Below, one piece after another: positions 1-64,000 of a DNA stretch of 64,000 bases. The DNA lies in contig CALXTU010000005.1 of NCBI GenBank assembly GCA_944391495.1, positions 8,565-72,564 of the forward strand, written 5' to 3'. Position 1 is the stretch's first letter. Each line of letters starts with the position of its first letter. Source of the stretch: an uncultured Alphaproteobacteria bacterium (GTDB taxonomy: Bacteria; Pseudomonadota; Alphaproteobacteria; RF32; CAG-239). The position numbers were made by a program, and so were the translations under genes. The notes under the pieces are model-generated. The model was not told where the DNA came from, made no database searches, and saw only the letters and a program-made list of their open reading frames with translations.

Positions 1-536
1 ACCAGCGATTTCTGAATTTCCATCAACTGGAACAATTCCTTATTGCTGGTGGTGTTGCGCAGATTATATTCAATGGAATCCGTCTTCCGGTTGATAATTT
101 TGAGATACCGCAAAAAGAACTGCGTTGATTTATACAAAATACTCAGCATCAGGTCGGTACGATTGCGGGTATCGAAAGTATCCGCCGTCGCCTTGGTAAA
201 AGAACCGATAATCCGATTCTCCCGCGGACACAGCGTGACAAAATTTTTCGGCGTAAACACCATAGAACACGGCACGGTGTCAAACTGTCCGTCATCATCT
301 AAAAGCGGCAGATTGACAATGACCATAAAATTCTGCCCCTCATGCTCAATACGCGACCTTTCGTCAATATCCAGCGAGCTCTTCAGGGCATCAACGTCCC
401 AGTTAATCCAGCCGGCGACTTTTTCCAACTCTTCGCCGCTGGGATTGATCATATTAATCCAGGATCCGGGGTAAAGCTTGTTTTTCTTGAGCTTAATGAG
501 TTTTTTCTGAGCATCTGTTTTACAAACCTTAAACAT
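1..536 (-). CDS. corA: CorA-family Mg2+ transporter (5' part; runs off window)
   Basis: Not in ORF track. Manual translation from ATG at 536: MFKVCKTDAQKKLIKLKKNKLYPGSWINMINPSGEELEKVA...LKSSLDIDERSRIEHEG...VIVNLP, a typical CorA N-terminus; GGAGG RBS upstream. Confidence 0.8.
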   Translation of the reverse strand, partial: MFKVCKTDAQKKLIKLKKNKLYPGSWINMINPSGEELEKVAGWINWDVDALKSSLDIDERSRIEHEGQNFMVIVNLPLLDDDGQFDTVPCSMVFTPKNFVTLCPRENRIIGSFTKATADTFDTRNRTDLMLSILYKSTQFFLRYLKIINRKTDSIEYNLRNTTSNKELFQLMEIQKSL

Positions 537-659
537 AGCCGTCCTCCCTCTTTTAACATCAAGAAAACCAAAAAATTAAATCAAAGGCAACTCCGTTGAA
601 CATAAAAAAAGCTTTATCTGGTGCCGATTTCCTTGCAAAATCCCTTAAGGGCTTTTGTT

Positions 660-745
660 TGGTGCGGCCAAGAAGACTTGAACTTCCACGGGCTTAGCCC
701 ATAACGACCTCAACGTTACGCGTCTACCAATTCCGCCATGGCCGC
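660..745 (-). tRNA. tRNA-Leu (GAG)
   Basis: Reverse complement GCGGCCATGGCGGAATTGGTAGACGCG-TAACG TTGAGGT CGTTA-...GGAAGTTCAAGTCTTCTTGGCCGCACCA; long variable arm, CCA end. Confidence 0.95.
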
Positions 746-877
746 TTTACAAAACCATTAAAGCTGTCCCTAGAGATAAAGCACAAATCAAAATTAATCA
801 AGCTTTTTTTGCTTATATGAAAAAAATTTTTAATTCTTATGAAAAAACAAGAGCGCTGCTTAAATTATTAATTACAG

Positions 878-910
878 AAAAAAGCCCCCTGTTTTAAAGG
901 GGGCTTTCTT
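878..910 (-). terminator. Intrinsic terminator of 927-1592
   Basis: AAAAAAGCCCCCT-gttttaa-AGGGGGCTTT hairpin with A/T tails. Confidence 0.8.
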
Positions 911-926
911 GCGAATGAAGCATTCA

Positions 927-1592
927 CTAATGTACCGTTACAGGACCTGATGTAGAAGTGCACGCCATGCATAAAGTGGCACCAAAAGAATTAGTGCACT
1001 CTTCTTTGGTTCCGCAGCGGTAGCAGGCGCCGTCGCTGCCTGTAACACCGGTTGATTTCATGCCATATTTGCAGGCGGCGGGAGGGCAAGCGGCGGCTGT
1101 GAAATATCCAGCGTTTATTGTAGCACAGGTTTTTTTGCTTGGTGTTGGATCTGCAACAGAGGGTCTTTCTGTACATTTACAGTATTGTTTCTTTATGGTT
1201 GTTACGCCACACATCATTTTAACTGTATTACCAGTACACCTCAGAAGGGCTTTGCAATCTATGTATCCATCATCAATGCACTCCCGTGCTTCGGCGCTGA
1301 AAGTACACTTATGATATGAATCGTTATACGGACAAGGTGTTTCTTCATATCCGGTTCCGCAACTTTTGGTGCTGGAATATCCGGCCTGTTTGCATTTGTA
1401 GATGCTTGAATTACAATATACGGCGTTTGTATCAAAGGGGCAATGCAGCATGGTTTCGCCGCTGCAATCGGCCTTCGTCATGACATAGCCCAACTCACTG
1501 CAAGTGGGTGGCACCGCGCAGTCAATGGCAGCTAAAGCTGACCCGCCCAATCCGATTAACGCCGCCCCGGCCATTAATAAATATTTCCTCAT
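927..1592 (-). CDS. Secreted Cys-rich protein, family member 1
   Basis: Signal peptide (ALA), N-module CAVPPTCSELGY-x6-CSG-x3-LHCPFD-x5-C, about 23 Cys, AAGGAG RBS. Confidence 0.85.
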   Translation of the reverse strand: MRKYLLMAGAALIGLGGSALAAIDCAVPPTCSELGYVMTKADCSGETMLHCPFDTNAVYCNSSIYKCKQAGYSSTKSCGTGYEETPCPYNDSYHKCTFSAEARECIDDGYIDCKALLRCTGNTVKMMCGVTTIKKQYCKCTERPSVADPTPSKKTCATINAGYFTAAACPPAACKYGMKSTGVTGSDGACYRCGTKEECTNSFGATLCMACTSTSGPVTVH

Positions 1593-1613
1593 CGCTTTTC
1601 TCCTTTTCTCTGC

Positions 1614-1638
1614 TGCAGCAAAACGTTCCTTTTTTTGC
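1614..1638. repeat. Pseudo-palindromic family site, copy A
   Basis: TGCAGCAAAA-CGTTCC-TTTTTTTGC; related copies at 1734, 60850 and 60951. Confidence 0.9.
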
Positions 1639-1712
1639 CGCCATTAAATATAGTATATCAGACATTGGTTAAAAAAGCAATAATTTCGTTTTTACAAATC
1701 TTTATCAAAATC
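1630..1712 (-). promoter_or_regulatory. Conserved 83-bp promoter block of the Cys-rich family (sigma70-like TTGCTT-17-TATACT)
   Basis: -35 at 1675-1680 and -10 at 1652-1657 on the minus strand; 77/83 identical to 60781-60863. Confidence 0.8.
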
Positions 1713-1733
1713 TGCTCCGCTTCTTTGAATTAA

Positions 1734-1758
1734 TGCAGCAAAACGTTCGTTTTTTTGC
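1734..1758. repeat. Pseudo-palindromic family site, copy B
   Basis: TGCAGCAAAA-CGTTCG-TTTTTTTGC, 24/25 direct repeat of copy A, 120 bp away. Confidence 0.9.
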
Positions 1759-1794
1759 ACTGCCGCTACCCGGAAACAAAAAGGAGTTTGTCAG

Positions 1795-2295
1795 ATGAAA
1801 AAACTTATTTTATCCTGCAGCTTATTAGCTTTAACCATGCCGGCCTACGCTGCCTTGGATTGTGATGTACTGCCGACTTGTGAAAAACTCGGCTATGCTT
1901 ATTCCGAAGAAAATTGCGAGGGACAACCGACGCTTAAATGTCCGTTTGACGATACGATGTTATATTGCCCCGAACCAATCAGTCCTGCCGAAAAATGCCT
2001 GGCTGAGGGATATTTCAAAGGGGTTTTATGTATTATCAGTCTAGGTCAACTCGAAGAATCTTGTCCGTATGATGACGACTATGGCAAATGTGTTCAATAC
2101 AGCTGCTCTGAAATCAACCGCTCATATTTTTCCGGTTATGAATGTTCATGTACATACGGTGCCTTATCCACCGGAATAACCGGTTCGGACGGCACATGCT
2201 ATCGATGCGGTACCAAAACAGAATGTAAGGTTGAGGATGATAATCCAAATGACAATCAACTCCCCCTCTCGCCATGTCGCATGTGTAAATTCTGA
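1795..2295 (+). CDS. Secreted Cys-rich protein, family member 2
   Basis: Signal peptide (AYA), CDVLPTCEKLGY-x6-CEG-x3-LKCPFD-x5-C; shares the STGxTGSDGxCYRCGTKxEC block with member 1; AAGGAG RBS. Confidence 0.85.
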   Translation: MKKLILSCSLLALTMPAYAALDCDVLPTCEKLGYAYSEENCEGQPTLKCPFDDTMLYCPEPISPAEKCLAEGYFKGVLCIISLGQLEESCPYDDDYGKCVQYSCSEINRSYFSGYECSCTYGALSTGITGSDGTCYRCGTKTECKVEDDNPNDNQLPLSPCRMCKF

Positions 2296-2312
2296 ATTTT
2301 CACCACACTGTA

Positions 2313-2344
2313 AAAAAATGCTGCTTGTACAAGCAGCATTTTTT
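2313..2344. terminator. 32-bp perfect palindrome / bidirectional terminator, copy 1
   Basis: AAAAAATGCTGCTTGTACAAGCAGCATTTTTT between convergent genes; identical copy at 7838. Confidence 0.85.
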
Positions 2345-2348
2345 CAGA

Positions 2349-4232
2349 TTAATTTTCCAGACCAAGCAGGCGGTATTTTACCCGGACGTCCATTGTCCTG
2401 GCATAGGCATTAATCAATGCGGCGGCTGCATTTTGCTCAAGGTCTTTGCGCATATGTGTATTGGCCGCTTCCAACTGCTGCGGGTTGTCTTCGGCATCAT
2501 GATTGATCACCCGGAGAGGCGAAACAATGGTGGTGATGCCGCCGGAAGACAAAACGGCATAGCCGCCGGTTGCGGTCTGAAACGCCTCAACCGCCTGCGC
2601 CGAATTCAGTTTGGCAAAGGTTTCGCCTTTTTTCAGCGGCGGCGTGGTCTTCAGACGCAGATTGAAGCGTTTGGCGATGTCGGCCAGATTTTCGCCGCTG
2701 TCCAGATCGGCAACAACGTCATTGACGATTTCCTGTGCAATGGCCGATTTTTCGTTCTCGGTCCAGATTTTGATGATTTCCGGTTTGACTTCGTCAATAT
2801 TTTTGAGCCGGGCATCTTCAATTCTGTCAACCGCGGCCAAGACGAATCCGTTTTCGGTCTCAATGGTCTGCGATACCTCATTTTCGTTATAAGAAAAAGC
2901 CGTATCCAGAAAATCGGCCGAAGTAACCAGATCAGCATAGGTCTTGTTGTTGAGAGAAGTGTAGCTTCCGTCTTCTTTCAGACCTTTGACCGAAAGAATT
3001 TTGGCGTCATATTCCTTGGCAATGGTTTTCAGATCAGCGCCGGCGCCGATTTTATCCTCAATGACGGTCATGATTTCCAAAGCCTCATCATAAGCGCGCT
3101 CCTGACGCAGCAGGCTGATAATTTTATCTTTAACCGCGGCCAAAGAAGTTTCCTTTTTCGGCGTAACGGCAATAACTTTAAGAATATGCCAGCCGAATTC
3201 GGAGTTCAACGGACCGACGACATCGTTTAATTTGGCGTCAAATACCTCGGTTGCCAGTTCCGGCAACAGCGAATCGGCCGTAACTTCTCCTAAAGCCGTC
3301 GTTTCTTTATCCTGGCCGGCTTTATCGGCGGCAACCTGATAAAAATCGCTGCCGCTTTGCAGAAGTTTGTATGCCGCTTCAGCCTCTGCCTCGTTATCAA
3401 ACACCATTTGCAGGACTTCGCGTTTTTCCGGAATGACATAATCGGCAATGTTGTCCTGATAGAAAGCCTTGATTTCGTCATCTGAAGGCGTGATGTTGCG
3501 AGTCAGATCGGCTATTTTGAGTTCAATGAACGAAACATCGCGCTTTTCGGCCTCTTCAAACTGCGGGGCAAAGTCCTCGTAATATTGCTCAATTTCTTCG
3601 TCGGAAATATCGCGGTCTATTTTGAGGCTGGCCGGATTGACGGAGATGTAGTCAAAAATCTTCTGCTGATTTTCAATCCGGGTGATGTAGCGGTTCATAA
3701 ACTGCGGGAAAATGATGCCTTCAACCGGCGATGAAACCAGGTGGCGGCTTAAAATGCTCTGACGGAGATCATTGATATATTCCTGCTCGCTCATATCAAA
3801 GTATGACAGCTGCCGGCGCAAAAGTTCCGGGCTGAAACGGCCGGAAGCGTCCATAAATTCGGGCTGGGAGGAAATAATCTGCTGGATAAGCTCGTCGGAA
3901 ATGCTGACGTTTTCTTTTTGTGCCTCACGGGCAATAATCATATCGGTCAGGTTTTGTTTGACCAGTCCGGCCAAAATATCTTTGCGCATTTCGTCGTCAA
4001 CGGTTACGGCATCGCCGAACATGTTTTGGGTTTTGCGGATATTTTCCTGCAGTTTGACGTTCATTTCGTCCTGCAGTATTTCCATATTGTCTACCTTGAT
4101 GACGGCGCGGTTCTTGCCGGCAGAGCTGACATAGCCGGAAATTCCGAACAGCGACATAAAGCTTAAGGCCGTCAGTGCCAAAATGGCTTTGGTGAGCCAT
4201 GAATTTTGGTATTTTCTGATTTTGCTGATCAT
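2349..4232 (-). CDS. ppiD: PpiD / SurA-N peptidyl-prolyl isomerase
   Basis: N-terminal TM, SurA_N region, rotamase motif GPLNSEFGWHILKV; divergent from tpiA as in alphaproteobacteria. Confidence 0.85.
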   Translation of the reverse strand: MISKIRKYQNSWLTKAILALTALSFMSLFGISGYVSSAGKNRAVIKVDNMEILQDEMNVKLQENIRKTQNMFGDAVTVDDEMRKDILAGLVKQNLTDMIIAREAQKENVSISDELIQQIISSQPEFMDASGRFSPELLRRQLSYFDMSEQEYINDLRQSILSRHLVSSPVEGIIFPQFMNRYITRIENQQKIFDYISVNPASLKIDRDISDEEIEQYYEDFAPQFEEAEKRDVSFIELKIADLTRNITPSDDEIKAFYQDNIADYVIPEKREVLQMVFDNEAEAEAAYKLLQSGSDFYQVAADKAGQDKETTALGEVTADSLLPELATEVFDAKLNDVVGPLNSEFGWHILKVIAVTPKKETSLAAVKDKIISLLRQERAYDEALEIMTVIEDKIGAGADLKTIAKEYDAKILSVKGLKEDGSYTSLNNKTYADLVTSADFLDTAFSYNENEVSQTIETENGFVLAAVDRIEDARLKNIDEVKPEIIKIWTENEKSAIAQEIVNDVVADLDSGENLADIAKRFNLRLKTTPPLKKGETFAKLNSAQAVEAFQTATGGYAVLSSGGITTIVSPLRVINHDAEDNPQQLEAANTHMRKDLEQNAAAALINAYARTMDVRVKYRLLGLEN

Positions 4233-4391
4233 TTTATTCTTATCCCTAAATGCAAAAATACTTATAATTGCTGCTGATTATAATCATTTTATTATTTTAT
4301 ACAACTACTCAAATATTGGTGTTGAAAAGTTTTTCCGACTATGCTAGAAAAAGGATAATTTGTAACGTCCAAATACGGAAGGATTTTGAAA

Positions 4392-5150
4392 ATGGCTCGA
4401 AAAATGATGATTGCCGGAAACTGGAAAATGAACGGATTGTCCGCAGACGGCGCCGCTTTGGCCAAGGATGTTGCCTTGGCGGTTAAGGCCAAAAAAAGAA
4501 CTTGCGAATTTGTGGTTTGTCCGCCGTTTACAATTCTGGCGGTTGTTAAAAAAGCTTTGCGCGGCGCCAAGGTTGCTTTGGGCGCGCAGGACTGCCATTT
4601 TGACGAAAAAGGCGCTCATACCGGTGATATCAGTCCGCTGATGCTGACGGACGCAGGGTGTTCTTATGTTATTTTGGGACATTCGGAACGCCGTGCCGAC
4701 CACGGCGAAAGCAATGCTCTGATCTGCCGCAAAGCCGAGGCGGCGCATAAGGCCGGTTTGAAAACGATTATCTGCATCGGCGAAACGCTGGGGCAGCGCG
4801 AGGCCGGCGAAACGATTGACGTTTGCTCCAAACAGATTCTCGGTTCGGTTCCGGACAGCGCGACGGCGGCCGACACGGTGATTGCTTATGAGCCGGTCTG
4901 GGCCATCGGCACCGGAAAGACGCCGACGGCACAAGATGTTGAAGACGTCCATATGGCGGTGCGTAAAGTTTTGGCTAAAAAGCTCGGCAAAGCCCAGGCC
5001 AATAAAATGCGCATTTTGTACGGCGGATCGGTAAAACCGGGCAACGCCAAAGAGCTGCTCGGACTGCCGGATGTTGACGGCGCGCTGGTCGGCGGTGCCA
5101 GTCTGAAGGCGGCTGATTTTATGGCAATTGCCGATAATGCCGGCTGCTAA
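4392..5150 (+). CDS. tpiA: Triosephosphate isomerase
   Basis: [30 protein letters not shown]. Confidence 0.98.
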
Positions 5151-5180
5151 AATATGGATTTTTGAGAAAAGGAAGAAAAA

Positions 5181-5513
5181 ATGGGAACAGTTTTATTGGT
5201 TATTCACCTGCTGGTATGTATTTTGCTGGTGGCCTGTATTTTGATGCAGCGCTCGACCGGCGGCGCGCTTGACGGTTTGGGCGGCGGCTCCGGCGCTTCA
5301 AACTTTTTGAGCGTACGCGGCACCGGAAACCTTTTGACCCGGACAACGGCGATATTGGCAACGTTGTTGTTTGTCACCAGTATTTCGTTGGCATTGTATT
5401 ACCGTGGTGAGGCCAAACCCCGGGAATCGCTGATTGACAAGGCGGCGGCCGAACAAACGGTTCCGGCGGCTCCGGCAGCGGAAACACCGGAAGTTCCGAC
5501 GGCGGAAAAATAA
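5181..5513 (+). CDS. secG: Preprotein translocase SecG
   Basis: Two TMs, LMQRSTGG...NLLTRTTAILA; tpiA-secG-pyrG synteny. Confidence 0.92.
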   Translation: MGTVLLVIHLLVCILLVACILMQRSTGGALDGLGGGSGASNFLSVRGTGNLLTRTTAILATLLFVTSISLALYYRGEAKPRESLIDKAAAEQTVPAAPAAETPEVPTAEK

Positions 5514-5607
5514 ATGTTGCGGAAGCTGAAATGATACGGAGGCATCTTCTCAAAAAAGGGAAGGTGCCTCCATCACTTTTACAAATCATGGGATAAGGGA
5601 TAACAAA

Positions 5608-7245
5608 ATGTCTGAAAATACAAAATTCGTTTTTATAACCGGCGGCGTAGTTTCTTCATTGGGCAAAGGACTGGCCTCTGCCTCGCTGGCGTCTATTTTG
5701 CAGGCGCGCGGTTTTAAGGTCAGGATGCGCAAGCTTGATCCGTATCTGAACGTTGATCCGGGAACCATGAGCCCGTATCAGCACGGCGAAGTTTTTGTTA
5801 CCGACGACGGCGCGGAAACGGATTTGGACCTCGGGCATTACGAGCGGTTTTCCGGTGTACCGTGCCATAAGACCGACAGCGTTACCACCGGCAAAATCTA
5901 TCAGCGGGTGATTGACAAAGAACGCCATGGTGATTATCTGGGCGCGACGATACAGGTTATTCCCCATGTGACCAACGAGATTAAGAATTTTATTTTGTCG
6001 GATATCAGCGACGAGGATTTTGTGTTGTGCGAGATCGGCGGCACGGTCGGCGATATTGAAGGACAGCCCTATCTGGAAGCTATTCGGCAGGTGGCTTATG
6101 AACTGGGGCGCGAACGCTCAATGTTTATTCATGTGACGCTGCTGCCGTATATTCCGACGGCCGGCGAGCTTAAAACCAAGCCGACCCAGCACTCGGTTAA
6201 GAAACTGCAGGAATACGGAATTCAGCCGGATATGCTTTTGTGTCGTTCGCAGATGCCCATTCCGCAGAATGAAAAACGCAAGATAGCACTGTTTTGCAAT
6301 ATTCGCGAAGAAAACGTCATTACGGCGCTGGACGTCAGCAGTATTTATCAGGTGCCGATTGCTTATTCGCGCGAGGGAATGGACAAAGGCGTCTGCCGGC
6401 ATTTCGGCATTGCCTGCGACAATGACGCCGATTTGAGCAAATGGGAAGATATTTTGGAAAAAATCCGCCATCCGGAAGGAGAGGTCAGAATCGCGGTGGT
6501 CGGCAAATATACTAAACTTCTGGAGGCCTATAAGTCTTTGAACGAGGCTTTGACGCACGGCGGTATTGCCAACAAATATAAAGTTAAAATCAAATGGGTT
6601 GATTCCGAGCTTTTGGAAACGGAAGGCGCCGATGAATATTTGAACGACATAAGCGGTATTCTGGTTCCGGGAGGCTTCGGCCAGCGCGGTACGGAGGGAA
6701 AAATTGCGGCAATCCGTTATGCTAGAGAGCATAAAATTCCGTTTTTGGGCATTTGCCTCGGTATGCAGATGGCTGTGATTGAAACCATGCGCAATGTGGC
6801 GGGTATCAAAAATGCCGGCACAACAGAATTTGATCCGGACTGCGAGCCGGTTATCGGTCTGATGACCGAATGGGATAAGGAAGGTGCCAAAGAAATCCGC
6901 CACAAAGACGGGGATTTGGGCGGGACAATGCGGCTCGGTGCTTATGAATGTGTGCTGGTGCCGAATTCTCTGACCGCCAAAATTTACGGCAAAGAGAGAA
7001 TATCCGAACGTCATCGCCACAGATACGAACTGAATATGAGGTATGAAGAAACGCTGCGGCGTTCGGGTATGGATATCGTCGGTAAATCGCCGGACGGAAA
7101 ATTGCCGGAGATTGTTGAAATCAAAGATCATCCGTGGTTTATCGGCGTGCAGTTTCATCCAGAGCTGAAGTCGCGTCCGTTTGATCCGGCGCCGTTATTT
7201 GTTTCTTTTGTTAAAGCAGCTATTGACAAAAGCCGGTTGATTTAA
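5608..7245 (+). CDS. pyrG: CTP synthase
   Basis: [31 protein letters not shown]. Confidence 0.98.
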
Positions 7246-7290
7246 TACATAGGTTACAACTAATATTTAATATAAGCAAAGAAAGAACCG

Positions 7291-7839
7291 ATGAAAAAGT
7301 TATTTGCCTGCACGTTTGCATTGTGGCTGACGGCCGGGACGGCCGCTGCCGGCTGGCTTGAAGACTGGGGCAGACAAACCTGGGAAGAAGCCAAATATGT
7401 GTGGCGCTCCGATCATTATGATATGTATGTGCCGCTGTATGCCTGGCACAACCGGCTGGCGTATGATGACGAGCATATTGCCAAATATAATGAAAATGCA
7501 TTCGGCTTCGGGCTGGGCAAATCGGTTTATGACGAGGCCGGCAACTGGTACGGGTTGTATGCCTTTGCGTTTAAGGATTCCAATTATGAGCTGGAAACGG
7601 TGGCCGGTTTTGCGTATCAGAAAAACTGGAGTCTGGATCCGGACGGCAACTGGAAAGCGGGAATCGGCTACACCATCGGCATGACCCAGCGTGAGGAATA
7701 TGCCTATATTCCGATACCGATGCCGCTGCCGATTGCCGGAATCGAATATAAGCGTCTGGCACTGCAGACGGCATATGTGCCGGGGCTGAAGAATTTCGGC
7801 AATGTGATGCTTTTTTGGCTGAGATTTAATCTGGATTAA
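7291..7839 (+). CDS. pagP: Lipid A palmitoyltransferase PagP
   Basis: YDMYVP..WHNRLAYD...YNE..G.GLG...GNWYGLYAFAFKDS matches PagP including catalytic His and Asp-Ser; signal peptide. Confidence 0.88.
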   Translation: MKKLFACTFALWLTAGTAAAGWLEDWGRQTWEEAKYVWRSDHYDMYVPLYAWHNRLAYDDEHIAKYNENAFGFGLGKSVYDEAGNWYGLYAFAFKDSNYELETVAGFAYQKNWSLDPDGNWKAGIGYTIGMTQREEYAYIPIPMPLPIAGIEYKRLALQTAYVPGLKNFGNVMLFWLRFNLD

Positions 7840-7869
7840 AAAATGCTGCTTGTACAAGCAGCATTTTTT
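7838..7869. terminator. 32-bp perfect palindrome / bidirectional terminator, copy 2
   Basis: Identical to 2313-2344. Confidence 0.85.
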
Positions 7870-7919
7870 GTAACAAGAAAACTACCGGCTAGGCCGGTGG
7901 GTCCCTTTTTCTTTGCCGA

Positions 7920-8810
7920 TTATCCGATATCAGATACCGAACCGCAACTGCCGCAACTGCCGCAGCCGTTACAAATAAGCCGGCTGCCGCATATATCACA
8001 ACGCGGCTTAAAAAACGGCCGATATAGATTTTCGCCGAACAATTCCGTCTGTCCGGTTTTTGTCAATTTAAAATCAATCCGGCGCCCCCGGTGCTGCAAA
8101 CCGGAGCGATATGCCTGCTCGCTTTGCAGGCGTTTATCCGGCAGACGGTATGTCTTGCCATCTTTGACAAACACCGTTCCCGTTTCAATAAAGGCAAACG
8201 TTACATCAGCCGCCCGGCATTCGTCATAAAGCTTCTTCACCCATTCATATCGGAGCGGTCTGGCGCCGTCATAATTCTCGCCGCCGGCAATCACCTGCTC
8301 TATTTGTCCGGCCGACAGATACGCCGCAATACTGACCGGCCCGATAAACGGCGCCGCCATAATTCCTTTGTGTTTAAAAGGCAACTCAAGCAGCAGCGGG
8401 ATTCTCTCATCCGCCATCTGCTGATTTTCGCAGGTAACGTTAAAGAAAATATTTTCCCAGCCGTCGTTCCAACCCTCCGGCAGACACTGCCGCACCCTTT
8501 CCGGCCGTTTGGTCAAAAGATAAAAAACCACGTCCGGCCGGCGGCGCATGATATCCCAGGCCTCATTGCGCCATTTGTCAGCCTCCTCCAAAAAGAAGTC
8601 CGACGTCATACACACCCTGATCTGCTCGCCGCTTTTAATTTTATAGGCGCCGTTTTTGTTCTTATGCAGCGGATAATCAAAATTATTTTTAACCTTAAAA
8701 ACAACAGACCCGTCCATATGGCGCTGCCTGTCCAAAAAATACATATAGCAATGGCGGCAGCCTTCGCTTTTTTTGACGCATCCGTGCCAGGGATTCCAAA
8801 TATCATGCAT
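7920..8810 (-). CDS. DUF5131 (phage Gp37/Gp68-like) radical-SAM-like protein
   Basis: WNPWHGC..SEGC.HCY, TSDFF, LLTKRPER, GGEN; C-terminal Cys cluster. Confidence 0.85.
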   Translation of the reverse strand: MHDIWNPWHGCVKKSEGCRHCYMYFLDRQRHMDGSVVFKVKNNFDYPLHKNKNGAYKIKSGEQIRVCMTSDFFLEEADKWRNEAWDIMRRRPDVVFYLLTKRPERVRQCLPEGWNDGWENIFFNVTCENQQMADERIPLLLELPFKHKGIMAAPFIGPVSIAAYLSAGQIEQVIAGGENYDGARPLRYEWVKKLYDECRAADVTFAFIETGTVFVKDGKTYRLPDKRLQSEQAYRSGLQHRGRRIDFKLTKTGQTELFGENLYRPFFKPRCDICGSRLICNGCGSCGSCGSVSDIG

Positions 8811-8926
8811 TCTTCAACTCTGCCGTGGTTTTACCGATATACAAACGCTAAAAAACCGGCGCGGAATCCGTCACAATACGTTTTTCCGAGCCGGCAGGTA
8901 ATCGCGCAAATTTTTCGCTTAAAGTC

Positions 8927-9139
8927 TCAGGCGATAATATTCGGCATAATTCTGGCTTCAACTGCCTTAATTTTCTGTTTGACTCCTGATTTAAGGCTGT
9001 TAAGCTGTTTTGCCTGAAAGAAATCGATCGTCCGGTTGTTCTTTACCAGATGCCGGATATCCGAACGCACCCGGCGTTCCTCCAGTTTCAGCTCACAAAG
9101 CTGCTGCAGCAGACGGGTATTCGGGTTTTGATTTAACAT
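8927..9139 (-). CDS. DUF465 / YdcH-like small coiled-coil protein
   Basis: C-terminus LK...K.KI..VE.RIMPNIIA resembles the alphaproteobacterial DUF465 PDIIA end. Confidence 0.6.
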   Translation of the reverse strand: MLNQNPNTRLLQQLCELKLEERRVRSDIRHLVKNNRTIDFFQAKQLNSLKSGVKQKIKAVEARIMPNIIA

Positions 9140-9266
9140 TAAATTAACGTCCTTTCGATAAAAAATCTTATTAAATCACATTTTTTTCTGGAAAATATTT
9201 CTTAAATCTGTATTAGTATACACCAAAACAATTTAATTTGCAACCTTAAAAGGGAGTCTTGATAGA

Positions 9267-10346
9267 ATGGAAAAAATTAAAAGAATAGGAATTCTGACCT
9301 CTGGCGGCGATTGTGCCGGTTTAAATGCCGTGATCAGCGCGGTTGTTGCCGCTGCCGGCAAAAAAGGCTGGGAAGTTTACGGCATTCACGACGGCACCGA
9401 AGGCATTACCGAAAAACCGCACCGTTATGAAGTTTTAACCGTCAAAAATTTCAGCGACTCCCCCTGGCCCAGACTCAGCGGTTCATACCTCGGTTCCCTC
9501 AACAAAGGAATGCGCGTCGAATCCCTGGAGGAAGTTTCCAAACGCTTTGCTATCGGCGTTAAAGAACTTGGCCTGGACGCGATTGTGGTTGTCGGCGGCG
9601 ACGGCAGCATGAACATCGTATCCAATATGTGCAAAGGCTCACTGGTCAAAATTATCGGTATTCCCAAAACCATTGACAACGATACGCCGATTACCGAATT
9701 TTCCGTCGGTTTCCAGACCGCCGTTCAGTTTTGCACCACGGCCATCGACAGCATTGAGCTGACTGCCCGTTCGCACAACCGCGCCATGATTGTCGAGGTT
9801 ATGGGACGCGATGCCGGGCATCTGGCGCTTCACTCTGCTCTGGCCGGCAATGCCGATGTCTGCCTCATTCCCGAAATTCCCTACACTTTGGACGGTATTA
9901 TCAATAAACTGAAAGAAATTAAGGCTCGTGGCCGCAATCACGCCGTTATCGTCGTCTCGGAAGGCTTAAAAACCGAAACCGGTGCTGCCGTAACCAGCAG
10001 CAAAAATATGGTCGGCGAAATGATTTATGGCGGCATCGGCCAGTATTTGTGCGGTGAAATCAGCCGGCGCTATAACGAATTCCAATTCCGGGTCACCACC
10101 CTCGGCCACTTGCAGCGTTCGGGCGTTCCGGTTGCGTTTGACCGCCTGTTGGCTTCGCTTTTCGGCGCCAAGGCGGTAGACCTTTTGGCCAACGGCGAAG
10201 ACAACAAAATGGTTGTCTGGAAAAACGGCGAAGTAACCGCCGTCAACCTGCCCGAGGTTGTCAAAGCCGGTACCACTTTGGTTGACACCAAAGGAAAATA
10301 TGTCAAGACAGCTAAGGATCTCGGCATTTACATCGGTGAAATCTGA
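9267..10346 (+). CDS. pfkA: ATP-dependent 6-phosphofructokinase
   Basis: TSGGDCAGLN, GGDGS, PKTIDND, EVMGRDAG, LGHLQR. Confidence 0.93.
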   Translation: MEKIKRIGILTSGGDCAGLNAVISAVVAAAGKKGWEVYGIHDGTEGITEKPHRYEVLTVKNFSDSPWPRLSGSYLGSLNKGMRVESLEEVSKRFAIGVKELGLDAIVVVGGDGSMNIVSNMCKGSLVKIIGIPKTIDNDTPITEFSVGFQTAVQFCTTAIDSIELTARSHNRAMIVEVMGRDAGHLALHSALAGNADVCLIPEIPYTLDGIINKLKEIKARGRNHAVIVVSEGLKTETGAAVTSSKNMVGEMIYGGIGQYLCGEISRRYNEFQFRVTTLGHLQRSGVPVAFDRLLASLFGAKAVDLLANGEDNKMVVWKNGEVTAVNLPEVVKAGTTLVDTKGKYVKTAKDLGIYIGEI

Positions 10347-10505
10347 TACAACCGGAATTTTTTGCTTACTTTTCCCCCTGTCCTAAAGGATAGGGGGTTT
10401 CTTTTTTACCTTCGGTTGAAAGCCCGCAGACAATGCTTACGTATTAGAACAGCTTGATAATAAAGCTGTTCTAACCATTTTACTTTAACCATTTTCTCAG
10501 GAGAT

Positions 10506-11096
10506 ATGAATATGACCGAAGGTGTTCGTTACCCGACTTTTGCATTCATTACCGGCGGTGCCGGCCAGGCTGACGACGGTATTCCGCCGCAGCCGTTTGA
10601 AACTTTTTGCTACGATTCGGCCTTAATGCAGGCCAGAATCGAAAATTTCAACGTCGTTCCCTACACTTCCGTCCTGCCCAAAGAGCTTTTCGGCAAAATC
10701 GTCCCGCTCAATGACGATATTGTCAAACAATTCAAACACGGCGCCGTGCTTGAAGTCATCATGGCAGGCAACGGCGCCAGCCGCGATGACCACAAAGCCA
10801 TTGCCACCGGTTTGGGCGTCTGCTGGGGCAAAGACAAAAACGGCGAACTCATCGGCGGCTGGGCAGCCGAATATGTTGAATATTTTGACACCTTTATTGA
10901 TGACGAAATTGCCAAGGGCCATGCCGAAATGTGGCTCAACAAATCCCTAAAACACGAACTGGAAATCCGCGGTGTTGAAAAACATTCGGATTTTCAGATG
11001 TGGCATAACTTTGTCAATATCAAACAGCAGTTCGGCTACAGCTTGACCGCTATGGGCTTTTTGAACTTTGATCATGCCCCGGCGGCGCAGATTTAA
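10506..11096 (+). CDS. aaxB: Pyruvoyl-dependent arginine decarboxylase (Chlamydia AaxB type)
   Basis: [46 protein letters not shown]; Thr-Ser self-cleavage site; [19 protein letters not shown]. Confidence 0.9.
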
Positions 11097-11167
11097 TTTT
11101 TTCCGACAACCGGTGTCTCGGAGCGGCTTGTCCGTTCCGGGACATATTAATATAAGGAAATAGCAAG

Positions 11168-12643
11168 ATGAAACAAACAAAACCTTCTCCGACAACCGCT
11201 TCGGGCAACCCGAACGGCTTGGGCGTTTTGGCGCTGGCGGCCATTGTTGTCAGCTCGATGCTGGGTGGCGGCATTTATTCGCTGCCGCAGAATATGGCTG
11301 CCGGCGCTTCGGCCGGTGCGGTGCTTCTGGCCTGGGTTATTACCGGCCTCGGTATTTACTTCATTGCCCGTACGTTTTCCATTCTGTCAATGGCCAAACC
11401 GGATCTGACAACCGGAATTTACTCATACAGCCGCGCCGGATTCGGTCCTTATACCGGTTTTACCATCGGCTGGTCATACTGGCTGTGTCAAGTCTGCGGC
11501 AATGTCGGTTATGCCGTCATTACCATGGACGCTCTCAACTACTTTTTCCCGCCGCATTTTGCCGGCGGCAACAACCTTCCCTCCATTATCGGCGGCTCAA
11601 TCATTATCTGGGGTTTCAACTTCCTGGTATTGCGGGGCGTTCGCCAGGCCAGTGTCGTCAACACCATCGGCACCATAATCAAGATTGTTCCCCTGCTGTT
11701 GTTCATTTTAATCATGGCTTTTATGTTTCATTTTGACAAATTTGACCTTGATTTCTGGGGCGAAGCCGTGGCAGCCAAAGCCAAACTCGGTGATTTAAGC
11801 ACTCAGATTAAAAGCACCATGCTGGTTACCCTTTGGGCCTTCATCGGTATTGAAGGCGCCGTTGTCATGTCTAACCGCGCCAAATCAGCTTCCGATATCG
11901 GACCGGCAACCATTTTGGGCTTTTTGAGCTGTTTGGCTATTTATCTGTTGTTGTCACTGCTGCCCTTCGGCTATATGTCTCAGGCCGAACTTGCTGCTGT
12001 GGCCAACCCGTCAACCGCCGGTATTCTGGAAAAAGCCGTCGGCCCGTGGGGCGCCTGGGTTATGAACATCGGCCTGGTCATTTCGGTATTGACCAGCTGG
12101 CTGGCCTGGACCATGGTTACGGCACAGATTCCGCAGGCCGCGGCTCAAGACGGCACTTTTCCCAAGGCCTTTGCCAAAGAAAACAAAAACGAGGCGCCGT
12201 CCGTATCTCTGATTGTAACATCAAGCGCCATGCAGCTGTTCCTTTTGCTGGTCTATTTTTCCACCAACGCCTGGAACACCATGCTGTCAATCACCAGCGT
12301 CATGGTCCTGCCGGCCTACTTCGCTTCCTGCGCCTATTTGTGGAAACTCTGCGAGGACGGTGAATTTCCGAACAATCTGATTTACAAACGGTCCGGCGCG
12401 TTGTTTACCGCCATTTTGGGCGCTGTTTATGCCCTGTGGCTGATTTATGCCGCCGGTCTTAAATACCTGATGCTGGCCGTTATCATCATAGCCTTGGGAA
12501 TTCCCGTATACATCTGGGCCCGGCGTGAGAATGCCCCCGGACAACGGATATTCTCGCATCGGGAATGTGCTTTTGCCGTTATTCTGATTATTATTGCCCT
12601 GGCGGCGCTGTATGCACTCCTCCGCGGTTTGGTCCAAATTTAA
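11168..12643 (+). CDS. aaxC: Arginine/agmatine antiporter (APC family)
   Basis: SSMLGGGIYSLPQNMA, MLVTLWAFIGIEGAVV; about 12 TMs; follows aaxB. Confidence 0.85.
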   Translation: MKQTKPSPTTASGNPNGLGVLALAAIVVSSMLGGGIYSLPQNMAAGASAGAVLLAWVITGLGIYFIARTFSILSMAKPDLTTGIYSYSRAGFGPYTGFTIGWSYWLCQVCGNVGYAVITMDALNYFFPPHFAGGNNLPSIIGGSIIIWGFNFLVLRGVRQASVVNTIGTIIKIVPLLLFILIMAFMFHFDKFDLDFWGEAVAAKAKLGDLSTQIKSTMLVTLWAFIGIEGAVVMSNRAKSASDIGPATILGFLSCLAIYLLLSLLPFGYMSQAELAAVANPSTAGILEKAVGPWGAWVMNIGLVISVLTSWLAWTMVTAQIPQAAAQDGTFPKAFAKENKNEAPSVSLIVTSSAMQLFLLLVYFSTNAWNTMLSITSVMVLPAYFASCAYLWKLCEDGEFPNNLIYKRSGALFTAILGAVYALWLIYAAGLKYLMLAVIIIALGIPVYIWARRENAPGQRIFSHRECAFAVILIIIALAALYALLRGLVQI

Positions 12644-12692
12644 ATACGCGGATTGCCAAATAAAACCTCTCCGTTCGGGAGAGGTTTTATTT

Positions 12693-13208
12693 TTACCATT
12701 TATTATAATGAATCTTTTCCGGCTTAAACCGGTCTTTCGGCTGCGGCGGTGTTTTGACCGGATACCCGACAACCACCAGAGCATTGGGTTTGACATTTTC
12801 CGGCAGCCCCAACAAATTTTGAAACTTCTTCATTCTGTCCTCATAAGGATAAATCGCACACCAGCAGCCGCCCAGTCCTTTGCCGTGAATAGCCAGCAAA
12901 AGGTTTTCAACCGCTGCCGACGTATCGACAATCCAGAAATTATCTTCCAACTGTTGTTTGGTATCGCCGCAAACCACGATTGCCGCCGATGCATCTTTCA
13001 GGAATGAAGCGTACGGATGAATCTGCGTAATTTTTTCCTTTAATGCCTCGTCTTCAACCACGACAAATTCCCACGGCTGTTTATTGCAGCCCGAAGGCGC
13101 ATACATGGCAATTTTCAACAAATCTTCCATATCGCCGTGCGGTATCGTCCGTCCTTTTTCAAATTGCCTTACCGAACGTCTGGTCAAAAGCCCTGCTTCC
13201 AAAAACAT
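12693..13208 (-). CDS. Nitroreductase family protein
   Basis: TRRSVRQF, APSGCNKQPWEFVVV, GLGGCW. Confidence 0.92.
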   Translation of the reverse strand: MFLEAGLLTRRSVRQFEKGRTIPHGDMEDLLKIAMYAPSGCNKQPWEFVVVEDEALKEKITQIHPYASFLKDASAAIVVCGDTKQQLEDNFWIVDTSAAVENLLLAIHGKGLGGCWCAIYPYEDRMKKFQNLLGLPENVKPNALVVVGYPVKTPPQPKDRFKPEKIHYNKW

Positions 13209-13727
13209 TTAAGCCTCCTTTTCTTCGTTAGAAGAATTTTCTTTATTATGCTGTTTGAGTTCCTCAATCTCAGCTTTTATGTCCGCAACAATCTCTTCAT
13301 GAGTTTTCGGCACCCCGGATTTATCGGAAAATAGATTGAGCGTCCGCAGATACCGCCGCCGAATACCGCGCAGATAATCCAAAATCATCTGATAGAACAA
13401 ACGATCTTGTTCATTTTCAGCCGCCTCTACCCGTTTTTTGGCCATATGCGGATTAATGTCGTCAAACGGCAATATACCTTGTATCATGACCTTGCAGTTA
13501 TTGTCCGCAATCTCGGCAACGCCCGACTGAACAAAATAGCGCTGTTTCAAAGAACCGTTGGCATTCAAAATCTGCAACACCCCGAAATCCAACACAAAAA
13601 TACTTGGTGCTCTGTCAGGCAGAATGTTGACATCAGCCCGTACCGCCGGCAAAATCACACTGGCGACATTTTCTTTCAAATATACCCTGTCGGGAACGGC
13701 AACGGTCAAATGAACACTTTTTTCCAT
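13209..13727 (-). CDS. atpC: F1 ATP synthase epsilon subunit (divergent, C-terminally extended)
   Basis: Last atp gene; beta-sandwich pattern LTVAVPDR..V.SVILP...ILPDRAP...FVQSGVAEI. Confidence 0.8.
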   Translation of the reverse strand: MEKSVHLTVAVPDRVYLKENVASVILPAVRADVNILPDRAPSIFVLDFGVLQILNANGSLKQRYFVQSGVAEIADNNCKVMIQGILPFDDINPHMAKKRVEAAENEQDRLFYQMILDYLRGIRRRYLRTLNLFSDKSGVPKTHEEIVADIKAEIEELKQHNKENSSNEEKEA

Positions 13728-13746
13728 CAAACAATCCTTTTATATT

Positions 13747-15333
<1,587 letters not shown>

Positions 15334-15343
15334 TCACAAAAAA

Positions 15344-16258
15344 TTATAAAGCTTCCGCGCCCGAAATAATTTCAATAAGCTCGGTCGTAATCGCGCCCTG
15401 ACGCAGCCTGTTATACTTAAGCGTCAGTTTACCGACCATATCGTCGGCATTGCGGGTTGCATTATCCATTGACGTCATCCGGGCGCCCTGCTCGCTGGCC
15501 TGAGAATTCAAGAACATCCGAAATACTTCGGCAACGGCCAGCATAAATAAGACATCGGTAAACACTTTTTCCGCAGGGGCGTCATATTCAAAAAACGCAT
15601 TACCTGATTTATCATCATAACGCGGATCATCAACATCTATTTCCGGCATAAAGGGCAACAGCCGATAATTTCTGACTTCCCGGTTAATGGCCGAATTAAA
15701 ATGCGTATAAATAACTTCGCACACATCAAACTCATCAACCATATATGCCGCAACCAAAGGCTCGATAAAACGTTCAATTTCTTTATAGTCGGCACCTTTT
15801 CCGCCAATTCCCGTCAAGACATCGGCCACAACGCCGGGATTCCGATGTCTGAGGGCATCGCCGATTTTTTTACCGACGCACAACACCTTCACTTTTTTGC
15901 CGTCCCGCTGCAATTCCGCTACTCGGTGCAACGTTTCCCGCAACACATAGCTGTTGTAACTGCCGCAAAGCCCCCGATCAGAAGAAAAAACGACCAGCAG
16001 ATAATTTTCCGGTTGCTCTTTTCCCTGCATAATCAACGGATAATTATAGCGAACGCCGGTCTGTTTTTCCGTATTTCTGATCTGTCTGTACAGTCTTCCG
16101 GTAATGGTCAGAAGCCCGTCGTAATAGCTCTGGGACTTGCCCAAAACATCTTGTGCCCGCCGCAAACGGGCAGCAGCAACCATCTTCATCGCCGAAGTTA
16201 TCTTCTGCGTTGATTTGATGCTCTCAATACGGGTCCGTAGTTCTTTCAAACCTGCCAT
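15344..16258 (-). CDS. atpG: F1 ATP synthase gamma subunit
   Basis: KITSAMKMVAA, SDRGLCG, RQGAITTELIEIISGAEAL. Confidence 0.97.
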   Translation of the reverse strand: MAGLKELRTRIESIKSTQKITSAMKMVAAARLRRAQDVLGKSQSYYDGLLTITGRLYRQIRNTEKQTGVRYNYPLIMQGKEQPENYLLVVFSSDRGLCGSYNSYVLRETLHRVAELQRDGKKVKVLCVGKKIGDALRHRNPGVVADVLTGIGGKGADYKEIERFIEPLVAAYMVDEFDVCEVIYTHFNSAINREVRNYRLLPFMPEIDVDDPRYDDKSGNAFFEYDAPAEKVFTDVLFMLAVAEVFRMFLNSQASEQGARMTSMDNATRNADDMVGKLTLKYNRLRQGAITTELIEIISGAEAL

Positions 16259-16269
16259 TTATCTAAATC

Positions 16270-18383
<2,114 letters not shown>

Positions 18384-18492
18384 GTTTAAACACCCTCTTC
18401 ATTCAATCTGACAAGCATCATAAGTTCAATTAGTTTCTAATTTATTAATACATTCGCTTTATTACAAGTTTTCGCTTCATCTTTTTAACAAC

Positions 18493-20685
18493 TCAAAAGA
18501 ACGAATACGGATCTATATCCACCTCCACTCTCACTGTCGACGGAACTTCGACACGTTTCAGCCATTTTTGCACGACATCTTGTATTTTAATGCTTTTATC
18601 CGTCTTCAAAAGCAGTCTGTAACGATATTTGCCGCGCAAGACGAATATCGGTGCCGGCGCCGGCCCCAATGTTGACACCTTATCGTCATTAAACGCAGAC
18701 TGCCCCAGCAAAACGGCCGTTTTTTCAACCTTATCCCGCTGCGTACCCGACACGATAACCGCCGCCAATTTGCCGAAAGGCGGCATTTTGAGAATTCGCC
18801 GGCTTTGTTTTTCCAAAGCATAAAATTCTTCACTGTTTCCGCTGACCAGCGCCTGTAAAACCGCATTTTCGGGATAAAGCGTTTGCAGATAAACCTCTCC
18901 TTTTTTGGCTCCCCGTCCGGCACGGCCGGATACCTGCGACAAAAGCTGATAGGTTCTCTCTGCTGCCCGCAGATCGCTGCCCATCAAACCCAAATCGGCA
19001 TCAACGATTCCCACCAGCGTCAACGCCGGAAAATGATGTCCTTTGGCCAGTATCTGCGTCCCGATAAGAATATCGATTTCACCATTCTCCATTTCTTTAA
19101 TAATCTTTTGTATATCTTTAAAATTCTTAATAAAATCCGACGACAAGATTTTGGTTCTGGCCAGCGGGAACCTGTATTTTACTTCCTCGGCGATTCTCTC
19201 GACCCCGGGACCGCAGGCCGTCAGTCCGCTCTCCGAATGACATTCGGGACATTCTTTTGGAATATTTGTCATATAACCGCAGTGATGACAAACCAGTTTT
19301 CCCGCCGCCAGATGTTCGGTCAGCCAGGCGGTACAGTTCGGGCATTGAATCCGATGTCCGCAGTCGCGGCAGATAACCAGCGGCGCATAGCCTCTTCTGT
19401 TTAAAAACAATATGCTCTGCCCGCCGTCTTCATAATTTGCTTTAATTTTTTCACAAAGCTGTGGCGACAACCACGACATTCCCCAGGAACCCTTAACCGG
19501 TTTATCTTTTTTCAAATCAATAATTTTTATTTCCGGCAGCTGCGCAGCAGCAAAGCGGGATTTGAGGCAGACCTGATCATATTTGCCGTCATCAACATTG
19601 CAAATTGTTTCCAAATCCGGCGTTGCCGTCGACAAAATTATCGGAATCTGTTCGCATTTGGCGCGGACAACCGCCATATCGCGCCCCTGATAATTAACCG
19701 TATCTTCCTGTTTAAATGAGGCATCATGACTTTCATCAACAACAATCAGCCCCAAATCGGGATACGGCAAAAACAATGCCGACCGGGCACCGATGATAAT
19801 TTTGGCCTCTCCGCTGACCGCGGCTTTCCAGGTATCCGTTCTTTCTTTGTCGCTTAAAGCCGAGTGCCACTCTGCCGGCCGCACGCCGAATCTTTTTTCA
19901 AAACGCTTCAGCCATTGTGCCGTCAGACCGATTTCCGGTACCATGATTAAAACCTGCCGGCCGGCGGCAAAAGCCCTTTCCACCGCTTCAAAATAAACCT
20001 CAGTTTTACCCGAACCGGTAACGCCGTTCAGCAGCGTAACATTAAAGCCTTGACCTATTTTGCGGCACAATATGTCTGCCGCCGCCCGCTGTTCCGCCGT
20101 CAGCTGCACTTTATGAAAACCGCAGACAGGCGCCTGATATTCTTTTTTCTGCTCCACCAAAACTTCGCGCAACACACCGGCATCAATCAGGGTTTTGATG
20201 ACGGATTGTGACACCCCGGCGCCGGCGGCAATCTCTCGCCGGTTAAAAGGTGCAAATTTTAAAAAGTCCATCACCCGCCAGCGGGCATCGGAGTTTTTAA
20301 GCTTGGCTTCACTGAGACTCTTGCCGGACAGTTCGTATAGTTTAAGCATCTTCGGATCATCAAAAACCTGCCGGACACTCAAAGCCATCTTCAAAACCAG
20401 CCCCAAAAAAGCCATATTGTAAGAGGCCGTAAATTCAATAAATTTACGCATACTGTCCTTGAGCGGCGGATAAGGAACAACCTCAATAACCGCCTTGATT
20501 TTTCGGCTGTCCAAAAGACTTTTTTTACCGGTTTCCCAAACGGCGCCGACAACGGTTTCCCGCCCGAAAGGCACTCTCACCAGTGCCCCCGGACGAATGT
20601 CCGCGGCGGCATAATAATCAAACGGTTCATTGAACGGCAGTGGCAAAAGCACGCCGACAACCTGCATTTCTTCTTTCTTTTCCAT
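18493..20685 (-). CDS. priA: Primosomal protein N'
   Basis: GVTGSGKTEVY, VVDESHD, CRDC..CPNC..CHHC..CPEC zinc knuckles. Confidence 0.97.
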   Translation of the reverse strand: MEKKEEMQVVGVLLPLPFNEPFDYYAAADIRPGALVRVPFGRETVVGAVWETGKKSLLDSRKIKAVIEVVPYPPLKDSMRKFIEFTASYNMAFLGLVLKMALSVRQVFDDPKMLKLYELSGKSLSEAKLKNSDARWRVMDFLKFAPFNRREIAAGAGVSQSVIKTLIDAGVLREVLVEQKKEYQAPVCGFHKVQLTAEQRAAADILCRKIGQGFNVTLLNGVTGSGKTEVYFEAVERAFAAGRQVLIMVPEIGLTAQWLKRFEKRFGVRPAEWHSALSDKERTDTWKAAVSGEAKIIIGARSALFLPYPDLGLIVVDESHDASFKQEDTVNYQGRDMAVVRAKCEQIPIILSTATPDLETICNVDDGKYDQVCLKSRFAAAQLPEIKIIDLKKDKPVKGSWGMSWLSPQLCEKIKANYEDGGQSILFLNRRGYAPLVICRDCGHRIQCPNCTAWLTEHLAAGKLVCHHCGYMTNIPKECPECHSESGLTACGPGVERIAEEVKYRFPLARTKILSSDFIKNFKDIQKIIKEMENGEIDILIGTQILAKGHHFPALTLVGIVDADLGLMGSDLRAAERTYQLLSQVSGRAGRGAKKGEVYLQTLYPENAVLQALVSGNSEEFYALEKQSRRILKMPPFGKLAAVIVSGTQRDKVEKTAVLLGQSAFNDDKVSTLGPAPAPIFVLRGKYRYRLLLKTDKSIKIQDVVQKWLKRVEVPSTVRVEVDIDPYSFF

Positions 20686-20798
20686 GGCGCCTAGCATATC
20701 ATTTTTTCGCTTTATCTCAAATTTTCATTCCCATTTACGCACAAAAAACCACCTCTGCGGCAAGAGTTTATTAAATATTTTATGCTTTTAATAGTTAT

Positions 20799-21737
20799 AT
20801 GAAACAGGAAATCAAATATGAAGCCTCTGCCGAAGTAACGGCGCTGATTAACGACTGGCGGCAGTGGCTTGCCGGTGAAAAAGGCTGTTCCGTCCATACT
20901 CTGGATGCATATGCCCGGGATCTTTCGTTTTTTTTCACTTTTTGGAACAATTATCTCGGCGCTTTGCCGCGGCTTGATGATCTCAAACAAATTGATGTTC
21001 GGACTTTTCGCGCCTTTTTAAGCACCCGCAGTCAAAAGCACCTGAGCAAGACGTCAATATCCCGCGAGTTGTCGGCAATTAAAAGTTTTTTCAAATGGCT
21101 CAACCGCCGGCACATCATTACCAATACCGCCATTACAATTATCTCTTCACCCAAAAAAGATAAAATTCTGCCCAAAGCTTTGGACGTTGACCAGACTTTT
21201 GAAGTGCTTGACGCCGCCGGAGATTTTGCCAAAACAGAGTGGCAGGGGCTTAGAGATGTCGCCATTTTGACAATACTTTACGGATGCGGTTTGCGAATTT
21301 CTGAAGCCCTGTCACTCAATGTCGGTGATATCAACCATAACGATTTCCTCAAAATACGCGGCAAAGGCAATAAAGAACGGCTGGTGCCGCTCCTGCCCGC
21401 TGTTAAAGAAAAAATCGCCGCCTACCAGCAGGCCTGCCCCTATCATCAGCAACAAGGAGACGCTCTGTTTTTAGGGGCAAGAGGCGAGCGTCTTTCTCCG
21501 CGGATTATCCAGCGAAATTTGGAAAAGCTCAGAAACGCTCTGAGTCTGCCTGACAGCCTGACTCCTCATGCTCTGCGCCATTCTTTTGCCACTCACCTTT
21601 TGGCGGAAGGAACCAATTTGCGCTCCATTCAGGAATTATTGGGCCATGCGTCCCTTTCCACGACCCAGCGCTACACAAATGTTGAGATTGAGCACTTAAA
21701 AAAAGAATACCAAAAGGCACATCTGTTGGACGATTAA
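20799..21737 (+). CDS. xerC: Tyrosine recombinase XerC
   Basis: LYGCGLRISE, GKGNKER, HALRHSFATHLL, LLGHASLSTTQRY; divergent from priA as usual in alphaproteobacteria. Confidence 0.9.
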   Translation: MKQEIKYEASAEVTALINDWRQWLAGEKGCSVHTLDAYARDLSFFFTFWNNYLGALPRLDDLKQIDVRTFRAFLSTRSQKHLSKTSISRELSAIKSFFKWLNRRHIITNTAITIISSPKKDKILPKALDVDQTFEVLDAAGDFAKTEWQGLRDVAILTILYGCGLRISEALSLNVGDINHNDFLKIRGKGNKERLVPLLPAVKEKIAAYQQACPYHQQQGDALFLGARGERLSPRIIQRNLEKLRNALSLPDSLTPHALRHSFATHLLAEGTNLRSIQELLGHASLSTTQRYTNVEIEHLKKEYQKAHLLDD

Positions 21738-21831
21738 TTCCTTTTAAAGTCAGGATTGTACGGTCCTTTCGGCAACAAAAAAAACCGGCTCTTGTTCCGA
21801 ACCGGTTTCTCTTTAATCTCAAAAGAGTATC

Positions 21832-21999
21832 TTACTTCAGTTTTTTCTCAACGAACTCTTCGTGTTTCTTAGACTTCTTGTCATATTTCTTCAAAGTCAG
21901 TTTTTCCGGATGAGTTCTCGGATTTTTCTCAGCAAGATAAAATGTACCCGTACCGGCCGTACTTTCCAATTTTACTTTAACTTTTACTGCTTTCGCCAT
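21832..21999 (-). CDS. rpmG: 50S ribosomal protein L33 (Cys-less type)
   Basis: Not in ORF track; MAKAVKVKVKLESTAGTGTFYLAEKNPRTHPEKLTLKKYDKKSKKHEEFVEKKLK. Confidence 0.95.
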   Translation of the reverse strand: MAKAVKVKVKLESTAGTGTFYLAEKNPRTHPEKLTLKKYDKKSKKHEEFVEKKLK

Positions 22000-22081
22000 T
22001 TTTCATACTCTTAAATAAGGTTACAATTCAAAACATTTAGCGGTACTATACATTTTTTTTGACTTGTGTCAACCATAATTT

Positions 22082-23068
22082 TCAATTTTCGTAAATTTCC
22101 GGCAGTTTTTTATCCGGTGTAATACCTTTGCCGTTCAATTCCCGGCCGGATGGCGTCATAAAAAAGCCGCTGGTCACTGCCAAAACACTTCCGCCCGGCA
22201 GTATAATAAGCTTTTGAATACTGCCTTTGCCTTTGGTCTTGCTGCCGGCAATTTCGGCGCGTCCCTGCTCCTGTAGTGCCGCCGCCAAAACTTCCGCGGC
22301 CGAGGCCGTTTCCTCGTCAACCAGAACGGTTATCGGTTTGCCCTGCCATATATCTCCGGGATCCGCCGTATAATAGACTTCTTCATCTGCCGGCTTTCCC
22401 CTGACCGAAACCACGATTCCGCCGTCCAAAAACAATCCGGCAGCCTTAATTGCCTCGCCGAGCATACCGCCGGGACAGCCGCGCAAATCAAGCACCAGCT
22501 CTTCCGCCGAAGCGTATTCTGCAACCGATTTTTGCAGTTCTCTCAAAGTCTGTTTGTTAAACGCGCCGATTTTAATATACAAACTTTTGCCCTCCGGACG
22601 TGCGGCAAAAGTCCGTTGATTCCGCACCGGTACACCCTTGGCCTCATCCATGCTGCCGTAGAATTTGGAATCTTTATCCAAAATTCCGGACATTCCTTTA
22701 ACCAAAATATCCGCGGTTGCAAAATCATATTTTTCCGCCCGGCGGGAATTTTCAGCCGCTGCGGTAACAACGGCTTCGGTCAGTCGTCCCCAGGCCGCAG
22801 CATCTTGTCTGTCTTTTGGCTTACGAAGCACTTTAACGACTTTTCCCTGATAATACAGGGTGATTCGGTCTTTATCGTCACCAACGGTTAAACTTTTATC
22901 TGCCCGGCGCAGCGATTTTAAAGTGGCAATTGCCAACTCCTCCGGCGTTACTTCATAAACATACGCCTCCGGCACCTGCGTATATATCCGCTGCCAAAAA
23001 CCGGCATCTTCGGCATAAACATCGGTTCCGAACAACAGCAGCAAAAACAGCAGCCATATCTTTTTCAT
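22082..23068 (-). CDS. S41 (CtpA-like) peptidase, apparently lacking PDZ
   Basis: LDLRGCPGG, TASAAEV, G.KT.GKGSIQ, TPSGR; signal peptide. Confidence 0.85.
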   Translation of the reverse strand: MKKIWLLFLLLLFGTDVYAEDAGFWQRIYTQVPEAYVYEVTPEELAIATLKSLRRADKSLTVGDDKDRITLYYQGKVVKVLRKPKDRQDAAAWGRLTEAVVTAAAENSRRAEKYDFATADILVKGMSGILDKDSKFYGSMDEAKGVPVRNQRTFAARPEGKSLYIKIGAFNKQTLRELQKSVAEYASAEELVLDLRGCPGGMLGEAIKAAGLFLDGGIVVSVRGKPADEEVYYTADPGDIWQGKPITVLVDEETASAAEVLAAALQEQGRAEIAGSKTKGKGSIQKLIILPGGSVLAVTSGFFMTPSGRELNGKGITPDKKLPEIYEN

Positions 23069-23860
23069 CTATTTCAACACCGCTTTCAACACCGTATGAT
23101 CCGAAGGCTTATTACCCAAGCGCGGTGTTTTGTCAACCGTACAGCTTTCCAAACGGTCGGCGGCAGAGGCATTCAGCCACAGATAATCAATCCGCATTCC
23201 CATGTCATTTTGCAGCGCCGCACCCGTATAGTCCCAAAAAGTATAGCCGTTCTCCCGCGGATGCTGCAGCCTGAACGCGTCATAATACCCCAGATAAGAA
23301 AACGCCTGCAGTCGGCGGATAACTTCTGGCTTGAACAAGGCATTGTTTCTGAATTCTTCCGGATTATAAACGTCATGATCGGTCAGAATAACGTTAAAAT
23401 CTCCACCCAGAATAACCGGCCGGCGTTCTTCGGCCAGTTCGGCCGCCCGCCGGTAAAAAGCATCCATCCACTCCAGTTTGTAAATCCATTTACTGTCGTC
23501 GTCCGGTTTATTATACGGCGGATTGCCGTTTGGCAGATAAATCGATGCCACACGGTATTCGGTTTCGCCGACCCGCACGTCCGCCTCCAGATAACGGGCA
23601 TTTTCGTCGGCAAACCCCGGCAGTCCCGTTTGAACAACCTTGATCTTATGCCGGCTCAACACCGCCACACCGTTATAACTTTTCTGCCCCAGGATTTCGG
23701 CATTATAAGCGGCCGCCTGCAATTCAAAAAACGGAAAGGAATTAAAATCGCTTTTAATTTCCTGCAACAAAAGAATATCGGGCTTTTCTGCCGCAGCCCA
23801 CGCCGTCAGATTTTCCAGACGTGCATTGATGGAATTAACATTATAGGTGGCAATTTTCAT
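23069..23860 (-). CDS. xth: Exodeoxyribonuclease III
   Basis: MKIATYNVNSI, LQEIK, GDFN, RIDY, SDH. Confidence 0.95.
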   Translation of the reverse strand: MKIATYNVNSINARLENLTAWAAAEKPDILLLQEIKSDFNSFPFFELQAAAYNAEILGQKSYNGVAVLSRHKIKVVQTGLPGFADENARYLEADVRVGETEYRVASIYLPNGNPPYNKPDDDSKWIYKLEWMDAFYRRAAELAEERRPVILGGDFNVILTDHDVYNPEEFRNNALFKPEVIRRLQAFSYLGYYDAFRLQHPRENGYTFWDYTGAALQNDMGMRIDYLWLNASAADRLESCTVDKTPRLGNKPSDHTVLKAVLK

Positions 23861-23934
23861 TTGTTAACGCTTTCTTTAATCACCTGTCTTAAAGTAAAAG
23901 TATAATATTTTTTTCCAGATTGAAAGCAAAAAAG

Positions 23935-25089
23935 ATGACCCTTGCAGATTATGCCGTCAAAAACGAAAATTCCCGCGGGCGGATGTACCCCGATTATGCC
24001 AACCTGATTCGTTCCGATTTTCAGCGGGACCGCGACCGCCTGATTCACTCGGCGGCTTTTCGGCGCCTGGAAGGAAAGACGCAGGTCTTCGCCTATCATG
24101 AGGGCCGCAACTATCGCACCCGCCTGACCCACAGCATTGAAGTAGCGCAAATTACCCGGACTTTATGCAAAAACTTAAATCTGAATGAGGAACTCGGCGA
24201 GGCCATTGCTCTGGCGCATGATCTCGGCCATGCCCCGTTCGGCCATGCCGGAGAGAGAGGGCTTAACCGCTGCATGAAAGATTACGGCGGCTTTGACCAT
24301 AACGTCAATTCCCTCAAAATCATGACCGAAACCGAAAATCATTATCCCGGGTTCAACGGTCTGAATCTGACGTGGGAAACGCTGGAGGGCACCGTTAAAC
24401 ACAACGGCCCCGTCAAAAAAGTCACCAATGCTTTTCTCAAAGACTTCAATCGTAAATTTCCGCTGGATCTGAAAAATTACCCGTCCTTGGAGGCGCAAAT
24501 CGCCTCTTTTGCCGACGACATAGCTTACAACAACCACGACATTGACGATGGTTTCCGTGCCGGCTTTTTCACCATCGAACAGCTTTGCGAACTGGCATTT
24601 GTCAGAGAAATTATTGACCGGTTTGACAGCGAAAATCCAGGCCGGAACAATGAACTGCGCATCTATGCCGTTACGCGCTCTCTGATCAGCGCCATGGTCT
24701 TCGACTTGTTAAAGACCACCCGGCAAAACATTACTGAGCTGAAAATAAAAACAGTGGACGACGTCCGCAAAAACACTTCTTTCACCGCCAATTTTTCCAA
24801 AGAAATGCACCAGCAGATTTATGACTTACACCAGTTTCTGACGCGCCATTTCTACACTCACAGCAACATCGCCCGCATGGATATGAAATCGCAAAAAATC
24901 GTGGAAGATTTGTTCAATGCCTTTATGAGCGACGCCCGCCTGCTGCCGATGGAACTCCGCCCGCAGATCGAAAAGGCTGAAGATGAATCAGGCAAAGCCG
25001 ATTGCATTTGCACCTACATAGCCAATATGACCGATGCTTTTGCCGTTGAAGAACACCAAAAACTCTTCAACATGTCTTACCGTTTTTAA
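23935..25089 (+). CDS. dgt: dGTP triphosphohydrolase
   Basis: FQRDRDRLIHSAAFRRL, RTRLTHS, HDLGH.PFGH. Confidence 0.95.
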   Translation: MTLADYAVKNENSRGRMYPDYANLIRSDFQRDRDRLIHSAAFRRLEGKTQVFAYHEGRNYRTRLTHSIEVAQITRTLCKNLNLNEELGEAIALAHDLGHAPFGHAGERGLNRCMKDYGGFDHNVNSLKIMTETENHYPGFNGLNLTWETLEGTVKHNGPVKKVTNAFLKDFNRKFPLDLKNYPSLEAQIASFADDIAYNNHDIDDGFRAGFFTIEQLCELAFVREIIDRFDSENPGRNNELRIYAVTRSLISAMVFDLLKTTRQNITELKIKTVDDVRKNTSFTANFSKEMHQQIYDLHQFLTRHFYTHSNIARMDMKSQKIVEDLFNAFMSDARLLPMELRPQIEKAEDESGKADCICTYIANMTDAFAVEEHQKLFNMSYRF

Positions 25090-25170
25090 TTTCCGGTCGT
25101 TAAGGTATTATAAAGCTTTTCGTTATATAAACAATAATATCTTGTTATTTTTTTCAAAAGGAGACCGTCA

Positions 25171-26073
25171 ATGCTGGATGATTTTCGCGACGACGAAGAG
25201 CTGGATAAAGGTGATGAATTTTTAGACGAATTCCGTCAGCGTCTGAACTCCCAGCCCATAGAAAATCTGGAAGAACGCAAAAACGACATCAACCGTTCGC
25301 AGCATATATTTTTGGGAACTGTTTTGGGTGTCGGACTGGCCGGTATTGTCAGCTGGTTTATCCTGTCGCCGGATTATTCAAAAGTCGAAGACGCCGAAAT
25401 TCCGGTTATCCGCCGGCCGCAGACAGCCATAAAAGTTCAGCCGGCAGATCCGGGCGGTATGGAAATTTTAAATCAGGACAAAACCGTCTATGACATCGTC
25501 GAGAAAAAAGACGCTCCCGAGGTTAAGGTCGAAAACCTGTTGCCGCCGCCTGAAGAACCGAAAATTCCGGCCGTTGCGACTTCACAACCAGAAGCCGCAG
25601 CTGCGATAAATGTCGCGGAGTCTCCCGTCATTAAAGATGCCGAAAAGATTATTGCCGCCGAAGAAAAGAAAAAAGCCGAACCGGCAGCGGCTCCTCAGCC
25701 TGAGATTAAGCCTGAAATCAAAGAAGAAATAAAGGTTGTTGTTAAAGAAACACCGGCAGCTGCGGTTGAAGTTAAACAGCCGGAACCGATTAAAAAGGAA
25801 GCTCCCAAACAGACGGCGGCCGCCAAAGGCTCCTGGCAAATTCAATTGATTTCGTCGCCGAACAAATCGGCCATGGATAAAGCCTGGAAAGACCTGAGCA
25901 AAAAATATGCGGCACTTAAAGACCTGCCGCATGAAGTTCAGGAAGCCGATTTGGGCAGCAAAGGAATATTTTACCGTCTGATGGCCGGAGCTTTTGAGGA
26001 GCGCAGTGCCGCAGACAAAGTCTGCAACGCCGTCAAATCGGCCGGCGGCTCCTGCCTAGTAAAGAAAAAATAA
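25171..26073 (+). CDS. SPOR-domain (FtsN-like) protein
   Basis: Single TM, KVQPADPGGM, C-terminal SPOR domain (WQIQL...GIFYRL..G.F...C...C). Confidence 0.85.
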   Translation: MLDDFRDDEELDKGDEFLDEFRQRLNSQPIENLEERKNDINRSQHIFLGTVLGVGLAGIVSWFILSPDYSKVEDAEIPVIRRPQTAIKVQPADPGGMEILNQDKTVYDIVEKKDAPEVKVENLLPPPEEPKIPAVATSQPEAAAAINVAESPVIKDAEKIIAAEEKKKAEPAAAPQPEIKPEIKEEIKVVVKETPAAAVEVKQPEPIKKEAPKQTAAAKGSWQIQLISSPNKSAMDKAWKDLSKKYAALKDLPHEVQEADLGSKGIFYRLMAGAFEERSAADKVCNAVKSAGGSCLVKKK

Positions 26074-26729
26074 TGCTGATAAAGATTCTGACATCTGCCG
26101 TTGCCGTATTTATAGCTATTATCGCCCACGAAATAGCTCACGGTTATGTTGCCAGATTCTTGGGCGATAACACGGCGGCAAAAGCCGGCAGGTTATCATT
26201 AAACCCGCTGCGGCACATTGATTTCTTCGGAACGATTATTGTACCGATTCTGTTGTTTTTATCCAAAGCCGGCTTTATTTTCGGCTGGGCCAAACCCGTG
26301 CCGGTCAATTACAACGCTCTCCGCCGGCGCAAAAGAGACATCGTTCTGGTTGCCGCGGCCGGTATCATCACCAACCTGCTGCTTGCGGCTCTGTCTTCGC
26401 TTTTACTGCAGCTGACCCTTTGGCTGCCGTCAACCCTTTTCAGCGGTATTCTGGCCATGTTCTGGCTGAACATGATACTTTTCAATATTGTTCTGGCCGT
26501 ATTCAATCTGTTGCCCATTCCGCCGCTGGACGGTTCCAAAATTCTCTTGGGATGGTCGGATAACTTTTATGTTCAAAAGTTCCTTAATGCCGAACGCGGC
26601 GGTCTGATATTCATTATCGTTCTGGCTTTTGTCCTGCCGGCCTTACTGCAAACAGCGGACATTTCGTTCAATCCTTTCGCAATCTACCTGAAACAGGCAA
26701 CCCTCCTGTTGGTCGGCTGGCTGATTTAA
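26073..26729 (+). CDS. Site-2 protease (M50)
   Basis: HEIAH, FNLLPIPPLDG. Confidence 0.92.
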   Translation: MLIKILTSAVAVFIAIIAHEIAHGYVARFLGDNTAAKAGRLSLNPLRHIDFFGTIIVPILLFLSKAGFIFGWAKPVPVNYNALRRRKRDIVLVAAAGIITNLLLAALSSLLLQLTLWLPSTLFSGILAMFWLNMILFNIVLAVFNLLPIPPLDGSKILLGWSDNFYVQKFLNAERGGLIFIIVLAFVLPALLQTADISFNPFAIYLKQATLLLVGWLI

Positions 26730-26736
26730 AACGGAG

Positions 26737-27825
26737 ATGGCAGAAATGGAAAGACCGATCTTAGCCGCTTTGATGTCTTGCAAGGGAACAGTCCTGACCG
26801 ATGAAGAAAAGTATATTTTTTCCCGCAGCAATCCGCTCGGAGTAACTCTCTTTTCACGTAACATCGTTAACAAAAAGCAGCTGAAAAATCTGATTACCGA
26901 CATTAGGCAGACTATCGGTCGGGAAGACGTATTGATTGCCGTCGATCAGGAAGGCGGACGCGTCAGACGCCTCAAAGGGCCAAACTTCCGTGCTTATGTT
27001 TCCCAATACGCCATCGGTTCGCTGCCTGAAGCCGAAGCCAAACGCACTGCGGAACTCCACGCCCGGTTAATCAGCTGCGACTTCAATGACGTCGGCCTTA
27101 ACGTCAATTTTGCTCCGGTATTGGACATCGCCTATCCGCAGACGACCGAAGCCCTGCGCAGCCGTTGCTTTTCATCGCGGCCGGATATCGTTGCGGAACT
27201 CGGTAAGATTATGGTCGATCAATATATGCAAAACGGCATTTTACCCTGCATCAAACATCTGCCGGGACACGGCCTGGCCGTTACCGACCCGCATATGGAA
27301 CTACCGGTTGTCGACATTTCTCTTGAACGTTTGCAAACCGAGCTGGCTCCTTTTAAAAGCTGCCGTCATGCTCCTCTGGGAATGACCGCGCATATTTTAT
27401 TTCCGGCCATTGACAAACACAACCCGCTGACCCAGAGCAAAGACGGTATCAGGGAATTAATCCGCGGCCAAATTGGTTTCTCCGGTTTGCTTCTTTCAGA
27501 TGCCATTAACATGAAAGCTCTGTCCGGTTCGGTGGCAGACCGTGCATTGTCTTCTCTCCGCGCCGGCTGCGACGCCGTATGTTACTGCATGGGCCGCACG
27601 GAAGAACTCCAAGCTTTGGCCGACTGTTGCCCCAAATTATCCGACGACGCAATGGAACGTCTGGACAAAGCCGTGCAAATTTTGCATAATAATTCTCAAC
27701 AGCACTGCATCAAAGCGGACGCGGCAGAATACACAAGGCTTAAAGGTAATGCAACCCCGTACCGCAAAAATTTTGATGTAACCGAAATTTTACATAAACA
27801 ACAGCAAGGAAACGAAAAATGTTAG
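26737..27825 (+). CDS. nagZ: Beta-N-acetylhexosaminidase (GH3)
   Basis: DQEGGRVRR, KHLPGHG...DPH, SDAINMKAL. Confidence 0.93.
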   Translation: MAEMERPILAALMSCKGTVLTDEEKYIFSRSNPLGVTLFSRNIVNKKQLKNLITDIRQTIGREDVLIAVDQEGGRVRRLKGPNFRAYVSQYAIGSLPEAEAKRTAELHARLISCDFNDVGLNVNFAPVLDIAYPQTTEALRSRCFSSRPDIVAELGKIMVDQYMQNGILPCIKHLPGHGLAVTDPHMELPVVDISLERLQTELAPFKSCRHAPLGMTAHILFPAIDKHNPLTQSKDGIRELIRGQIGFSGLLLSDAINMKALSGSVADRALSSLRAGCDAVCYCMGRTEELQALADCCPKLSDDAMERLDKAVQILHNNSQQHCIKADAAEYTRLKGNATPYRKNFDVTEILHKQQQGNEKC

Positions 27826-28055
27826 AATGGATTGTCATAGCTTTAGTTATTGCTCTCATTTTCGGCGTTATTAAAATAGATGACCTCAGACATTATTGGG
27901 AAAAACTGCAACCGCGTCTGCAAGAAATCTGGTCCAAAGCTAAAAACTGGAGCGAAACCAAGGCCAAAGAAGCTAAAGCTCTTGCCGAACAGAAAAAGAT
28001 TGCCGCCAAAAAAGAAGAAAAACACAACGACAATTCTGACGACCAAACACTTTAA
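27819..28055 (+). CDS. Small single-TM protein (TatA-like architecture)
   Basis: Hydrophobic N-terminus ending LIFG, charged tail, AAGGA RBS. Confidence 0.55.
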   Translation: MLEWIVIALVIALIFGVIKIDDLRHYWEKLQPRLQEIWSKAKNWSETKAKEAKALAEQKKIAAKKEEKHNDNSDDQTL

Positions 28056-28174
28056 CCGCCGGCAGATAAAACGAATAAAATAAATTATTATGGTTTTTTG
28101 GCAATTTATGTGCTATAGTTGATATAAAGAGGCCTAAAGTATGTTAGGTATAATAATCTTATGGGAGAATCCGC

Positions 28175-28606
28175 ATGAGTATTACGTCAACGCGCAGAAT
28201 CGGTTCGGCGACGTCAGCACCTTCAAAGGTTGACAGCCGGACGTTTGTTTCCGACAACAGCTCCCAGTTTGTGGAAAATATCGACACCACCAACAATGTT
28301 TTGGTGCGTGATGAGCCGGACGGCAATTCCGGACAAAACAACCAAACGCCCTCCCGCCGCACTCCGCAGACAGATTTTAATTCGGCCTCGCCCGATATTT
28401 CCGGCAGCATTGAGGCTTTGGCCTTAAGCGGCATCTTTGAAGAGGAAACAGATACCTCTTCCGACCATAATTCAGCCAAGATTAACGTCTATACCAACAA
28501 CCAGTCCATCATTAAAGACGAAGAAATTGAGCGTACCGGCCGCAATTACCTCAAACATTTTTATGAAAAAAATGAACATTTTGAGGATATTGACGAACTT
28601 ATCTGA
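28175..28606 (+). CDS. Hypothetical protein
   Basis: 143 aa acidic/polar ORF with GGGAG RBS. Confidence 0.6.
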   Translation: MSITSTRRIGSATSAPSKVDSRTFVSDNSSQFVENIDTTNNVLVRDEPDGNSGQNNQTPSRRTPQTDFNSASPDISGSIEALALSGIFEEETDTSSDHNSAKINVYTNNQSIIKDEEIERTGRNYLKHFYEKNEHFEDIDELI

Positions 28607-28626
28607 TGCCCGAAGGAAATCTCCGG

Positions 28627-28839
28627 TTAATTATCTCCTTTTTGCGTAACATGGTCAACGGCTTTACCGATGGCATCTGCCGCATCACGCGCCATTGTTT
28701 TGGCTCCCGCGTCAACCTGATTCGCCACGCTGCCAACCGTCGTATCCGACGTAATGCTGCCATCATAAATTCCCTTGCCGACAATAAACAACGCAACCAA
28801 AATCAAAATAAGAACCAGATATTTCAAAAACGTACCCAT
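28627..28839 (-). CDS. Small membrane-anchored hypothetical protein
   Basis: N-terminal TM; GAGGAG RBS. Confidence 0.65.
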   Translation of the reverse strand: MGTFLKYLVLILILVALFIVGKGIYDGSITSDTTVGSVANQVDAGAKTMARDAADAIGKAVDHVTQKGDN

Positions 28840-28961
28840 TATTTTACTCCTCTCGTGTAAAAAATCTTACCCAAGATTATATAAGCTTTCTCCTTGCCGA
28901 TTTAAATAAACCCGCATAAAAAACCCGGCTCAAAAGCCGGGCAAAAGATATATGACGGAAT

Positions 28962-29939
28962 TTAATCTTCCGGTTTAGGCAAATCAATTTTAACCCTCGG
29001 CGCACTGTCGTCCTGCGGAACCAAAGCCTGCAAAGTTCCGACGGCCTTTTTACGTTTGAGCTTGTTAACAAACTTCAACGAACGCTGGGCATCCCACTTT
29101 TTCTTACCCTCTTCACGCTGGAATATCTGCTGATAGACTTCCGACGCCTGGTCAAATTCCGACAGTTTCGTCAAACAAGAAGCCAAACCGTCATAAAGCT
29201 TGTGATGATAACGATTACCGATAATTGACTGAGCTTTTTTGTAGCATTTAAGCGCATCATTAAACTTCATCATTTTCTGATAAACGAAACCGATGGAAAT
29301 CCATGCCTGAATTTCGCGGCTGTCAATATTCAGAATTTTGGTAAAACATTTAATCGCCGAATTATTGTCGCCCATCAGCTGATATGTTACGCCGACGCCG
29401 TTCCAGGCCTTAATGTTGTTTTTATCGGCGGCAAGAACCTTTTTGAAAAAAGAGATAGCCCGGTCATATTGTTTCAGTTTTTGCAGCGTCACCGCAACGC
29501 TCAAAAGCGTCTGCGCATGCTTGTTGTCTATTTTCATTGCCTCTTCCAGCACGTCAAGCGCTTCTTTATAAGCAAACATATGCTGCAACGCAATAGCTTT
29601 GCCGTTAAGCGCCTCCAGCGACGTTTTATCCAAGGCCACGGCCTCGTTAAAACACTGAATGGCGTCTTTATACAGGCCGCGCATACTCAGAGTAACCCCT
29701 TTGTTGTTCAAAACTTCAACCGAATTCGGGTTAATCGCCAGCGCTTTGTCGAAACATTCGACGGCCTCGGTATATTTGCTCAGTTTTTGCAGGGCAAACC
29801 CTTTGGAGTTTAACGATTTCCAAGAATCGGGCTGCTCGGCAATCGCCGCATCAAACTGGGCAATCGCATCTCTGTACATTCCCTGGTCAAGAAGTTCCTG
29901 ACCTCTTTTATATGAAGTATTATCGTTTGATTTAACCAT
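28962..29939 (-). CDS. Tetratricopeptide repeat protein
   Basis: About 8 consecutive 34-aa TPR units (NNKG..L...Y.EA..CF.KA). Confidence 0.9.
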   Translation of the reverse strand: MVKSNDNTSYKRGQELLDQGMYRDAIAQFDAAIAEQPDSWKSLNSKGFALQKLSKYTEAVECFDKALAINPNSVEVLNNKGVTLSMRGLYKDAIQCFNEAVALDKTSLEALNGKAIALQHMFAYKEALDVLEEAMKIDNKHAQTLLSVAVTLQKLKQYDRAISFFKKVLAADKNNIKAWNGVGVTYQLMGDNNSAIKCFTKILNIDSREIQAWISIGFVYQKMMKFNDALKCYKKAQSIIGNRYHHKLYDGLASCLTKLSEFDQASEVYQQIFQREEGKKKWDAQRSLKFVNKLKRKKAVGTLQALVPQDDSAPRVKIDLPKPED

Positions 29940-30021
29940 TGTTCTCTCTTTTCAATTATAAAGTTCAAAATAATTACTATTGCGACTCTAACACGGACGG
30001 CCGTTTTTGTCAAGTTGCCTG

Positions 30022-30975
30022 CTAGAATATTTTCAGTCCGCCGATAAAGCTCATCTCCGGACTGAAATCAATCATCCGGCAACCGAAACGGTTGCAAAAA
30101 TCTTTGCGCTGCCGCCTCTTTTCCGCAAAATAAGCGGCATATTCGCGGCGATACGCCCTGGCCGACGAATCAAGCAGCAGTTTTTTGCCGTCGTATTCGG
30201 CCAGATACTGCCCGGCCGGCGGCGCTTTTTCTTCCAGTTTATCAAAAACATTGATTAAAAACAGCCGGCTTTTATGTGCCAGTGCCGCCATATCGGCATC
30301 AAAGTTTTCACCCCAGCCGATAAACGAACTGATTAAAAACACGCTGGCCCGCCCTTTGACATTGGCTTGCAACAATTTAAGCGAACGTGCCTTTTCGTCT
30401 GCCGCAATTTCCGTATTGAACAAAGACTTTTCTGCCGTTTCGGAAATTTTTTTCAAAATGGCCGCCAGATAAGCTCGGTCATTTTTAGCCTTAAACAGCC
30501 AGGATTGCCGACCGTCAAAAATCACACAGCCGAAGCGGTCTTTGTTGTTGAGCGAAACCCAGCCCAGCAGCGCCGCAATTTTGGCAGCGGTAACCGCCTT
30601 AAGCTCGGTTGACGAACCAAACAGCATCAGCGGCGACAAATCAAGCCATACATAAATTTCATGATCTCGTTCTTCCAAATAAATTTTGGTATAGGGCTTT
30701 TCTTTACGCGCCGTCACCCGCCAGTCAATATCGCGTACATCATCGCCGAAAGCATATTCGCGGATTTCTTCCATTTCAACACCGCGTCCCTTAAAGGCCG
30801 ATTTGATATCGCCCGACTGCGCCGAATAAGATTTGATTTTGCGGCTGTTCTGCAGATACGCGGCATAACGCCGCATATCCATCAGTTCGTTAAGACCGGC
30901 ATAAAGCCCGTTTCCGCCCTGCGGACGAGAACCGGTTTTAAAAAGTCTGGCGGTTATTTTTTTCAGTTTGCCCAT
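30022..30975 (-). CDS. DUF58 protein
   Basis: GRGVEMEEIREY..GDDVRDIDWRVTAR, DLSP.M.FGS; follows MoxR. Confidence 0.92.
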   Translation of the reverse strand: MGKLKKITARLFKTGSRPQGGNGLYAGLNELMDMRRYAAYLQNSRKIKSYSAQSGDIKSAFKGRGVEMEEIREYAFGDDVRDIDWRVTARKEKPYTKIYLEERDHEIYVWLDLSPLMLFGSSTELKAVTAAKIAALLGWVSLNNKDRFGCVIFDGRQSWLFKAKNDRAYLAAILKKISETAEKSLFNTEIAADEKARSLKLLQANVKGRASVFLISSFIGWGENFDADMAALAHKSRLFLINVFDKLEEKAPPAGQYLAEYDGKKLLLDSSARAYRREYAAYFAEKRRQRKDFCNRFGCRMIDFSPEMSFIGGLKIF

Positions 30976-30997
30976 TTCTGCACCTGCGGCAAAAAAA

Positions 30998-31960
30998 CTA
31001 CGGCAGCGGTACCAGTTTCAGCAGCGAGGCAATAACGTCATCGGTTGTCAGCCCCTCGGCCTGAGCTTCAAAGCTCAAAATAATCCTATGACGCAGAATA
31101 TCGTAAACCACGGCGTGCAAATCCTCCGGCGCCACAAAATCTTTGCCCTTCAACCAGGCATGAACTTTGGCGCAGCGGTCAAGCGCCAGCGTCGCACGCG
31201 GACTGGCCCCGTAGGCAACCCGCCCCTTCAACGCCGTATTATATTTTTCCGGATGACGCGTCGCCATAATCAGCTGCACCAGATATTCCTCAACCCGCTC
31301 GCTCATATGCACCTGCAAAGCCTCGTGGCGTGCTGCCAAAACATCGCCCACCGTAACCTCGGCTTTAAGTTCCGGCTCGCTGCCGCCGATTTCATCTCGT
31401 ACCAGATGCAGAATCTGTTTTTCGGTCGCAACGTCCGGCTGGTCAATTTTGACATACATCAAAAATCTGTCCAGCTGAGCCTCCGGCAGATTATACGTTC
31501 CCTCGTGTTCAATCGGGTTTTGCGTAGCCATCACCATAAACAATTCCGGCAGCGGATATCTCTGCCCGCCGACGCTGACCTGACGTTCGGCCATGGCCTC
31601 CAACAGCGCCGACTGCACTTTTGCCGGCGCACGGTTAATCTCGTCGGCCAGCACCAGATTGGCAAACACCGGCCCTTTGCGAAACTCAAAACGCCCCTCG
31701 CCCGCCAGATAAATATCGCTGCCGGTAATATCCGACGGCAAAAGATCCGGCGTAAACTGGATTCGGTTATAATCGGCCTTAATCAGTGATGCCAGGGTTT
31801 TAATCGCTTTGGTTTTGGCCAGACCCGGGGCGCCCTCGACCAGAGCGTTGCCGTCCGCCAGCAGGGTTATCAGCAATTTGTCAACCAAATCCTCCTGCCC
31901 GAGGATACGGGCGTTCATTACTTTTTGCAAACCGATAATTTTTTCGCGTATTTCCGACAT
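30998..31960 (-). CDS. moxR: MoxR-family AAA+ ATPase
   Basis: EGAPGLAKT, RIQFTPDLLPSD, ADEINRAPAKVQSALL, LPEAQLDRF. Confidence 0.95.
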   Translation of the reverse strand: MSEIREKIIGLQKVMNARILGQEDLVDKLLITLLADGNALVEGAPGLAKTKAIKTLASLIKADYNRIQFTPDLLPSDITGSDIYLAGEGRFEFRKGPVFANLVLADEINRAPAKVQSALLEAMAERQVSVGGQRYPLPELFMVMATQNPIEHEGTYNLPEAQLDRFLMYVKIDQPDVATEKQILHLVRDEIGGSEPELKAEVTVGDVLAARHEALQVHMSERVEEYLVQLIMATRHPEKYNTALKGRVAYGASPRATLALDRCAKVHAWLKGKDFVAPEDLHAVVYDILRHRIILSFEAQAEGLTTDDVIASLLKLVPLP

Positions 31961-32061
31961 TTTTTAATCCTTTTTTCTGCTAAAAAGTCTTATTTTGTTC
32001 TTTTCATAAGCACATAATTTATATATATTGCTTAAAAGTTAAAAAAACAAGAAGATTAGCA

Positions 32062-34329
32062 ATGGATGATTTTTTTACTTTGAGTGAAGAAGATTTAACG
32101 CCGCATTCCAATTCCGAACGGCTGATGCCGCATTTTGCCTGGCTTGAAATGCTAAATCCGGAACAGCGCCGGGCGGTTGAAACCACCGAAGGCCCGCTTT
32201 TGGTCCTATCCGGCGCCGGCACCGGCAAAACCAAAGTTCTGACCACCCGCCTGGCTTACATCTTATCCAGGCATCTGGCCGCGCCGTGGGAATGTCTGGT
32301 CGTCACTTTCACCAACCGTGCCGCCCGCGAGATGAAAGAACGCGTTTTCGGCATGATCGGCGATGTCGCATCCTCGGTCTGGCTCGGCACTTTTCACAGC
32401 ATCTGTGTCAAGATTCTGCGCGTTCATGCCGAGCTGGTCGGCCTGCATACCAATTTCACCATTCTGGGCGAAGACGACCAAAAACGCCTGCTGAAACAAA
32501 TTATGGAAGCCAACGGCATTGATGATAAAAAATATCCGCCGCAGTCGGTTTTGGAAAAAATCAGCCTCTGGAAAGACAAAGGCCTGACGGTCGATAAAAT
32601 CGGCGCCGATTTCAAAGACAATATCATGACCAAAATCTACAAACTCTACCAAACCCGACTGGTGGAACTTAACTGTGTCGACTTCGGCGACATCATTCTC
32701 TACACCTTGCAGATTTTACAAAGCAACAAAGACGTTCTTGAGCGCTACCAAAACCGCTTTAAATACATTATGGTTGACGAATATCAGGACACCAACGTCA
32801 GTCAGTACCTGCTCATCCGTCTGCTGAGTCAGAAATACCGCAACTTGTGTTGTGTCGGTGATGACGACCAATCAATTTATTCCTGGCGCGGCGCCGAGAT
32901 TGAAAATATCTTGCGTTTTAACAAAGATTTCAAAGACGCCCAAATCATCAGACTGGAACGCAACTACCGTTCAACCCAGCATATTCTGGCCGCCGCCTCG
33001 GCGCTGATATCCAATAATGCCGGCCGCCTCGGCAAAACTTTAAAAGTGGCCGAAAACTCGCCGGCGCGTCAGGTCGACAATACCAAAATCAAAGTCGTCA
33101 GCACTTATGACGGCGATGAAGAAGCCGCCTTTGTTGCCGAAGAAATCGACAATGCCCGCCGCGACGGCTATGCCTATTCCGATATGGCGGTTTTGGTGCG
33201 CACCGCCGCCCAAACCCGCGCATTTGAAGAAAAATTTATTTCCGAGGCCATTCCCTACCAGGTTATCGGCGGTCTCAAATTCTACGAGCGTGCCGAAATC
33301 CGCGATGCTCTGGCGTATTTTCGCGTCATTCTGCAGCCGGATGACGACCTTGCCCTGGAACGCATTATCAACAAACCGGCACGCGGCATCGGCGCCAAAA
33401 CGGTGGAAAAATTCCAGGCCGAAGCGCGAGCTCATCACATCTCGCTTTATGCCGCGGTTGAAAAAATGCTGGCCGAAGGTGCCGTCAAGGGCAAAGTAAA
33501 AACCGCCCTGCAGGAACTGATGGATCGTTTTGCCGAATGGCGCCGGGCTTATCCGGCTCTGCCGCCCGATGATATTGCCTCGTCCGTGCTGGAAGACAGC
33601 GGCTATTACGATATGCTTAAAAACGACTCTTCCGCCGAAGCTCCCGGCCGCATTGACAACTTAAAAGAATTAATCAACGTCATGAGCGACACCGAAGCTT
33701 ACCCTGATCTGCCGGCATTCATGGAGCACGTCAGCCTGGTAATGGACAACGACAACGACCAGAACGAAAATAAGGTGCGTCTGATTACACTGCACTCAGC
33801 CAAAGGACTGGAATTTGACGTTGTTTTTCTGCCCGGCTGGGAAGAAAACTTATTTCCGCATCAACGGGCATTGGACGAAGGTTCTCAAGCGCTGGAAGAA
33901 GAACGGCGGCTGGCCTATGTGGCCATCACCCGCGCCAAACACCGGCTGTTTATTTCCATGGCACACAACCGCCGCGTTTACGGTCAGTGGCAGACCAACC
34001 TGCCCTCGCGCTTTATTGACGAGCTGCCTGCCGAACATATTGAGCTGATCAACAAATGCTCCTATTTCGGCGACAACCGTTCGTCATACCGCCCGAATTA
34101 CAATCAAAAAAAATACTATAACAACAGCTACGAAGAAAGCGTTTCCGACGGCAGCGGCCGTTACAGTTATGTTCGCGAAAAACCGGTTAATAATCTGGGT
34201 AAACGGGTTTATCACCAGACTTTCGGCTACGGCAAAATCGTCGCCCAAGACGGCAACACCGTCCATGTATGTTTTGATACAGGCGGCATCAAAAAGCTGA
34301 TGAGCTCTTATCTGCAAATTGTCGGCTGA
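32062..34329 (+). CDS. uvrD: UvrD/PcrA DNA helicase
   Basis: GAGTGKT, DEYQD, NYRS, TLHSAKGLEF, EERRLAYVAITRA. Confidence 0.96.
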   Translation: MDDFFTLSEEDLTPHSNSERLMPHFAWLEMLNPEQRRAVETTEGPLLVLSGAGTGKTKVLTTRLAYILSRHLAAPWECLVVTFTNRAAREMKERVFGMIGDVASSVWLGTFHSICVKILRVHAELVGLHTNFTILGEDDQKRLLKQIMEANGIDDKKYPPQSVLEKISLWKDKGLTVDKIGADFKDNIMTKIYKLYQTRLVELNCVDFGDIILYTLQILQSNKDVLERYQNRFKYIMVDEYQDTNVSQYLLIRLLSQKYRNLCCVGDDDQSIYSWRGAEIENILRFNKDFKDAQIIRLERNYRSTQHILAAASALISNNAGRLGKTLKVAENSPARQVDNTKIKVVSTYDGDEEAAFVAEEIDNARRDGYAYSDMAVLVRTAAQTRAFEEKFISEAIPYQVIGGLKFYERAEIRDALAYFRVILQPDDDLALERIINKPARGIGAKTVEKFQAEARAHHISLYAAVEKMLAEGAVKGKVKTALQELMDRFAEWRRAYPALPPDDIASSVLEDSGYYDMLKNDSSAEAPGRIDNLKELINVMSDTEAYPDLPAFMEHVSLVMDNDNDQNENKVRLITLHSAKGLEFDVVFLPGWEENLFPHQRALDEGSQALEEERRLAYVAITRAKHRLFISMAHNRRVYGQWQTNLPSRFIDELPAEHIELINKCSYFGDNRSSYRPNYNQKKYYNNSYEESVSDGSGRYSYVREKPVNNLGKRVYHQTFGYGKIVAQDGNTVHVCFDTGGIKKLMSSYLQIVG

Positions 34330-34392
34330 GTAAATTCACTGATATCTGAAAACCCAAAAAAAGACACCGCATAAAGCGGTGCCTTTTTATTA

Positions 34393-34468
34393 TGGTAGCA
34401 GGTGAGGGATTCGAACCCACGACACAAGGATTATGATTCCTCTGCTCTACCGACTGAGCTAACCTGCC
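34393..34468 (-). tRNA. tRNA-Met (CAT, elongator type)
   Basis: Reverse complement GGCAGGTTAGCTCAGTCGGTAGAGCA-GAGGA ATCATAA TCCTT-GTGTCGTGGGTTCGAATCCCTCACCTGCTACCA. Confidence 0.93.
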
Positions 34469-34566
34469 GTCATAAATCGCTGTCTTTAATAATATGTATC
34501 CGCCGGTTTGTCAATAAATATTTTTTTACATCTGCAAAAATTATCATCTGCGACGGCAGATTTTTT

Positions 34567-34595
34567 TTGACAATCACACTTTTTATTAATACTAT
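34567..34595 (+). promoter_or_regulatory. Sigma70-like promoter TTGACA-17-TACTAT
   Basis: Perfect -35 and correct spacing, just upstream of the structured leader. Confidence 0.7.
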
Positions 34596-34597
34596 AA

Positions 34598-34800
34598 CTC
34601 CTGGATATAACACTATATCCAGGGCGTCATAACCCTTTTAGCGATAGTCGCACGTGCATAGCGACTTAAATATTATGCCGACTTCTGTTCAAGATGGACG
34701 GATGTCGGCGCAATAAGGCTTTACGCACGAAAACGTCGAGCCGTTTATCGCTATACGGTTATGAACATCCGCCCGCCTTTTACCAAAAAAGCGGGTATTT
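34598..34800 (+). ncRNA. Structured leader RNA resembling phage C4-type antisense/attenuator elements
   Basis: Hairpin CCTGGATATA/TATATCCAGG; pairings TCATAACC/GGTTATGA, TAGCGATA/TATCGCTA and GGACGGATGT/ACATCCGCCC; ends in a terminator-like hairpin. Confidence 0.5.
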
Positions 34801-34830
34801 TTTTAACTGTAACTTGAGGATGTTCAGCAA

Positions 34831-35418
34831 ATGAATAAAAAATTTATCGTTTTATCGGTCTTAACCTTAACGGCATGCGGCACGGTGTTTAACGGCTCCA
34901 GTCAATCAATTCACTTTGAATCCAACGTCAAAAATATTTCCATCTATGCCAACGGAGCGTTGGTTTGCAGTCAGACTCCCTGTCAGGCAGATATCGACAG
35001 GGGATCCGGTGCCTTGACAATCATTGCCAAGGCAGACGGTTATGAAGACAACATTCAGCAGATTAAAACCAAAATAAACACGACATCTTGGGGAAATCTG
35101 ATTTCCATTTACAGCTGGACAACCGATTTTGCCACCAGTTCCATGTGGAAATATTCGCAAGACGGGATCTACATCAACATGAAAAAGGCCAAAAGATCAA
35201 AATTGGCCGATACCGGCTTTATTAAAGCCTCAAAAATCAGGCATTTTGCCCTTCATAACTTCGCCGCTCTGAAAAGCGAGGCCTTATCCCCGGCTGCCGG
35301 AGAATATTTACGCACGCTCGGTACTCTGACTCAAAAAGACACTGCCGAACTGGCGGCTGTCATAAAACGTTCGCCGACGGAAGCGGCTCTGGCCAACAAC
35401 CTGACCGGCGTCAACTGA
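34831..35418 (+). CDS. PEGA-like lipoprotein
   Basis: Lipobox LTAC, GTVFNGSSQSIHFESN...I..NG...TPC, AKADGYE. Confidence 0.8.
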   Translation: MNKKFIVLSVLTLTACGTVFNGSSQSIHFESNVKNISIYANGALVCSQTPCQADIDRGSGALTIIAKADGYEDNIQQIKTKINTTSWGNLISIYSWTTDFATSSMWKYSQDGIYINMKKAKRSKLADTGFIKASKIRHFALHNFAALKSEALSPAAGEYLRTLGTLTQKDTAELAAVIKRSPTEAALANNLTGVN

Positions 35419-35549
35419 CCGGAAAATTATTGCTAATAACTATGGTATTAAAACCGGTATCTGCCGAGCCTTCCCCGGCTCGGCTTAATTTTTGTCTTTC
35501 ACACCCCCTAATAATTTACGATACATCTGACATTCAACAGAATTTCTGT

Positions 35550-36194
35550 TTAGAAGTCATTTTTATTTTTCAGCCCGTCATATCGCTTATGGATACATTC
35601 AATGGCTGTCTTATGCACCCCGGCGGTAATACTGTAATAAACGAACCTGCCGTCGCGCCGACAGGTTACAAACCCGTCATCACGCAAACGTTTAAGATAC
35701 TGCGAAGCCTTAAGCGGTTCACAGCCGACACCCGCGGCAATGTCCGAAACATTGCTCTCGCCGCGGATTATCAGGAATTCAAGAATTTTCATCTTGTCAT
35801 AATGAGCAAATAACTTAATCCGGTTAGCCACCATCGTGGTATAATCCCGCGGCAGGACAGCCTTGTACCCGTCCATCAAGAAATAAAAATTATTGGTCAT
35901 ATAACCGAACAGTTTGCGGATACAAAAAAAGATGCTTGCCGGATATTCTTCATAAATATTATAATAAATAAACAGCCCCCGCCGCTCGGTTTTAACCAAA
36001 TTGGCGCCACGCAGTTTTTTCAGGCTCTGCGATATAATAACCTGCTCTTCGCCGACGCCTTTAGCAATCGCCGAAACCGATGACGCGCCGTTGACGTCCA
36101 AAAACTCCAATATCCGCAGCCTTAAGGGATGAGCAATATAGCTTATCCCCCTGGCCGCTTTTTTCATAATTTCATCAGGCAGTGGTTGATCCAT
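35550..36194 (-). CDS. Tandem ArsR/SmtB double-HTH regulator
   Basis: Two copies of AH..R/K.KILEFL...G.S.VS.IA.GVG.E....SQ.LK.LR....V...R.G.F.YY.I. Confidence 0.85.
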   Translation of the reverse strand: MDQPLPDEIMKKAARGISYIAHPLRLRILEFLDVNGASSVSAIAKGVGEEQVIISQSLKKLRGANLVKTERRGLFIYYNIYEEYPASIFFCIRKLFGYMTNNFYFLMDGYKAVLPRDYTTMVANRIKLFAHYDKMKILEFLIIRGESNVSDIAAGVGCEPLKASQYLKRLRDDGFVTCRRDGRFVYYSITAGVHKTAIECIHKRYDGLKNKNDF

Positions 36195-36196
36195 GA

Positions 36197-36553
36197 TTAT
36201 TGTCCTGCTTCGGCGTACGGACGCGCATATTCGTCAAATTCGTCCTCATAGTCGCTGCTCCAGCCCATCAGATATTTATCGCCGAAAACAATCAACGGTG
36301 TCCCAACATTATTGCCGAGTTTAAATTTCTGCGCAGCCTTAACCAGCAGATCAAGCCCTTCCGGATTACCGACATTAACCATGGCCAACTCAAGCCGCGG
36401 ATATTTGGCATTAATGTATTCCAACGCATGATGGCAATGCGGACAGGTATTGCTGAAGAAGAAATAAATTTTATCTTCCGATAGACCGGCACCGGATTTT
36501 CCGCAGGCGGTCAAAGCCAAAATCACCACCAACGATGATAAAAATTTCCGCAT
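36197..36553 (-). CDS. Thioredoxin-fold lipoprotein with CPHC active site
   Basis: Lipobox LTAC, FFSNTCPHC, VGTP cis-Pro motif. Confidence 0.85.
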   Translation of the reverse strand: MRKFLSSLVVILALTACGKSGAGLSEDKIYFFFSNTCPHCHHALEYINAKYPRLELAMVNVGNPEGLDLLVKAAQKFKLGNNVGTPLIVFGDKYLMGWSSDYEDEFDEYARPYAEAGQ

Positions 36554-36554
36554 T

Positions 36555-37124
36555 TTACTTCTCCGAAAACTGATACAACGCTGCCGTATCGCCCAGGCCG
36601 GCAGGAGCCTGTCCGGATAACGGATAATAGTTAAAATAAACGCTCAAAAGCGCCAAAGCGGCAACCGGCAGCACAACCTTTTCAAACGGAAAATGCGCAT
36701 GCCCGCCGTTTTTTGCCTTCATCCACTGATAAAATTTGGAAACATAGATAAATGTTAATGCGCCCAAAACCGTACTGAACAACAGCGGGTCAAGATAAAA
36801 AATTCCGATAACCCGCGCCTGATAAGGAATCTCGACATACATACCGCCGATGACGGCAACCGACAACGCCATCAAAATAAAATCTCGACCGGCAAAATGC
36901 CAGTTTTTCTTATCAAACCACAAAATCAGCCAATAGCCCATCAAAGCCAGAAACGCTCCGGCCCATACACCGACCACGGCATCGTCAACCCCGTAGCGGC
37001 GAGCCACTTCCAAAGACGCCCCGACCGCAACCGTGCAGACAGCGCAGGCCGGATTGGCCAGAGCCTTGCCCGCTCCGCCCAAAACAAAAGCCGGTACGGC
37101 AAATATCTTAAGCAATTTATGCAT
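36555..37124 (-). CDS. Membrane protein with N-terminal CxxC (CAVC)
   Basis: Signal-like N-terminus, NPACAVCTVAVGA, 4-5 TMs, HFPFEKVV. Confidence 0.75.
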   Translation of the reverse strand: MHKLLKIFAVPAFVLGGAGKALANPACAVCTVAVGASLEVARRYGVDDAVVGVWAGAFLALMGYWLILWFDKKNWHFAGRDFILMALSVAVIGGMYVEIPYQARVIGIFYLDPLLFSTVLGALTFIYVSKFYQWMKAKNGGHAHFPFEKVVLPVAALALLSVYFNYYPLSGQAPAGLGDTAALYQFSEK

Positions 37125-37143
37125 TTGTACTATCCTTTCCGCT

Positions 37144-37731
37144 TTATTCAATACAACAATCAACCGCTTTGCGGACAAAAGCTTTCATTTTCCCGAGAGC
37201 TGTCGTCGGTTTCGGTGCTTCGTCATCTTTTTCTGCCGCAACCGGGACATCGTTTTTTTCCAGTTGAGCCGAAATCTTCTTAATATCTTCCAGATTGTCT
37301 TCAACCCACTTGACGTCGGCAACATCAAGCATCTTCATATTAAGCCCCCAAAACAGACAATATAAATCATAAGCCTGATCAAAGAGTTTATAAGCCGCCT
37401 CTTTATGTCCCAAAGACTGTTGCTTGGTACCAACCTCCATCAAACGCATTGACGACGCCAGCAAATGCTTGGATATACACCAGACCTCACCCTCGTATTC
37501 GGGAATAACGCGCTGCATCAGATTCTTACGCAGCTCGCGAATATCCTGAATCAAATCATAGAAAGAAGTCTTACCCGTCTTGGCGCCGGAAAAAACCAAA
37601 TGCTCTTCGATTGAAATCAAATTCATAATCGCAATCGTCAAATCCTGGTCCGAAGACAAATCTTTCGGATTAACTTTTTTGGTTGCGTCGATTCTCTCAA
37701 CAAACTCTTTAACATCTTTAGCTTTTTTCAT
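37144..37731 (-). CDS. Conserved hypothetical helical protein ending DCCIE
   Basis: DLTIAIMNLISIEEH, WCISKHLL; AGGAG RBS. Confidence 0.75.
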   Translation of the reverse strand: MKKAKDVKEFVERIDATKKVNPKDLSSDQDLTIAIMNLISIEEHLVFSGAKTGKTSFYDLIQDIRELRKNLMQRVIPEYEGEVWCISKHLLASSMRLMEVGTKQQSLGHKEAAYKLFDQAYDLYCLFWGLNMKMLDVADVKWVEDNLEDIKKISAQLEKNDVPVAAEKDDEAPKPTTALGKMKAFVRKAVDCCIE

Positions 37732-37882
37732 CTTTGACTCCTAAAAATATCTCAAAAACTATATATAGTAATAATTATATATATTAAACTTGTCAAGTGT
37801 CAACTATATAATTAAGTATTTTTTTCACAACAATCGCTTGACTTTAAGCTGAAAATATGTTTTTTGTTACACAACAATGCAA

Positions 37883-37959
37883 GGTCTCGTAGCTCAGCTG
37901 GATAGAGCAACAGCCTTCTAAGCTGTGGGTCAGAGGTTCGAATCCTCTCGAGATCGCCA
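37883..37959 (+). tRNA. tRNA-Arg (TCT)
   Basis: GGTCTCGTAGCTCAGCTGGATAGAGCA-ACAGC CTTCTAA GCTGT-GGGTCAGAGGTTCGAATCCTCTCGAGATCGCCA. Confidence 0.96.
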
Positions 37960-38199
37960 ATAAAAAAACACCGCCTCGCGCGGTGTTTTTTGTTGCGTTC
38001 GAGGGAGGATGAGAACCTCTTGGTTCGGAGCGGGTAGTTGGTGAGCACGAGTGTGGAGCGCAGCAAAACACGATGGGCGAACCTTACGACGCGAGGAGGA
38101 CCCGCTTGCGGGAGTGCCCAATCCTCTCGAGATCGCCAATAAAAAAACACCGCCTTGCGCGGTGTTTTTTGTTGCGTTCGAGGGAGGATGAGAACCTCT
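37941..38199 (+). repeat. tRNA-linked direct repeat (80 bp x2, period 179)
   Basis: 37941-38020 and 38120-38199 match at 79/80; each holds the tRNA 3' 19 nt plus a terminator. Confidence 0.92.
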
Positions 38200-38225
38200 G
38201 CTTTTCTCCTTTCCGTCAGATTATT

Positions 38226-38240
38226 TTAACCTAAAATTAA
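38226..38240. promoter_or_regulatory. CtrA-like box TTAA-N7-TTAA upstream of motA
   Basis: TTAA CCTAAAA TTAA; AT-rich context, so could be chance. Confidence 0.45.
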
Positions 38241-38295
38241 AATATAAAAACTATACTAAAAATCAGTATTGAATTTCACAGACAGGATGACACAA

Positions 38296-39069
38296 ATGGA
38301 AAAATCTACTTGGATTGGTTTTATTGGCGGTATTGCTGCAGTTGGTTTCGGTATGGCTCTCAAGGGTGCTGACCCTCATGCTTTGATCAACCCGGCTGCA
38401 TTTTTGATTATTTTTGCCGGTACCGCGGCGGCAATTTTTAATGCTTTTCCGATGCGGGAACTCAAAAAATTTCCCAAACTGCTCAAAATTATTTTTGCAG
38501 GACAAAATTTTACGCCGAAACAGGAAATTCTCGAACTTTTTGTTGCAACGGCTAAAGCTGCCAAACAAGAAGGCGTTATGGCTATTGAAAAAAAAGCTAA
38601 TGATGTGGCTGATCCGTTTATTCGTTCAGCCATGACCATGGTTGCCGACGGTTTTAACGGCGATTTCATTTACAATGTTATTGACGCCGAAATCAAACAA
38701 ATGGAAGAACGTCATCGCGCCGGTGCCCAAATCTTCGCTCAATGCGGTATGTACGCGCCGACCCTCGGCGTTCTGGGTGCGGTTATCGGCTTGATTGCTG
38801 CTCTGGGAAACCTGAGCGATATTGACCAGCTCGGCCACTCTATCGCCGCAGCGTTCGTTGCAACGCTCTTGGGTATTTTTACCGGTTATGTCTGCTGGCA
38901 CCCGTTTGCCAACAAGTTAAAACAACTCAATACTGAAGAAGTCAACATCAAACGCATGGTACTTGAAGGGGCTTTAGCCTTGCAAGAAGGCGCTTCTTCC
39001 ATTGCCATTGAATCTCGTCTGCAGGCATATATTCCGATGGCCGAGCGCAAATCAATGCGTGATGCTTAA
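38296..39069 (+). CDS. motA: Flagellar stator MotA (Bacillus-like)
   Basis: LINPAAFLIIFAGT, YAPTLGVLGAVIGLIAAL, AAFVATLLGIF.GY..WHPFANKLK. Confidence 0.93.
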   Translation: MEKSTWIGFIGGIAAVGFGMALKGADPHALINPAAFLIIFAGTAAAIFNAFPMRELKKFPKLLKIIFAGQNFTPKQEILELFVATAKAAKQEGVMAIEKKANDVADPFIRSAMTMVADGFNGDFIYNVIDAEIKQMEERHRAGAQIFAQCGMYAPTLGVLGAVIGLIAALGNLSDIDQLGHSIAAAFVATLLGIFTGYVCWHPFANKLKQLNTEEVNIKRMVLEGALALQEGASSIAIESRLQAYIPMAERKSMRDA

Positions 39070-39094
39070 AAACTAAATTCCGAGGATTAAGATA

Positions 39095-39757
39095 ATGGTA
39101 AAGAAAAAACCGACCCCGCCGCATCAAGAAGATCATCCCGATGAAACCTGGCTTATTCCTTATTCGGATTTGCTGACACTGCTGCTGGCTTTGTTCATCG
39201 TTTTGTTTGCTTCATCAAGTCTTGACAAAAACAAAGCGGCGCAAATTCAATACGCTTTGGCGGCGGCTTTCGGCAACGGCGGCCTTGAAGATGAAACTGG
39301 CAACATCACCAGTTTTATCAACGATGCCAAAGACATGAATCTGGAAGAAGAAGGTGTCATTATTTCTTCTGATGCCAACGGCGCAACTTTGGAAATGGCC
39401 TCGATTAACTTGTTCGACAAAGGTTCCGTCATTTTGAAACCGGAAGCTATTCCCGTCATCAAAAAAATCTCTTTGTTGCTCAACTCCAGTAAATACAAAA
39501 AATATCGTATCTCCGTTGAAGGTCATACAGACGACACCAACGAATCAGATACCCTGCCCTCCAACTGGGAACTTTCCGGCGCGCGCGCCGGTGCCGTCGT
39601 CCGGAGTATGATTGGCAATAATATGGACATCAATCGCTTTAAGGCCGTCGGCCTGGCTGAAATATCTCCGGCCTACCCCAACAAAAACCCCTATGGCGAA
39701 CCGATTCCCGAAAACCGTCTAAAAAACCGCCGGGTTATTGTCCGCATAGAATTTTAA
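39095..39757 (+). CDS. motB: Flagellar stator MotB
   Basis: DETWLIPYSDLLTLLLALFIVLFASS; OmpA-like EGHTD, SNWELS.ARA, NRRV. Confidence 0.93.
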   Translation: MVKKKPTPPHQEDHPDETWLIPYSDLLTLLLALFIVLFASSSLDKNKAAQIQYALAAAFGNGGLEDETGNITSFINDAKDMNLEEEGVIISSDANGATLEMASINLFDKGSVILKPEAIPVIKKISLLLNSSKYKKYRISVEGHTDDTNESDTLPSNWELSGARAGAVVRSMIGNNMDINRFKAVGLAEISPAYPNKNPYGEPIPENRLKNRRVIVRIEF

Positions 39758-39772
39758 GATAAGGAAATATCT

Positions 39773-40930
39773 ATGAAAACAGCAATTTGCCTGCATAATG
39801 CGACTGTCCTGACCGGATTTTCGATAATGCATAATTGCGCCGTTTACATAAAGAATGACAAAATCGCAGATGTTTATAATGAGGAAAGATTCCGGCAAAA
39901 AAGATTCTCGCCGAAAGTTCAAATTATTGACGTCGGCGGTGCCTATGTCATGCCTGGCATGATTGACACTCATATCCACGGCATCGGTGGTACTGGAGCC
40001 GATGATGCAAACAGCAAATCGATTCTGCATATGTCGGAAACACTTCCCGAATACGGAGTAACATCATTCATTCCGACCTGCTGCACCGCAACAGAACCGG
40101 AACTTTTAAAAAAGATAAAAGCCATCACTCAGTCCATAGGTAAAGAAAGAGGCGCCCATATTTTGGGCATTCATCTTGAAGGTCCCTTTCTGTCGCCGGA
40201 ACGCATCGGTGCCCAATCGGCAACCGGAATATCTCCGGTTGATTTACCCCTGATGCAACGCCTGTATAAAGCCTGCAAAGGCAAACTGATTAACATGACC
40301 GTGGCTCCCGAGCTCAAAGGTATGCGAGAGCTGGCTCTGTACTGCATAGAAAAAAATATTGTACTTCAGGCCGGCCACACCAATGCAACTTATGACCAAA
40401 TGATGGAAGGTCTGCAGGCGGGAATAATGCACGTCACCCACCTGTTTAATGCCATGCGACCGATGCATCACCGGGAACCGGGAGTGGTCGGCGCAGTGCT
40501 GATTCACCCGGAAATTTCCTGCGAAATCATCGGCGACGGCGTTCATATCAACCCGAATCTGATTCATCTGTTGTTAAAGAGCAAACCTTTAAGCCAGATT
40601 GTTTTAATTACCGATGCGCTGTATCCGGCCAAAACAGATTTATCCAAAACGCCGGATCTTTATCTGGACAAATGTTTTTACCGCAAAGAAGACCATGTCA
40701 TTAACGGATCGGCCATCTCCATGCTGGACGGCTTCCGCAATCTGATATCCTGGGGTATCCCGATTGAAAAAGCTGTACGTATGGCCTCAACCAATCCGGC
40801 CCAAATTATGCGTCAGAAGACCAAAGGACTGCTCATTCCGGGATATGATGCCGATGTCATTGTTCTGGACAAAGACCTTAATTTAATTTATACCATTATC
40901 GACGGACAATTTTTTAAAGGAAAAAAATAA
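39773..40930 (+). CDS. nagA: N-acetylglucosamine-6-phosphate deacetylase
   Basis: PGMIDTHIHG, HLEGPF, GHTNA, THLFNAM, DGVH. Confidence 0.95.
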   Translation: MKTAICLHNATVLTGFSIMHNCAVYIKNDKIADVYNEERFRQKRFSPKVQIIDVGGAYVMPGMIDTHIHGIGGTGADDANSKSILHMSETLPEYGVTSFIPTCCTATEPELLKKIKAITQSIGKERGAHILGIHLEGPFLSPERIGAQSATGISPVDLPLMQRLYKACKGKLINMTVAPELKGMRELALYCIEKNIVLQAGHTNATYDQMMEGLQAGIMHVTHLFNAMRPMHHREPGVVGAVLIHPEISCEIIGDGVHINPNLIHLLLKSKPLSQIVLITDALYPAKTDLSKTPDLYLDKCFYRKEDHVINGSAISMLDGFRNLISWGIPIEKAVRMASTNPAQIMRQKTKGLLIPGYDADVIVLDKDLNLIYTIIDGQFFKGKK

Positions 40931-41721
40931 TGCGCGTTGTTATCAAAGATTCTTCCGCCGACTGTTCTTCCTGGACAGCCGGATATATTGCCTACCGCAT
41001 CAAAAAAGCGGCTCCGACGGCCAAAAAACCTTTTGTCCTCGGTTTGCCGACGGGCTCAACACCGTTGGGCGTTTACAAAGAGCTGATTAAACTCTACCAA
41101 AACAAAAAAGTTTCTTTTGAACATGTCGTAACTTTTAATATGGATGAATATGTCGGTCTGCCGCCCGAAGATAAAAACAGCTACCATTATTTTATGCAGG
41201 AAAACTTTTTCAAATACGTCAATATTCACCCCAAGAATATTCATATCCTGAACGGCATGACCAAAGACTACGCTGCCGAATGTGAAAACTATGAAAGAGC
41301 CATTCAGGCCTACGGCGGCATAGATTTGTTGCTCGGCGGAGTCGGAACGGACGGTCATATAGCTTTTAACGAGCCTTTTTCATCACTGTCTTCGCGCACG
41401 CGCATCAAAACTCTGGCTCCGTCAACCATAAAAGACAACTCCCGTTTCTTCAATAATGACATATCCCAAGTCCCGACCCAGGCGCTGACCATCGGTATCG
41501 GAACGATTATGGATGCCAAAGAAGTTATCATTATGGCTCTGGGCGCCAACAAAGCGGAGGCCATCCGTCAGGGGATTGAAGGCTGTGTCAATCATTTATG
41601 GCCGATAACGGCTTTACAGCAACACCGCTACGGTATTATCGTCTGCGATAAAGAGGCAGCTTCCGGATTATCAAAAAACACCGTCGGCTATTTCAAAAGT
41701 ATTGAAAGCCCTGCTTCATAA
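40930..41721 (+). CDS. nagB: Glucosamine-6-phosphate deaminase
   Basis: LGLPTGSTP, TFNMDEYVGL, DGHIAFNEP. Confidence 0.96.
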   Translation: MRVVIKDSSADCSSWTAGYIAYRIKKAAPTAKKPFVLGLPTGSTPLGVYKELIKLYQNKKVSFEHVVTFNMDEYVGLPPEDKNSYHYFMQENFFKYVNIHPKNIHILNGMTKDYAAECENYERAIQAYGGIDLLLGGVGTDGHIAFNEPFSSLSSRTRIKTLAPSTIKDNSRFFNNDISQVPTQALTIGIGTIMDAKEVIIMALGANKAEAIRQGIEGCVNHLWPITALQQHRYGIIVCDKEAASGLSKNTVGYFKSIESPAS

Positions 41722-41772
41722 ACAGCCAAAAAAAAGCTCCGTTAAAAAACGGAGCTTTTTTTTGCGAACAAT

Positions 41773-44166
41773 TTATGCATCACGCAGCTGTGCCGAAGAA
41801 ATTTTCTTCTTTACTTCTACCTCAACTTTATTCATCAGCGTTTCAATATCCTGATCGCTGAAAGTTGTCGTCTTCGGCTGGAAAGTGATAGCCAGCGCAA
41901 TCGATTTTTTGCCCTGCGGCAGGTTTTCGCCTTCATAGACGTCAAACACCCGCACGCTGCCGATATAGTTTCTGTCGGCATTTCTGGCGGCCGCCATGAC
42001 ATCATCGGCATGAACAGCTGCATCGACAATAAAAGCCATATCTTTGTCAACCGGCTGCAAAGCGGACAATTCAAGTTTTTTCTTCGCTTTGTCTTTATTG
42101 CCGCGCGGCAGCGGAATGTTGTCCAAAAAGACTTCAAAAGCCTCTACCCGTTGCTTGATACCGAATTTTTTGATAATCTGCGGATGCAGCTCGCCGAAGT
42201 AGGCAACCACATTGCTCCCGAGCCGCAAAGCGCCGCTGCGTCCCGGATGATAGTACGACGGCGCATCGGTTGAAACCCGGACACTGTCAAACGGACCGTT
42301 TGCCGCGGCAATAACCGCCAAAGCATCGGCCTTAACATCAAAGACGTCAAACGGACGTTCTTCTTTCAGCCAGTGTTTTTTTCCGGTCATACCGCTGCGG
42401 ATACCGCCGGCTGCCAGTCTTTGCTCACCCGGCTTACGTCCGTAAAATTCCGGTCCGCATTCAAACAAACAGATGTCGACATAACCGCGAGCAATATTGT
42501 TTTTAAGCCCCAACAGCAGATTAACCAGAACCGAGGGCCGCATTTCATCAAGCTCGGCCGTAATCGGATTACACAGTAACACCGGTTCCGCAACCCGCCG
42601 GAAATCTTTGGCCAGTTTTGAATCGGTAAAACTCCAGGTAACCGTTTCCAGCAATCCTCTGGAAGCCAATTCATGCTTCACCGTAACCACCCGGTGCTGT
42701 TCCGGGGTTAAAACCTGCGACGGAAAATAAGCCCTCGGCATTGAAACGGCAGGGATATTATCCAGACCGATCATCCGCACGACCTCTTCAATCAAATCAT
42801 GCTCCCCTTCTATATCGCCGCGCCAGGTCGGTGCCGTCGCCCATATTTTATCACCGTCTTCACGCGTTGCAAAACCGAGACGGTTCAATATTTCGACAAT
42901 CTTGGCCGGAGCAATATCCAGACCGATAAAGCTCTTTAACCGCGCCGGGCGGATATAAGTCGTCACCGGCTGATAATTCTCTTCGCCGGCAATTTCAATT
43001 TCCGAAGCCTCACCGCCGCAAATTTCCAAAATCAGCTGCGTGGCATAATCGGAACCGAGAACGTTTGAATTCGGATCAACCCAGCGCTCATAACGATAGC
43101 GTGAATCCGAATCAATCTGGAACTTGCGTCCCGTCCGGGCAATACAGGCCGGAGCAAACAACGCGCTCTCCAGCAGCACGTTGACCGTGTCCGCCGAACA
43201 CCCCTTCTCTGCACCGCCCATGACGCCGCCCAGACACTGGATTCCCTCATCATCGCAAATTCCGAGCGCCTGATCGTCCAGCGAATATTCTTTCTCATCC
43301 AACGCTACAAACTTTTCGCCGTTTTTGGCCATCCGCACGCAAATATTACCCTTAAGTTTATCCGCATCAAAAACGTGCAGCGGCCGCGCCATGTCATAAT
43401 TGATATAGTTGGTAATATCAACCAGCGGCGAAATTGAGCGCAGCCCGATGGCTGTCAGCCGGTCTTTCATCCACTTCGGTGTTTCGGCCTTGTTATTGAC
43501 GCCGCGGATATAACGCGCCGTATACACCGGACAAGCTTTAAAATCTTCAACCGTTACTTTAATCGGTGATTTGAAGCTGCCGTTTTGACGATTAATTTTC
43601 AACGGCTTCAATGTCCCGAGACCGGCCGCGGCCAAATCTCTGGCCACGCCGCGTACGCCCAGACATTCGGCACGGTTCGGCGTAATCGCGATATCAAATA
43701 CCGGATCAGCCTTGTAAACTTCGGCCAGAGTTAAACCTAACGGTGCATTGGCCGGCAATTCGATAATGCCTTCATGATTCGTGCCGACGCCGATTTCATC
43801 TTCGGCACACATCATGCCGAAACTTTCCACGCCGCGGATTTTACCAACCTTTATTTCCTCCTTAAACAGCGGAATATAAGCACCGACCTGCGCCAAAATA
43901 CCGACCAGACCGACCTTGACGTTCGGTGCGCCGCAGACAATCTGTCGTATTGTCGTACCGTCATTGACTTTCAGGACATGAAGATGATCGGAATCCGGAT
44001 GGGCTGCCACCTCTTCGATTCTGGCGGTAACAAAACCGTTCATGTTTTCAAACGGATTAATAACCTCCTCAACCTCCAGACCGATTTTAGTCAGCGTTTC
44101 CGCAATCTTCTCAACGCTGGCTTCTGTCTCCAGATGTTCTTTCAACCAGGATAATGTAAATTTCAT
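41773..44166 (-). CDS. pheT: Phenylalanine-tRNA ligase beta subunit
   Basis: MKFTLSWLKEH, CGAPN, ITPNR, FDVYEG. Confidence 0.97.
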   Translation of the reverse strand: MKFTLSWLKEHLETEASVEKIAETLTKIGLEVEEVINPFENMNGFVTARIEEVAAHPDSDHLHVLKVNDGTTIRQIVCGAPNVKVGLVGILAQVGAYIPLFKEEIKVGKIRGVESFGMMCAEDEIGVGTNHEGIIELPANAPLGLTLAEVYKADPVFDIAITPNRAECLGVRGVARDLAAAGLGTLKPLKINRQNGSFKSPIKVTVEDFKACPVYTARYIRGVNNKAETPKWMKDRLTAIGLRSISPLVDITNYINYDMARPLHVFDADKLKGNICVRMAKNGEKFVALDEKEYSLDDQALGICDDEGIQCLGGVMGGAEKGCSADTVNVLLESALFAPACIARTGRKFQIDSDSRYRYERWVDPNSNVLGSDYATQLILEICGGEASEIEIAGEENYQPVTTYIRPARLKSFIGLDIAPAKIVEILNRLGFATREDGDKIWATAPTWRGDIEGEHDLIEEVVRMIGLDNIPAVSMPRAYFPSQVLTPEQHRVVTVKHELASRGLLETVTWSFTDSKLAKDFRRVAEPVLLCNPITAELDEMRPSVLVNLLLGLKNNIARGYVDICLFECGPEFYGRKPGEQRLAAGGIRSGMTGKKHWLKEERPFDVFDVKADALAVIAAANGPFDSVRVSTDAPSYYHPGRSGALRLGSNVVAYFGELHPQIIKKFGIKQRVEAFEVFLDNIPLPRGNKDKAKKKLELSALQPVDKDMAFIVDAAVHADDVMAAARNADRNYIGSVRVFDVYEGENLPQGKKSIALAITFQPKTTTFSDQDIETLMNKVEVEVKKKISSAQLRDA

Positions 44167-44176
44167 TTTATCTCTC

Positions 44177-45280
44177 CTATCTCGTCAAGCCGCCGTTATT
44201 GCTTAAACCGCCGGTCATCGACGATTCGTCCAAAGGCATAAAGCCGTAATGTTTCAGCCAGCGTATATCCGATTCAAAAAACGTGCGCAAATCCGGAATT
44301 CCGTATTTCAGCATCGCCAGACGATCCAGTCCGACACCGAAGGCAAACCCCTGATATTCTTCCGGATCAATACCGCAGGCCTTCAAAACATTCGGATGCA
44401 CCATACCGCAGCCGAGAATCTCCAGCCAGTCACTGCCGGCACCGATTTTAAGCTCGGTTTTGCTTTTTTTGCAACCGATATCCATTTCGGCCGACGGTTC
44501 GGTAAACGGAAAATACGACGGCCGGTAGCGCACCGGAACATCGTCCAGTTCAAAAAAGGCTTTGACAAAGTCATACAGACACCCTTTCAGATTGGCAAAA
44601 GTCGTCGTTTTGTCAACAACCAGCCCCTCCACCTGATGAAACATCGGCGTATGCGTGGCATCATAATCCGAACGATATGTCCGCCCCGGCGCAATAATGC
44701 GAATCGGCGGCTGCTTTTTCTCCATCGTACGGATTTGTACGGCCGAAGTTTGTGTCCTGACAACATAGCTGTCATCAAAATTATCGCTTTCCGGATTCGG
44801 AATATAAAACGTGTCCTGCATCTGACGCGCCGGATGATTTGCCGGCGTGTTCAACGCATTAAAGTTATGAAACTGATCTTCGATATCCGGCCCGTCGGCA
44901 ACTTCAAAACCCATCTCACCAAAGATGGCGACAACTTCTTCATAAATTTTTGAAACCGGATGAATACGTCCGATATTTTCGTCCCGAACCGGCAAAGTGA
45001 CATCAATCGTTTCCGTTTTCAGTTTTTCATCAAGCTCTTTGGCAGCGAGTTCCTGTTTCCTGATCTCCAGTGCTTTTTCAATCTCGCCTTTAACCGAATT
45101 TAACTGCTGCCCGAACTGCTTTCTCGCCTCTATATCCAAACCGGAAAGCCCTTTCATCTGCTCGGTCAGGCTGCCTTTTTTGCCCAATACGGCCACCCTG
45201 ATATCTTCCAGAGCTTTCACATCTGCGGCGCCGTTAATTTCTTCCAGGACCTGAATTTTCAAATTATCAATATTTTCCAT
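44177..45280 (-). CDS. pheS: Phenylalanine-tRNA ligase alpha subunit
   Basis: HPARQMQDTF, FHQVEGL, YFPFTEPS, GFAFG. Confidence 0.98.
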   Translation of the reverse strand: MENIDNLKIQVLEEINGAADVKALEDIRVAVLGKKGSLTEQMKGLSGLDIEARKQFGQQLNSVKGEIEKALEIRKQELAAKELDEKLKTETIDVTLPVRDENIGRIHPVSKIYEEVVAIFGEMGFEVADGPDIEDQFHNFNALNTPANHPARQMQDTFYIPNPESDNFDDSYVVRTQTSAVQIRTMEKKQPPIRIIAPGRTYRSDYDATHTPMFHQVEGLVVDKTTTFANLKGCLYDFVKAFFELDDVPVRYRPSYFPFTEPSAEMDIGCKKSKTELKIGAGSDWLEILGCGMVHPNVLKACGIDPEEYQGFAFGVGLDRLAMLKYGIPDLRTFFESDIRWLKHYGFMPLDESSMTGGLSNNGGLTR

Positions 45281-45360
45281 CGTTTCACCGTTTTTAAAAT
45301 TAAAAAGAGTCTTACCTGATCGCTCAAGCAGGACTCTTCGGATATATGTTTAGAAAAAAA

Positions 45361-45720
45361 TTATTTGCTTAAAGAAGCCTTGACTTGGTCAACCAGTTTA
45401 GCGAAAGTTTCGGGCTCTTTAACAGCGATATCGGCCAACACCTTACGATCAAGCTCAATACCAGCTCTGGCGAGCCCGTTCATAAATCGGGAATAGGTCA
45501 TATCGTGCAGTCTGGCGGCAGCATTGATACGCTGAATCCACAGGCTGCGGAAATTTCTTTTCTTGGTACGTCTGTCGCGATAAGCATATTGCAGTGCTTT
45601 TTCAACTTTTTCTACGGCAACGCGGAAGACGTTATTATTGCGGCCGCGATAGCCTCTGGCCATCGACAACACTTTTTTGTGACGGGCATGAGCCGTAACA
45701 CCTCTTTTTACACGAGACAT
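45361..45720 (-). CDS. rplT: 50S ribosomal protein L20
   Basis: [26 protein letters not shown]. Confidence 0.98.
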
Positions 45721-45732
45721 TCTTCAACACTC

Positions 45733-45930
45733 CTACAAATAAGGTAAAAACTGTTTAACAATCTTAACATCGGATTCGGCCAGCAAGGTCGTTCCGCGAG
45801 CTTGTCTTTTCATTTTCTGGGTTTTGCAGAAGAGGCAGTGTCTCTTGTAAGCAAAATTTCTTTTCAATTTGCCGGTGCCGGTAACGCCGAAACGTTTTTT
45901 TACGGCACTCTTTGTTTTTAATTTTGGCAT
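45733..45930 (-). CDS. rpmI: 50S ribosomal protein L35
   Basis: MPKLKTKSAVKKRF..TGTGK. Confidence 0.97.
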   Translation of the reverse strand: MPKLKTKSAVKKRFGVTGTGKLKRNFAYKRHCLFCKTQKMKRQARGTTLLAESDVKIVKQFLPYL

Positions 45931-46125
45931 TTTAATCCCTTTCTGTTCTTATCGGATTGTTCAAGAGCTGACAGGCATACCAAACAGCCCGTCCGCCCGG
46001 TTCGTCTGCGTTTATATAACCAAACCTTTTAAAAATCAAGCATTATTTGCACATTATTTTCCTGACTGCCGCCAAAAACAAAAAAATGCCCTCGACAACG
46101 GCAAAGGGCATTTTCTGTTTTCAGC

Positions 46126-46983
46126 CTATTTAGCCTCTGGCTTTTTCTGTGGCGTTTTTTTAGCTTTTCCGGCCGGTTTGGTCTTTGCCCGGGAACCGTG
46201 CTGAACCTTCGTAGCGACCGTTTTCGTCTCCGCCGTGACGGCTTCTTCTTCGCCGGCTTTTGCCTTGGACTTTACCTTTCCGGTCGCCGCGGCCGGTTTG
46301 CTCGCGGTCTTTTTAACCACCGCCTTTACCGGCTTGGCTTTAACCGTTTTTTTCTCCGGAGCGGTCGTTCTTTTCCGCCCGGCTGATTTCACTGCCGGAG
46401 TTTTCTTTTCTTTCGGTTTATCTTCGGTTTTATGCTCTTTGGCAGCCTCTTTGCAGACATACATATTTTTAGCCGAAGCCGCAACCGCCGGTTCAACGAC
46501 AATGGCATCACAACTGTCATCTGCTGCCAGTTTATAATGTTTGTCCAGACAGCCGGCAATTGATTTATGCCGTACCAAAATCATAAATACGGCCGTCAGG
46601 ATCGTCAAAATCGTTATCAGATACCGCAGATTCGTGACAATGATAATGGTATTGACCAACGTAATCAGATGATACTCATACTGCGGCCCCGCCATAACAA
46701 TCCAAACCGCCGCCAGCGCATTGACGATAAAGATGACCGCAATCGCATACGGAACCCAGCCGACGGACACCAGCAGTGTCGAGATAACCGGCGCCTTGCG
46801 AATGGCCCGGTCAATTCCTTTAATCGGCTGCAACCAGTTCATCGGAATTAAAAACAACAACAGCAATACCGACAACCCCGCGTCAATAAGGCTGCTCTGT
46901 AAACTTCCCGCCATCGAAAAGAACTGCGATATAATCCAGTATATTCCGCCAATCCATAAACTTTGTTTCCAATAACTGCTCAT
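46126..46983 (-). CDS. Membrane protein with Lys/Ala-rich (histone H1-like) tail
   Basis: About 4 TMs then a KA/PA-rich low-complexity C-terminus; GGAG RBS before ATG at 46983. Confidence 0.7.
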   Translation of the reverse strand: MSSYWKQSLWIGGIYWIISQFFSMAGSLQSSLIDAGLSVLLLLFLIPMNWLQPIKGIDRAIRKAPVISTLLVSVGWVPYAIAVIFIVNALAAVWIVMAGPQYEYHLITLVNTIIIVTNLRYLITILTILTAVFMILVRHKSIAGCLDKHYKLAADDSCDAIVVEPAVAASAKNMYVCKEAAKEHKTEDKPKEKKTPAVKSAGRKRTTAPEKKTVKAKPVKAVVKKTASKPAAATGKVKSKAKAGEEEAVTAETKTVATKVQHGSRAKTKPAGKAKKTPQKKPEAK

Positions 46984-46993
46984 TTTTTTCTCC

Positions 46994-47716
46994 TTAATAA
47001 AAATTACGATCGCTGACGAACTTTTCCGCCCGCATATCAATCAGCTTTCCGCCGTCCAGTTTTACTTTACGATCCATACGGTCTGCCAGTTCAAAATTGT
47101 GGGTGGCAATCAGAGCGCTCAACCCGGTCTCTTTAACCACCGCCAGCAAAGCCGCAAAAACCGTTTCCGAAGTTTTCGGATCCAGATTCCCGGTCGGTTC
47201 GTCGGCCAATAAAAGTTTCGGTGCATTGGCCAACGCTCGGGCAATAGCCACCCGTTGCTGTTCTCCGCCCGACATTTCTGCCGGCCGGTGTTTAAATCTC
47301 TTGTCCAGTCCCATTTTTTTCAAAAGCCATTTGGCCCGCTCTTCTGCCTCTTTGGTCTTAACCCCGGCAATCAGCTGCGGTATCATCACATTTTCCACGG
47401 CATCAAAATCCGCCAGCAGATTATGATACTGATATACAAAACCCAGATAATCCCGCCGCAGCAGCGTACGCATCGTATCGCCGAGTTTGGAACAATTTTG
47501 CCCGTCGAGATAAATATCGCCTTTGGTCGGTTTTTCCAAGAGTCCGGCAATCTGCAGCATTGTCGACTTTCCTGACCCCGACGGCCCGACCAAAGCCACG
47601 ATTTCGCCTTTTTCAATCTCCAGTTCCACCCCGCGCAAAACCTGCAGGTTTTGCGTGCCCTGCTTAAACGAACGGTAAACGTTTTTCAATTCTATAACCG
47701 GTGCTTTATCATTCAT
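46994..47716 (-). CDS. lolD: Lipoprotein-releasing ABC ATPase
   Basis: GPSGSGKST, GFVYQYHNLL, SGGEQQR, ADEPTGNLD. Confidence 0.93.
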   Translation of the reverse strand: MNDKAPVIELKNVYRSFKQGTQNLQVLRGVELEIEKGEIVALVGPSGSGKSTMLQIAGLLEKPTKGDIYLDGQNCSKLGDTMRTLLRRDYLGFVYQYHNLLADFDAVENVMIPQLIAGVKTKEAEERAKWLLKKMGLDKRFKHRPAEMSGGEQQRVAIARALANAPKLLLADEPTGNLDPKTSETVFAALLAVVKETGLSALIATHNFELADRMDRKVKLDGGKLIDMRAEKFVSDRNFY

Positions 47717-48956
47717 AACGCAAAGCCTCCACCGGATCAAGTTTCGCCGCCCGCCAGGCCGGATACAACGTAGCGGCAAACGACAACAGCAGCGAGATGC
47801 CAACCACGCTTAAGACCTCAGCCGTATCAACCTTGGCCGGAAGCTTTGACAGAAAATAAATTTCGGCCGAAAAAAGGTCGCGCCCCAACAAAGACTGCAG
47901 TCCCTGGCGTATTTCCTCAATATTCTCACAGAACAACAGCCCGAGAACCAGTCCCAGCGCCGTTCCGACCACGCCGATAAGCGCACCGTCCATAAAGAAA
48001 ATCCGCATAATCATTCCCTTTGTGGCGCCCATTGTCCGCAAAACGGCGATATCGCGCCCCTTGTCTTTAACCAGCATAATCAAACCGGTAATAATATTAA
48101 AGGCCGCCACCAGAATAATCAGTGTCAGGATAACGAACATCACGTTGCGCTCAACTTCAATAGCGTTAAAGAACGCGGCATTGCTCTGCTTCCAGTCATA
48201 GATATAAGCACCGCCGCCCAAACTTCTTTCCAACGCGGTACGCACGACCTGAAGATACTTATCATCGTCAATCGTCACGTCAATATTGGTCACGGCGCCC
48301 GGCAGACCAAAATAAACCTGGGCAGACTCCAACGGCATAAAAATAAAATTGGCATCATATTCATACATACCGGAATCAAACAATCCGATAACCTGGTAAG
48401 ACTTCATCCGCGGCACGGTGCCGAATGCCGTCACTTTGCCGTTAGGCGACAACAAAGTAACCTTATCCCCCTCGCTCACTCCCATTTTACGAGCCAAGCG
48501 AATACCCATGATAATCTTATCGGCCTCAAAATAATCCATGTCAACCTTGGCAACGGCCTTAGCCAGAGCCGGTTTACGCAGCATATCTTCTGCCGAAATT
48601 CCTCTGACCATTGCGCCCTCGGCCGATTTTCCGGCCGTAACCAAAAGCTGGTTTTCAATCATCGGCACGGCCAGTTGGATATGTTCAAGTTCTTCAATTT
48701 CCGCAATGGCATTACGATAGTTGTTAAACGGATAGCCATTCGGCGCCATAATGCCTATATGACCGTTAATTCCGAGAATACGCCCCAAAAGTTCATGCCG
48801 AAACCCGTTCATAACGCTCATAACGATAATCAGTGTCGCCACACCGAGAGCAATACCGGTAAACGCGAACCCCGTAATTACCGAAATAAACCCTTCCCGG
48901 CGCCGCGCCCGTAAATAACGTCCGGCCATTTTGCGTTCAAACTGCGAAAAAATCAT
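47709..48956 (-). CDS. lolC: Lipoprotein-releasing ABC permease LolC/E
   Basis: GIALGVATLIIVMSVMNGF, YPAWRAAKLDPVEALRYE. Confidence 0.92.
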   Translation of the reverse strand: MIFSQFERKMAGRYLRARRREGFISVITGFAFTGIALGVATLIIVMSVMNGFRHELLGRILGINGHIGIMAPNGYPFNNYRNAIAEIEELEHIQLAVPMIENQLLVTAGKSAEGAMVRGISAEDMLRKPALAKAVAKVDMDYFEADKIIMGIRLARKMGVSEGDKVTLLSPNGKVTAFGTVPRMKSYQVIGLFDSGMYEYDANFIFMPLESAQVYFGLPGAVTNIDVTIDDDKYLQVVRTALERSLGGGAYIYDWKQSNAAFFNAIEVERNVMFVILTLIILVAAFNIITGLIMLVKDKGRDIAVLRTMGATKGMIMRIFFMDGALIGVVGTALGLVLGLLFCENIEEIRQGLQSLLGRDLFSAEIYFLSKLPAKVDTAEVLSVVGISLLLSFAATLYPAWRAAKLDPVEALRYE

Positions 48957-49091
48957 AATCTTTGCTTTTTATCAGTTTATCCCTTCGTTTTTATAGTCCC
49001 TTTATCCGCCCTTGACAACCTCGGAACACAACTTATGCAAAGAAAAGCTCTGCTTTTTAAACAGAGCTTTTCCTTCTTTCCGCTCCGCCGT

Positions 49092-49754
49092 TTATCTGTG
49101 CCCCAGAAGCCCTTCGGATATCTGGCGGTTTATATTAATAAAACTGTCCAGCATCTTCTGGTCGATATTATCCAGATTCTGCCCGAGTTTTATCGTATTT
49201 TTGGCAACATAATCCGCCAGTTTAATCAGGTTATTCCTGGTTTCCTTCGGCAGTTTGCTGTTTTCGGCGCTCATCAGGGTTTTAATCATAATCCATAATT
49301 TCTGATTGCTGTCCAGCGCCTCGACAAACTGTGTTTTGTCGCCGGACTTTCCCGCCACCGACAAATCCAAACCGCATTTGGCCAGATAATACGCCTCCTG
49401 CTGCGCCAGATTGGCATTAACCGATTCCATCAGTCCTTCGGAAATCTGACGGTTGATTTCCGCCAGCGATTTATAATAGTTCTCGGTCATGTCAACACCT
49501 TTGGAAATCGTCACCTGTTCAACATATTTTGACAATTTGGTGAGATTATCTTTAATTTCCTGCGGCAAAAAGTTTTTCGGGCTTTTCATTGAGGCCTCGA
49601 TTGCCACCCACATTTTCAGATTTTCATCCAGCACCAACACTTTATAATCATTATTTTTTGACTTGGCCGCACTTTCCAGAAAATCGGCATATTCACGCAA
49701 AAGTTCGGCCTCTTGACTGGCCCCGTCAATTTGATTTTTGATTTCATCTAACAT
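49092..49754 (-). CDS. flaF: FlaF-family flagellar regulator with two tandem FlaF domains
   Basis: Twice LD.N.K.W........N/S.LP.E...NL..L..YV...IN RQISEGL; next to flgH. Confidence 0.75.
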   Translation of the reverse strand: MLDEIKNQIDGASQEAELLREYADFLESAAKSKNNDYKVLVLDENLKMWVAIEASMKSPKNFLPQEIKDNLTKLSKYVEQVTISKGVDMTENYYKSLAEINRQISEGLMESVNANLAQQEAYYLAKCGLDLSVAGKSGDKTQFVEALDSNQKLWIMIKTLMSAENSKLPKETRNNLIKLADYVAKNTIKLGQNLDNIDQKMLDSFININRQISEGLLGHR

Positions 49755-50003
49755 TGTTATTATCCATTTTTATAAGCGGTTGATATCAAAAACTTTCTAA
49801 ACTATCCTGAAACTTAAAAACAGAAAAGGGTTTGAGCCACAAAGTCGTTGGGGAATATAAAAAAACGCTTTTATGTTCAAACCCTTCTGTTCAAGTCAGA
49901 TGCACCCGGTTTACTGCCGGTTGCTTTTTTCAAGAAAAAATTGGGGAGATTTTTTCAAGAAAATTTATCACATAATAATAAGGGAAACTTGTTATATGCA
50001 GCC

Positions 50004-50765
50004 CTAGAACGGCGCAACGATATCCAGTATCTGCCGGCCGTAACGCGGCTGCTGTACGTCGGAAATAACCCCCTCACCGCCGTAAGAAACTCTGAGCTCG
50101 GCAATCTTGCTCGATTCGATGGTGTTATCCGAGGATATATCCGCCCGCCGGATAATCCCGCGCATTGTCAACTGGCGCACCTCATAGCTCACTCTGATTT
50201 CCTGCGTACCCTCAATCACCAGATTGCCGTTCGGCAGCACCTGGGTAACAATGGCGGCAAACGTAACGTCAATATTCTCCTTACGGTCAATTTTTCCGTC
50301 ACCGGCAATTTCCCGGTTAGAGTTGATGTCGATGGTCGTATCTTTATCAACGGCATCGGGGAAAACTTTTCCCAAATATTGTTCATAACCGAAAAAGGCC
50401 GATATTCCCATTGAATCTTTATTGTCATCACGGTTTTGCTCCATTTCGTTTTCCATCAGGGCATTATCTTGAGCCGAAATCTTAACCGTAATAATATCGC
50501 CGACCTTAGCCGCCCTCTGATCTTTAAAGAAACCGCTCGCCCCCGGATGCCACAACGAATTGGCGGCCTGTTTTCCTTCCTGGGGCTCAGGCATCGGCAT
50601 CGTCACCGGCTCATATCCCCTGGCCTCCACCGGATTGGTAATCGGCGACAACGGCGGTTCCTGTCCGACGCGTTCCAGCTTTGACCACATACCGCAACCC
50701 GACAATGACGTTGCCAGCAGCAATACGGCTGTTCCTCTTATAATATTTTCACTCATAAATCCCAT
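50004..50765 (-). CDS. flgH: Flagellar L-ring protein
   Basis: Lipobox LSGC, NSLW, FKDQRAAKVGDIITV, VLPNGNLVIEG. Confidence 0.95.
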   Translation of the reverse strand: MGFMSENIIRGTAVLLLATSLSGCGMWSKLERVGQEPPLSPITNPVEARGYEPVTMPMPEPQEGKQAANSLWHPGASGFFKDQRAAKVGDIITVKISAQDNALMENEMEQNRDDNKDSMGISAFFGYEQYLGKVFPDAVDKDTTIDINSNREIAGDGKIDRKENIDVTFAAIVTQVLPNGNLVIEGTQEIRVSYEVRQLTMRGIIRRADISSDNTIESSKIAELRVSYGGEGVISDVQQPRYGRQILDIVAPF

Positions 50766-50782
50766 TTCAATAGCTCCCCGGA

Positions 50783-51487
50783 CTATTCGGCCGCAATTTC
50801 GACCGTATTTTTATCAATGACCTTCCCGATGACTTCTTTTCCGCTTTTGGTATTCAGGAGCTTAATTCTCTGCCCCCTGGCGCCGTCTTCCTGCGCCTCA
50901 AGTTTTGAGGTTATCTGCAACCCCTTATAGTGATAAACCGCCGTCACCTCCTGATTCCGCTTAATCACGATTTCTTCGCGGATATCTCTTGATGTTATCG
51001 GTTTCTCGGCTTTTATCGCTCTGACGGTCTGCCGGCCGACCAAATCTTCTTTTGCCGTAACCGTATCATTGCGCAGCCGGTTGGCCCGAATGGCAATTCG
51101 TTTCAGATCCTCTGCTTTAATCACCGCACCTTTGTCAATATCTTTTGCCGGAACCCAGGTTTCCGTTATCACAAAATAGCGGCCGAAAAGTTTGGTCTTT
51201 CCTGCCGGCTGGCCATCGGCAAAAATTTCCGCCTCGGCCGTAAATTTGTTTTGCTCTGCATTGGTTTCCAAATGGCTTACCAGAATTTTGGCTTCTGCCG
51301 TATTATCCAAAACGAACTCCGTCTGTCCGCCGAAAAATTCAACTTCCGTCTGCTCTGTTATCCCTTGTTCGACAAACTCACGCTGCACCGCCGCGGCCAT
51401 ATCCTCAACACCGAGGACAAAGGCTTCCTGCCCCCGCGCCGTCAGCGCCGTCAACAACACTATTCCGATTGTCAGCCAAAAACGCAT
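50783..51487 (-). CDS. flgA: Flagellar P-ring chaperone
   Basis: SAF domain; AQEDGARGQRIKLLNTKSGK; between flgG and flgH. Confidence 0.88.
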   Translation of the reverse strand: MRFWLTIGIVLLTALTARGQEAFVLGVEDMAAAVQREFVEQGITEQTEVEFFGGQTEFVLDNTAEAKILVSHLETNAEQNKFTAEAEIFADGQPAGKTKLFGRYFVITETWVPAKDIDKGAVIKAEDLKRIAIRANRLRNDTVTAKEDLVGRQTVRAIKAEKPITSRDIREEIVIKRNQEVTAVYHYKGLQITSKLEAQEDGARGQRIKLLNTKSGKEVIGKVIDKNTVEIAAE

Positions 51488-51498
51488 TCGTCGTTTTC

Positions 51499-52287
51499 CT
51501 ATCTCATCTGGTTAATGGTGTTGAGCATGGAATCGGCCGTCGTAATAATTTTGGAGTTCATTTCATAAGCGCGCTGTGCCGAAACCAATTCGGTAATTTC
51601 GGTAACCGGGCTGACATTTGACGTATTCAAATACCCCTGCAGAATTGAGCCGAAACCTTCGGCATCGGGGTTATCAATAACCGGATCACCGGAAGCTTCC
51701 GTTTCCAAAAACAGATTATCGCCCAAAGCTTCCAGACCGGCCTCATTGACAAACGTTGCCAATTCCAGCTGCCCGACATTAACCTCGTCGGTTTCACCGT
51801 CCTGTTTAATCCAGACCTCACCGGAGCTGTTAACATAAACTTCCGTCGCATCATCGGGAATGGTGATTTCCGGCTGAACCACATAACCTTCGTGGGTAAC
51901 GATGGTGCCGTCACCGTTGCGCTGAAATGCGCCGTCACGGGTATAAGCCGTTCCTTTTCCTTCCGGAAGCTCAATCATAAAATAGCCGCGGCCGCGAATA
52001 GCCAGATCCAGATCATTGCCGGTTGATGTCAGCGATCCGCCCTCGGTAATCCGGTAGATTGCCGCCGTTCTGACACCGAGCCCCATCTGAATACCGGCCG
52101 GAACAATCGTATTGTCTGCCGTTGAGGCAGCGCCCGGCCGTACGATATTTTGATACAAAAGATCACTGAATTCGGCTCTTCTTTTGGTATAAGCCGTGGT
52201 GTTCATATTGGCAATATTGTTGGCAATGGTATCAACGTTCGTTTGCTGAGCCAGCATACCACTTGCACCGATTTGTAAAGATCTCAT
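51499..52287 (-). CDS. flgG: Flagellar distal rod protein
   Basis: IANNIANMNT, DLLYQ, YTRDGAF, SNV...QRAYEMNSK. Confidence 0.96.
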   Translation of the reverse strand: MRSLQIGASGMLAQQTNVDTIANNIANMNTTAYTKRRAEFSDLLYQNIVRPGAASTADNTIVPAGIQMGLGVRTAAIYRITEGGSLTSTGNDLDLAIRGRGYFMIELPEGKGTAYTRDGAFQRNGDGTIVTHEGYVVQPEITIPDDATEVYVNSSGEVWIKQDGETDEVNVGQLELATFVNEAGLEALGDNLFLETEASGDPVIDNPDAEGFGSILQGYLNTSNVSPVTEITELVSAQRAYEMNSKIITTADSMLNTINQMR

Positions 52288-52305
52288 TTTTATTCCCCTT
52301 CAAAA

Positions 52306-53049
52306 TTATGCCAATTCGGCAAAAGTTGAAATTGTGTTGGACAGACGGTCATGCTCTTCGTCTATCATTTGCTGCACATAATCATAACTGCGCTGAATCT
52401 TGACCAGATTCGTCATCTCGGCCACCGCATTGACATTGGATGCCTCTACCATTCCCTGTGCAATCCGATAATTGCCGCCGCCGAAAACAACAGCGTTTCC
52501 CTCCCGGTTGTCAAACAACACGCCGGAGGTTTTCAATAATTTTTGATTATCGGCAAACTGCGCGATTTTCAACCGGCCGATAACCCCGTTTTCGGTCATG
52601 ACATCGCCGCTTTCGGAAATTGTTATCTCGGTTTCGCCCGGTGCAAAAAACAACGGCGTGTTGTTTTCGCTCATCACAAAATCACCGTCGGTCGTGGTCA
52701 GGGCACCGTCTTCATTCAGCGTAAACTGGCCTTTGCGGGTATATTTTTCGCCGTCGCGAGTTTCGATACAGAAAAAACCGTCGCCTTTAATGGCCAAATC
52801 AAAAGTATTGCCCGTGTTTTTAAACGCCCCTTCACCGAAATCCTGAAAATCGCCGAAATCCATCGTAAAAAACTGCGGCGCAGCGCCAACCCCGGCGGCA
52901 TCGGGCGTTTGGTTGATATATGAAGTAAACAGGGCATTGTCTTGCTTATAACCGGCGGTATTCATATTGGCCACATTGTTGGAAACAATATTCATCTGTT
53001 TCCATAAGGCCATCTGCCGGGACAACGCAATATAAGATGTATTATCCAT
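52306..53049 (-). CDS. flgF: Flagellar proximal rod protein
   Basis: MDNTSYIALSRQ, NNVANMNTAGYK, YTRKGQF, EASNVN. Confidence 0.93.
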   Translation of the reverse strand: MDNTSYIALSRQMALWKQMNIVSNNVANMNTAGYKQDNALFTSYINQTPDAAGVGAAPQFFTMDFGDFQDFGEGAFKNTGNTFDLAIKGDGFFCIETRDGEKYTRKGQFTLNEDGALTTTDGDFVMSENNTPLFFAPGETEITISESGDVMTENGVIGRLKIAQFADNQKLLKTSGVLFDNREGNAVVFGGGNYRIAQGMVEASNVNAVAEMTNLVKIQRSYDYVQQMIDEEHDRLSNTISTFAELA

Positions 53050-53117
53050 AAATTATTCCCCTAAATTCAGAAACTATTCCCCAATAGTTTCGAAAAATCA
53101 TTTTCTGCAAATTAATA

Positions 53118-53134
53118 TGCAATTAGCGTGCCAA
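53118..53134 (-). promoter_or_regulatory. Sigma54 promoter of flgFGAH
   Basis: Minus strand TTGGCACGCTAATTGCA = TGGCACG-N4-TTGC consensus, about 70 bp upstream of flgF. Confidence 0.85.
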
Positions 53135-53160
53135 ATTTTAAAAAGGAATAATTTTACCCC

Positions 53161-53203
53161 AAAGAAAAGCGGCAGACTTCTTAAAAAATCTGCCGTCTTT
53201 CTT
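53161..53203 (-). terminator. Terminator closing the left remnant gene
   Basis: AAGAAAAGCGGCAGA...TCTGCCGTCTTTCTT. Confidence 0.7.
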
Positions 53204-53215
53204 CACTTTATCAAT

Positions 53216-53546
53216 CTAGATAGACTTCATACAGAAATACATGTGACTCTCCGTTTTACTGACTGCTTGACCTGAATTTCCTTTATAACGCGAGGCTTTA
53301 TCAGCTGATTTTTCTTCTACCCAATATGTTGTTGTACTCGACCAATTACCTCCTTTGCCTATCTTGGCAAAAAACGTATTTACTTCAGCACCATACATAG
53401 AATAGGTTATAGGAGCAATGACGCCTCCAGCTCTTGCACAGGCATTTCGGGCCTCATACCATGTTCCGGTACCCTTAACGGTCAACAATACCCACCGTAC
53501 AAAACCTGCTGTACTTCCACTACCGGCACCACCGGTAAGCATTACC
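53216..53546 (-). pseudogene. 5'-truncated gene with C-type-lectin-like C-terminus (likely Cys-rich family remnant)
   Basis: TWYEARNACARAGG...TYWVE...YFCMK; no signal peptide or RBS; the 5' side runs into the family leader. Confidence 0.6.
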
Positions 53547-53585
53547 TTGCACTGCCGCCACCCGAAAACAAAGAGGAGTTTGTCA
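53547..53585 (+). promoter_or_regulatory. Family RBS leader (type B), truncated at the site's TTGC arm
   Basis: 36/39 identical to 1755-1793. Confidence 0.85.
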
Positions 53586-53705
53586 ATGGCAAATATAACA
53601 CTCAACGCCACAAGATCAAGCTCTGTTTACGGTACGTCTACCGGCGCTACGCCGGTAAATATTGCCGTCTACGCCTATATTTATGTCGGAAGAATCGTTG
53701 ATTAA
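53586..53705 (+). pseudogene. 39-aa ORF resembling the C-terminal end of phage tail-fibre/collar proteins
   Basis: MANITLNATRSSSVYGTSTGATPVNIAVYAYIYVGRIVD directly after the family RBS. Confidence 0.5.
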
Positions 53706-53735
53706 AAAAAGCCCTTCCGAAGAGGGGCTTTTTTT
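53704..53735. terminator. Bidirectional terminator
   Basis: AAAAAAAGCCCTTC-cgaa-GAGGGGCTTTTTTT. Confidence 0.85.
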
Positions 53736-53749
53736 CAGCTTATAAAAAT

Positions 53750-54292
53750 TCAGAAATATCTTTTCAGCAGAGCTTCCAGCGCTTTGCCGTGGCGGGCTTC
53801 GTCACGGGCCATTTCATGAACCGAATCATGAATGGCGTCAAGATTGAGCTCTTTGGCTTTTTTGGCAATTGCCATTTTGCCGTGGCAGGCGCCGTTTTCA
53901 CCGGCCAGCATTTTTTCAAGATTGGCTTTGGTGGAAGCAGAAACCAACTCGCCCAGCATTTCGCCGAAGCGTGATGCGTGTTCGGCTTCTTCATGAGCAA
54001 TCTGCTCCAAAACAACGGCAATTTCCGGATAGCCTTCGCGCATGGCCTGACGGGACATTGCCAAATACATGCCGACTTCGGAACATTCGCCGTTGAAATG
54101 ATTGCGCAATCCTTCCAAAATTTCGGCATCAACACCTTTGGCTATGCCGATAACATGTTCGGCCGCCCAGGACATTTCCTCTTCTTTGTAAGGAACGAGT
54201 TTATCACCGGTTGCTTTGCAGACCGGGCAAACCGGTGTTTCACCGTCGGCAACTTCAAAAACCTGACCGCAGATTAAACATTTGTACTTCAT
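53750..54292 (-). CDS. Reverse rubrerythrin (NADH peroxidase)
   Basis: N-terminal CLIC..CPVC, then [37 protein letters not shown]; clostridial Rbr3 type. Confidence 0.9.
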
Positions 54293-54432
54293 TTTTCAGT
54301 CCTTTTGCTAGGTTAAACATTATCATTCGGAGTTATAGCAAAAGCCGGGCTGATTTTAAATCGGCTTTTAATACTCTTGCACAAGATTTAAAACCTGATA
54401 TCATTTTTATTTCCAAAAAACGGAGAAAAAAC

Positions 54433-55014
54433 ATGACTGATTATCTGCAACAGTCGGCAGCCGCCGAAAAGCAGGCCCGCGAAATCATTGCCGCGTCAAA
54501 CATTATCAACATCTGGGAGGTGGCCGGCGCCAGAGTTAACATTGTCGGCTCGCTCAAAATCGGCGTTTTGGCCAAACACCGCGACATTGATTTTCATATT
54601 TATACGCCTGAACTCGACATTGACCAGAGTTTTAAAATCATGGCCGCAATCTGCCGGCAGCCGCAAATAAAACAATGTACCTTTATCAATCTTGCCGACA
54701 CGGAAGAACGTTGTTTTGAGTGGCATTTACAGTGGCAGACGGCTGAGGATCAATGCTGGCAGCTTGACCTTATCCAGATTGAGGCCGGCTCTTTGTATGA
54801 CGGTTATTTTGAAAAGACTGCCGATAAAATTAAACAGGCCATGACCGAGGAAATGCGGCAGACCATACTCAAGCTCAAATTTGCAACGCCCGATGACATG
54901 AAAATCGGCGGCATTGAATATTATAAGGCCGTTATTCAGGACGGTATACGCGACTTTGAGAGCTTTCTGCGCTGGCGGCAGAAACAGAATTTTTCCGGCA
55001 TTATTCCGTGGTAA
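54433..55014 (+). CDS. Nucleotidyltransferase-fold protein
   Basis: VGSLKIG...RDIDFHIY (hGS..DxD) and WQLDL. Confidence 0.7.
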   Translation: MTDYLQQSAAAEKQAREIIAASNIINIWEVAGARVNIVGSLKIGVLAKHRDIDFHIYTPELDIDQSFKIMAAICRQPQIKQCTFINLADTEERCFEWHLQWQTAEDQCWQLDLIQIEAGSLYDGYFEKTADKIKQAMTEEMRQTILKLKFATPDDMKIGGIEYYKAVIQDGIRDFESFLRWRQKQNFSGIIPW

Positions 55015-55051
55015 AACCAAAGCCCCTTTTAAGGGGCTTTGATTAAATTGT

Positions 55052-58000
55052 CTACCGCTTTTTATCCTGCAGCAGCGGCCGACCTTTCTGCAGCGCACGT
55101 TTGCGGATTTTACGACGGATGATATTCTCCTCATCAAAGGCTTCGCCGATGATGGCAAACAACATCGGCACAAACAAAGTGGCCACAAAGGTTGACAGGA
55201 TCATACCGCCGATCATGCCCGTGCCGATGGAATGACGGCTGCCGGCGCCGGCACCGGTTGAAATTGCCAGCGGCAGAATACCGAAAGTAAACGCCAGCGA
55301 TGTCATCACAATCGGGCGGAAACGCAGCTTGGCCGCTTCAACCGCTGCCTCGGCATAACTCAGTCCCTCCTGGACTTTAGCCACTGCAAATTCCACAATC
55401 AAAATAGCATTCTTGGCCGCCAGACCAATCAACGTTACCAAACCGACCTGGAAATACAGGTCATTTTGCAGCCCCCGCAGATAGGTTGTCAGCAAGGCTC
55501 CCAAAACCGCAAACGGCACCGACAAAATAACGACGACCGGTAATGACCATTTTTCATACTGTGCCGCCAAAATCAAAAAGATCATGATAATACCGAAAAC
55601 AAATGCCTGGGTCGAAGCGCCGCCGGTCAGTTTTTCCTGATAAGCGGAACCGACCCACGACAGAGCATAATCACTGCCCAAGACCTCTGCGGCAACTTCT
55701 TCCATTGCGGCAATAGCCTGACCGGAGGAATATCCCGCCGCCGGGTCGCCCAGAATTTTGGCTGCCGGAAAGATGTTAAAACGGTTAATCAGTTCCGGCC
55801 CAGTCACCCGTTCTACCGTAATCAGGGTAGACAGCGGAATCAAAATGCCGTCGTTGGATTTCACATAGACATAACGCAAATCGTCCGGCGTGCGGCGGAA
55901 TTTTGCCTCTGACTGCAGCGTAACGCGAAAGTTGCGCCCCATATAGGTAAAGTCATTGACGTAAAGACTGCCGAACGTTGACTGCATTACCGCATAAATG
56001 TCATCAATGGAAACATTCATGATCCGGGCTTTTTCACGGTCAAGGTCAACCCGGTACTGCGGCGTGCTGACCGAGAAAGTCGTCCTGACGTTGCTCAGTT
56101 CCGGCCGTTTGTTGGCGGCAGCGGCAAATTCTTCGGTCTTGGCCATCAGTTCGGCCGAAGTTTTGCCGCTCTTGTTTTGAATATATCCCTCAAAACCGCC
56201 GCTCGTGCTCATGCCGATAATCGGCGGCATGGAAAAGGCATAGCCGATACCTTCGGGCTGACTCATTCCCATCATCGTAAACACTTTGGCCAAATTGTCC
56301 GCCGACTGCGAATCCAACTTGCGCTGCGCCCAGTCTTTTAAGATGATGAAACTGATGCCGGAATAAGTGTTCTGGCTTGCCGACAACATATTAAACCCGT
56401 TGATGGTCAGAACGTCGTCAACATCGGGGTGCTCGCTTACCATTTGTGTCAGTTTTTCGGTAAATTTCTCGGTACGCGGCAGCGATGATGCTTCCGGCAT
56501 CATATGCGCAATCAACAGGTTTCCCTGATCCTCGGCAGGAACAAGGCCTCCCGGAACCGCTTTGAACAAAACGGCAATCAGAACCAGAACGCCGGCAAAC
56601 CCGAGCATGGCCGTTTTGCGGTGGTGCAAAAAGAATCTGACACCGGCCAGGTAACAATCGGTCATTTTGTCAAAAAAGACATTAAACCACCGGAAAAAGC
56701 CTTTCGGTTCTTTGTGTTCCTTTTTGATTATCAGGGCGCAAAGCGACGGTGTCAGCGTCAGGGCAACCAGAGCCGAAATCAAAACCGAAACGGCAATCGT
56801 TACCGAAAACTGTTTATACATAACACCGGTCATACCACCCAAAAAGGCAATCGGCAAAAAGACTGACGAGAGCACCAGAGCAACAGCCACAACCGGCCCC
56901 GAAACTTCTTTCATCGCTTTAATTGCCGCCTCTTTGGGAGACAACCCTTCTTCTTTCATCAGACGCTCAACGTTTTCCAAAACGATGATGGCGTCGTCTA
57001 CCACGATACCGATAGCCAAAATCAACCCGAACAGCGTTAAAAGGTTGATTGAAAAGCCCAACACATACATTCCGGCAAAAGCACCGATGATTGATACCGG
57101 AACCGCCAAAATCGGAATAATCGTCGCACGCATATTCTGCAAGAACAGATAAACAACGATAATAACCAGAAGCACGGCTTCAAAAAACGTATGAATAACC
57201 TCTTCAATCGACACATTGACGAATACCGTCGTATCATACGGAATCTGATAAGTAATGCCCTCCGGAAAGTTCTTGGACAATTCCTGCATTTTGGCTTTGA
57301 CCAGCTCGGCTGTTTCCAGTGCATTGGCTCCCGGCTGCAGATAAACGGCAAAAGCGACCGCTTTTTCGCCGTTAAACGTGGCGCTGACGCTGTAATCCTG
57401 AGCGCCGAGTTCTATCCGGGCAACATCTTTAAGCCTCAGCATACCGCCTTCTTCGTCGCTTTTCAGGATAATTTCGCCAAACTCTTTTTCATCGACCAGA
57501 CGTCCTTTAGTGTTGACGGAATATGTATAGGGCTGATATTCGTCCATCGGCTGCTGGCCAAACTGTCCGGCGGCAAACTGCGAGTTTTGCTCCTGCACCG
57601 CCGCAATAACATCCTGCGGCGTCAAATTATATTCCGCCAGACGATCCGGACTGAGCCAGATACGCATTGAATAATCCTGGTTGGCAAATAACGTGGCACT
57701 GCCGACACCCTTAATGCGCTTGATTTCATCCAAAACATTCAACAACGCGTAATTGGATACATAAAGCGTGTCATATTCCTCGGAAGTTGACTGCATGGAT
57801 ATAACCTGCAAAATCGAGTTTGATTTTTGCTCCACCGTCACGCCTTGTTTGGTGACCTCTGCCGGAAGCTTGGCCGTTGCCGCCTGCACTTTGTTGTTGA
57901 CGTCAATGGTGGCCTGGTCAGGGTCCGTGCCGATGTCAAATACCGCCCCGATGGTCAGGTAACCACTGGAAGTGGCGCTGGAATACATATAAATCATATT

Positions 58001-58222
58001 CTTAACGCCGTTGAGCTCCTGCTCAATCGGTGCGGCAACCGTATCGGCCAAAACTTCGGCGGTGGCGCCGGGATAGGTTGCCGAAATCTGGATTTCCGTC
58101 GGCACGATATTGGGGTATTGCTCAACCGGCAGCACTTTCATTGATACCAGACCGGCCAGAACAATAATCAGGGAGATAACCGTCGCGAATACCGGACGTT
58201 CAATAAAAAACTTTGAAAACAT
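55052..58222 (-). CDS. RND multidrug efflux transporter (AcrB/MexF-like)
   Basis: FFIERPVFA, GIVVDDAI, AKNAILIVEFA, RFRPIVMTS. Confidence 0.96.
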   Translation of the reverse strand: MFSKFFIERPVFATVISLIIVLAGLVSMKVLPVEQYPNIVPTEIQISATYPGATAEVLADTVAAPIEQELNGVKNMIYMYSSATSSGYLTIGAVFDIGTDPDQATIDVNNKVQAATAKLPAEVTKQGVTVEQKSNSILQVISMQSTSEEYDTLYVSNYALLNVLDEIKRIKGVGSATLFANQDYSMRIWLSPDRLAEYNLTPQDVIAAVQEQNSQFAAGQFGQQPMDEYQPYTYSVNTKGRLVDEKEFGEIILKSDEEGGMLRLKDVARIELGAQDYSVSATFNGEKAVAFAVYLQPGANALETAELVKAKMQELSKNFPEGITYQIPYDTTVFVNVSIEEVIHTFFEAVLLVIIVVYLFLQNMRATIIPILAVPVSIIGAFAGMYVLGFSINLLTLFGLILAIGIVVDDAIIVLENVERLMKEEGLSPKEAAIKAMKEVSGPVVAVALVLSSVFLPIAFLGGMTGVMYKQFSVTIAVSVLISALVALTLTPSLCALIIKKEHKEPKGFFRWFNVFFDKMTDCYLAGVRFFLHHRKTAMLGFAGVLVLIAVLFKAVPGGLVPAEDQGNLLIAHMMPEASSLPRTEKFTEKLTQMVSEHPDVDDVLTINGFNMLSASQNTYSGISFIILKDWAQRKLDSQSADNLAKVFTMMGMSQPEGIGYAFSMPPIIGMSTSGGFEGYIQNKSGKTSAELMAKTEEFAAAANKRPELSNVRTTFSVSTPQYRVDLDREKARIMNVSIDDIYAVMQSTFGSLYVNDFTYMGRNFRVTLQSEAKFRRTPDDLRYVYVKSNDGILIPLSTLITVERVTGPELINRFNIFPAAKILGDPAAGYSSGQAIAAMEEVAAEVLGSDYALSWVGSAYQEKLTGGASTQAFVFGIIMIFLILAAQYEKWSLPVVVILSVPFAVLGALLTTYLRGLQNDLYFQVGLVTLIGLAAKNAILIVEFAVAKVQEGLSYAEAAVEAAKLRFRPIVMTSLAFTFGILPLAISTGAGAGSRHSIGTGMIGGMILSTFVATLFVPMLFAIIGEAFDEENIIRRKIRKRALQKGRPLLQDKKR

Positions 58223-58235
58223 GACTTTTTCCTAT

Positions 58236-59414
58236 TTAATTAGCGGGCGCCTGTTCTACCGGTACTTTTGCCGCAGCATCCGAAATCGGCTTTACCTGCA
58301 TTCCGGGACGCAGTTTTAACAAATCGGATATAATAATCCGGTCTCCGGTATCAACGCCTTCATCTAATATCCACAAACCGTCCGGTGTGGTCAAGCCGGT
58401 CTGAACATGAACCATCTCAACAATACCGCCGGCATTAACACGATAAACAAACGCACCGTTTGCTCCCTGCATGACAGCTTCCTGCGGTACGGCCAGCGCA
58501 TTGATACGCTTTACGCCGTCAATTACCAGACGCAAAAACTGTCCGGGACGCACTTTTCCCCGCGGATTAGGGAAAACGGCCCGAAGTTTGATGGTTCCGG
58601 TACTTTCGTCAATTGTCGGGTTAATAAAATTGATTGTTCCGGTTTCACTGTATTCGGTTCCGTTGCCGAATCTCAGTCTGGCGACCACCTCGGATTTGTT
58701 TTCCGGATTTTTAAGCAGGCCGCGTTCAACCATATTGCCTAAAGACAAAATATCGTTTTCGGAAGCCGAGAAAATAACATAAATCGGATCGAGCTGGGTA
58801 ATATGCGTCAATAATCCCGCATCGCCGGAAACGGAAATCAGACTGCCTTCAGACTGGGTTTCCATGCTGGTGATGCCGCTGATCGGCGCTTTTACCGTTG
58901 TATAGTCCAGATTAAGCTGCGCCGAATCGACCTCAGCCTGAGCCAGCTGGACGGAAGCCTCCATGGAATCTTTATTGGAACGTGCTTCGTCGCGTGTTTT
59001 TTCGCTGGCGTATCCTTGTTTAAACAACTTCTCGGTTCGTTTCCACTGAGTTTCGGCATTGCGCAGCTGCGCCTGAGCCTGAGCTAATTGCGCCTTAGCC
59101 TGATTCAGCGCCACCTGATAAGGTGCCGGATCAATCTGAAACAACACGCTGCCTTCTTCGACTCTGGTTCCTTCAACATAGTTGCGTTTCAACAAAATTC
59201 CGCCGACCCGCGCCCGGACTTCCGTTTCTTTGGAGCCCTGTGCACGTGCCGCAAATTCAAAACTCAGCGGAACATCCTGCGGTGCCAGCTCAACGACATG
59301 AACTTCAGGTAATGCTGCCTGCGGTGACGGATTCTCCTTGCCGTCATTTTTCTTGCAGGCTGACAAAGCCAGCAGTAAACATGTCAAAGTAATTATTTTA
59401 CGACCGTTAAACAT
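58236..59414 (-). CDS. RND periplasmic adaptor (AcrA-like) lipoprotein
   Basis: Lipobox LSAC, EVRARVGG, LFQIDP, TTVKAPISG, LRAVFPNP. Confidence 0.93.
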   Translation of the reverse strand: MFNGRKIITLTCLLLALSACKKNDGKENPSPQAALPEVHVVELAPQDVPLSFEFAARAQGSKETEVRARVGGILLKRNYVEGTRVEEGSVLFQIDPAPYQVALNQAKAQLAQAQAQLRNAETQWKRTEKLFKQGYASEKTRDEARSNKDSMEASVQLAQAEVDSAQLNLDYTTVKAPISGITSMETQSEGSLISVSGDAGLLTHITQLDPIYVIFSASENDILSLGNMVERGLLKNPENKSEVVARLRFGNGTEYSETGTINFINPTIDESTGTIKLRAVFPNPRGKVRPGQFLRLVIDGVKRINALAVPQEAVMQGANGAFVYRVNAGGIVEMVHVQTGLTTPDGLWILDEGVDTGDRIIISDLLKLRPGMQVKPISDAAAKVPVEQAPAN

Positions 59415-59593
59415 ATTTTTCTCCGTAAAAAAACAAAACATTTTTTCTACCTTACAATAAGATGATGAAAAGCACAGCCATCTTTGCAAAAAATATCATC
59501 TCTGTGGATAGTTGATAATGTATATACCGTTTTGAAAATATGAAAAAGGCCCTCTCGTTGCAGAGAAGGCCTTGAGAAAATCCAAGCAACCAA

Positions 59594-60076
59594 TTAACGT
59601 TTGGAGAACTGGTAAGAACGACGGGCTTTGGCGCGGCCGTATTTCTTACGTTCAACCGTACGATCATCACGCGTCAGGAAGCCGGCCTTTTTCAGGCAGT
59701 CGCGCAATTCCGGCTCATAAGCGTTCAGAGCTTTGGAAATACCGTGCTTAATCGCACCGGCCTGACCGGACAAACCGCCGCCTTTAACCGTGCAAACGAC
59801 ATCAAATTCATTAACGCGGTTGGCAACCTCAAACGGCTGGTTGATAATCATTTTCAAAACCGGACGGGCAAAATACTGATCAATTGATTTCTCGTTAATC
59901 GTGATATTACCTTTACCGGCTTTAATCCAAACGCGGGCAACGGCATCTTTTCTTTTGCCGGTGGCATAAGCGCGTCCCTGTTTATCTTTTTTGGCCTTGC
60001 GAACAACCGTCTCGGCAGCAGCTTCAACTTTGGCCGCTTTTTTAATATCCTGCAATGATTCGATTTTTTCAGCCAT
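59594..60076 (-). CDS. rpsI: 30S ribosomal protein S9
   Basis: [28 protein letters not shown]. Confidence 0.98.
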
Positions 60077-60078
60077 AA

Positions 60079-60543
60079 TTATCTGCTCCTTTTATTCTTG
60101 GGGTTTTTAGAGGCAATGTCCAAAACCTCGGGGTTCTGGGCGGTATGCGGATGCTCACTGCCGGCATAAACCTTCAATTTGGTCATTTGCTGACGACCCA
60201 TCGGATTACGGGAAATCATACGCTCAACGGCTTTAATGATAACTCTTTCCGGGAAACGGCCGTTCAGGATTTTTTCGGCAGTGGTTTCTTTAATACCGCC
60301 GATCCAGCCGGTGTGTTTGAAATATTTTTTGGCCAGCAGTTTGTTGCCGGTCAGTTTAACCTTGTCGGCATTGATAACGACAACATAGTCGCCGCAGTCA
60401 ATGTTCGGAACGAAGTTGGGTTTGTGTTTGCCGCGCAGAATTTTGGCGATTTCGGCAGACAAACGACCCAAGACGACGCCCTCGGCATCGACAACATACC
60501 ATTTTCTCTCAATGTCTGAGGGTTTTGTTGCATATGTGTTCAT
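60079..60543 (-). CDS. rplM: 50S ribosomal protein L13
   Basis: [36 protein letters not shown]. Confidence 0.98.
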
Positions 60544-60780
60544 CTGTTTTCTCTCTTTTGATTAGAAATTTAACTTCGGCGTCAATATACAGGAATAAAA
60601 CATATTGTCAACAAAAAAATATCATTATTTTTCAACGCATTGATAAGTGGTATTATATTACCGTTAAACAATGCATTGTTTTTGCACATTTTATGCAAAT
60701 AATAAAACGCCAACAACCAATCATATTCTTTTTCAGCCGCTGCCCTGGCGGTTGCTGCCTTTACAATATAAGCCGGCGGT

Positions 60781-60863
60781 GATTTTGATAAAGATTTGTA
60801 AATATGAAATTATTGCTTTTTTAACGATTGTCTGATATACTGTGTTTAATGGCGGCAAAAAAA
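60781..60863 (+). promoter_or_regulatory. Second copy of the Cys-rich family promoter block (TTGCTT-17-TATACT)
   Basis: 77/83 identical to the reverse complement of 1630-1712. Confidence 0.85.
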
Positions 60864-60890
60864 CGTTCCTTTTTTTGCCGCCACTTTTTT
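60850..60890 (+). terminator. Leader terminator formed by the left site in the present orientation
   Basis: TGGCGGCAAAAAAA-cgttcc-TTTTTTTGCCGCCA (14-bp perfect stem) followed by CTTTTTT. Confidence 0.65.
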
Positions 60891-60969
60891 GTCTTCATCA
60901 ATTTTCTTTTTCCCTGATTTTCCAAACCTTTCGCTTTTGGCCTTTGTGTAGCAAAAAAAGGAACGTTTT
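60860..60969. repeat. Perfect 19-bp inverted repeats flanking 72 bp (candidate invertible switch)
   Basis: AAAACGTTCCTTTTTTTGC (60860-60878) and GCAAAAAAAGGAACGTTTT (60951-60969). Confidence 0.85.
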
Positions 60970-60996
60970 GCTGCGGCAGAGAAAAGGAGAAGAGCA

Positions 60997-61755
60997 ATGA
61001 GGAAATATCTGTTAATAATGAGTGCAGGTTGTATCGGGTGGCTGGCAACCGGTGCACAGGCGGCCTGTCCTGTTTTCCCTACATGTGAAGAAATGGGTTA
61101 TACAATGACCGCAACGGATTGTTCCGGCAGAGCAACGCTCAAATGTCCGTCTGACCATGCAAAAGTTTTTTGTATTGCCGACAGTTCAACTGAATGTCAA
61201 ATCGGCTCGGTTTTATATAATGACCTCAAGTGTTATGACGAAGCACCGTCCGGTAAAACTGCCATCGGTATCGTTTTTGATACCAGCAAGCGCCTGGCCA
61301 TCAGTTTGGATTCCGGAAAGAATAGCATCTCTTGGGGCAGTAGTGCTGATATTTCCGGATTAGATAACTGTACCGGATCAAATTATACTTCTTGCGGCAC
61401 TGATGGCCAGAGCAATACGCAAAAGATTGTTGCCGCATTGGGCGAATCTTCTGATTATGCGGCCGGTTTTTGCTATACGAGTACTTACGGTAGCTTGCCC
61501 AAAGGCAGCTGGTTCTTGCCGAGCGCCAGTGAATTGAAAACACTGTATAACAACAGAACGCAAATTAATACCGGTATAACCGCAGCCGGGTTTAGTTCTA
61601 CCATTTCGACTGCCTCAATCTATTATTGGTCTTCCACCGAGCGCAACAGTTACAGTGCCTTACTTCTGGGTCTGAGAAATGGCAAAGTGAGCGGCGGCAA
61701 ATTTAAGAATCGTTCCCTTAGTGACCTTTACGCCAGGTGTGCCGTGAAATATTAG
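60997..61755 (+). CDS. Secreted Cys-rich family member 3 with C-terminal DUF1566/CLec-like domain
   Basis: MRKYLL start as in member 1, CPVFPTCEEMGY-x6-CSG-x3-LKCPSD-x5-C; WFLPSASEL and YYWSSTE motifs. Confidence 0.88.
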   Translation: MRKYLLIMSAGCIGWLATGAQAACPVFPTCEEMGYTMTATDCSGRATLKCPSDHAKVFCIADSSTECQIGSVLYNDLKCYDEAPSGKTAIGIVFDTSKRLAISLDSGKNSISWGSSADISGLDNCTGSNYTSCGTDGQSNTQKIVAALGESSDYAAGFCYTSTYGSLPKGSWFLPSASELKTLYNNRTQINTGITAAGFSSTISTASIYYWSSTERNSYSALLLGLRNGKVSGGKFKNRSLSDLYARCAVKY

Positions 61756-61760
61756 CGTAC

Positions 61761-61790
61761 AAAAAAGCCCCTCAAAGAGGGGTCTTTTTT
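61761..61790. terminator. Bidirectional terminator
   Basis: AAAAAAGCCCCTC-aaa-GAGGGGTCTTTTTT. Confidence 0.8.
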
Positions 61791-61810
61791 GACTTCAATA
61801 TCCGCAAGCA

Positions 61811-62278
61811 TTAAAACGGAATATCATCATCAAGCGGCGCCGCACTGCCGGAAGATGCCGGCGTCGAATCCCAGCCGCTGTCGGTTGTGGCAAACACATC
61901 GTTACCGCCGGCCGGAACACCATCACCTTTGGCATCAAGCAAAACCATATTGCCGCTGAAATTCTGCAAAACAACCTCGGTCGTATACCGTTCCTGACCG
62001 TTGGAATCTTCCCAGCGACGGGTTTGCAACTGCCCTTCCAGATAAACTTTTGACCCTTTGTGCAAATATCTCTCCGCCACGTCAGCCAGTGCCGGATTAA
62101 AAATAACCACCCGGTGCCATTCCGTTCTTTCTTTACGTTCGCCGCTGGCTTTGTCTTTCCATGAATCGGACGTGGCAACGTTTAAGTTGACGATTTTGGC
62201 GCCGCTGGCCGTGTTGCTGACCTTGGGATCCGCTCCGAGATTACCGACCAAAATAACTTTATTAATGCTTCCAGCCAT
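61811..62278 (-). CDS. ssb: Single-stranded DNA-binding protein
   Basis: [27 protein letters not shown]. Confidence 0.98.
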
Positions 62279-62354
62279 TCTTTTTTATCCTTATTTTATT
62301 TCCAAATTAAAACTGCTTTTAAGTATACCCGGATATTTGCGCAATGCAACAAAA

Positions 62355-63464
62355 TCAATCAACCTGTGCATATTCGCCGTTCACGATCTGATAAACTTCA
62401 TACCCGCTGCTCTGCAGGGCATTACCGTTGACAAAGTCAACCTTTCCCCACGGCAGTTCAAACTGTTTGCCGTTTCTCTGGGCATCAACTTTGCCAAAAT
62501 CGAAACTCCCTGCCCGGCGAACCATCTCGCTCCACAATCTGACCGCCGCATACCCGTAAACACCGAGTCCACGCGGCTCATATCCGGCCAGTCGCAGCCG
62601 CACCAGCTCTTCGGTAAACGTCGGATTATCTTTCAAATCTTCTTTTGCCAGAACATAAACACCCTCGGCAAAATTTCCCATTTCCCTGAAGAAATAAGGC
62701 GTCGCCATATATTCGTCTATCAGCAGAACCGTATTCTGCTTTTCTTCCTGCAATTTTTGCGCCAACCTTGCCGTTGCTTCGGGACTGCCCAAAATATAAA
62801 CAATCTGGCTGTTCAGCAAAATCTCTTTAGCCGCCGTTTCATAATTTTCAGCATAACCGGCCGCATCATAAAGCATAATCTGCCCGGAAAGATCATGTTC
62901 ATTAAACAGCTCCCGCACCCGGTGGGCCGTTTCCGCCGTCGCTGCCAGCGCGCTGTCATAAACCATAGCAACACTTTTCCCTGAAAACTTCTGCTGATAA
63001 AATTCAAAAAAAGTATCGGCCTCCTCGCTCATAATACCGCCGATTTTAACCAACCCCGGCTTATCAAGCCCGTATTGGACTTTACCCAGCGGAACAGGAA
63101 CAATCCGGGCGATTTTTCCGCCGGCATAAATATCCGAGATTCTGACAAACTCATTGCCGCAATACGGACCGATAACCAGACTGATTTTGTCTTCTTCCGA
63201 CGAATTAAGTGCCATCATCTGCGCTGCCGAAACGGCAAAAGAGTCCTCACACCGGTCGTCAACCGTAATCAAATTCAGTTGTTCGCCCATCAGGCCGCCG
63301 TTCTTATTAATTTCATCAACCGCCGTCTGCGCACCCTCGGTCAGCTGATGACCGAATTTTGCCATTGCACCCACCTTCGGAGCCACCACGGCAATATTTG
63401 CCGCCTGCGCACTAACAGCCCCCAATAATTGAACGGCCAGAACGAATTTCGCCAATTTTATCAT
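62355..63464 (-). CDS. Branched-chain amino acid ABC substrate-binding protein (LivJ/K-like)
   Basis: IAVVAP..G..A.FG, AVDEINKNGG, DDRC, VIGPYC. Confidence 0.85.
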   Translation of the reverse strand: MIKLAKFVLAVQLLGAVSAQAANIAVVAPKVGAMAKFGHQLTEGAQTAVDEINKNGGLMGEQLNLITVDDRCEDSFAVSAAQMMALNSSEEDKISLVIGPYCGNEFVRISDIYAGGKIARIVPVPLGKVQYGLDKPGLVKIGGIMSEEADTFFEFYQQKFSGKSVAMVYDSALAATAETAHRVRELFNEHDLSGQIMLYDAAGYAENYETAAKEILLNSQIVYILGSPEATARLAQKLQEEKQNTVLLIDEYMATPYFFREMGNFAEGVYVLAKEDLKDNPTFTEELVRLRLAGYEPRGLGVYGYAAVRLWSEMVRRAGSFDFGKVDAQRNGKQFELPWGKVDFVNGNALQSSGYEVYQIVNGEYAQVD

Positions 63465-63613
63465 AATCGCGATTAGTCTCGACTTAAATTTAAACTTCCG
63501 GCATAGTAGCATTTTATCTGTTTTTTGCAACCTTTTTTTCAAATAACGTTTGACTCGCCGATGAAAGTTTCTAGAATTTAGCCAATCAGGTTAATGCAAA
63601 TCAGGAAACCACC

Positions 63614-64000
63614 ATGCTGAAAAAATACACTTTCAAGTCTGATAACCCCGGATATCATGTTTTGTTTCTGGGCGCCGTTCACGGCAACGAACCGAGCGGT
63701 CCAAAAGCCATATCCATGGCCGTGCAAAAATTTGCCTCCGGCGCCCTGACGCCGCTTAAAGGCACGGTATCGTTCATTCCGGTATGCAATCCCCTGGCTT
63801 TTGAGAAAAACGTTCGCCAGATTGACGAAAACCTAAACCGCATTATCCGCAAATACGAACATCCGGCAACCTACGAACAACAACTGGCCGACGAACTGGT
63901 CGACCATATTGCCGCCGCCGATGTCATCATCGACCTGCACTCGACTTATTGTCCCGCCGCCGAACCTTTTATCTTCAGCGATTATCCCGATGCTCTGGCC
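63614..64000 (+). CDS. AstE/AspA-family (M14-like) metallohydrolase, partial
   Basis: Not in ORF track; LGAVHGNEPSG, PVCNP, ENLNR, IDLHST. Confidence 0.85.
   Translation, partial: MLKKYTFKSDNPGYHVLFLGAVHGNEPSGPKAISMAVQKFASGALTPLKGTVSFIPVCNPLAFEKNVRQIDENLNRIIRKYEHPATYEQQLADELVDHIAAADVIIDLHSTYCPAAEPFIFSDYPDALA

Follow-up and report, generated by a model that had tools for sequence, protein, structure and literature searches.

In a 64,000-nucleotide stretch of DNA from an uncultured alphaproteobacterium (the window), three loci (927–2295, 53216–53705 and 60781–61755) were initially annotated as dispersed members of a variable secreted-protein family with shared control DNA, which raises the question of whether this DNA is switched by site-specific recombination and, if it is, which class of enzyme works it. 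We consider it probable that the control DNA consists of small flip-switches worked by a Mpi-family serine invertase encoded elsewhere, which vary the output of secreted or surface proteins. A literature search found no description of such an alphaproteobacterial system.

Control DNA of the window loci

The comparisons that prompted the initial annotation were reproduced. The promoter blocks are identical at 77 of 83 positions (1630–1712 versus the reverse complement of 60781–60863), the type-B leader is identical at 36 of 39 (1755–1793 versus 53547–53585), and the type-A leader followed by MRKYLL is found at 1593–1630 (minus strand) and 60959–60996 (plus strand). Non-coding DNA is kept better than coding DNA: the proteins A1 and A2 align over their first ~60 residues only, with 54% identity, while the promoter block shows 93% nucleotide identity. 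The neighbours of each locus are unrelated to it and to each other: a tRNA and a PpiD-like gene at locus 1, flagellar-rod-like ORFs and another, unrelated ORF at locus 2, and at locus 3 the L13 and S9 ribosomal-protein genes on one side with ssb on the other (putative names, read from the translations). Terminator-like hairpins were found 3' of the loci. The repeated pattern AAAACGTTCSTTTTTTTGC occurs four times in the window, as claimed, at 1620, 1740 and 60860 (plus strand) and at 60951 (minus strand), compared with 0.06 expected by shuffling; none of 100 shuffles reached four.

The three window loci come from a set of 11 loci in a 1.46-Mb genome (G000), the host of which is apparently a gut alphaproteobacterium. 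These 11 loci encode small secreted Cys-rich proteins having one common N-terminal module and varied C-terminal domains, which are Lcl_C-like, phage tail Collar, or Cys-rich without an assigned family. The initial view of these genes as a secreted, variable family is supported; their Lcl_C and phage tail Collar domains are adhesin-like.

At locus 1, gene A1 (927–1592, minus strand) encodes a 221-aa secreted Cys-rich protein with a signal peptide starting MRKYLL and the module C..PPTC.ELGY..C..L.CPFD..C, for which a Pfam search gave no match, and gene B1 (1795–2295, plus strand) encodes a 166-aa secreted Cys-rich paralogue (MKKLILSCSLL..., LPTCEKLGY). Between the two genes lie, in order, the type-A leader with its ribosome-binding site (AAAGGAGA; 1593–1614, minus strand); site L1 (GCAGCAAAACG-TT-CCTTTTTTTGC; 1615–1638, centre TT at 1626–1627), whose A-side half-site is degenerate (A4); a promoter block, P (1639–1734, minus strand); site R1 (GCAGCAAAACG-TT-CGTTTTTTTGC; 1735–1758, centre TT at 1746–1747); and the type-B leader with its ribosome-binding site (1759–1794, plus strand). 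P has a -35 element TTGCTT (1675–1680) and a -10 element TATACT (1652–1657) at a spacing of 17 nt, and is aimed at A1; no sigma-70-like promoter aimed at B1 was found in the block (1639–1734), and B1 as assembled is without a promoter of its own. A terminator-like hairpin lies 3' of A1 (885–903, minus strand), and B1 is followed by a perfect palindrome of 32 nt that contains A/T runs and resembles a bidirectional terminator (2313–2344); an identical second copy is found at 7838–7869.

L1 and R1 are a direct pair (TT/TT), in the same orientation and 120 bp apart centre to centre, and because the two sites are direct, the promoter block cannot invert as assembled. Direct sites of this kind should not be inverted by a serine invertase. 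The direct sites would lock locus 1 in a state with P aimed at A1 and B1 promoterless, and excision between them would yield a single-site junction resembling that at C3:181.8k in G000.

Locus 3 is arranged differently. Its promoter block (60781–60854, plus strand; -35 TTGCTT at 60813–60818, -10 TATACT at 60836–60841, spacing 17 nt) is aimed at gene A2 and is fixed, because it lacks a site upstream. It is followed by site 1 (GCAAAAAAACG-TT-CCTTTTTTTGC; 60855–60878, centre TT at 60866–60867), a 72-bp promoter-less segment, S (60879–60950), site 2 (GCAAAAAAAGG-AA-CGTTTTGCTGC; 60951–60974, centre AA at 60962–60963), which is inverted relative to site 1, and the type-A leader with its ribosome-binding site (60975–60996, plus strand). 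Gene A2 (60997–61755, plus strand) encodes a 252-aa secreted protein that has the N-terminal module of A1 and whose C-terminal domain resembles Lcl_C (DUF1566) at 28.2 bits, under the cut-off of 34.9; a terminator-like hairpin lies 3' of it (61767–61783, plus strand). The inverted sites are 96 bp apart centre to centre, and a promoter scan of the locus placed none inside S (60879–60950). Together with its flanks (60850–60883), site 1 is predicted to fold into a terminator-like hairpin with a 14-bp stem (-20.3 kcal/mol), which is followed by CTTTTTTG; the first end of S supplies the T-run and hence the U-tail (CUUUUUUG). When S was flipped in silico, the predicted hairpin weakened to -11.7 kcal/mol and was without a U-tail. 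Locus 3 as assembled is predicted to be in the terminator state.

Locus 2, annotated as a further family member, proved to be a decayed remnant: site, promoter block and family gene are all absent from it, and only the 39-nt type-B leader (53547–53585, plus strand) is held in common. Upstream lies a 108-aa ORF fragment (53216–53542, minus strand) that lacks a signal peptide and has a weak C-type-lectin match (E 0.006). The 39-aa ORF that follows the leader (53586–53705, plus strand) aligns with the extreme C-terminus of Collar-type B proteins, and looks like an internally deleted pseudogene. Neither ORF piece has a paralogue in the genome.

The repeated site

In G000, 21 sites were found at 11 loci, all of them upstream of secreted Cys-rich paralogue genes. 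The site is a 24-bp near-palindrome, GCAAAAAAA(C/G)G-WW-C(C/G)TTTTTTTGC, made up of inverted 11-bp half-sites and a 2-bp centre; degenerate outer arms aside, its only asymmetry is the central dinucleotide. The arms are perfect over 15 bp per side at the MAG loci, and several sites form part of long perfect palindromes. Adjacent site pairs in G000 (n=10; pairs at paralogous loci are not independent of each other) comprise eight inverted pairs (TT/AA), one AT/AT pair and one direct pair.

That the repeated element is a recombination site, as initially proposed, is supported, and its layout is that of a serine invertase. Sites of the Hin, Gin, Cin and Pin enzymes (hix, gix) similarly have inverted half-sites, of ~12 bp, around a 2-bp crossover, the asymmetry of which sets directionality. 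These enzymes invert one kb-sized segment beside the gene that encodes them and require both an enhancer and Fis, whereas the present loci hold many tiny segments and the enzyme is remote. The repeat of Mpi is quoted as ARACGTTCGTN (PMC8375218); AAACGTTCGTT, contained in site R1, fits this consensus, and the CGTTCC sites depart from it at one consensus position.

Candidate invertases and co-occurrence with the site

G000 encodes three small serine recombinases, two of which, SR3 and SR2, pass the NCBIfam equivalog model for the 'master DNA invertase Mpi family' (NF009949; cut-off 272 bits), one of them at 300.4 bits and the other at 273.8. Both proteins have Resolvase and HTH domains, and the closest solved relatives of both are DNA invertases, those nearest to SR3 in the PDB being the Gin structures; the RVSTDKQ motif aligns with Gin. 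SR3, a 198-aa gene (C1:325707–326300), is 61% identical to a Mpi-family protein of a Parabacteroides MAG, as against 55% to its own paralogue, and it appears that this small gut alphaproteobacterium has borrowed a Bacteroides-type (Mpi-family) invertase. Both Mpi-family genes are on contig C1, far from any site. Fifteen gene loci of small serine recombinases were inspected (three in G000, one of which falls short of the Mpi-family threshold, plus 12 in relatives and Parabacteroides), and none has a site within about 1.5 kb. These findings support the earlier suggestion that the recombinase is encoded elsewhere, and such an enzyme is likely to be the actor at the sites.

Among 41 genomes of the genus, including G000, half-site pattern matches number 25 in G000, 35 in G017 and 12 in G052, while the other 38 genomes have 0–2. 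Orthologues of SR3 with at least 80% identity were found in only two of the other 40 genomes, and these are the site-rich G017 and G052, although this amounts to few independent observations, as G000, G017 and G052 may all belong to one clade. After these two, the best full-length match is 65% identical, and the fragmentary G001 has a partial one of 71% over 163 residues. In G018 and G014, which are just as close by L13 (96%), neither site richness nor an SR3 orthologue of at least 80% identity is found. High-identity orthologues of SR2 do not follow the site, being present in G014, G016, G047 and G022. SR3 is the best candidate for the enzyme that works the sites. Contig ends in G052 fall in or at sites.

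Orientation of the modules

Both orientations of S are found among paralogues. Its length is tightly kept at 70–72 bp; in G000 three copies are forward and one is inverted (59/72 versus 26/72), the S module at C7:41.9k being inverted relative to the promoter when compared with locus 3, and in G017, a sister species, three are forward and three inverted (e.g., 60/72 versus 35/72). Paralogues that differ in this way may record inversions of long ago. At two G017 loci that have S the same way round, the central dinucleotides of the two flanking sites have changed places, which is not explained by simple inversion.

Promoter segments likewise occur both ways round. In the congener G054, a 153-bp promoter switch lies between inverted sites at all 12 family loci examined, with the promoter pointing away from the gene at 10 loci and toward it at two; the flanks are conserved, and the interior matches at 115–118 of 136 positions when inverted, versus 90–91 in the same orientation. 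In two Parabacteroides-type contigs, copies of the 24-mer also lie on either side of a promoter segment; the sequences flanking it are orthologous (263/300), and its interior matches at 126/168 positions inverted versus 88/168 in the same orientation. In G000, promoter segments lie between inverted repeats at C3:56.0k, C6:26.8k, C7:41.9k and C8:22.6k; the window contains none, as the sites of locus 1 are direct and locus 3 has a fixed promoter and S. All P blocks in G000 have one orientation relative to their neighbours. At the five single-gene loci with two full sites (three in G000, two among the MAG loci), P faces away from the gene, into a hairpin.

Junctions differ as well. In a related species, three contigs and eight contigs differ exactly at a site, and in a genome of the first, three-contig type the other partner sequence is found at another, AT-centred site.

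Discussion

Under the mechanism that we propose, the 24-bp sites would be crossover sites of a Mpi-family serine invertase, and together with P (TTGCTT-N17-TATACT) and the 72-bp, promoter-less S they would make up the modules of the control DNA. Where inverted sites surround P, a flip would aim the single promoter at the gene or away from it, and at a divergent gene pair would move it from one gene to the other. Where inverted sites surround S past a fixed promoter, a flip would change the sequence that follows the hairpin of the first site: with S one way round, a U-run after the hairpin would form an intrinsic terminator (OFF), and with S the other way round there would be none (ON). We infer that this hairpin terminates transcription, that SR3 is the enzyme and that switching is still live in G000.

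One close likeness is to Mpi, the master DNA invertase that Bacteroides fragilis has in common with other Bacteroidales; it too is a small serine recombinase encoded away from its targets, and it falls in the same NCBIfam equivalog family. Both systems have many dispersed loci for surface molecules with promoter segments between inverted repeats. They share ARACGTTCGTN as the core of the repeat, and over its whole length the 24-mer is identical to the Parabacteroides-type flanking sites. However, Bacteroides uses -7/-33 promoters whereas those in this alphaproteobacterium are of the sigma-70 type; the cargo of Mpi is polysaccharide operons rather than single genes for small secreted proteins; and the segment between crossover points is about 183–192 bp in the Mpi system but 96–153 bp here. 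The promoter-less S module is an addition, and several sites differ in being perfect palindromes that double as hairpins. With 96–131 bp from one crossover point to the other, the segments are shorter than the invertible regions described or found (183–195 bp). Loops of this size would need sharply bent DNA, and their inversion by a serine invertase is unproven.

The predicted geometry of locus 3 is exactly that of cwpV in Clostridioides difficile, for which the published description reports a site-specific recombinase, a fixed upstream promoter, an invertible region without promoter or ORF and, in the OFF orientation, a stem-loop with poly-U where the left repeat meets the invertible region (PMC2784873). 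The cwpV region is 195 bp long and present at one locus, whereas S has a 72-bp interior, is a module at several loci and uses the crossover site itself as the stem of the predicted terminator. Inversion at cwpV is reportedly carried out by a tyrosine recombinase (RecV). By analogy, locus 3 may work like cwpV; it would not be a member of that class, since site layout and co-occurrence point to a serine invertase.

It is unlikely that the main role of the sites is inter-locus exchange, or the capture and shuffling of cassettes (integron-like, shufflon-like or by large inversions) instead of local flips of 96–131 bp. The loci are modular, the same half-sites being joined to differing partners; C3:181.8k has a single hybrid site and no P; the unit of gene and cassette beside the L13 gene is missing at that position from all 29 other genus genomes examined; the two-configuration exchange in the related species involves distant sequences; and inverting very short loops is difficult. 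However, in G054 both flanks are unchanged and the 136-bp interior alone is flipped, the geometry being constant at 12 of 12 loci, and the tight length of S also speaks against shuffling as the main function. Exchange and local flipping are compatible and not exclusive.

We regard it as quite unlikely that regulation is static, with palindromes, common to the paralogues, that are only RNA hairpins (acting as terminators or attenuators) or operators for a dimeric regulator, and with no present recombination. The sites do fold, as the locus 3 hairpin with its U-tail illustrates, the extension of several of them produces long perfect palindromes, and many metagenome contigs hold a single GGATCC-centred copy. 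Such a static arrangement nevertheless leaves unexplained the orientation pattern of the central dinucleotides, the presence of S and P both ways round at otherwise conserved loci, the identity with the site flanking the inverted promoter segment of Parabacteroides type, the link across genomes between the site and one invertase lineage, contigs whose junctions differ exactly at a site, and the promoters that fire only into a hairpin beside intact promoter-less genes, which as a static design makes little sense.

A tyrosine recombinase acting on arms around an asymmetric 6-bp spacer, as initially annotated, is extremely improbable: although the CGTTCC/GGAACG core is asymmetric to the eye and G000 carries three Phage_integrase-domain genes, site positions 10–11 and 14–15 pair within the palindrome and leave only the central 2 bp asymmetric, as for serine invertases, the repeat of Mpi, itself a serine recombinase, matches the site, and the three tyrosine recombinases of G000 are XerC-like, XerD-like and an island integrase, none of them a dedicated invertase, with 43–61 bits against tyrosine-type DNA invertase models having cut-offs of 221–222.

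Local inversion by a Mpi-family serine invertase is thus the reading that we prefer, and a wider version of it can be offered tentatively. Uncultured gut Alphaproteobacteria of this genus might possess a horizontally acquired Mpi-type network that includes the smallest invertons yet seen (a 72-bp interior, 96 bp between crossover points), in which the crossover site is a terminator stem and a flip swaps nothing but its U-tail. Promoter flips and inter-locus exchange at identical sites would add further states, giving combinatorial expression of a secreted family of up to 60 copies in a 1.5-Mb genome, and invertase and site would co-diversify from species to species. The type of site differs between genomes: it is of the A-tract type in G000, G017 and G052, and GCATTTAAAC-CACC-GTTTAAATGC in G054.

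Proposed crossover site

Searching the source genome of the window (G000; 1.46 Mb in eight contigs, C1-C8) with a 19-mer at up to two mismatches returned 23 occurrences, against none for the reversed control. Hand sorting reduced these matches to 21 sites at 11 loci, and all 21 sites lie in front of a secreted-protein gene. Four sites fall within the window where 0.06 would be expected, which bears out the count in the initial annotation. The full site, a 24-bp near-palindrome, reads GCAAAAAAA(C/G)G-WW-C(C/G)TTTTTTTGC; its halves are inverted copies of 11 bp each, and the symmetry is broken only at the central two bases (TT/AA, or AT). The A/T runs, considered as possible substrates of slipped-strand variation, vary between sites (A4 to A8), yet belong to the half-sites, and loci of a MAG that the collection scan recovered have arms without mismatch over 15 bp in either direction. 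Serine invertases, unlike tyrosine recombinases, cross over at sites in which half-sites of about 12 bp enclose a 2-bp centre. The tyrosine-recombinase site proposed initially is not supported, since only the central 2 bp are asymmetric. The ten adjacent site pairs in G000 comprise eight inverted pairs, one AT/AT pair and one direct pair, the last being that of window locus 1 (927-2295).

In the metagenome scan, the 24-mer was found on 37 contigs, most of which carry one GGATCC- or CGATCC-centred copy, and the promoter block of the cassettes (P) on none. One group of these contigs also has an unrelated insertion/deletion of 1 kb, some 80 bp from the site, which was set aside.

Candidate recombinases

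G000 encodes three tyrosine recombinases: a XerD-like protein, a XerC-like protein (inside the window) and the integrase of an island. None resembles a tyrosine-type invertase. Of its three small serine recombinases, two exceed the cut-off (272 bits) of the NCBI equivalog 'master DNA invertase Mpi family', Mpi being the master DNA invertase of Bacteroides fragilis: SR3 (C1:325707-326300) scores 300.4 bits and SR2 (C1:331.1k) 273.8 bits. Both contain the Resolvase catalytic domain; an HTH_7 domain is above cut-off in SR2, and the HTH match of SR3 is weak and below it. The solved structures nearest to SR3 are DNA invertases, and homologues in alphaproteobacterial MAGs had already been named Mpi family by their sources. 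As anticipated in the initial annotation, the recombinase would be encoded away from its targets: SR2 and SR3 have no site nearby, and no recombinase gene adjoining a site was found at the inspected loci.

SR3 is 61% identical to an Mpi-family protein of a Parabacteroides MAG and 55% identical to its own paralogue SR2, and matches above the Mpi-family cut-off were obtained in 13 of 24 genomes within the genus and in none of 16 sampled same-class genomes outside it. Taken together, the identity to the Parabacteroides protein and the restriction of these matches to the genus suggest that the enzyme was acquired horizontally from Bacteroidales.

The third small serine recombinase reaches 180 bits against the Mpi model, below the cut-off. 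It lies at C2:271-277k (L003, L004) in an AT-rich island with an integrase-like tyrosine recombinase and a large ORF truncated by the locus end; this island probably represents a mobile element with no relation to the switches.

Co-occurrence of site and SR3

In a draw of 41 genomes (G000, 24 others of the genus and 16 from outside it), the strict 14-mer AAAASGWWCSTTTT was enriched only in G000 (15) and the sister genome G017 (19). SR3 orthologues of at least 80% identity occur in only two of 40 other genus genomes, G017 (80%) and G052 (81%); the next match is 65% over the full length, and a partial match of 71% is found in a fragmentary genome. G052, which has a single strict 14-mer match, was considered as a counter-example and rejected, because it has the same architecture with interrupted A-tracts (GCAAATAAAGG...). 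The half-site pattern GCAAANAAASGWWCS, which is looser than the 14-mer and was picked after inspecting G052, so that the separation of three genomes from 38 is not blind, occurs 25 times in G000, 35 times in G017 and 12 times in G052, compared with 0-2 times in each of the other 38 genomes and 0-1 times per strand for the controls.

Close orthologues of SR2 are present in genomes without the site (G014 93%, G016 89%, G047 82%, G022 81%). G018 and G014 have an L13 identity of 96% (G052, 95%), yet have neither the site nor an SR3 orthologue. Other species presumably rely on different invertase-site pairs, as in the congener G054.

Architecture of the cassettes

The cassettes are assembled from sites, P (about 100 bp, with TTGCTT-N17-TATACT), a promoter-less segment S of 72 bp, and the gene-side leaders LA and LB of type-A and type-B genes. 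At window locus 1 and C2:344k, P lies between two sites and is flanked by divergent A and B genes; at C3:56k and C8:22.6k, the same site-P-site unit has a B gene on one side and only flanking sequence on the other; and at C7:41.9k, the order is site-S-site-P-site followed by a B gene. In a further arrangement, found at window locus 3 (60781-61755), C2:152k and C7:19.5k, a fixed P reads toward site-S-site and an A gene. C1:273k has P, one site and a gene, and C3:181.8k has a single hybrid site between divergent A and B genes, P being missing. The C2:152k locus carries an in-frame stop, and the B gene at C3:56k, which is without the family motif, looks frameshifted.

At single-gene loci with two full sites, the promoter is always directed away from the gene and into the hairpin of the distal site, a design that, if fixed, would leave intact genes silent. 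Neither a promoter scan nor inspection by eye found a sigma-70-like promoter directed toward the B genes, and a sigma-54 reading was rejected by eye, the GG...GC spacing being unfit. At C7:40847-41947, P reads through an inverted S, which is without the terminator tail, in the direction of a gene that encodes an EamA-family transporter and lies some 100 bp on; this gene from outside the family may also be under the switch. Short REP- or MITE-like repeats with the motifs GTCATTCTGAGG and GAAGAATCT cluster just upstream of cassettes (G000 C2:97700-98100 and C7:19650-19800, and also G052 and a MAG of the 24-mer scan, with L034 and L124-L126).

Secreted-protein genes

According to the ORF listing, locus 1 comprises a divergent pair, A1 (927-1592, 221 aa) on the minus strand and B1 (1795-2295, 166 aa) on the plus strand, and locus 3 holds A2 (60997-61755, 252 aa). 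The N-termini of the three products consist of a signal peptide and a common module, C..P(P/T)C..(L/M)GY..C..L.CP.D..C, past which, at around residue 60, similarity is lost; identity between A1 and A2 is 54% across 61 residues, and the two do not align thereafter. The identities initially reported for the non-coding blocks proved exact (promoter block 77/83, B leader 36/39), a repeat search recovering the same blocks, and terminator-like hairpins are present at the ends of the loci, which had been described as closed by terminators. Locus 2 (53216-53705), listed as one of the three loci, does contain the 39-nt B leader, but only that leader. After it comes a 39-aa ORF aligning with the last residues of Collar-type B proteins; before it, a 108-aa fragment lies on the opposite strand. 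G000 has no paralogue of either ORF piece, and we read locus 2 as a decayed remnant.

The N-terminal motif occurs in 12 ORFs of G000; a divergent pair of another kind, at one site locus on contig C6, encodes Cys-rich proteins of 376 and 381 aa. A paralogue of A2 at C2:98073-98720, 85% identical from residue 45, has lost its 5' end and directly adjoins the opening ~25 nt of a P block, to which it is fused; it is a pseudogene, or possibly a silent copy. The gene family is present in 29 of 40 other genomes of the genus, with up to 60 copies: the 1.5-Mb genome G051 yields 60 matches to the 65-aa N-terminal module, and other congeners 15-21. At the position corresponding to locus 3, within 1.5 kb upstream of the ribosomal protein L13 gene, a family gene or site was found in none of 29 other genus genomes examined. 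Many copies, in several genus genomes, begin about 67 nt from a contig end, and switching would explain such assembly breaks upstream of the family in these organisms. It would also show how an extensive phase-variable repertoire of secreted, adhesin-like proteins fits into a genome of 1.5 Mb.

Evidence for inversion

In G000, the S interior at C7:41.9k has, with respect to the promoter, the reverse orientation to that of the three other copies (59/72 versus 26/72). In G017, S is found at six loci, three in each orientation, one example matching at 60/72 positions inverted and at 35/72 in the same orientation. For G054, the upstream regions of 12 family genes were compared: each carries a 153-bp switch bounded by inverted sites of a different sequence (GCATTTAAAC-CACC-GTTTAAATGC and its GGTG partner), with conserved flanks on both sides. 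The interior, 136 bp with TTGCTT-N17-TATAAT, is directed away from the gene at ten loci and toward it at two. These two match the reference interior at 115-118 of 136 positions inverted and at 90-91 in the same orientation. The comparisons in G000, G017 and G054 are between paralogues, and all evidence for flipping comes from assemblies, so that the events could be old.

In a related gut alphaproteobacterium, two configurations differ exactly at one AT-centred site: three contigs (L019, L070, L061) and eight contigs (L037, L038, L045, L049, L050, L064, L066, L067) share one side of the site and are wholly different on the other. In the L019 source genome, the partner sequence of the second type is present at 100% identity on another contig (L073), joined via another AT-centred site. 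Exchange at the centre of the site would produce such a pattern. Several contigs of G052 end inside or at sites.

Predicted state of the window loci

Site 1 of locus 3 and its flanks were called a terminator by the scan (a 14-bp stem with six G-C pairs and the tail CTTTTTTG). This first hairpin folds at -20.3 kcal/mol; flipping 60866-60963 in silico leaves -11.7 kcal/mol and no U-tail. The equivalent hairpin of locus 1, whose P directly adjoins the A leader, has -10.4 kcal/mol, and the tail is absent. A2 is predicted to be in the OFF (terminator) state and A1 to be ON. The predicted terminator switch of locus 3 follows the logic proposed for cwpV of C. difficile, in which a 195-bp invertible region is described downstream of a fixed promoter, the OFF transcript having a terminator at the repeat junction (PMC2784873). 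B1 is without a promoter. The P block beside it is bounded by direct sites, and a serine invertase would be expected to excise such a segment, not to invert it; C3:181.8k looks like an excision product of this kind.

Relation to Mpi

In B. fragilis, 13 regions are described as being inverted by Mpi, a serine recombinase (PMC4747536), and the Mpi repeats are quoted as ARACGTTCGTN (PMC8375218); R1, one of the two sites of locus 1, contains AAACGTTCGTT, which fits this quoted form. A variant of the consensus, ARACGTWCGT, was in no paper found by the literature search. With one genome per species, the 24-mer scan gave 23 loci, 20 of them in Alphaproteobacteria- or Azospirillum-titled MAGs, two in Parabacteroides MAGs and one in Exercitatus. 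Between a Parabacteroides locus and an orthologous metagenome contig, the flanks match at 263/300 positions, and the site-adjacent segment at 126/168 inverted versus 88/168 in the same orientation. The promoter-like fit to the TAnnTTTG consensus, as quoted, is at the gene-adjoining site in one Parabacteroides-type contig and at the far site in the other. Given the inverted match and the promoter-like sequence at opposite sites, this very site class flanks a segment inverted between two Bacteroidales-type assemblies.

By recombinase family, site and multi-locus logic, the system described here is, on sequence grounds, of the Mpi type, and the identical site together with an enzyme 61% identical points to horizontal transfer of the whole regulatory logic. 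It differs from the Mpi system in host phylum, promoter type and cargo, as well as in its very short segments (96-153 bp), the S module, and sites that are at the same time hairpins. With this system, the 'master invertase' strategy known from gut Bacteroidales would be extended to a second phylum of the same habitat, and the compact parts (a 24-bp site; 72- or ~100-bp cargo) test the shortest DNA loop that a serine invertase can invert. The Mpi literature found covers only Bacteroides or Clostridioides, inverton surveys touching Alphaproteobacteria in passing; one survey detected inversion signatures in none of four alphaproteobacterial samples (PMC5903667). No published description of such an alphaproteobacterial system was found in the open-access main texts searched.

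Other features of the window

Rfam reports only three tRNAs in the window, and no known RNA families in the leaders. A tRNA gene (663-745) lies directly beside locus 1, placing A1-P-B1 between this tRNA and a PpiD-like gene, an interval that is a typical place for inserted DNA. Two identical 32-nt perfect palindromes (2313-2344 and 7838-7869), each with an A-run, a GC-rich stem and a T-run, follow two unrelated genes; this terminator-like element is bidirectional and reused. Finally, an 80-nt sequence is present twice, at 37941-38020 and 38120-38199; the copies lie 179 nt apart and share 99% identity. The first copy starts within a tRNA (37883-37956), of which it takes in the final 16 nt, and includes a terminator-like hairpin, and the duplication looks like an att-type remnant of a small integrated element.

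Follow-up and report, generated by a model that had tools for sequence, protein, structure and literature searches.

Does the intergenic region 1593-1794, in which a single promoter lies between two nearly identical repeats and two divergent genes, act as a switch that can turn this promoter from one gene to the other? We addressed this question in the window, i.e. the whole stretch of 64,000 bp that was analysed, which corresponds to positions 8565-72564 of contig C5 in a 1.46-Mb genome assembled in 8 contigs (hereafter G000). The two divergent genes, referred to as member 1 and member 2, and the elements that separate them are organized as follows:

927..1592, minus strand: member 1, a 221-aa secreted Cys-rich protein with 23 Cys and the N-terminal module of the family (ORF list and family scan); the promoter points at it
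1593..1613, minus strand: member-1 leader with ribosome-binding site (GCAGAGAAAAGGAG block), kept in all member-1-type loci
1614..1642, no strand assigned: site A, tgcagc-A4-CG-TT-CC-T7-gccgcc, with its centre TT at 1626-1627
1628..1745, minus strand: 120-bp promoter cassette between both site centres, a block conserved at 10 loci
1734..1763, no strand assigned: site B, tgcagc-A4-CG-TT-CG-T7-gcactgcc, with its centre TT at 1746-1747 and the same polarity as site A
1764..1794, plus strand: member-2 leader with ribosome-binding site AAGGAG (1781-1786) and no promoter-like match upstream
1795..2295, plus strand: member 2, a 166-aa secreted Cys-rich protein with 18 Cys, of the same family (ORF list and family scan)

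A repeat search returned 1614-1638 and 1734-1758 as 25-nt direct repeats that are identical at 24 positions (96%) and start 120 bp apart, in agreement with the original prediction. The 21-nt core, with up to 3 mismatches allowed, was found four times in the window (on the plus strand at 1618, 1738 and 60858 and on the minus strand at 60951) against 0.01 matches expected, and none of 100 shuffled sequences reached four. The opposite strands of the matches at 1618 and 60951 bear out the claim that site A is inverted relative to the site at 60951. The promoter scan of 1593-1794 likewise upheld the prediction of one clear promoter that faces member 1 and no good one for member 2. The conserved promoter, read from the sequence, is TTGCTT-17-TATACT at 1680..1652 on the minus strand (−35 at 1680..1675, −10 at 1657..1652), and the scan added a second minus-strand match, TTGATA-17-AATTAT, at 1708..1680. 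All promoter-like matches inside the region are on the minus strand; the scan found none for member 2 upstream of its leader, the sole plus-strand match (1788-1816) overlapping the start codon of this gene. Besides the N-terminal Cys module, both proteins have a common C-terminal motif, TG(V/I)TGSDG(A/T)CYRCGTK(E/T)EC. The gene pair sits between a tRNA-Leu(gag) gene (660-745) and a ppiD/SurA-like gene (2349-4232). The corresponding place beside the ppiD-like gene holds neither member and no tRNA-Leu in three related genomes (G069, G002 and G003), which indicates that the gene pair is accessory DNA; the contig of a congeneric genome, G017, ends at this place.

Sites A and B belong to a family of ~26-bp sites of the form GC-A(4-7)-[C/G]G-WW-C[C/G]-T(4-7)-GC, in which near-symmetric half-sites surround an asymmetric TT or AA centre. 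This organization matches the layout of hix and gix, the sites of Hin and Gin, which are ~26 bp long and consist of two near-identical half-sites with A-tracts around a 2-bp asymmetric centre that sets their polarity. The half-sites of G000 read GCA7CG and GCA7GG, and the only systematic asymmetry between half-sites is the central dinucleotide. A loose regular expression for the core matched 26 copies in the genome, which resolve into 10 adjacent pairs. These sites bracket 10 paralogous promoter/leader segments, and the promoter block, with a conserved 22-bp block upstream of its −35, recurs at 10 loci, distributed over 7 contigs. The distance between the centres of a pair belongs to one of two classes, with 120 bp (five pairs) or 131 bp (one pair) for promoter cassettes, and 95, 95, 96 and 96 bp for the four leader segments. 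Eight of the 10 pairs are inverted (AA/TT), one is AT/AT, and the remaining one, the site A/B locus, is the only direct pair. The AT/AT pair, at C2:344272, carries the identical A-to-T change at the centre of both partner sites. Counted in the same way, the 10 pairs of G017 comprise five inverted, four AT/AT, one odd (TT/AC) and no direct pair; its sites are 30-bp palindromes, GTTGC-A7-GG-WW-CC-T7-GCAAC, perfect except for a TT, AA or AT centre. Asymmetric pairs in other taxa are inverted in 4 of 4 cases (L059, L060, L086 and L098). The binomial p value of 0.0009 for 13 inverted pairs out of 14 is overstated, as paralogous loci are not independent. An additional indication of past rearrangement comes from C7:41997, where an 84-bp segment matches three class-1 loci at 60-67 of 84 positions when reverse-complemented and at 32-37 of 84 in the forward orientation, which implies at least one inversion of this segment in the course of evolution.

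The sites also resemble those of a known invertase. The inverted repeats of Mpi in Bacteroides fragilis are given as ARACGTTCGTN in a published report (PMC8375218). Site B contains AAACGTTCGTT, an exact fit to this consensus, and site A contains AAACGTTCCTT, with one mismatch. Three small serine recombinases are encoded in the genome, SR1, SR2 (C1:331143-331721) and SR3 (C1:325707-326300). Against the NCBIfam model NF009949 (master DNA invertase Mpi family, curated cut-off of 272 bits), SR3 scores 300.4 bits, SR2 273.5 bits and the orthologue in G017 294.1 bits, all above the cut-off. SR2 and SR3 each have a Resolvase N-terminal domain, with a YIRVSTDKQ motif that we take to hold the catalytic serine. 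SR1 reaches 180 bits, below the cut-off, and lies on an AT-rich island (C2:271300-277600; L003 and L004) together with a tyrosine integrase and large ORFs of unknown function. An Mpi-family gene scoring above the cut-off is present in 5 of 5 other site-bearing genomes tested versus 1 of 14 control genomes. No recombinase gene adjoins a site at any of the 8 recombinase loci examined. The sites would be recombined by a small serine invertase whose gene lies elsewhere, with SR3 and SR2 as candidates. SR3 was not retained as the specific enzyme, its link to the sites being circumstantial: its closest orthologues, in G069 (81% identity) and G017 (80%; all others at most 65%), come from one genome with sites and one without strict sites. 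Indeed, despite its 81%-identical orthologue, G069 has no A6..T6 sites or long A/T arms, and its matches to a looser core number 13 against 3 for the reversed control. The tyrosine recombinases of G000 also number three, namely a XerD-like protein, a XerC-like protein and the island integrase. The XerC-like gene (20799-21737 of the window) scores 319.8 bits against TIGR02224, slightly below the cut-off of this model; it probably encodes the chromosome-dimer resolvase and lies outside the site system.

Two switch designs are found at the paralogous loci. In the first, a 120-bp cassette carrying the promoter lies between oppositely oriented sites beside a member-2-type gene (C3:56075, C7:41997 and C8:22628, the last with perfect 24-bp inverted repeats) or, at C6:26808, between a pair of divergent paralogues (396 and 394 aa). 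In the second, a fixed promoter is followed by a site termed P, a 96-bp segment, an inverted site termed G, a ribosome-binding site and the gene (C2:152308, C7:19674 and C5:69374, the latter at 60.8 kb of the window). Two loci of G017 (L024 and L016) have three sites and combine both designs between two divergent genes. The second design is represented in the window by the following features:

60785..60845, plus strand: fixed copy of the promoter block at the 60-kb locus (alignment)
60850..60893, plus strand: P site, GGCGGC-A7-CG-TT-CC-T7-GCCGCC, which is also an intrinsic-terminator-like hairpin with a T tail
60868..60961, no strand assigned: 96-bp leader segment between the P and G centres, absent from the member-1 leader (alignment)
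60951..60975, no strand assigned: G site, GC-A7-GG-AA-CG-T4-GCTGC, with an orientation opposite to that of site A and of the P site
60997..61755, plus strand: a 252-aa family member with a sub-threshold Lcl_C match, behind the terminator-type switch

The P-site hairpin has 14 pairs, a loop of 6 and the tail CTTTTTTGTC, with 9 T in the 12 nt that follow the stem. Its predicted fold of −20.3 kcal/mol (z −5.9) was equalled by none of 200 shuffled sequences. When the 96-bp segment was inverted in silico, the 5′ hairpin dropped to −11.7 kcal/mol and the T tail from 9 T to none. At the 60-kb locus, a terminator is thus predicted for one orientation only, and the repeats do not enclose the promoter. 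The same features are described for Clostridioides difficile cwpV, in which the promoter is outside the inverted repeats and one orientation yields an intrinsic terminator in the leader (PMC2784873). We propose that at most loci the inverted sites would let an invertase flip either the 120-bp promoter cassette or the 96-bp leader segment, the first site of the latter being itself the putative terminator hairpin.

The organization of 1593-1794 departs from both designs. The upstream region of member 1 is collinear with the 60.8-kb locus through the promoter, the site and the ribosome-binding site, with one gap of ~96 columns flanked on both sides by GCAAAAAAA; this alignment supports the earlier description of the member-1 leader as the 60-kb locus without its internal segment, a locked-ON-like form. 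Along the direction in which the promoter points, the upstream site of invertible loci has an AA centre and the downstream site a TT centre. Site A, the downstream site at 1593-1794, reads ggcggc-A7-GGAACG-TTTTgctgc, in which the promoter-proximal arm of a P site (ggcggcA7) is joined to a core and a gene-proximal arm that come from a G site. Removal of the ~96 bp between the GCAAAAAAA repeats of a 60-kb-type leader therefore yields exactly the form of site A, with its whole 6-bp core reversed and sites A and B head to tail. The repeats that flank the promoter thus do not have the inverted orientation of the invertible loci, both centres being TT on the plus strand, and the hairpin of the member-1 leader is limited to −10.4 kcal/mol (z −1.8), with no T tail. 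In Hin and Gin, religation requires matching centre dinucleotides, a rule that comes from the biochemistry of these enzymes, not from that of Mpi. If the rule holds here, head-to-tail sites A and B cannot religate after the half-turn, and deletion, not inversion, is the only reaction allowed. The promoter would consequently be fixed on member 1 with no terminator in its way (locked ON), member 2 would be left promoter-less, and the only remaining site-specific reaction would be deletion of the 120-bp cassette, leaving one hybrid site between two promoter-less genes. We consider it rather probable that a multi-locus, Mpi-type phase variation system has sites A and B among its recombination sites and that this locus is a collapsed, non-invertible member of it, the collapse following, in the order of events that we infer, from the loss of the leader segment. 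Among the observations that count against this reading, the ORF of member 2 is intact although the gene is predicted to be silent, and the inner arm of site B is TTTTGCTGC instead of T7GC. It is because of this two-base difference in the inner arm of site B that sites A and B are 24/25 identical. The sequence of this arm (1734-1746), TGCAGCAAAA, resembles the gene-proximal arms of member-1-type leaders and differs from the GC-A7 that the other four upstream sites show here.

We searched for rearranged junctions by comparing positions 1-5000 of the window, at 90% likeness, with the Logan contigs of four (X2, X6, X10 and X11) out of 22 sequencing runs; the runs that contain this genome are chicken-gut metagenomes. 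Unitigs of the independent run X2 match both junctions with 0 differences (record 17 spans 1584-1684, from the member-1 leader through site A to the −10 side of the cassette, and record 21 spans 1687-1803, from the upstream side of the cassette through site B to the member-2 leader), which indicates that the head-to-tail arrangement is not an assembly artefact. The contigs of the four runs contain only the reference junctions at the site A/B locus, with no 120-bp deletion, circle junction, strand-change joint or 1.6k/60.9k chimera, given that contigs break at repeats and drop rare variants. The other loci of this genome likewise yielded no inversion, deletion or circle junction. A 59-kb inversion between site A and the 60-kb locus, raised in the original prediction, is geometrically possible; the absence of chimeric contigs in the four runs leaves room for rare events that could escape detection. 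The single back-joint, in X11, links 1758 to 1655 with 15 letters between. This joint and the loose ends at 1620, 1638 and 1641 look like junctions that belong to paralogues (of the C1:273472, C7:19674 and 60-kb G types). A stretch of 104 letters upstream of 1735 is unaligned in X6. The summed depth over 1504-1837 in X2 is ~7 times the flanking depth, as expected because the cassette is multi-copy.

The first alternative to a collapsed locus is an active two-way toggle, in which the cassette would still flip between members 1 and 2, through an enzyme that is indifferent to the mismatch or through a tyrosine recombinase that reads the sites, which also fit a 13-6-13 lox/dif-like layout. Divergent pairs with one bracketed promoter and intact genes do exist (C6:26808 and the two three-site loci of G017), member 2 is intact as well, and the AT centres at C2:344272 show that polarity is not always encoded. 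On the contrary, the difference at site A goes beyond a single-base change, as its whole 6-bp core is reversed (GGAACG, versus CGTTCC in the P sites of invertible loci), and an antiparallel alignment of sites A and B matches at only 3 of 6 core positions. The sole tyrosine recombinases are the three listed above, and the contigs held no strand-change joint. The flip toward member 2 that had been put forward is disfavoured for the same reason, since both centres are TT on the same strand versus opposite centres in 8 of 9 other pairs, and we regard the toggle as unlikely.

The deletion product predicted by our main reading, and thus a point in its favour, exists at the paralogous locus at C3:181.8 kb (C3:181700-182700; L023), where a member-1-type and a member-2-type gene lie back to back. 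No promoter occurs in the ~80 bp that separate them, in which one hybrid site (c'-A4-TG-TT-CG-T7-d) is located. The member-1-type gene is intact (~250 aa, Lcl_C-like) and the member-2-type gene has an in-frame TAG after CPFDKT. Excision of the promoter by recombination between sites A and B, as originally proposed, is thus allowed by the polarity of the sites and has a counterpart in this paralogous scar; the contigs did not contain the excised form. A second alternative goes further and supposes a shuttling promoter, in which the Mpi-family enzyme would excise the 120-bp circle from head-to-tail loci and reinsert it at single-site loci such as C3:181.8 kb. Three paralogue states would fit such traffic, i.e. 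inverted-flanked, direct-flanked (the site A/B locus and C2:344272) and single-site without promoter, as would the count of 10 promoters for at least 13 family genes. If true, a limited number of promoters would circulate in the cell among surface-protein genes that outnumber them. We find this somewhat less plausible still than the toggle: neither a circle nor a deletion junction occurs in the contigs, a 120-bp circle is very small, the pseudogene at the promoter-less locus suggests decay and not traffic, and slippage or homologous deletion between 21-25-bp repeats would leave an identical scar, so that C3:181.8 kb is no proof of a recombinase.

The palindromes might also not be recombination sites at all, acting instead as bidirectional terminators or insulators, or as operators of a dimeric regulator, that were duplicated along with the promoter. 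The full P site is indeed a strong hairpin with a T tail, and isolated copies of the pattern form terminator-like hairpins in unrelated genomes (e.g. L079). Left unexplained by this reading, to which we assign little probability, are the opposite centre dinucleotides in 8 of 10 pairs, the inversion of the segment at C7:41997, the fit of the sites to the Mpi consensus, their joint occurrence with Mpi-family genes and the single site of hybrid form at C3:181.8 kb. Finally, pairing in trans of the complementary 24-nt leaders of the divergent mRNAs, proposed as a basis for mutually exclusive expression, is very improbable: site A is indeed present, reverse-complemented, in the member-1 leader, and a member-2 leader starting upstream of site B would contain site B, but no promoter was found that would make this second RNA, every leader of the family has the same site so that pairing would not be locus-specific, the region of site B folds no better than shuffled sequences (z +0.48), and the complementarity is a by-product of both leaders carrying one site.

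Returning to the collapsed-locus reading, we investigated which genes the sites accompany and how far they extend. A motif scan for the N-terminal Cys module identified 13 ORFs, two of which (C1:274853 and C3:13550) were judged false and dropped. A site is located within 400 bp of the 5′ end in 11 of the 11 secreted Cys-rich family genes retained. Their C-terminal parts differ: one paralogue has a phage tail-collar domain (Collar, 35.6 bits versus a cut-off of 24) and two have sub-threshold Lcl_C matches. Members 1 and 2 gave no Pfam match and no usable ESM Atlas match. The strict site pattern occurs in 3 of 56 genomes of the genus, with 10 sites in G000, 19 in G017 and one marginal match in G008. 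When one genome per species was considered, the strict pattern returned 23 loci, nearly all in uncultured gut Alphaproteobacteria according to the record labels, the remaining ones being in two Parabacteroides records and, as a single site of terminator-like form, in Exercitatus. G011, which represents another species of the genus, has AT-centred core motifs in pairs 138 bp apart at C18:81934/82072 and C26:457/595, a sequence arrangement that suggests a related switch with a different cassette length. A separate scan of metagenomes gave 37 loci, ~18 of which are one recurrent human-gut locus with two sites of this family that are centred on GGATCC and spaced by exactly 120 bp, as at 1593-1794 (L037-L039, L043-L045, L048, L050, L053-L057, L062, L065, L068 and L069); the pattern used cannot match the flipped form, and the uniform orientation at this locus is therefore uninformative.

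Promoter inversion at multiple loci by an Mpi-type invertase is well known in Bacteroides (PMC4747536). The system described here resembles that of B. fragilis Mpi (FinA) in several respects: a small serine invertase of the same NCBIfam family, many dispersed promoter segments for surface or secreted products with the enzyme encoded away from the sites, the presence of the repeat core (PMC8375218), and one putatively locked-ON, non-invertible family member, as for the capsule promoter C that is locked ON among seven invertible ones (PMC10403206). It differs from it by its host, an uncultured gut alphaproteobacterium, by its longer near-palindromic sites with A7/T7 arms, by its targets, which are Cys-rich secreted proteins and not capsule operons, and by the direct orientation of the sites at 1593-1794. 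The units of 120 and 96 bp are also much shorter than those of 183-186 bp reported in B. intestinalis (PMC8375218). The repeats of B. fragilis have been likened to those of hin in the title of a paper cited in PMC3090145. Compared to the Hin system, the segments found here are far shorter than the ~1-kb H segment and occupy many loci instead of one. Unlike at cwpV, the recombination site itself is predicted to form the terminator stem, and the invertible leader segment is absent at 1593-1794. RecV, for its part, is a tyrosine recombinase. A literature search of limited extent for such a system in Alphaproteobacteria returned only general surveys (PMC11602134). The less ordinary features are the second role of a recombination site as a putative terminator stem, units as short as 96 and 120 bp, the family of genes targeted and the series of loci that runs from invertible to collapsed to promoter-less.

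If our interpretation is correct, phase variation by a master invertase in the style of Bacteroides would extend to a secreted Cys-rich family in gut alphaproteobacteria with small genomes. A single genome would then provide a natural series made of an invertible promoter, an invertible leader terminator, a collapsed locked-ON locus and a promoter-less scar, and this series of states suggests how such switches are built and decay. Sites that form the terminator stem and units of 96-120 bp would constrain models of Mpi-type synapsis. For annotation, the locus is a warning that repeats on both sides of a promoter do not by themselves make it switchable and that the polarity of the central dinucleotide must be read. 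Outside the window, the genome also contains a CRISPR-like array (C2:75430-76950) with 23 copies of a ~36-bp repeat at a 66-bp period, separated by variable 30-bp spacers.

What the first reader, a model, noticed from the sequence alone, without database searches (positions are those of the whole stretch)
60781..60999. Candidate invertible terminator (not invertible promoter) captured in an OFF-like state
Seen: promoter, left site, 72-bp pyrimidine-rich spacer, right site, RBS; the two sites form a perfect 19-bp inverted repeat. As sequenced, the first bases inside the segment (CGCCA) extend the left site into a 14-bp hairpin followed by CTTTTTT just after the predicted start site, and the C/U-rich, G-poor spacer looks Rho-loading-like. 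Flipping 60879-60950 shortens that stem to 9 mostly A-U pairs, makes the spacer purine-rich, and puts TGGCGGCAAAAAAAGGAACGTTTTGCTGC before the RBS, which is exactly the leader of member 1 (reverse complement of 1615-1643). Inference: an ON/OFF switch that flips a terminator downstream of a fixed promoter. An RNA-level alternative is that the two IR copies pair as an anti-terminator.
Basis: partly seen in the sequence, partly recalled or inferred. Interest (0 to 1): 0.88.

Follow-up and report, generated by a model that had tools for sequence, protein, structure and literature searches.

The report
Flippable terminator cassette behind a fixed promoter
A 72-base stretch between a promoter and a secreted-protein gene of an uncultured gut alphaproteobacterium is flanked by recombinase sites and looks like a reversible off/on switch that carries a transcription stop signal, a known kind of switch but here unusually small and present at many places in the genome.

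Summary
The order is promoter module, 34-bp palindromic site followed by CTTTTTTG, 72-bp segment that is 76% pyrimidine, inverted second site, SD, then ATG at 60997.

The hairpin is first of all a recombination crossover site. About 20 such sites lie at 11-12 loci of this 1.46-Mb genome. Two other species of the genus carry related sites with 15-bp symmetric arms around a 2-bp centre.

I compared 12 homologous spacers in the three species. Eight lie pyrimidine-rich, and 7 of those 8 have a T-run right after the promoter-proximal palindrome. Four lie flipped, and none of those has a T-run. The SD is predicted less accessible in the pyrimidine-rich orientation in 10 of 11 loci. At this locus the unpaired probability is 0.16 as sequenced and 0.97 when flipped.

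The best candidate enzyme is a 198-aa serine invertase on another contig. Orthologs of at least 80% identity occur only in the two other site-bearing genomes, and it is the only serine recombinase over the Pfam cut-off in G017.

Inversion at this exact locus was not shown. Metagenome contigs give the sequenced orientation in three runs and one flipped junction in a diverged strain.

Closest precedent: the C. difficile cwpV switch. Verdict: plausible invertible terminator/anti-SD cassette, a new variant of a known kind.

The parts
60781..60849 (+). Promoter module P. It is fixed at this locus, with no site upstream of it.
   Evidence: Promoter-like hit TTGATA-17-AATTAT at 60785-60813. A second candidate, TTGCTT-17-TATACT with a TG extension at 60812-60840, was read. 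The module recurs at 9 loci of the genome. No transcription-start data.
60850..60883 (.). Promoter-proximal crossover site D1. It has 14-bp perfect inverted arms around CGTTCC, with centre TT at 60866-60867. As RNA it forms a 14-bp hairpin.
   Evidence: (I3). Hairpin plus tail folds at -20.3 kcal/mol.
60884..60891 (+). T-run CTTTTTTG directly after the palindrome. Together with D1 it makes an intrinsic-terminator-like signal about 40-45 nt after the likely start site.
   Evidence: A T-run of 5 or more follows the site in 7 of 8 pyrimidine-rich spacers and 0 of 4 flipped spacers.
60879..60950 (.). Candidate invertible segment: 72 bp between the 19-bp repeats and 96 bp between the site centres. 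It is 76% pyrimidine on the sense strand.
   Evidence: It is 60-94% identical to 11 other spacers in 3 species, 4 of them inverted relative to promoter and gene.
60946..60979 (.). Gene-proximal crossover site D2: GCAAAAAAA-GGAACG-TTTTGCTGC with flanks, centre AA at 60962-60963. It is inverted relative to D1.
60984..60989 (+). Shine-Dalgarno AAGGAG. It is predicted to be paired with the pyrimidine-rich leader as sequenced and free after the flip.
   Evidence: Mean unpaired probability of the -15..-4 window is 0.16 as sequenced and 0.97 flipped.
60997..61755 (+). Regulated gene of 252 aa. It has a signal peptide, a Cys-rich N-domain shared by 13 genomic copies, and a weak Lcl_C/DUF1566-like C-terminus.
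   Evidence: ORF. Lcl_C at 28.2 bits, below the 34.9-bit cut-off. for the shared N-domain.
1615..1643 (-). 'Member 1' leader. The promoter module is joined directly to a site and then the SD, with no spacer. It is identical to the junction the flip would create here.
1644..1720 (-). Promoter module of member 1. The gene is 927-1592 on the minus strand.
   Evidence: 72 of 91 aligned columns are identical to 60781-60863.
1735..1758 (.). Upstream site U of member 1's promoter module. It faces the divergent family gene at 1795-2295 (+) and is in direct orientation to the 1615-1643 site.
   Evidence: C5:10299-10322. ORF.

Best explanation
The locus is a leader-inversion switch.

**Anatomy.** A fixed promoter (60781-60849) transcribes into a 72-bp segment (60879-60950). 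That segment is bounded by two inverted crossover sites (60850-60883 and 60946-60979) of a trans-acting small serine invertase. The best candidate is the 198-aa protein at G000:C1:325704-326300, which lies outside the window.

**Sequenced orientation (inferred OFF).** The promoter-proximal site folds in the RNA into a 14-bp hairpin followed at once by a U-run. That is an intrinsic terminator about 40-45 nt after the start. Any read-through leader is pyrimidine-rich and pairs with the SD.

**After inversion (inferred ON).** The hairpin shrinks to 9 mostly A-U pairs with no U-run. The leader becomes purine-rich, the SD is free, and the 29 nt before the SD become identical to the spacer-less leader of a paralog.

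**Wider set.** The same invertase probably also flips promoter modules at other loci of the 13-member gene family. Together this gives phase-variable secreted or surface proteins.

**Shown:** the anatomy; the conservation of the design in three species; both orientations among paralogs; the co-occurrence of sites and invertase.

**Inferred:** that this copy still flips; that the hairpin terminates; which orientation is ON; and which enzyme acts.
For: 1. **Anatomy.**
2. **Multi-locus site family.** The pattern finds 16 places in G000 with 0 hits for the reversed control. Looser patterns add 4 more. 12 of 13 family genes have a site within 350 nt upstream.
3. **Site symmetry.** In G017 the sites have 15-bp perfectly symmetric arms around a 2-bp centre, AA or AT. 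This is the layout of the gix sites read from phage Mu.
4. **T-run at one end only.** Of 12 homologous spacers in G000, G017 and G069, 8 are pyrimidine-rich in the promoter-to-gene direction and 7 of those 8 have a run of 5 or more T straight after the palindrome. The 4 purine-rich spacers have none.
5. **Inverted paralogs.** C7:19100 against C7:41400 is 81% identical reversed and 36% direct. L034 against L044 is 82% reversed and 49% direct.
6. **SD accessibility.** It is lower in the pyrimidine-rich orientation in 10 of 11 loci; the eleventh (L038) is unchanged. At this locus it is 0.16 against 0.97.
7. **Invertase orthologs.**
   - Orthologs of the 198-aa invertase reach 81% in G069 and 80% in G017, and at most 65% elsewhere among 56 genus genomes.
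   - Those two are the only other genomes with 6 or more sites.
   - Among the 9 genomes with at least 95% L13 identity (one match partial), sites and the 80% ortholog coincide in the same 2.
8. **Elimination in G017.** It has only two Xer-sized tyrosine recombinases and a single serine recombinase over the Pfam cut-off, and that one is the ortholog.
9. **Flipped junction in a metagenome.** One X6 contig (133 nt, depth 8.6) joins 60878 to 60950 on opposite strands, with 45 nt reaching into the promoter end. That is the predicted flipped junction.
10. **Precedent.** The cwpV switch has the promoter upstream of the inverted segment and an intrinsic terminator at the left-repeat junction in OFF (PMC2784873, passages read).
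Against: - **No heterogeneity shown at this locus.**
  - Only Logan contigs were available, which drop rare variants.
  - X2 and X3 contigs covering 60912-60991, and one X7 contig covering 60845-61226, show the sequenced orientation.
  - The single flipped-junction contig comes from X6, about 10% diverged and holding at least 6 related spacer contigs, so it cannot be assigned to this locus or to the paralog at C2:152304.
- **No RNA data**, so neither termination nor the start site is shown.
- **Very short loop.** 96 bp between crossover centres is far shorter than the segments I read about: Hin about 1 kb, cwpV 195 bp, flgB 154 bp. A-tract phasing that might help looping was not found; only 2 of 12 spacers reach 0.05 or less.
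- **Exception to the T-run rule.** One pyrimidine-rich spacer (G017 L028) lacks the T-run.
- **Kinship.** The invertase link is correlation among related genomes, and G017 is 96% complete.
- **Fixed variants exist.** The spacer-less loci at C5:10232 and C2:344257 have their two sites in direct orientation, so not every family member can switch by inversion.
Confidence: 0.6

Rival explanations
1. Fossil or locked switch. The sites and spacer descend from an invertible cassette, but this copy no longer flips at a useful rate. The hairpin plus T-run is then a constitutive attenuator, and the gene is silent or controlled in another way.
For: Only the sequenced orientation was found in contigs of X2, X3 and X7. 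The same orientation holds in the two closest paralogs, C2:152304 and C7:19659. The family also contains clearly fixed variants: spacer-less loci, a promoter-less single-site locus at C3:181845, and a truncated copy at C2:98077.
Against: The two sites keep a perfect 19-bp inverted repeat with correctly opposed centres, TT and AA. The spacer is conserved at 60-94% across three species, with the T-run kept at one end. One flipped junction of a spacer of this type exists in X6. Contigs cannot show minority orientations.
Confidence: 0.2
2. Same switch, different enzyme. A tyrosine recombinase, either one of the two Xer-like proteins or the 355-aa integrase, acts on sites read as 9-14-bp arms around a 6-bp spacer (GGAACG).
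For: In G000 the sites can be read as lox-like, with 14-bp arms and a 6-bp asymmetric core. The genome has three tyrosine recombinases. The cwpV and flgB precedents use the tyrosine recombinase RecV.
Against: In G017 the symmetry runs to within 2 bp of the centre: GG-AA-CC or the fully palindromic GG-AT-CC. That fits a 2-bp crossover. G017 has only two Xer-sized tyrosine recombinases, and G000's 355-aa integrase has no counterpart there. The 198-aa serine invertase tracks the sites.
Confidence: 0.1
3. RNA-level switch without DNA inversion. The two repeat copies pair in the transcript and act as an anti-terminator or riboregulator.
For: The two copies are complementary over 19-27 nt.
Against: The terminator hairpin and U-run are complete about 70 nt before the second copy is made. 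The minimum-free-energy fold of the sequenced leader keeps the local hairpin. This reading does not explain homologous spacers in both DNA orientations or promoter modules flanked by the same sites. No Rfam family reaches its gathering score.
Confidence: 0.04
4. The palindromes are only structural elements, such as bidirectional terminators or REP-like repeats. Under this reading the different arrangements arose by duplication and divergence, not by site-specific recombination.
For: Each site is a hairpin. In 'parked' promoter loci the site is again followed by a T-run.
Against: Inversions among paralogs are bounded precisely by the sites. The sites have an asymmetric 2-bp centre whose orientation alternates as inversion requires. 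They are restricted to the genomes carrying one invertase ortholog.
Confidence: 0.04

Closest known systems
Clostridioides difficile cwpV switch (RecV)
   Same: An IR-flanked segment lies in the 5' leader. [quoted passage not shown] In the OFF orientation a stem-loop plus poly-U forms at the junction of the left repeat and the segment, 60-70 nt after the start. It controls a surface protein (PMC2784873, abstract and passages).
   Different: cwpV has 195 bp between 21-bp imperfect repeats; here there are 72 bp between 19-bp perfect repeats. RecV is a tyrosine recombinase; here the candidate is a serine invertase. cwpV is a single locus; here there are four spacer-bearing loci (three with this locus's layout) among 11-12 site-bearing loci. 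Here the stem is the recombination site itself, and SD pairing is predicted as a second lock. The host is an uncultured alphaproteobacterium rather than a Firmicute.
C. difficile flagellar (flgB) switch
   Same: A 154-bp invertible element lies in the leader downstream of the promoter and acts after transcription initiation (PMC7446863, passages).
   Different: That switch acts through Rho with no intrinsic terminator.
Bacteroides fragilis Mpi regulon
   Same: One serine-type master recombinase inverts many regions scattered through the genome and controls surface molecules (passage in PMC5903667). Here one invertase candidate goes with about 20 sites on 7 of 8 contigs.
   Different: From recall, Mpi's regions carry promoters; the primary paper PMC193581 is not held. 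Here both promoter modules and promoter-less leader cassettes are flanked by the same sites. Relatedness of the two enzymes was not tested.
Hin/Gin/Pin DNA invertases
   Same: The candidate is a small (about 190-200 aa) serine recombinase. Its best solved relatives are Gin, 4m6f and 3uj3. The crossover sites consist of two inverted half-sites with A/T tracts around a 2-bp centre, as in the gix sites read.
   Different: Identity to Gin is only 27%. The gene is not next to its segments. Hin inverts about 1 kb with a Fis-bound enhancer (PMC3798978). Here the centres are 96 bp apart and no enhancer is known.

Membership tests
cwpV-type leader-inversion (invertible terminator) switch | Inverted repeats flank a short segment lying between promoter and start codon | tested here: met
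   19-bp perfect IR, 72 bp between the repeats, and the segment ends 46 nt before the ATG.
cwpV-type leader-inversion (invertible terminator) switch | The promoter lies outside (upstream of) the segment, with none inside | tested here: inconclusive
   Promoter-like sites occur only upstream, at 60785-60813 and 60812-60840. The scan finds none in 60879-60950. These are consensus matches only, with no start-site data.
cwpV-type leader-inversion (invertible terminator) switch | Orientation-specific intrinsic terminator at the repeat/segment junction | tested here: met
   In silico only. As sequenced there is a 14-bp stem plus T-run at -20.3 kcal/mol; flipped it is -11.7 with no T-run. The T-run follows the site in 7 of 8 pyrimidine-rich and 0 of 4 flipped homologous spacers.
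cwpV-type leader-inversion (invertible terminator) switch | The segment is found in both orientations within a population | tested here: inconclusive
   Only contigs were available. The sequenced orientation appears in X2, X3 and X7. One flipped junction appears in the diverged X6. Both orientations occur among paralogs.
cwpV-type leader-inversion (invertible terminator) switch | Expression differs between orientations | not testable with these tools
Hin/Gin-type serine DNA invertase system | Small serine recombinase with an N-terminal resolvase catalytic domain and a C-terminal HTH | tested here: met
   The 198-aa protein hits PF00239 at E 2.4e-28. A weak HTH_38 hit at 164-191 is below cut-off. 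The best PDB hits are Gin. It aligns with Mu Gin end to end at 27%.
Hin/Gin-type serine DNA invertase system | Crossover sites made of two inverted half-sites around a 2-bp centre | tested here: met
   G017 sites have 15+2+15 perfect symmetry with centre AA or AT. G000 sites are GG/CG-AA-CG. Compared with Mu gix.
Hin/Gin-type serine DNA invertase system | Recombinational enhancer with Fis, and the invertase gene next to its segment | tested here: not met
   Adjacency is not met. The gene is on contig C1, with no site nearby; the only inverted repeat found near it is an unrelated palindrome. The sites lie on the other contigs. An enhancer and Fis were not looked for.
Mpi-like master-invertase regulon | One serine recombinase and many dispersed regions sharing the same repeats | tested here: met
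   By inference only. There are 16-20 sites at 11-12 loci. G017 has 19 sites and a single serine recombinase over the cut-off.
Mpi-like master-invertase regulon | The invertible regions carry promoters | tested here: not met
   This holds for this locus only: the promoter lies outside the segment. At other loci (C8:22613, C3:56071, C7:41982, and G017 L022, L026, L028, L030) the promoter module is itself flanked by inverted sites.

The most novel reading that the evidence does not exclude
One master serine invertase runs a genome-wide, two-layer switchboard in a 1.46-Mb gut alphaproteobacterium. Classical invertible promoter modules (about 125-130 bp between sites) and separate, promoter-less terminator/anti-SD cassettes (60-72 bp between sites, 85-97 bp between crossover centres) sit side by side at the same loci. 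A gene can therefore be gated twice. The cassette would also be shorter than any natural invertible segment I met in the papers read here.
Probability: 0.4. Interest if true: 0.75.

Novelty: new variant of a known kind. Interest (0 to 1): 0.62.

Why it matters
Inversion switches are usually looked for and annotated as invertible promoters. The only well-studied cases where the flipped piece acts after initiation are the C. difficile cwpV and flgB switches.

If this reading is right, the principle also exists in Proteobacteria and is run by a different recombinase class. It is also present at several loci of one genome and sits beside ordinary invertible promoters at the same loci. Further, a segment of only 72 bp would be enough, which would push the physical limit for synapsis of two sites.

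It would also give a first handle on phase variation of secreted or surface proteins in an abundant but uncultured lineage of animal-gut Alphaproteobacteria. And it would warn that inverton finders tuned to promoters and longer segments may miss such cassettes.

Tried and rejected
1. **A-tract phasing.** I tested whether phased A/T tracts could explain the T-rich spacer by easing a 96-bp loop. AA/TT power at 10-11 bp exceeded shuffles at 0.05 or less in only 2 of 12 spacers. Dropped.

2. **Other sample contigs.** Scanning metagenome contigs with a 21-nt spacer stretch gave one unrelated low-complexity hit.

3. **Gene family in other genomes.** A genome-contig scan with the family alignment matched 21 pattern stretches, none confirmed.

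4. **Orthologous position in relatives.** I looked upstream of rplM in 20 of the 80 relatives fetched (L063-L082). There were no real sites, so the locus is not conserved there.

5. **Loose ends after 60876-60883 in X2 and X3.** I first read these as promoter modules flipped toward divergent genes. The 24-nt site alone could have anchored those contigs, and the assembled arrangement contains the same junction on the other strand. I do not count them.

6. **Other joints.**
   - The 'skips 96' joint (60854 to 60951) matches the spacer-less paralogs.
   - The 'skips 324' joint matches the truncated copy at C2:98077.
   - Neither is a variant of this locus.

7. **HlyD-like neighbour as a kinship marker.** It is an accessory gene absent from G017 and G069. 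I replaced it with L13.

8. **Rfam.** Nothing at gathering score; the best hit is 26.5 bits against a threshold of 100.

9. **Rho loading.** No tool was available, so it stays untested.

10. **Literature.**
    - A search for a recalled repeat consensus of the Mpi system found no paper, and the primary Mpi paper is not held. I make no sequence comparison with Mpi sites.
    - Searches for phase variation in these gut Alphaproteobacteria and for invertons with terminators (one passage read) found no description of this system. Supplements were not opened.

Full report
**1. What is in the sequence.**

Reading 60500-61400 shows this order:
- A promoter module (60781-60849).
- The palindrome TGGCGGCAAAAAAA-CGTTCC-TTTTTTTGCCGCCA (60850-60883).
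- CTTTTTTG.
- A pyrimidine-rich stretch.
- GCAAAAAAA-GGAACG-TTTTGCTGC (60951-60974).
- AAGGAG (60984-60989) and ATG (60997), opening a 252-aa ORF.

The repeat and hairpin checks are as follows:
- The repeat finder gives the 14-bp perfect palindrome, and a 27-nt, 89% inverted repeat with 72 nt between the arms.
- A script confirms the 19-bp perfect inverted repeat.
- The same script confirms that inverting 60879-60950 creates, just before the SD, a 29-mer identical to the reverse complement of 1615-1643. That 29-mer is absent from the locus as sequenced.
- The site pattern occurs 4 times in the window against 0.01 expected.
- The consensus scan lists 60850-60883 plus its tail as terminator-like, and finds a promoter-like site at 60785-60813.
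- The spacer is A9 C19 G8 T36.

**2. The locus is one of a family.**

The window is G000:C5:8565-72564 of a 1.46-Mb, 8-contig genome. Its closest named relatives are gut MAGs labelled uncultured Alphaproteobacteria or 'Azospirillum sp.'. The runs that hold it are mostly chicken-gut metagenomes.

A 20-nt piece of the promoter module has 10 matches in the genome. I dropped one (C3:163756) because it has no site and no other similarity. The other nine are promoter modules followed by TGGCGGCAAAAAAA and a site. They fall into four arrangements:
- **(i) Promoter, palindromic site plus T-run, spacer, site, SD, gene:** C2:152304, this locus, and C7:19659.
- **(ii) The same with the spacer reversed:** C7:41982.
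- **(iii) Promoter, site, SD with no spacer:** C5:10232 ('member 1'), C2:344257 and C1:273468.
- **(iv) Promoter pointing through a palindromic site into unrelated DNA, with a family gene behind it beyond a second, inverted site:** C3:56071 and C8:22613.

tblastn finds 13 copies of the gene's Cys-rich N-domain. Twelve have a site within 350 nt upstream. The thirteenth is a truncated copy.

**3. The hairpin is a recombination site.**

In a second species of the genus (G017) the sites read TGTTGCAAAAAAAGG-AA-CCTTTTTTTGCAACA, or with AT at the centre. That is 15-bp perfectly symmetric arms around 2 bp. They stand in pairs and triples spaced about 96 and about 151 bp apart. A third species (G069) has GTGGCAAATAAAGG-AA-CC/CG sites in the same arrangements.

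Two inverted half-sites around a 2-bp centre is the layout of serine-invertase crossover sites. The phage Mu gix sites, read from the annotated record, are TTCCTGTAAACC-GA-GGTTTTGGATAA and its inverted partner. In G000 the centre is AA flanked by GG or CG on one side and CG on the other. At this locus the two centres are opposed, TT at 60866-60867 and AA at 60962-60963, as inversion requires.

So the extra CGCCA that 'extends the left site into a 14-bp hairpin' is the second arm of a two-fold symmetric protein-binding site.

**4. The terminator reading survives, because the design is conserved.**

I collected every case in the three genomes where a promoter module is followed by two sites 50-90 nt apart. 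That gave 12 spacers. They are homologous to one another at 60-94% identity.

| Orientation, promoter to gene | Spacers | T-run of 5 or more just after the promoter-proximal palindrome |
|---|---|---|
| Pyrimidine-rich (65-77%) | 8 | 7 of 8 (exception: G017 L028) |
| Purine-rich (24-36% pyrimidine) | 4 | 0 of 4 |

In the four purine-rich spacers the complementary A-run sits in front of the gene-proximal site instead.

Paralog pairs differ by a clean inversion bounded by the sites:
- G000 C7:19100 against C7:41400 is 81% identical when one is reversed and 36% when not.
- G017 L034 against L044 is 82% reversed and 49% direct.

Where a promoter module points away from a family gene, the site behind it is followed by a T-run in four of five cases I read: G000 C3:56071, G017 L022 and L026, and G069 L143. 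The exception is G000 C8:22613, which has only a weak run. 'Site plus T-run' therefore looks like the family's general stop signal, and the spacer carries it at one end only.

**5. A second predicted lock.**

I folded each leader from about 22 nt after the promoter motif to codon 11, both as found and inverted in silico between the site centres.

The window -15 to -4 before the start codon is less accessible in the pyrimidine-rich orientation in 10 of 11 loci. L038 is unchanged. At this locus the mean unpaired probability is 0.16 as sequenced and 0.97 flipped.

In G017 the spacer end next to the gene-proximal site (CCCTTC) is complementary to the SD side (GAAGGG). This extends that palindrome only in the pyrimidine-rich orientation.

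These are predictions only. A pyrimidine-rich RNA will tend to pair with a purine-rich SD in any case.

**6. Which enzyme.**

G000 has three tyrosine recombinases: two Xer-like proteins of 298 and 312 aa, and a 355-aa integrase. It also has three small serine recombinases of 196, 198 and 210 aa.

- **Sites across the genus.** Across 56 genomes of the genus the site pattern is found in G000, G017 (19 places), G069 (6) and G008 (1). The reversed control gives none.
- **Orthologs of the 198-aa protein.** The 198-aa protein (C1:325704-326300) has orthologs of 81% in G069 and 80% in G017. The next best is 65%.
- **The 196-aa protein does not track the sites.** Its best relative (73%) is in G050, which has no sites.
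- **Not simple kinship.**
  - Nine genomes have at least 95% L13 identity to G000, one of them a partial match.
  - Only G017 and G069 among them have the sites, and only they have the 80% ortholog.
  - In the other seven the best match is at most 63%, or nothing at E 1e-10 or below.
- **Elimination.** G017 (96% complete) has just two Xer-sized tyrosine recombinases and one serine recombinase over the Pfam cut-off, which is that ortholog.

The protein has a resolvase domain. Its best solved relatives are Gin, and it is 27% identical to Mu Gin. It is not next to any site. If it is the enzyme, it acts in trans on many loci, as the serine recombinase Mpi is said to do in B. fragilis (passage in PMC5903667).

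**7. Does this copy flip?**

Only assembled contigs of public runs could be laid.
- In X2 and X3 (one study), contigs of 79-80 nt cover 60912-60991 in the sequenced arrangement.
- In X7 (another study), one 385-nt contig spans 60845-61226 in the sequenced orientation.
- In X6 (a third study; flanks about 4% and spacers about 10% different), one 133-nt contig at depth 8.6 joins 60878 to 60950 on opposite strands. 45 nt of it run back into the promoter end. That is exactly the flipped junction.
- Other X6 contigs show the unflipped junction.
- X6 holds at least six related spacer contigs. I therefore cannot say whether the flipped one comes from this locus, from its 94%-identical paralog C2:152304, or from a second strain.

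Contigs suppress minority variants, so the lack of flipped contigs in X2, X3 and X7 says little. Inversion of spacers of this type between strains or paralogs is supported. Switching at this locus within a population is open.

**8. Comparison with what is known.**

- **cwpV switch of C. difficile.**
  - In OFF, a stem-loop plus poly-U forms at the junction of the left repeat and the inverted region (PMC2784873, abstract and passages).
  - Its segment is 195 bp and its recombinase, RecV, is a tyrosine enzyme.
- **flgB switch.** It is 154 bp and acts through Rho in the leader (PMC7446863).
- **Hin.** It inverts about 1 kb between 26-bp sites with an enhancer, and HU helps form a loop of about 100 bp (PMC3798978).

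My searches found no description of this system or of phase variation in this lineage. Supplements were closed and were not seen.

The finding is therefore not a new principle but a distinct variant, because:
- The candidate enzyme is a serine invertase.
- The stem of the terminator is the crossover site itself.
- The segment is much shorter, 72 bp.
- It occurs at several loci per genome.
- It coexists with invertible promoter modules that use the same sites.

**9. Verdict.**

My confidence in the leader-inversion, terminator/anti-SD model for this locus is 0.6. The main rival is that this copy is a fixed relic. Interest is 0.62.

Noticed in passing
G000:C3:181820-181980 (outside the window; locus L043): Two divergent family genes are separated by about 150 nt containing a single site and no promoter module. 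This is what excision between two directly oriented sites, as at C5:10232, would leave behind.
   Followed up: partly
G000:C2:98077-98400 (outside the window): A truncated copy of this very locus. The first ~21 nt of the promoter module are joined directly to the gene from about codon 46, at 90% identity. It explains the 'skips 324' joint seen in X2 and X3 contigs.
   Followed up: partly
G000:C6:26750-26900 (outside the window): A further site-flanked, promoter-like module lies in reverse orientation upstream of a gene that the N-domain search did not pick up (MLKTRYIF...). The same sites may control genes outside the family.
   Followed up: no
window 60879-60999, inverted in silico: In the flipped orientation an in-frame ATG appears 22 codons upstream of the annotated start, with no stop between. 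As sequenced, an in-frame stop lies 16 codons upstream. No equivalent upstream ATG or ORF is conserved in the three G017 purine-rich spacers that I read (L030, L038, L044).
   Followed up: partly
window 1615-1758: At 'member 1' the two sites flanking the promoter module are in direct orientation, both with centre AA. At C2:344257 both sites have centre AT. The centres co-vary within a locus, as expected if partner sites must match.
   Followed up: partly
genus-wide; G000:C1:325704-331763: 45 of 56 genomes (G000 included) of this small-genome genus (about 1.1-1.7 Mb) have matches to the 198-aa serine recombinase. Up to 7 matches occur per genome, a few of them fragments or carrying in-frame stops. 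In G000 two paralogs (54% identical) lie 5 kb apart around a 754-aa ORF with a signal-peptide-like start.
   Followed up: no
G000:C7:19703-19860; C2:97990-98075; G017 L022; G069 L143 and L146: Short repeated elements, recurring 'gtcattctgagg...cctcagaatgac' hairpin-like units, sit next to or inside promoter-bearing segments in all three species. They enlarge one invertible segment in G069 to about 390 bp.
   Followed up: no
window 20799-21737 (+): A XerC-like tyrosine recombinase of 312 aa is encoded in the window. I take it for the housekeeping Xer enzyme, not the switch recombinase.
   Followed up: partly
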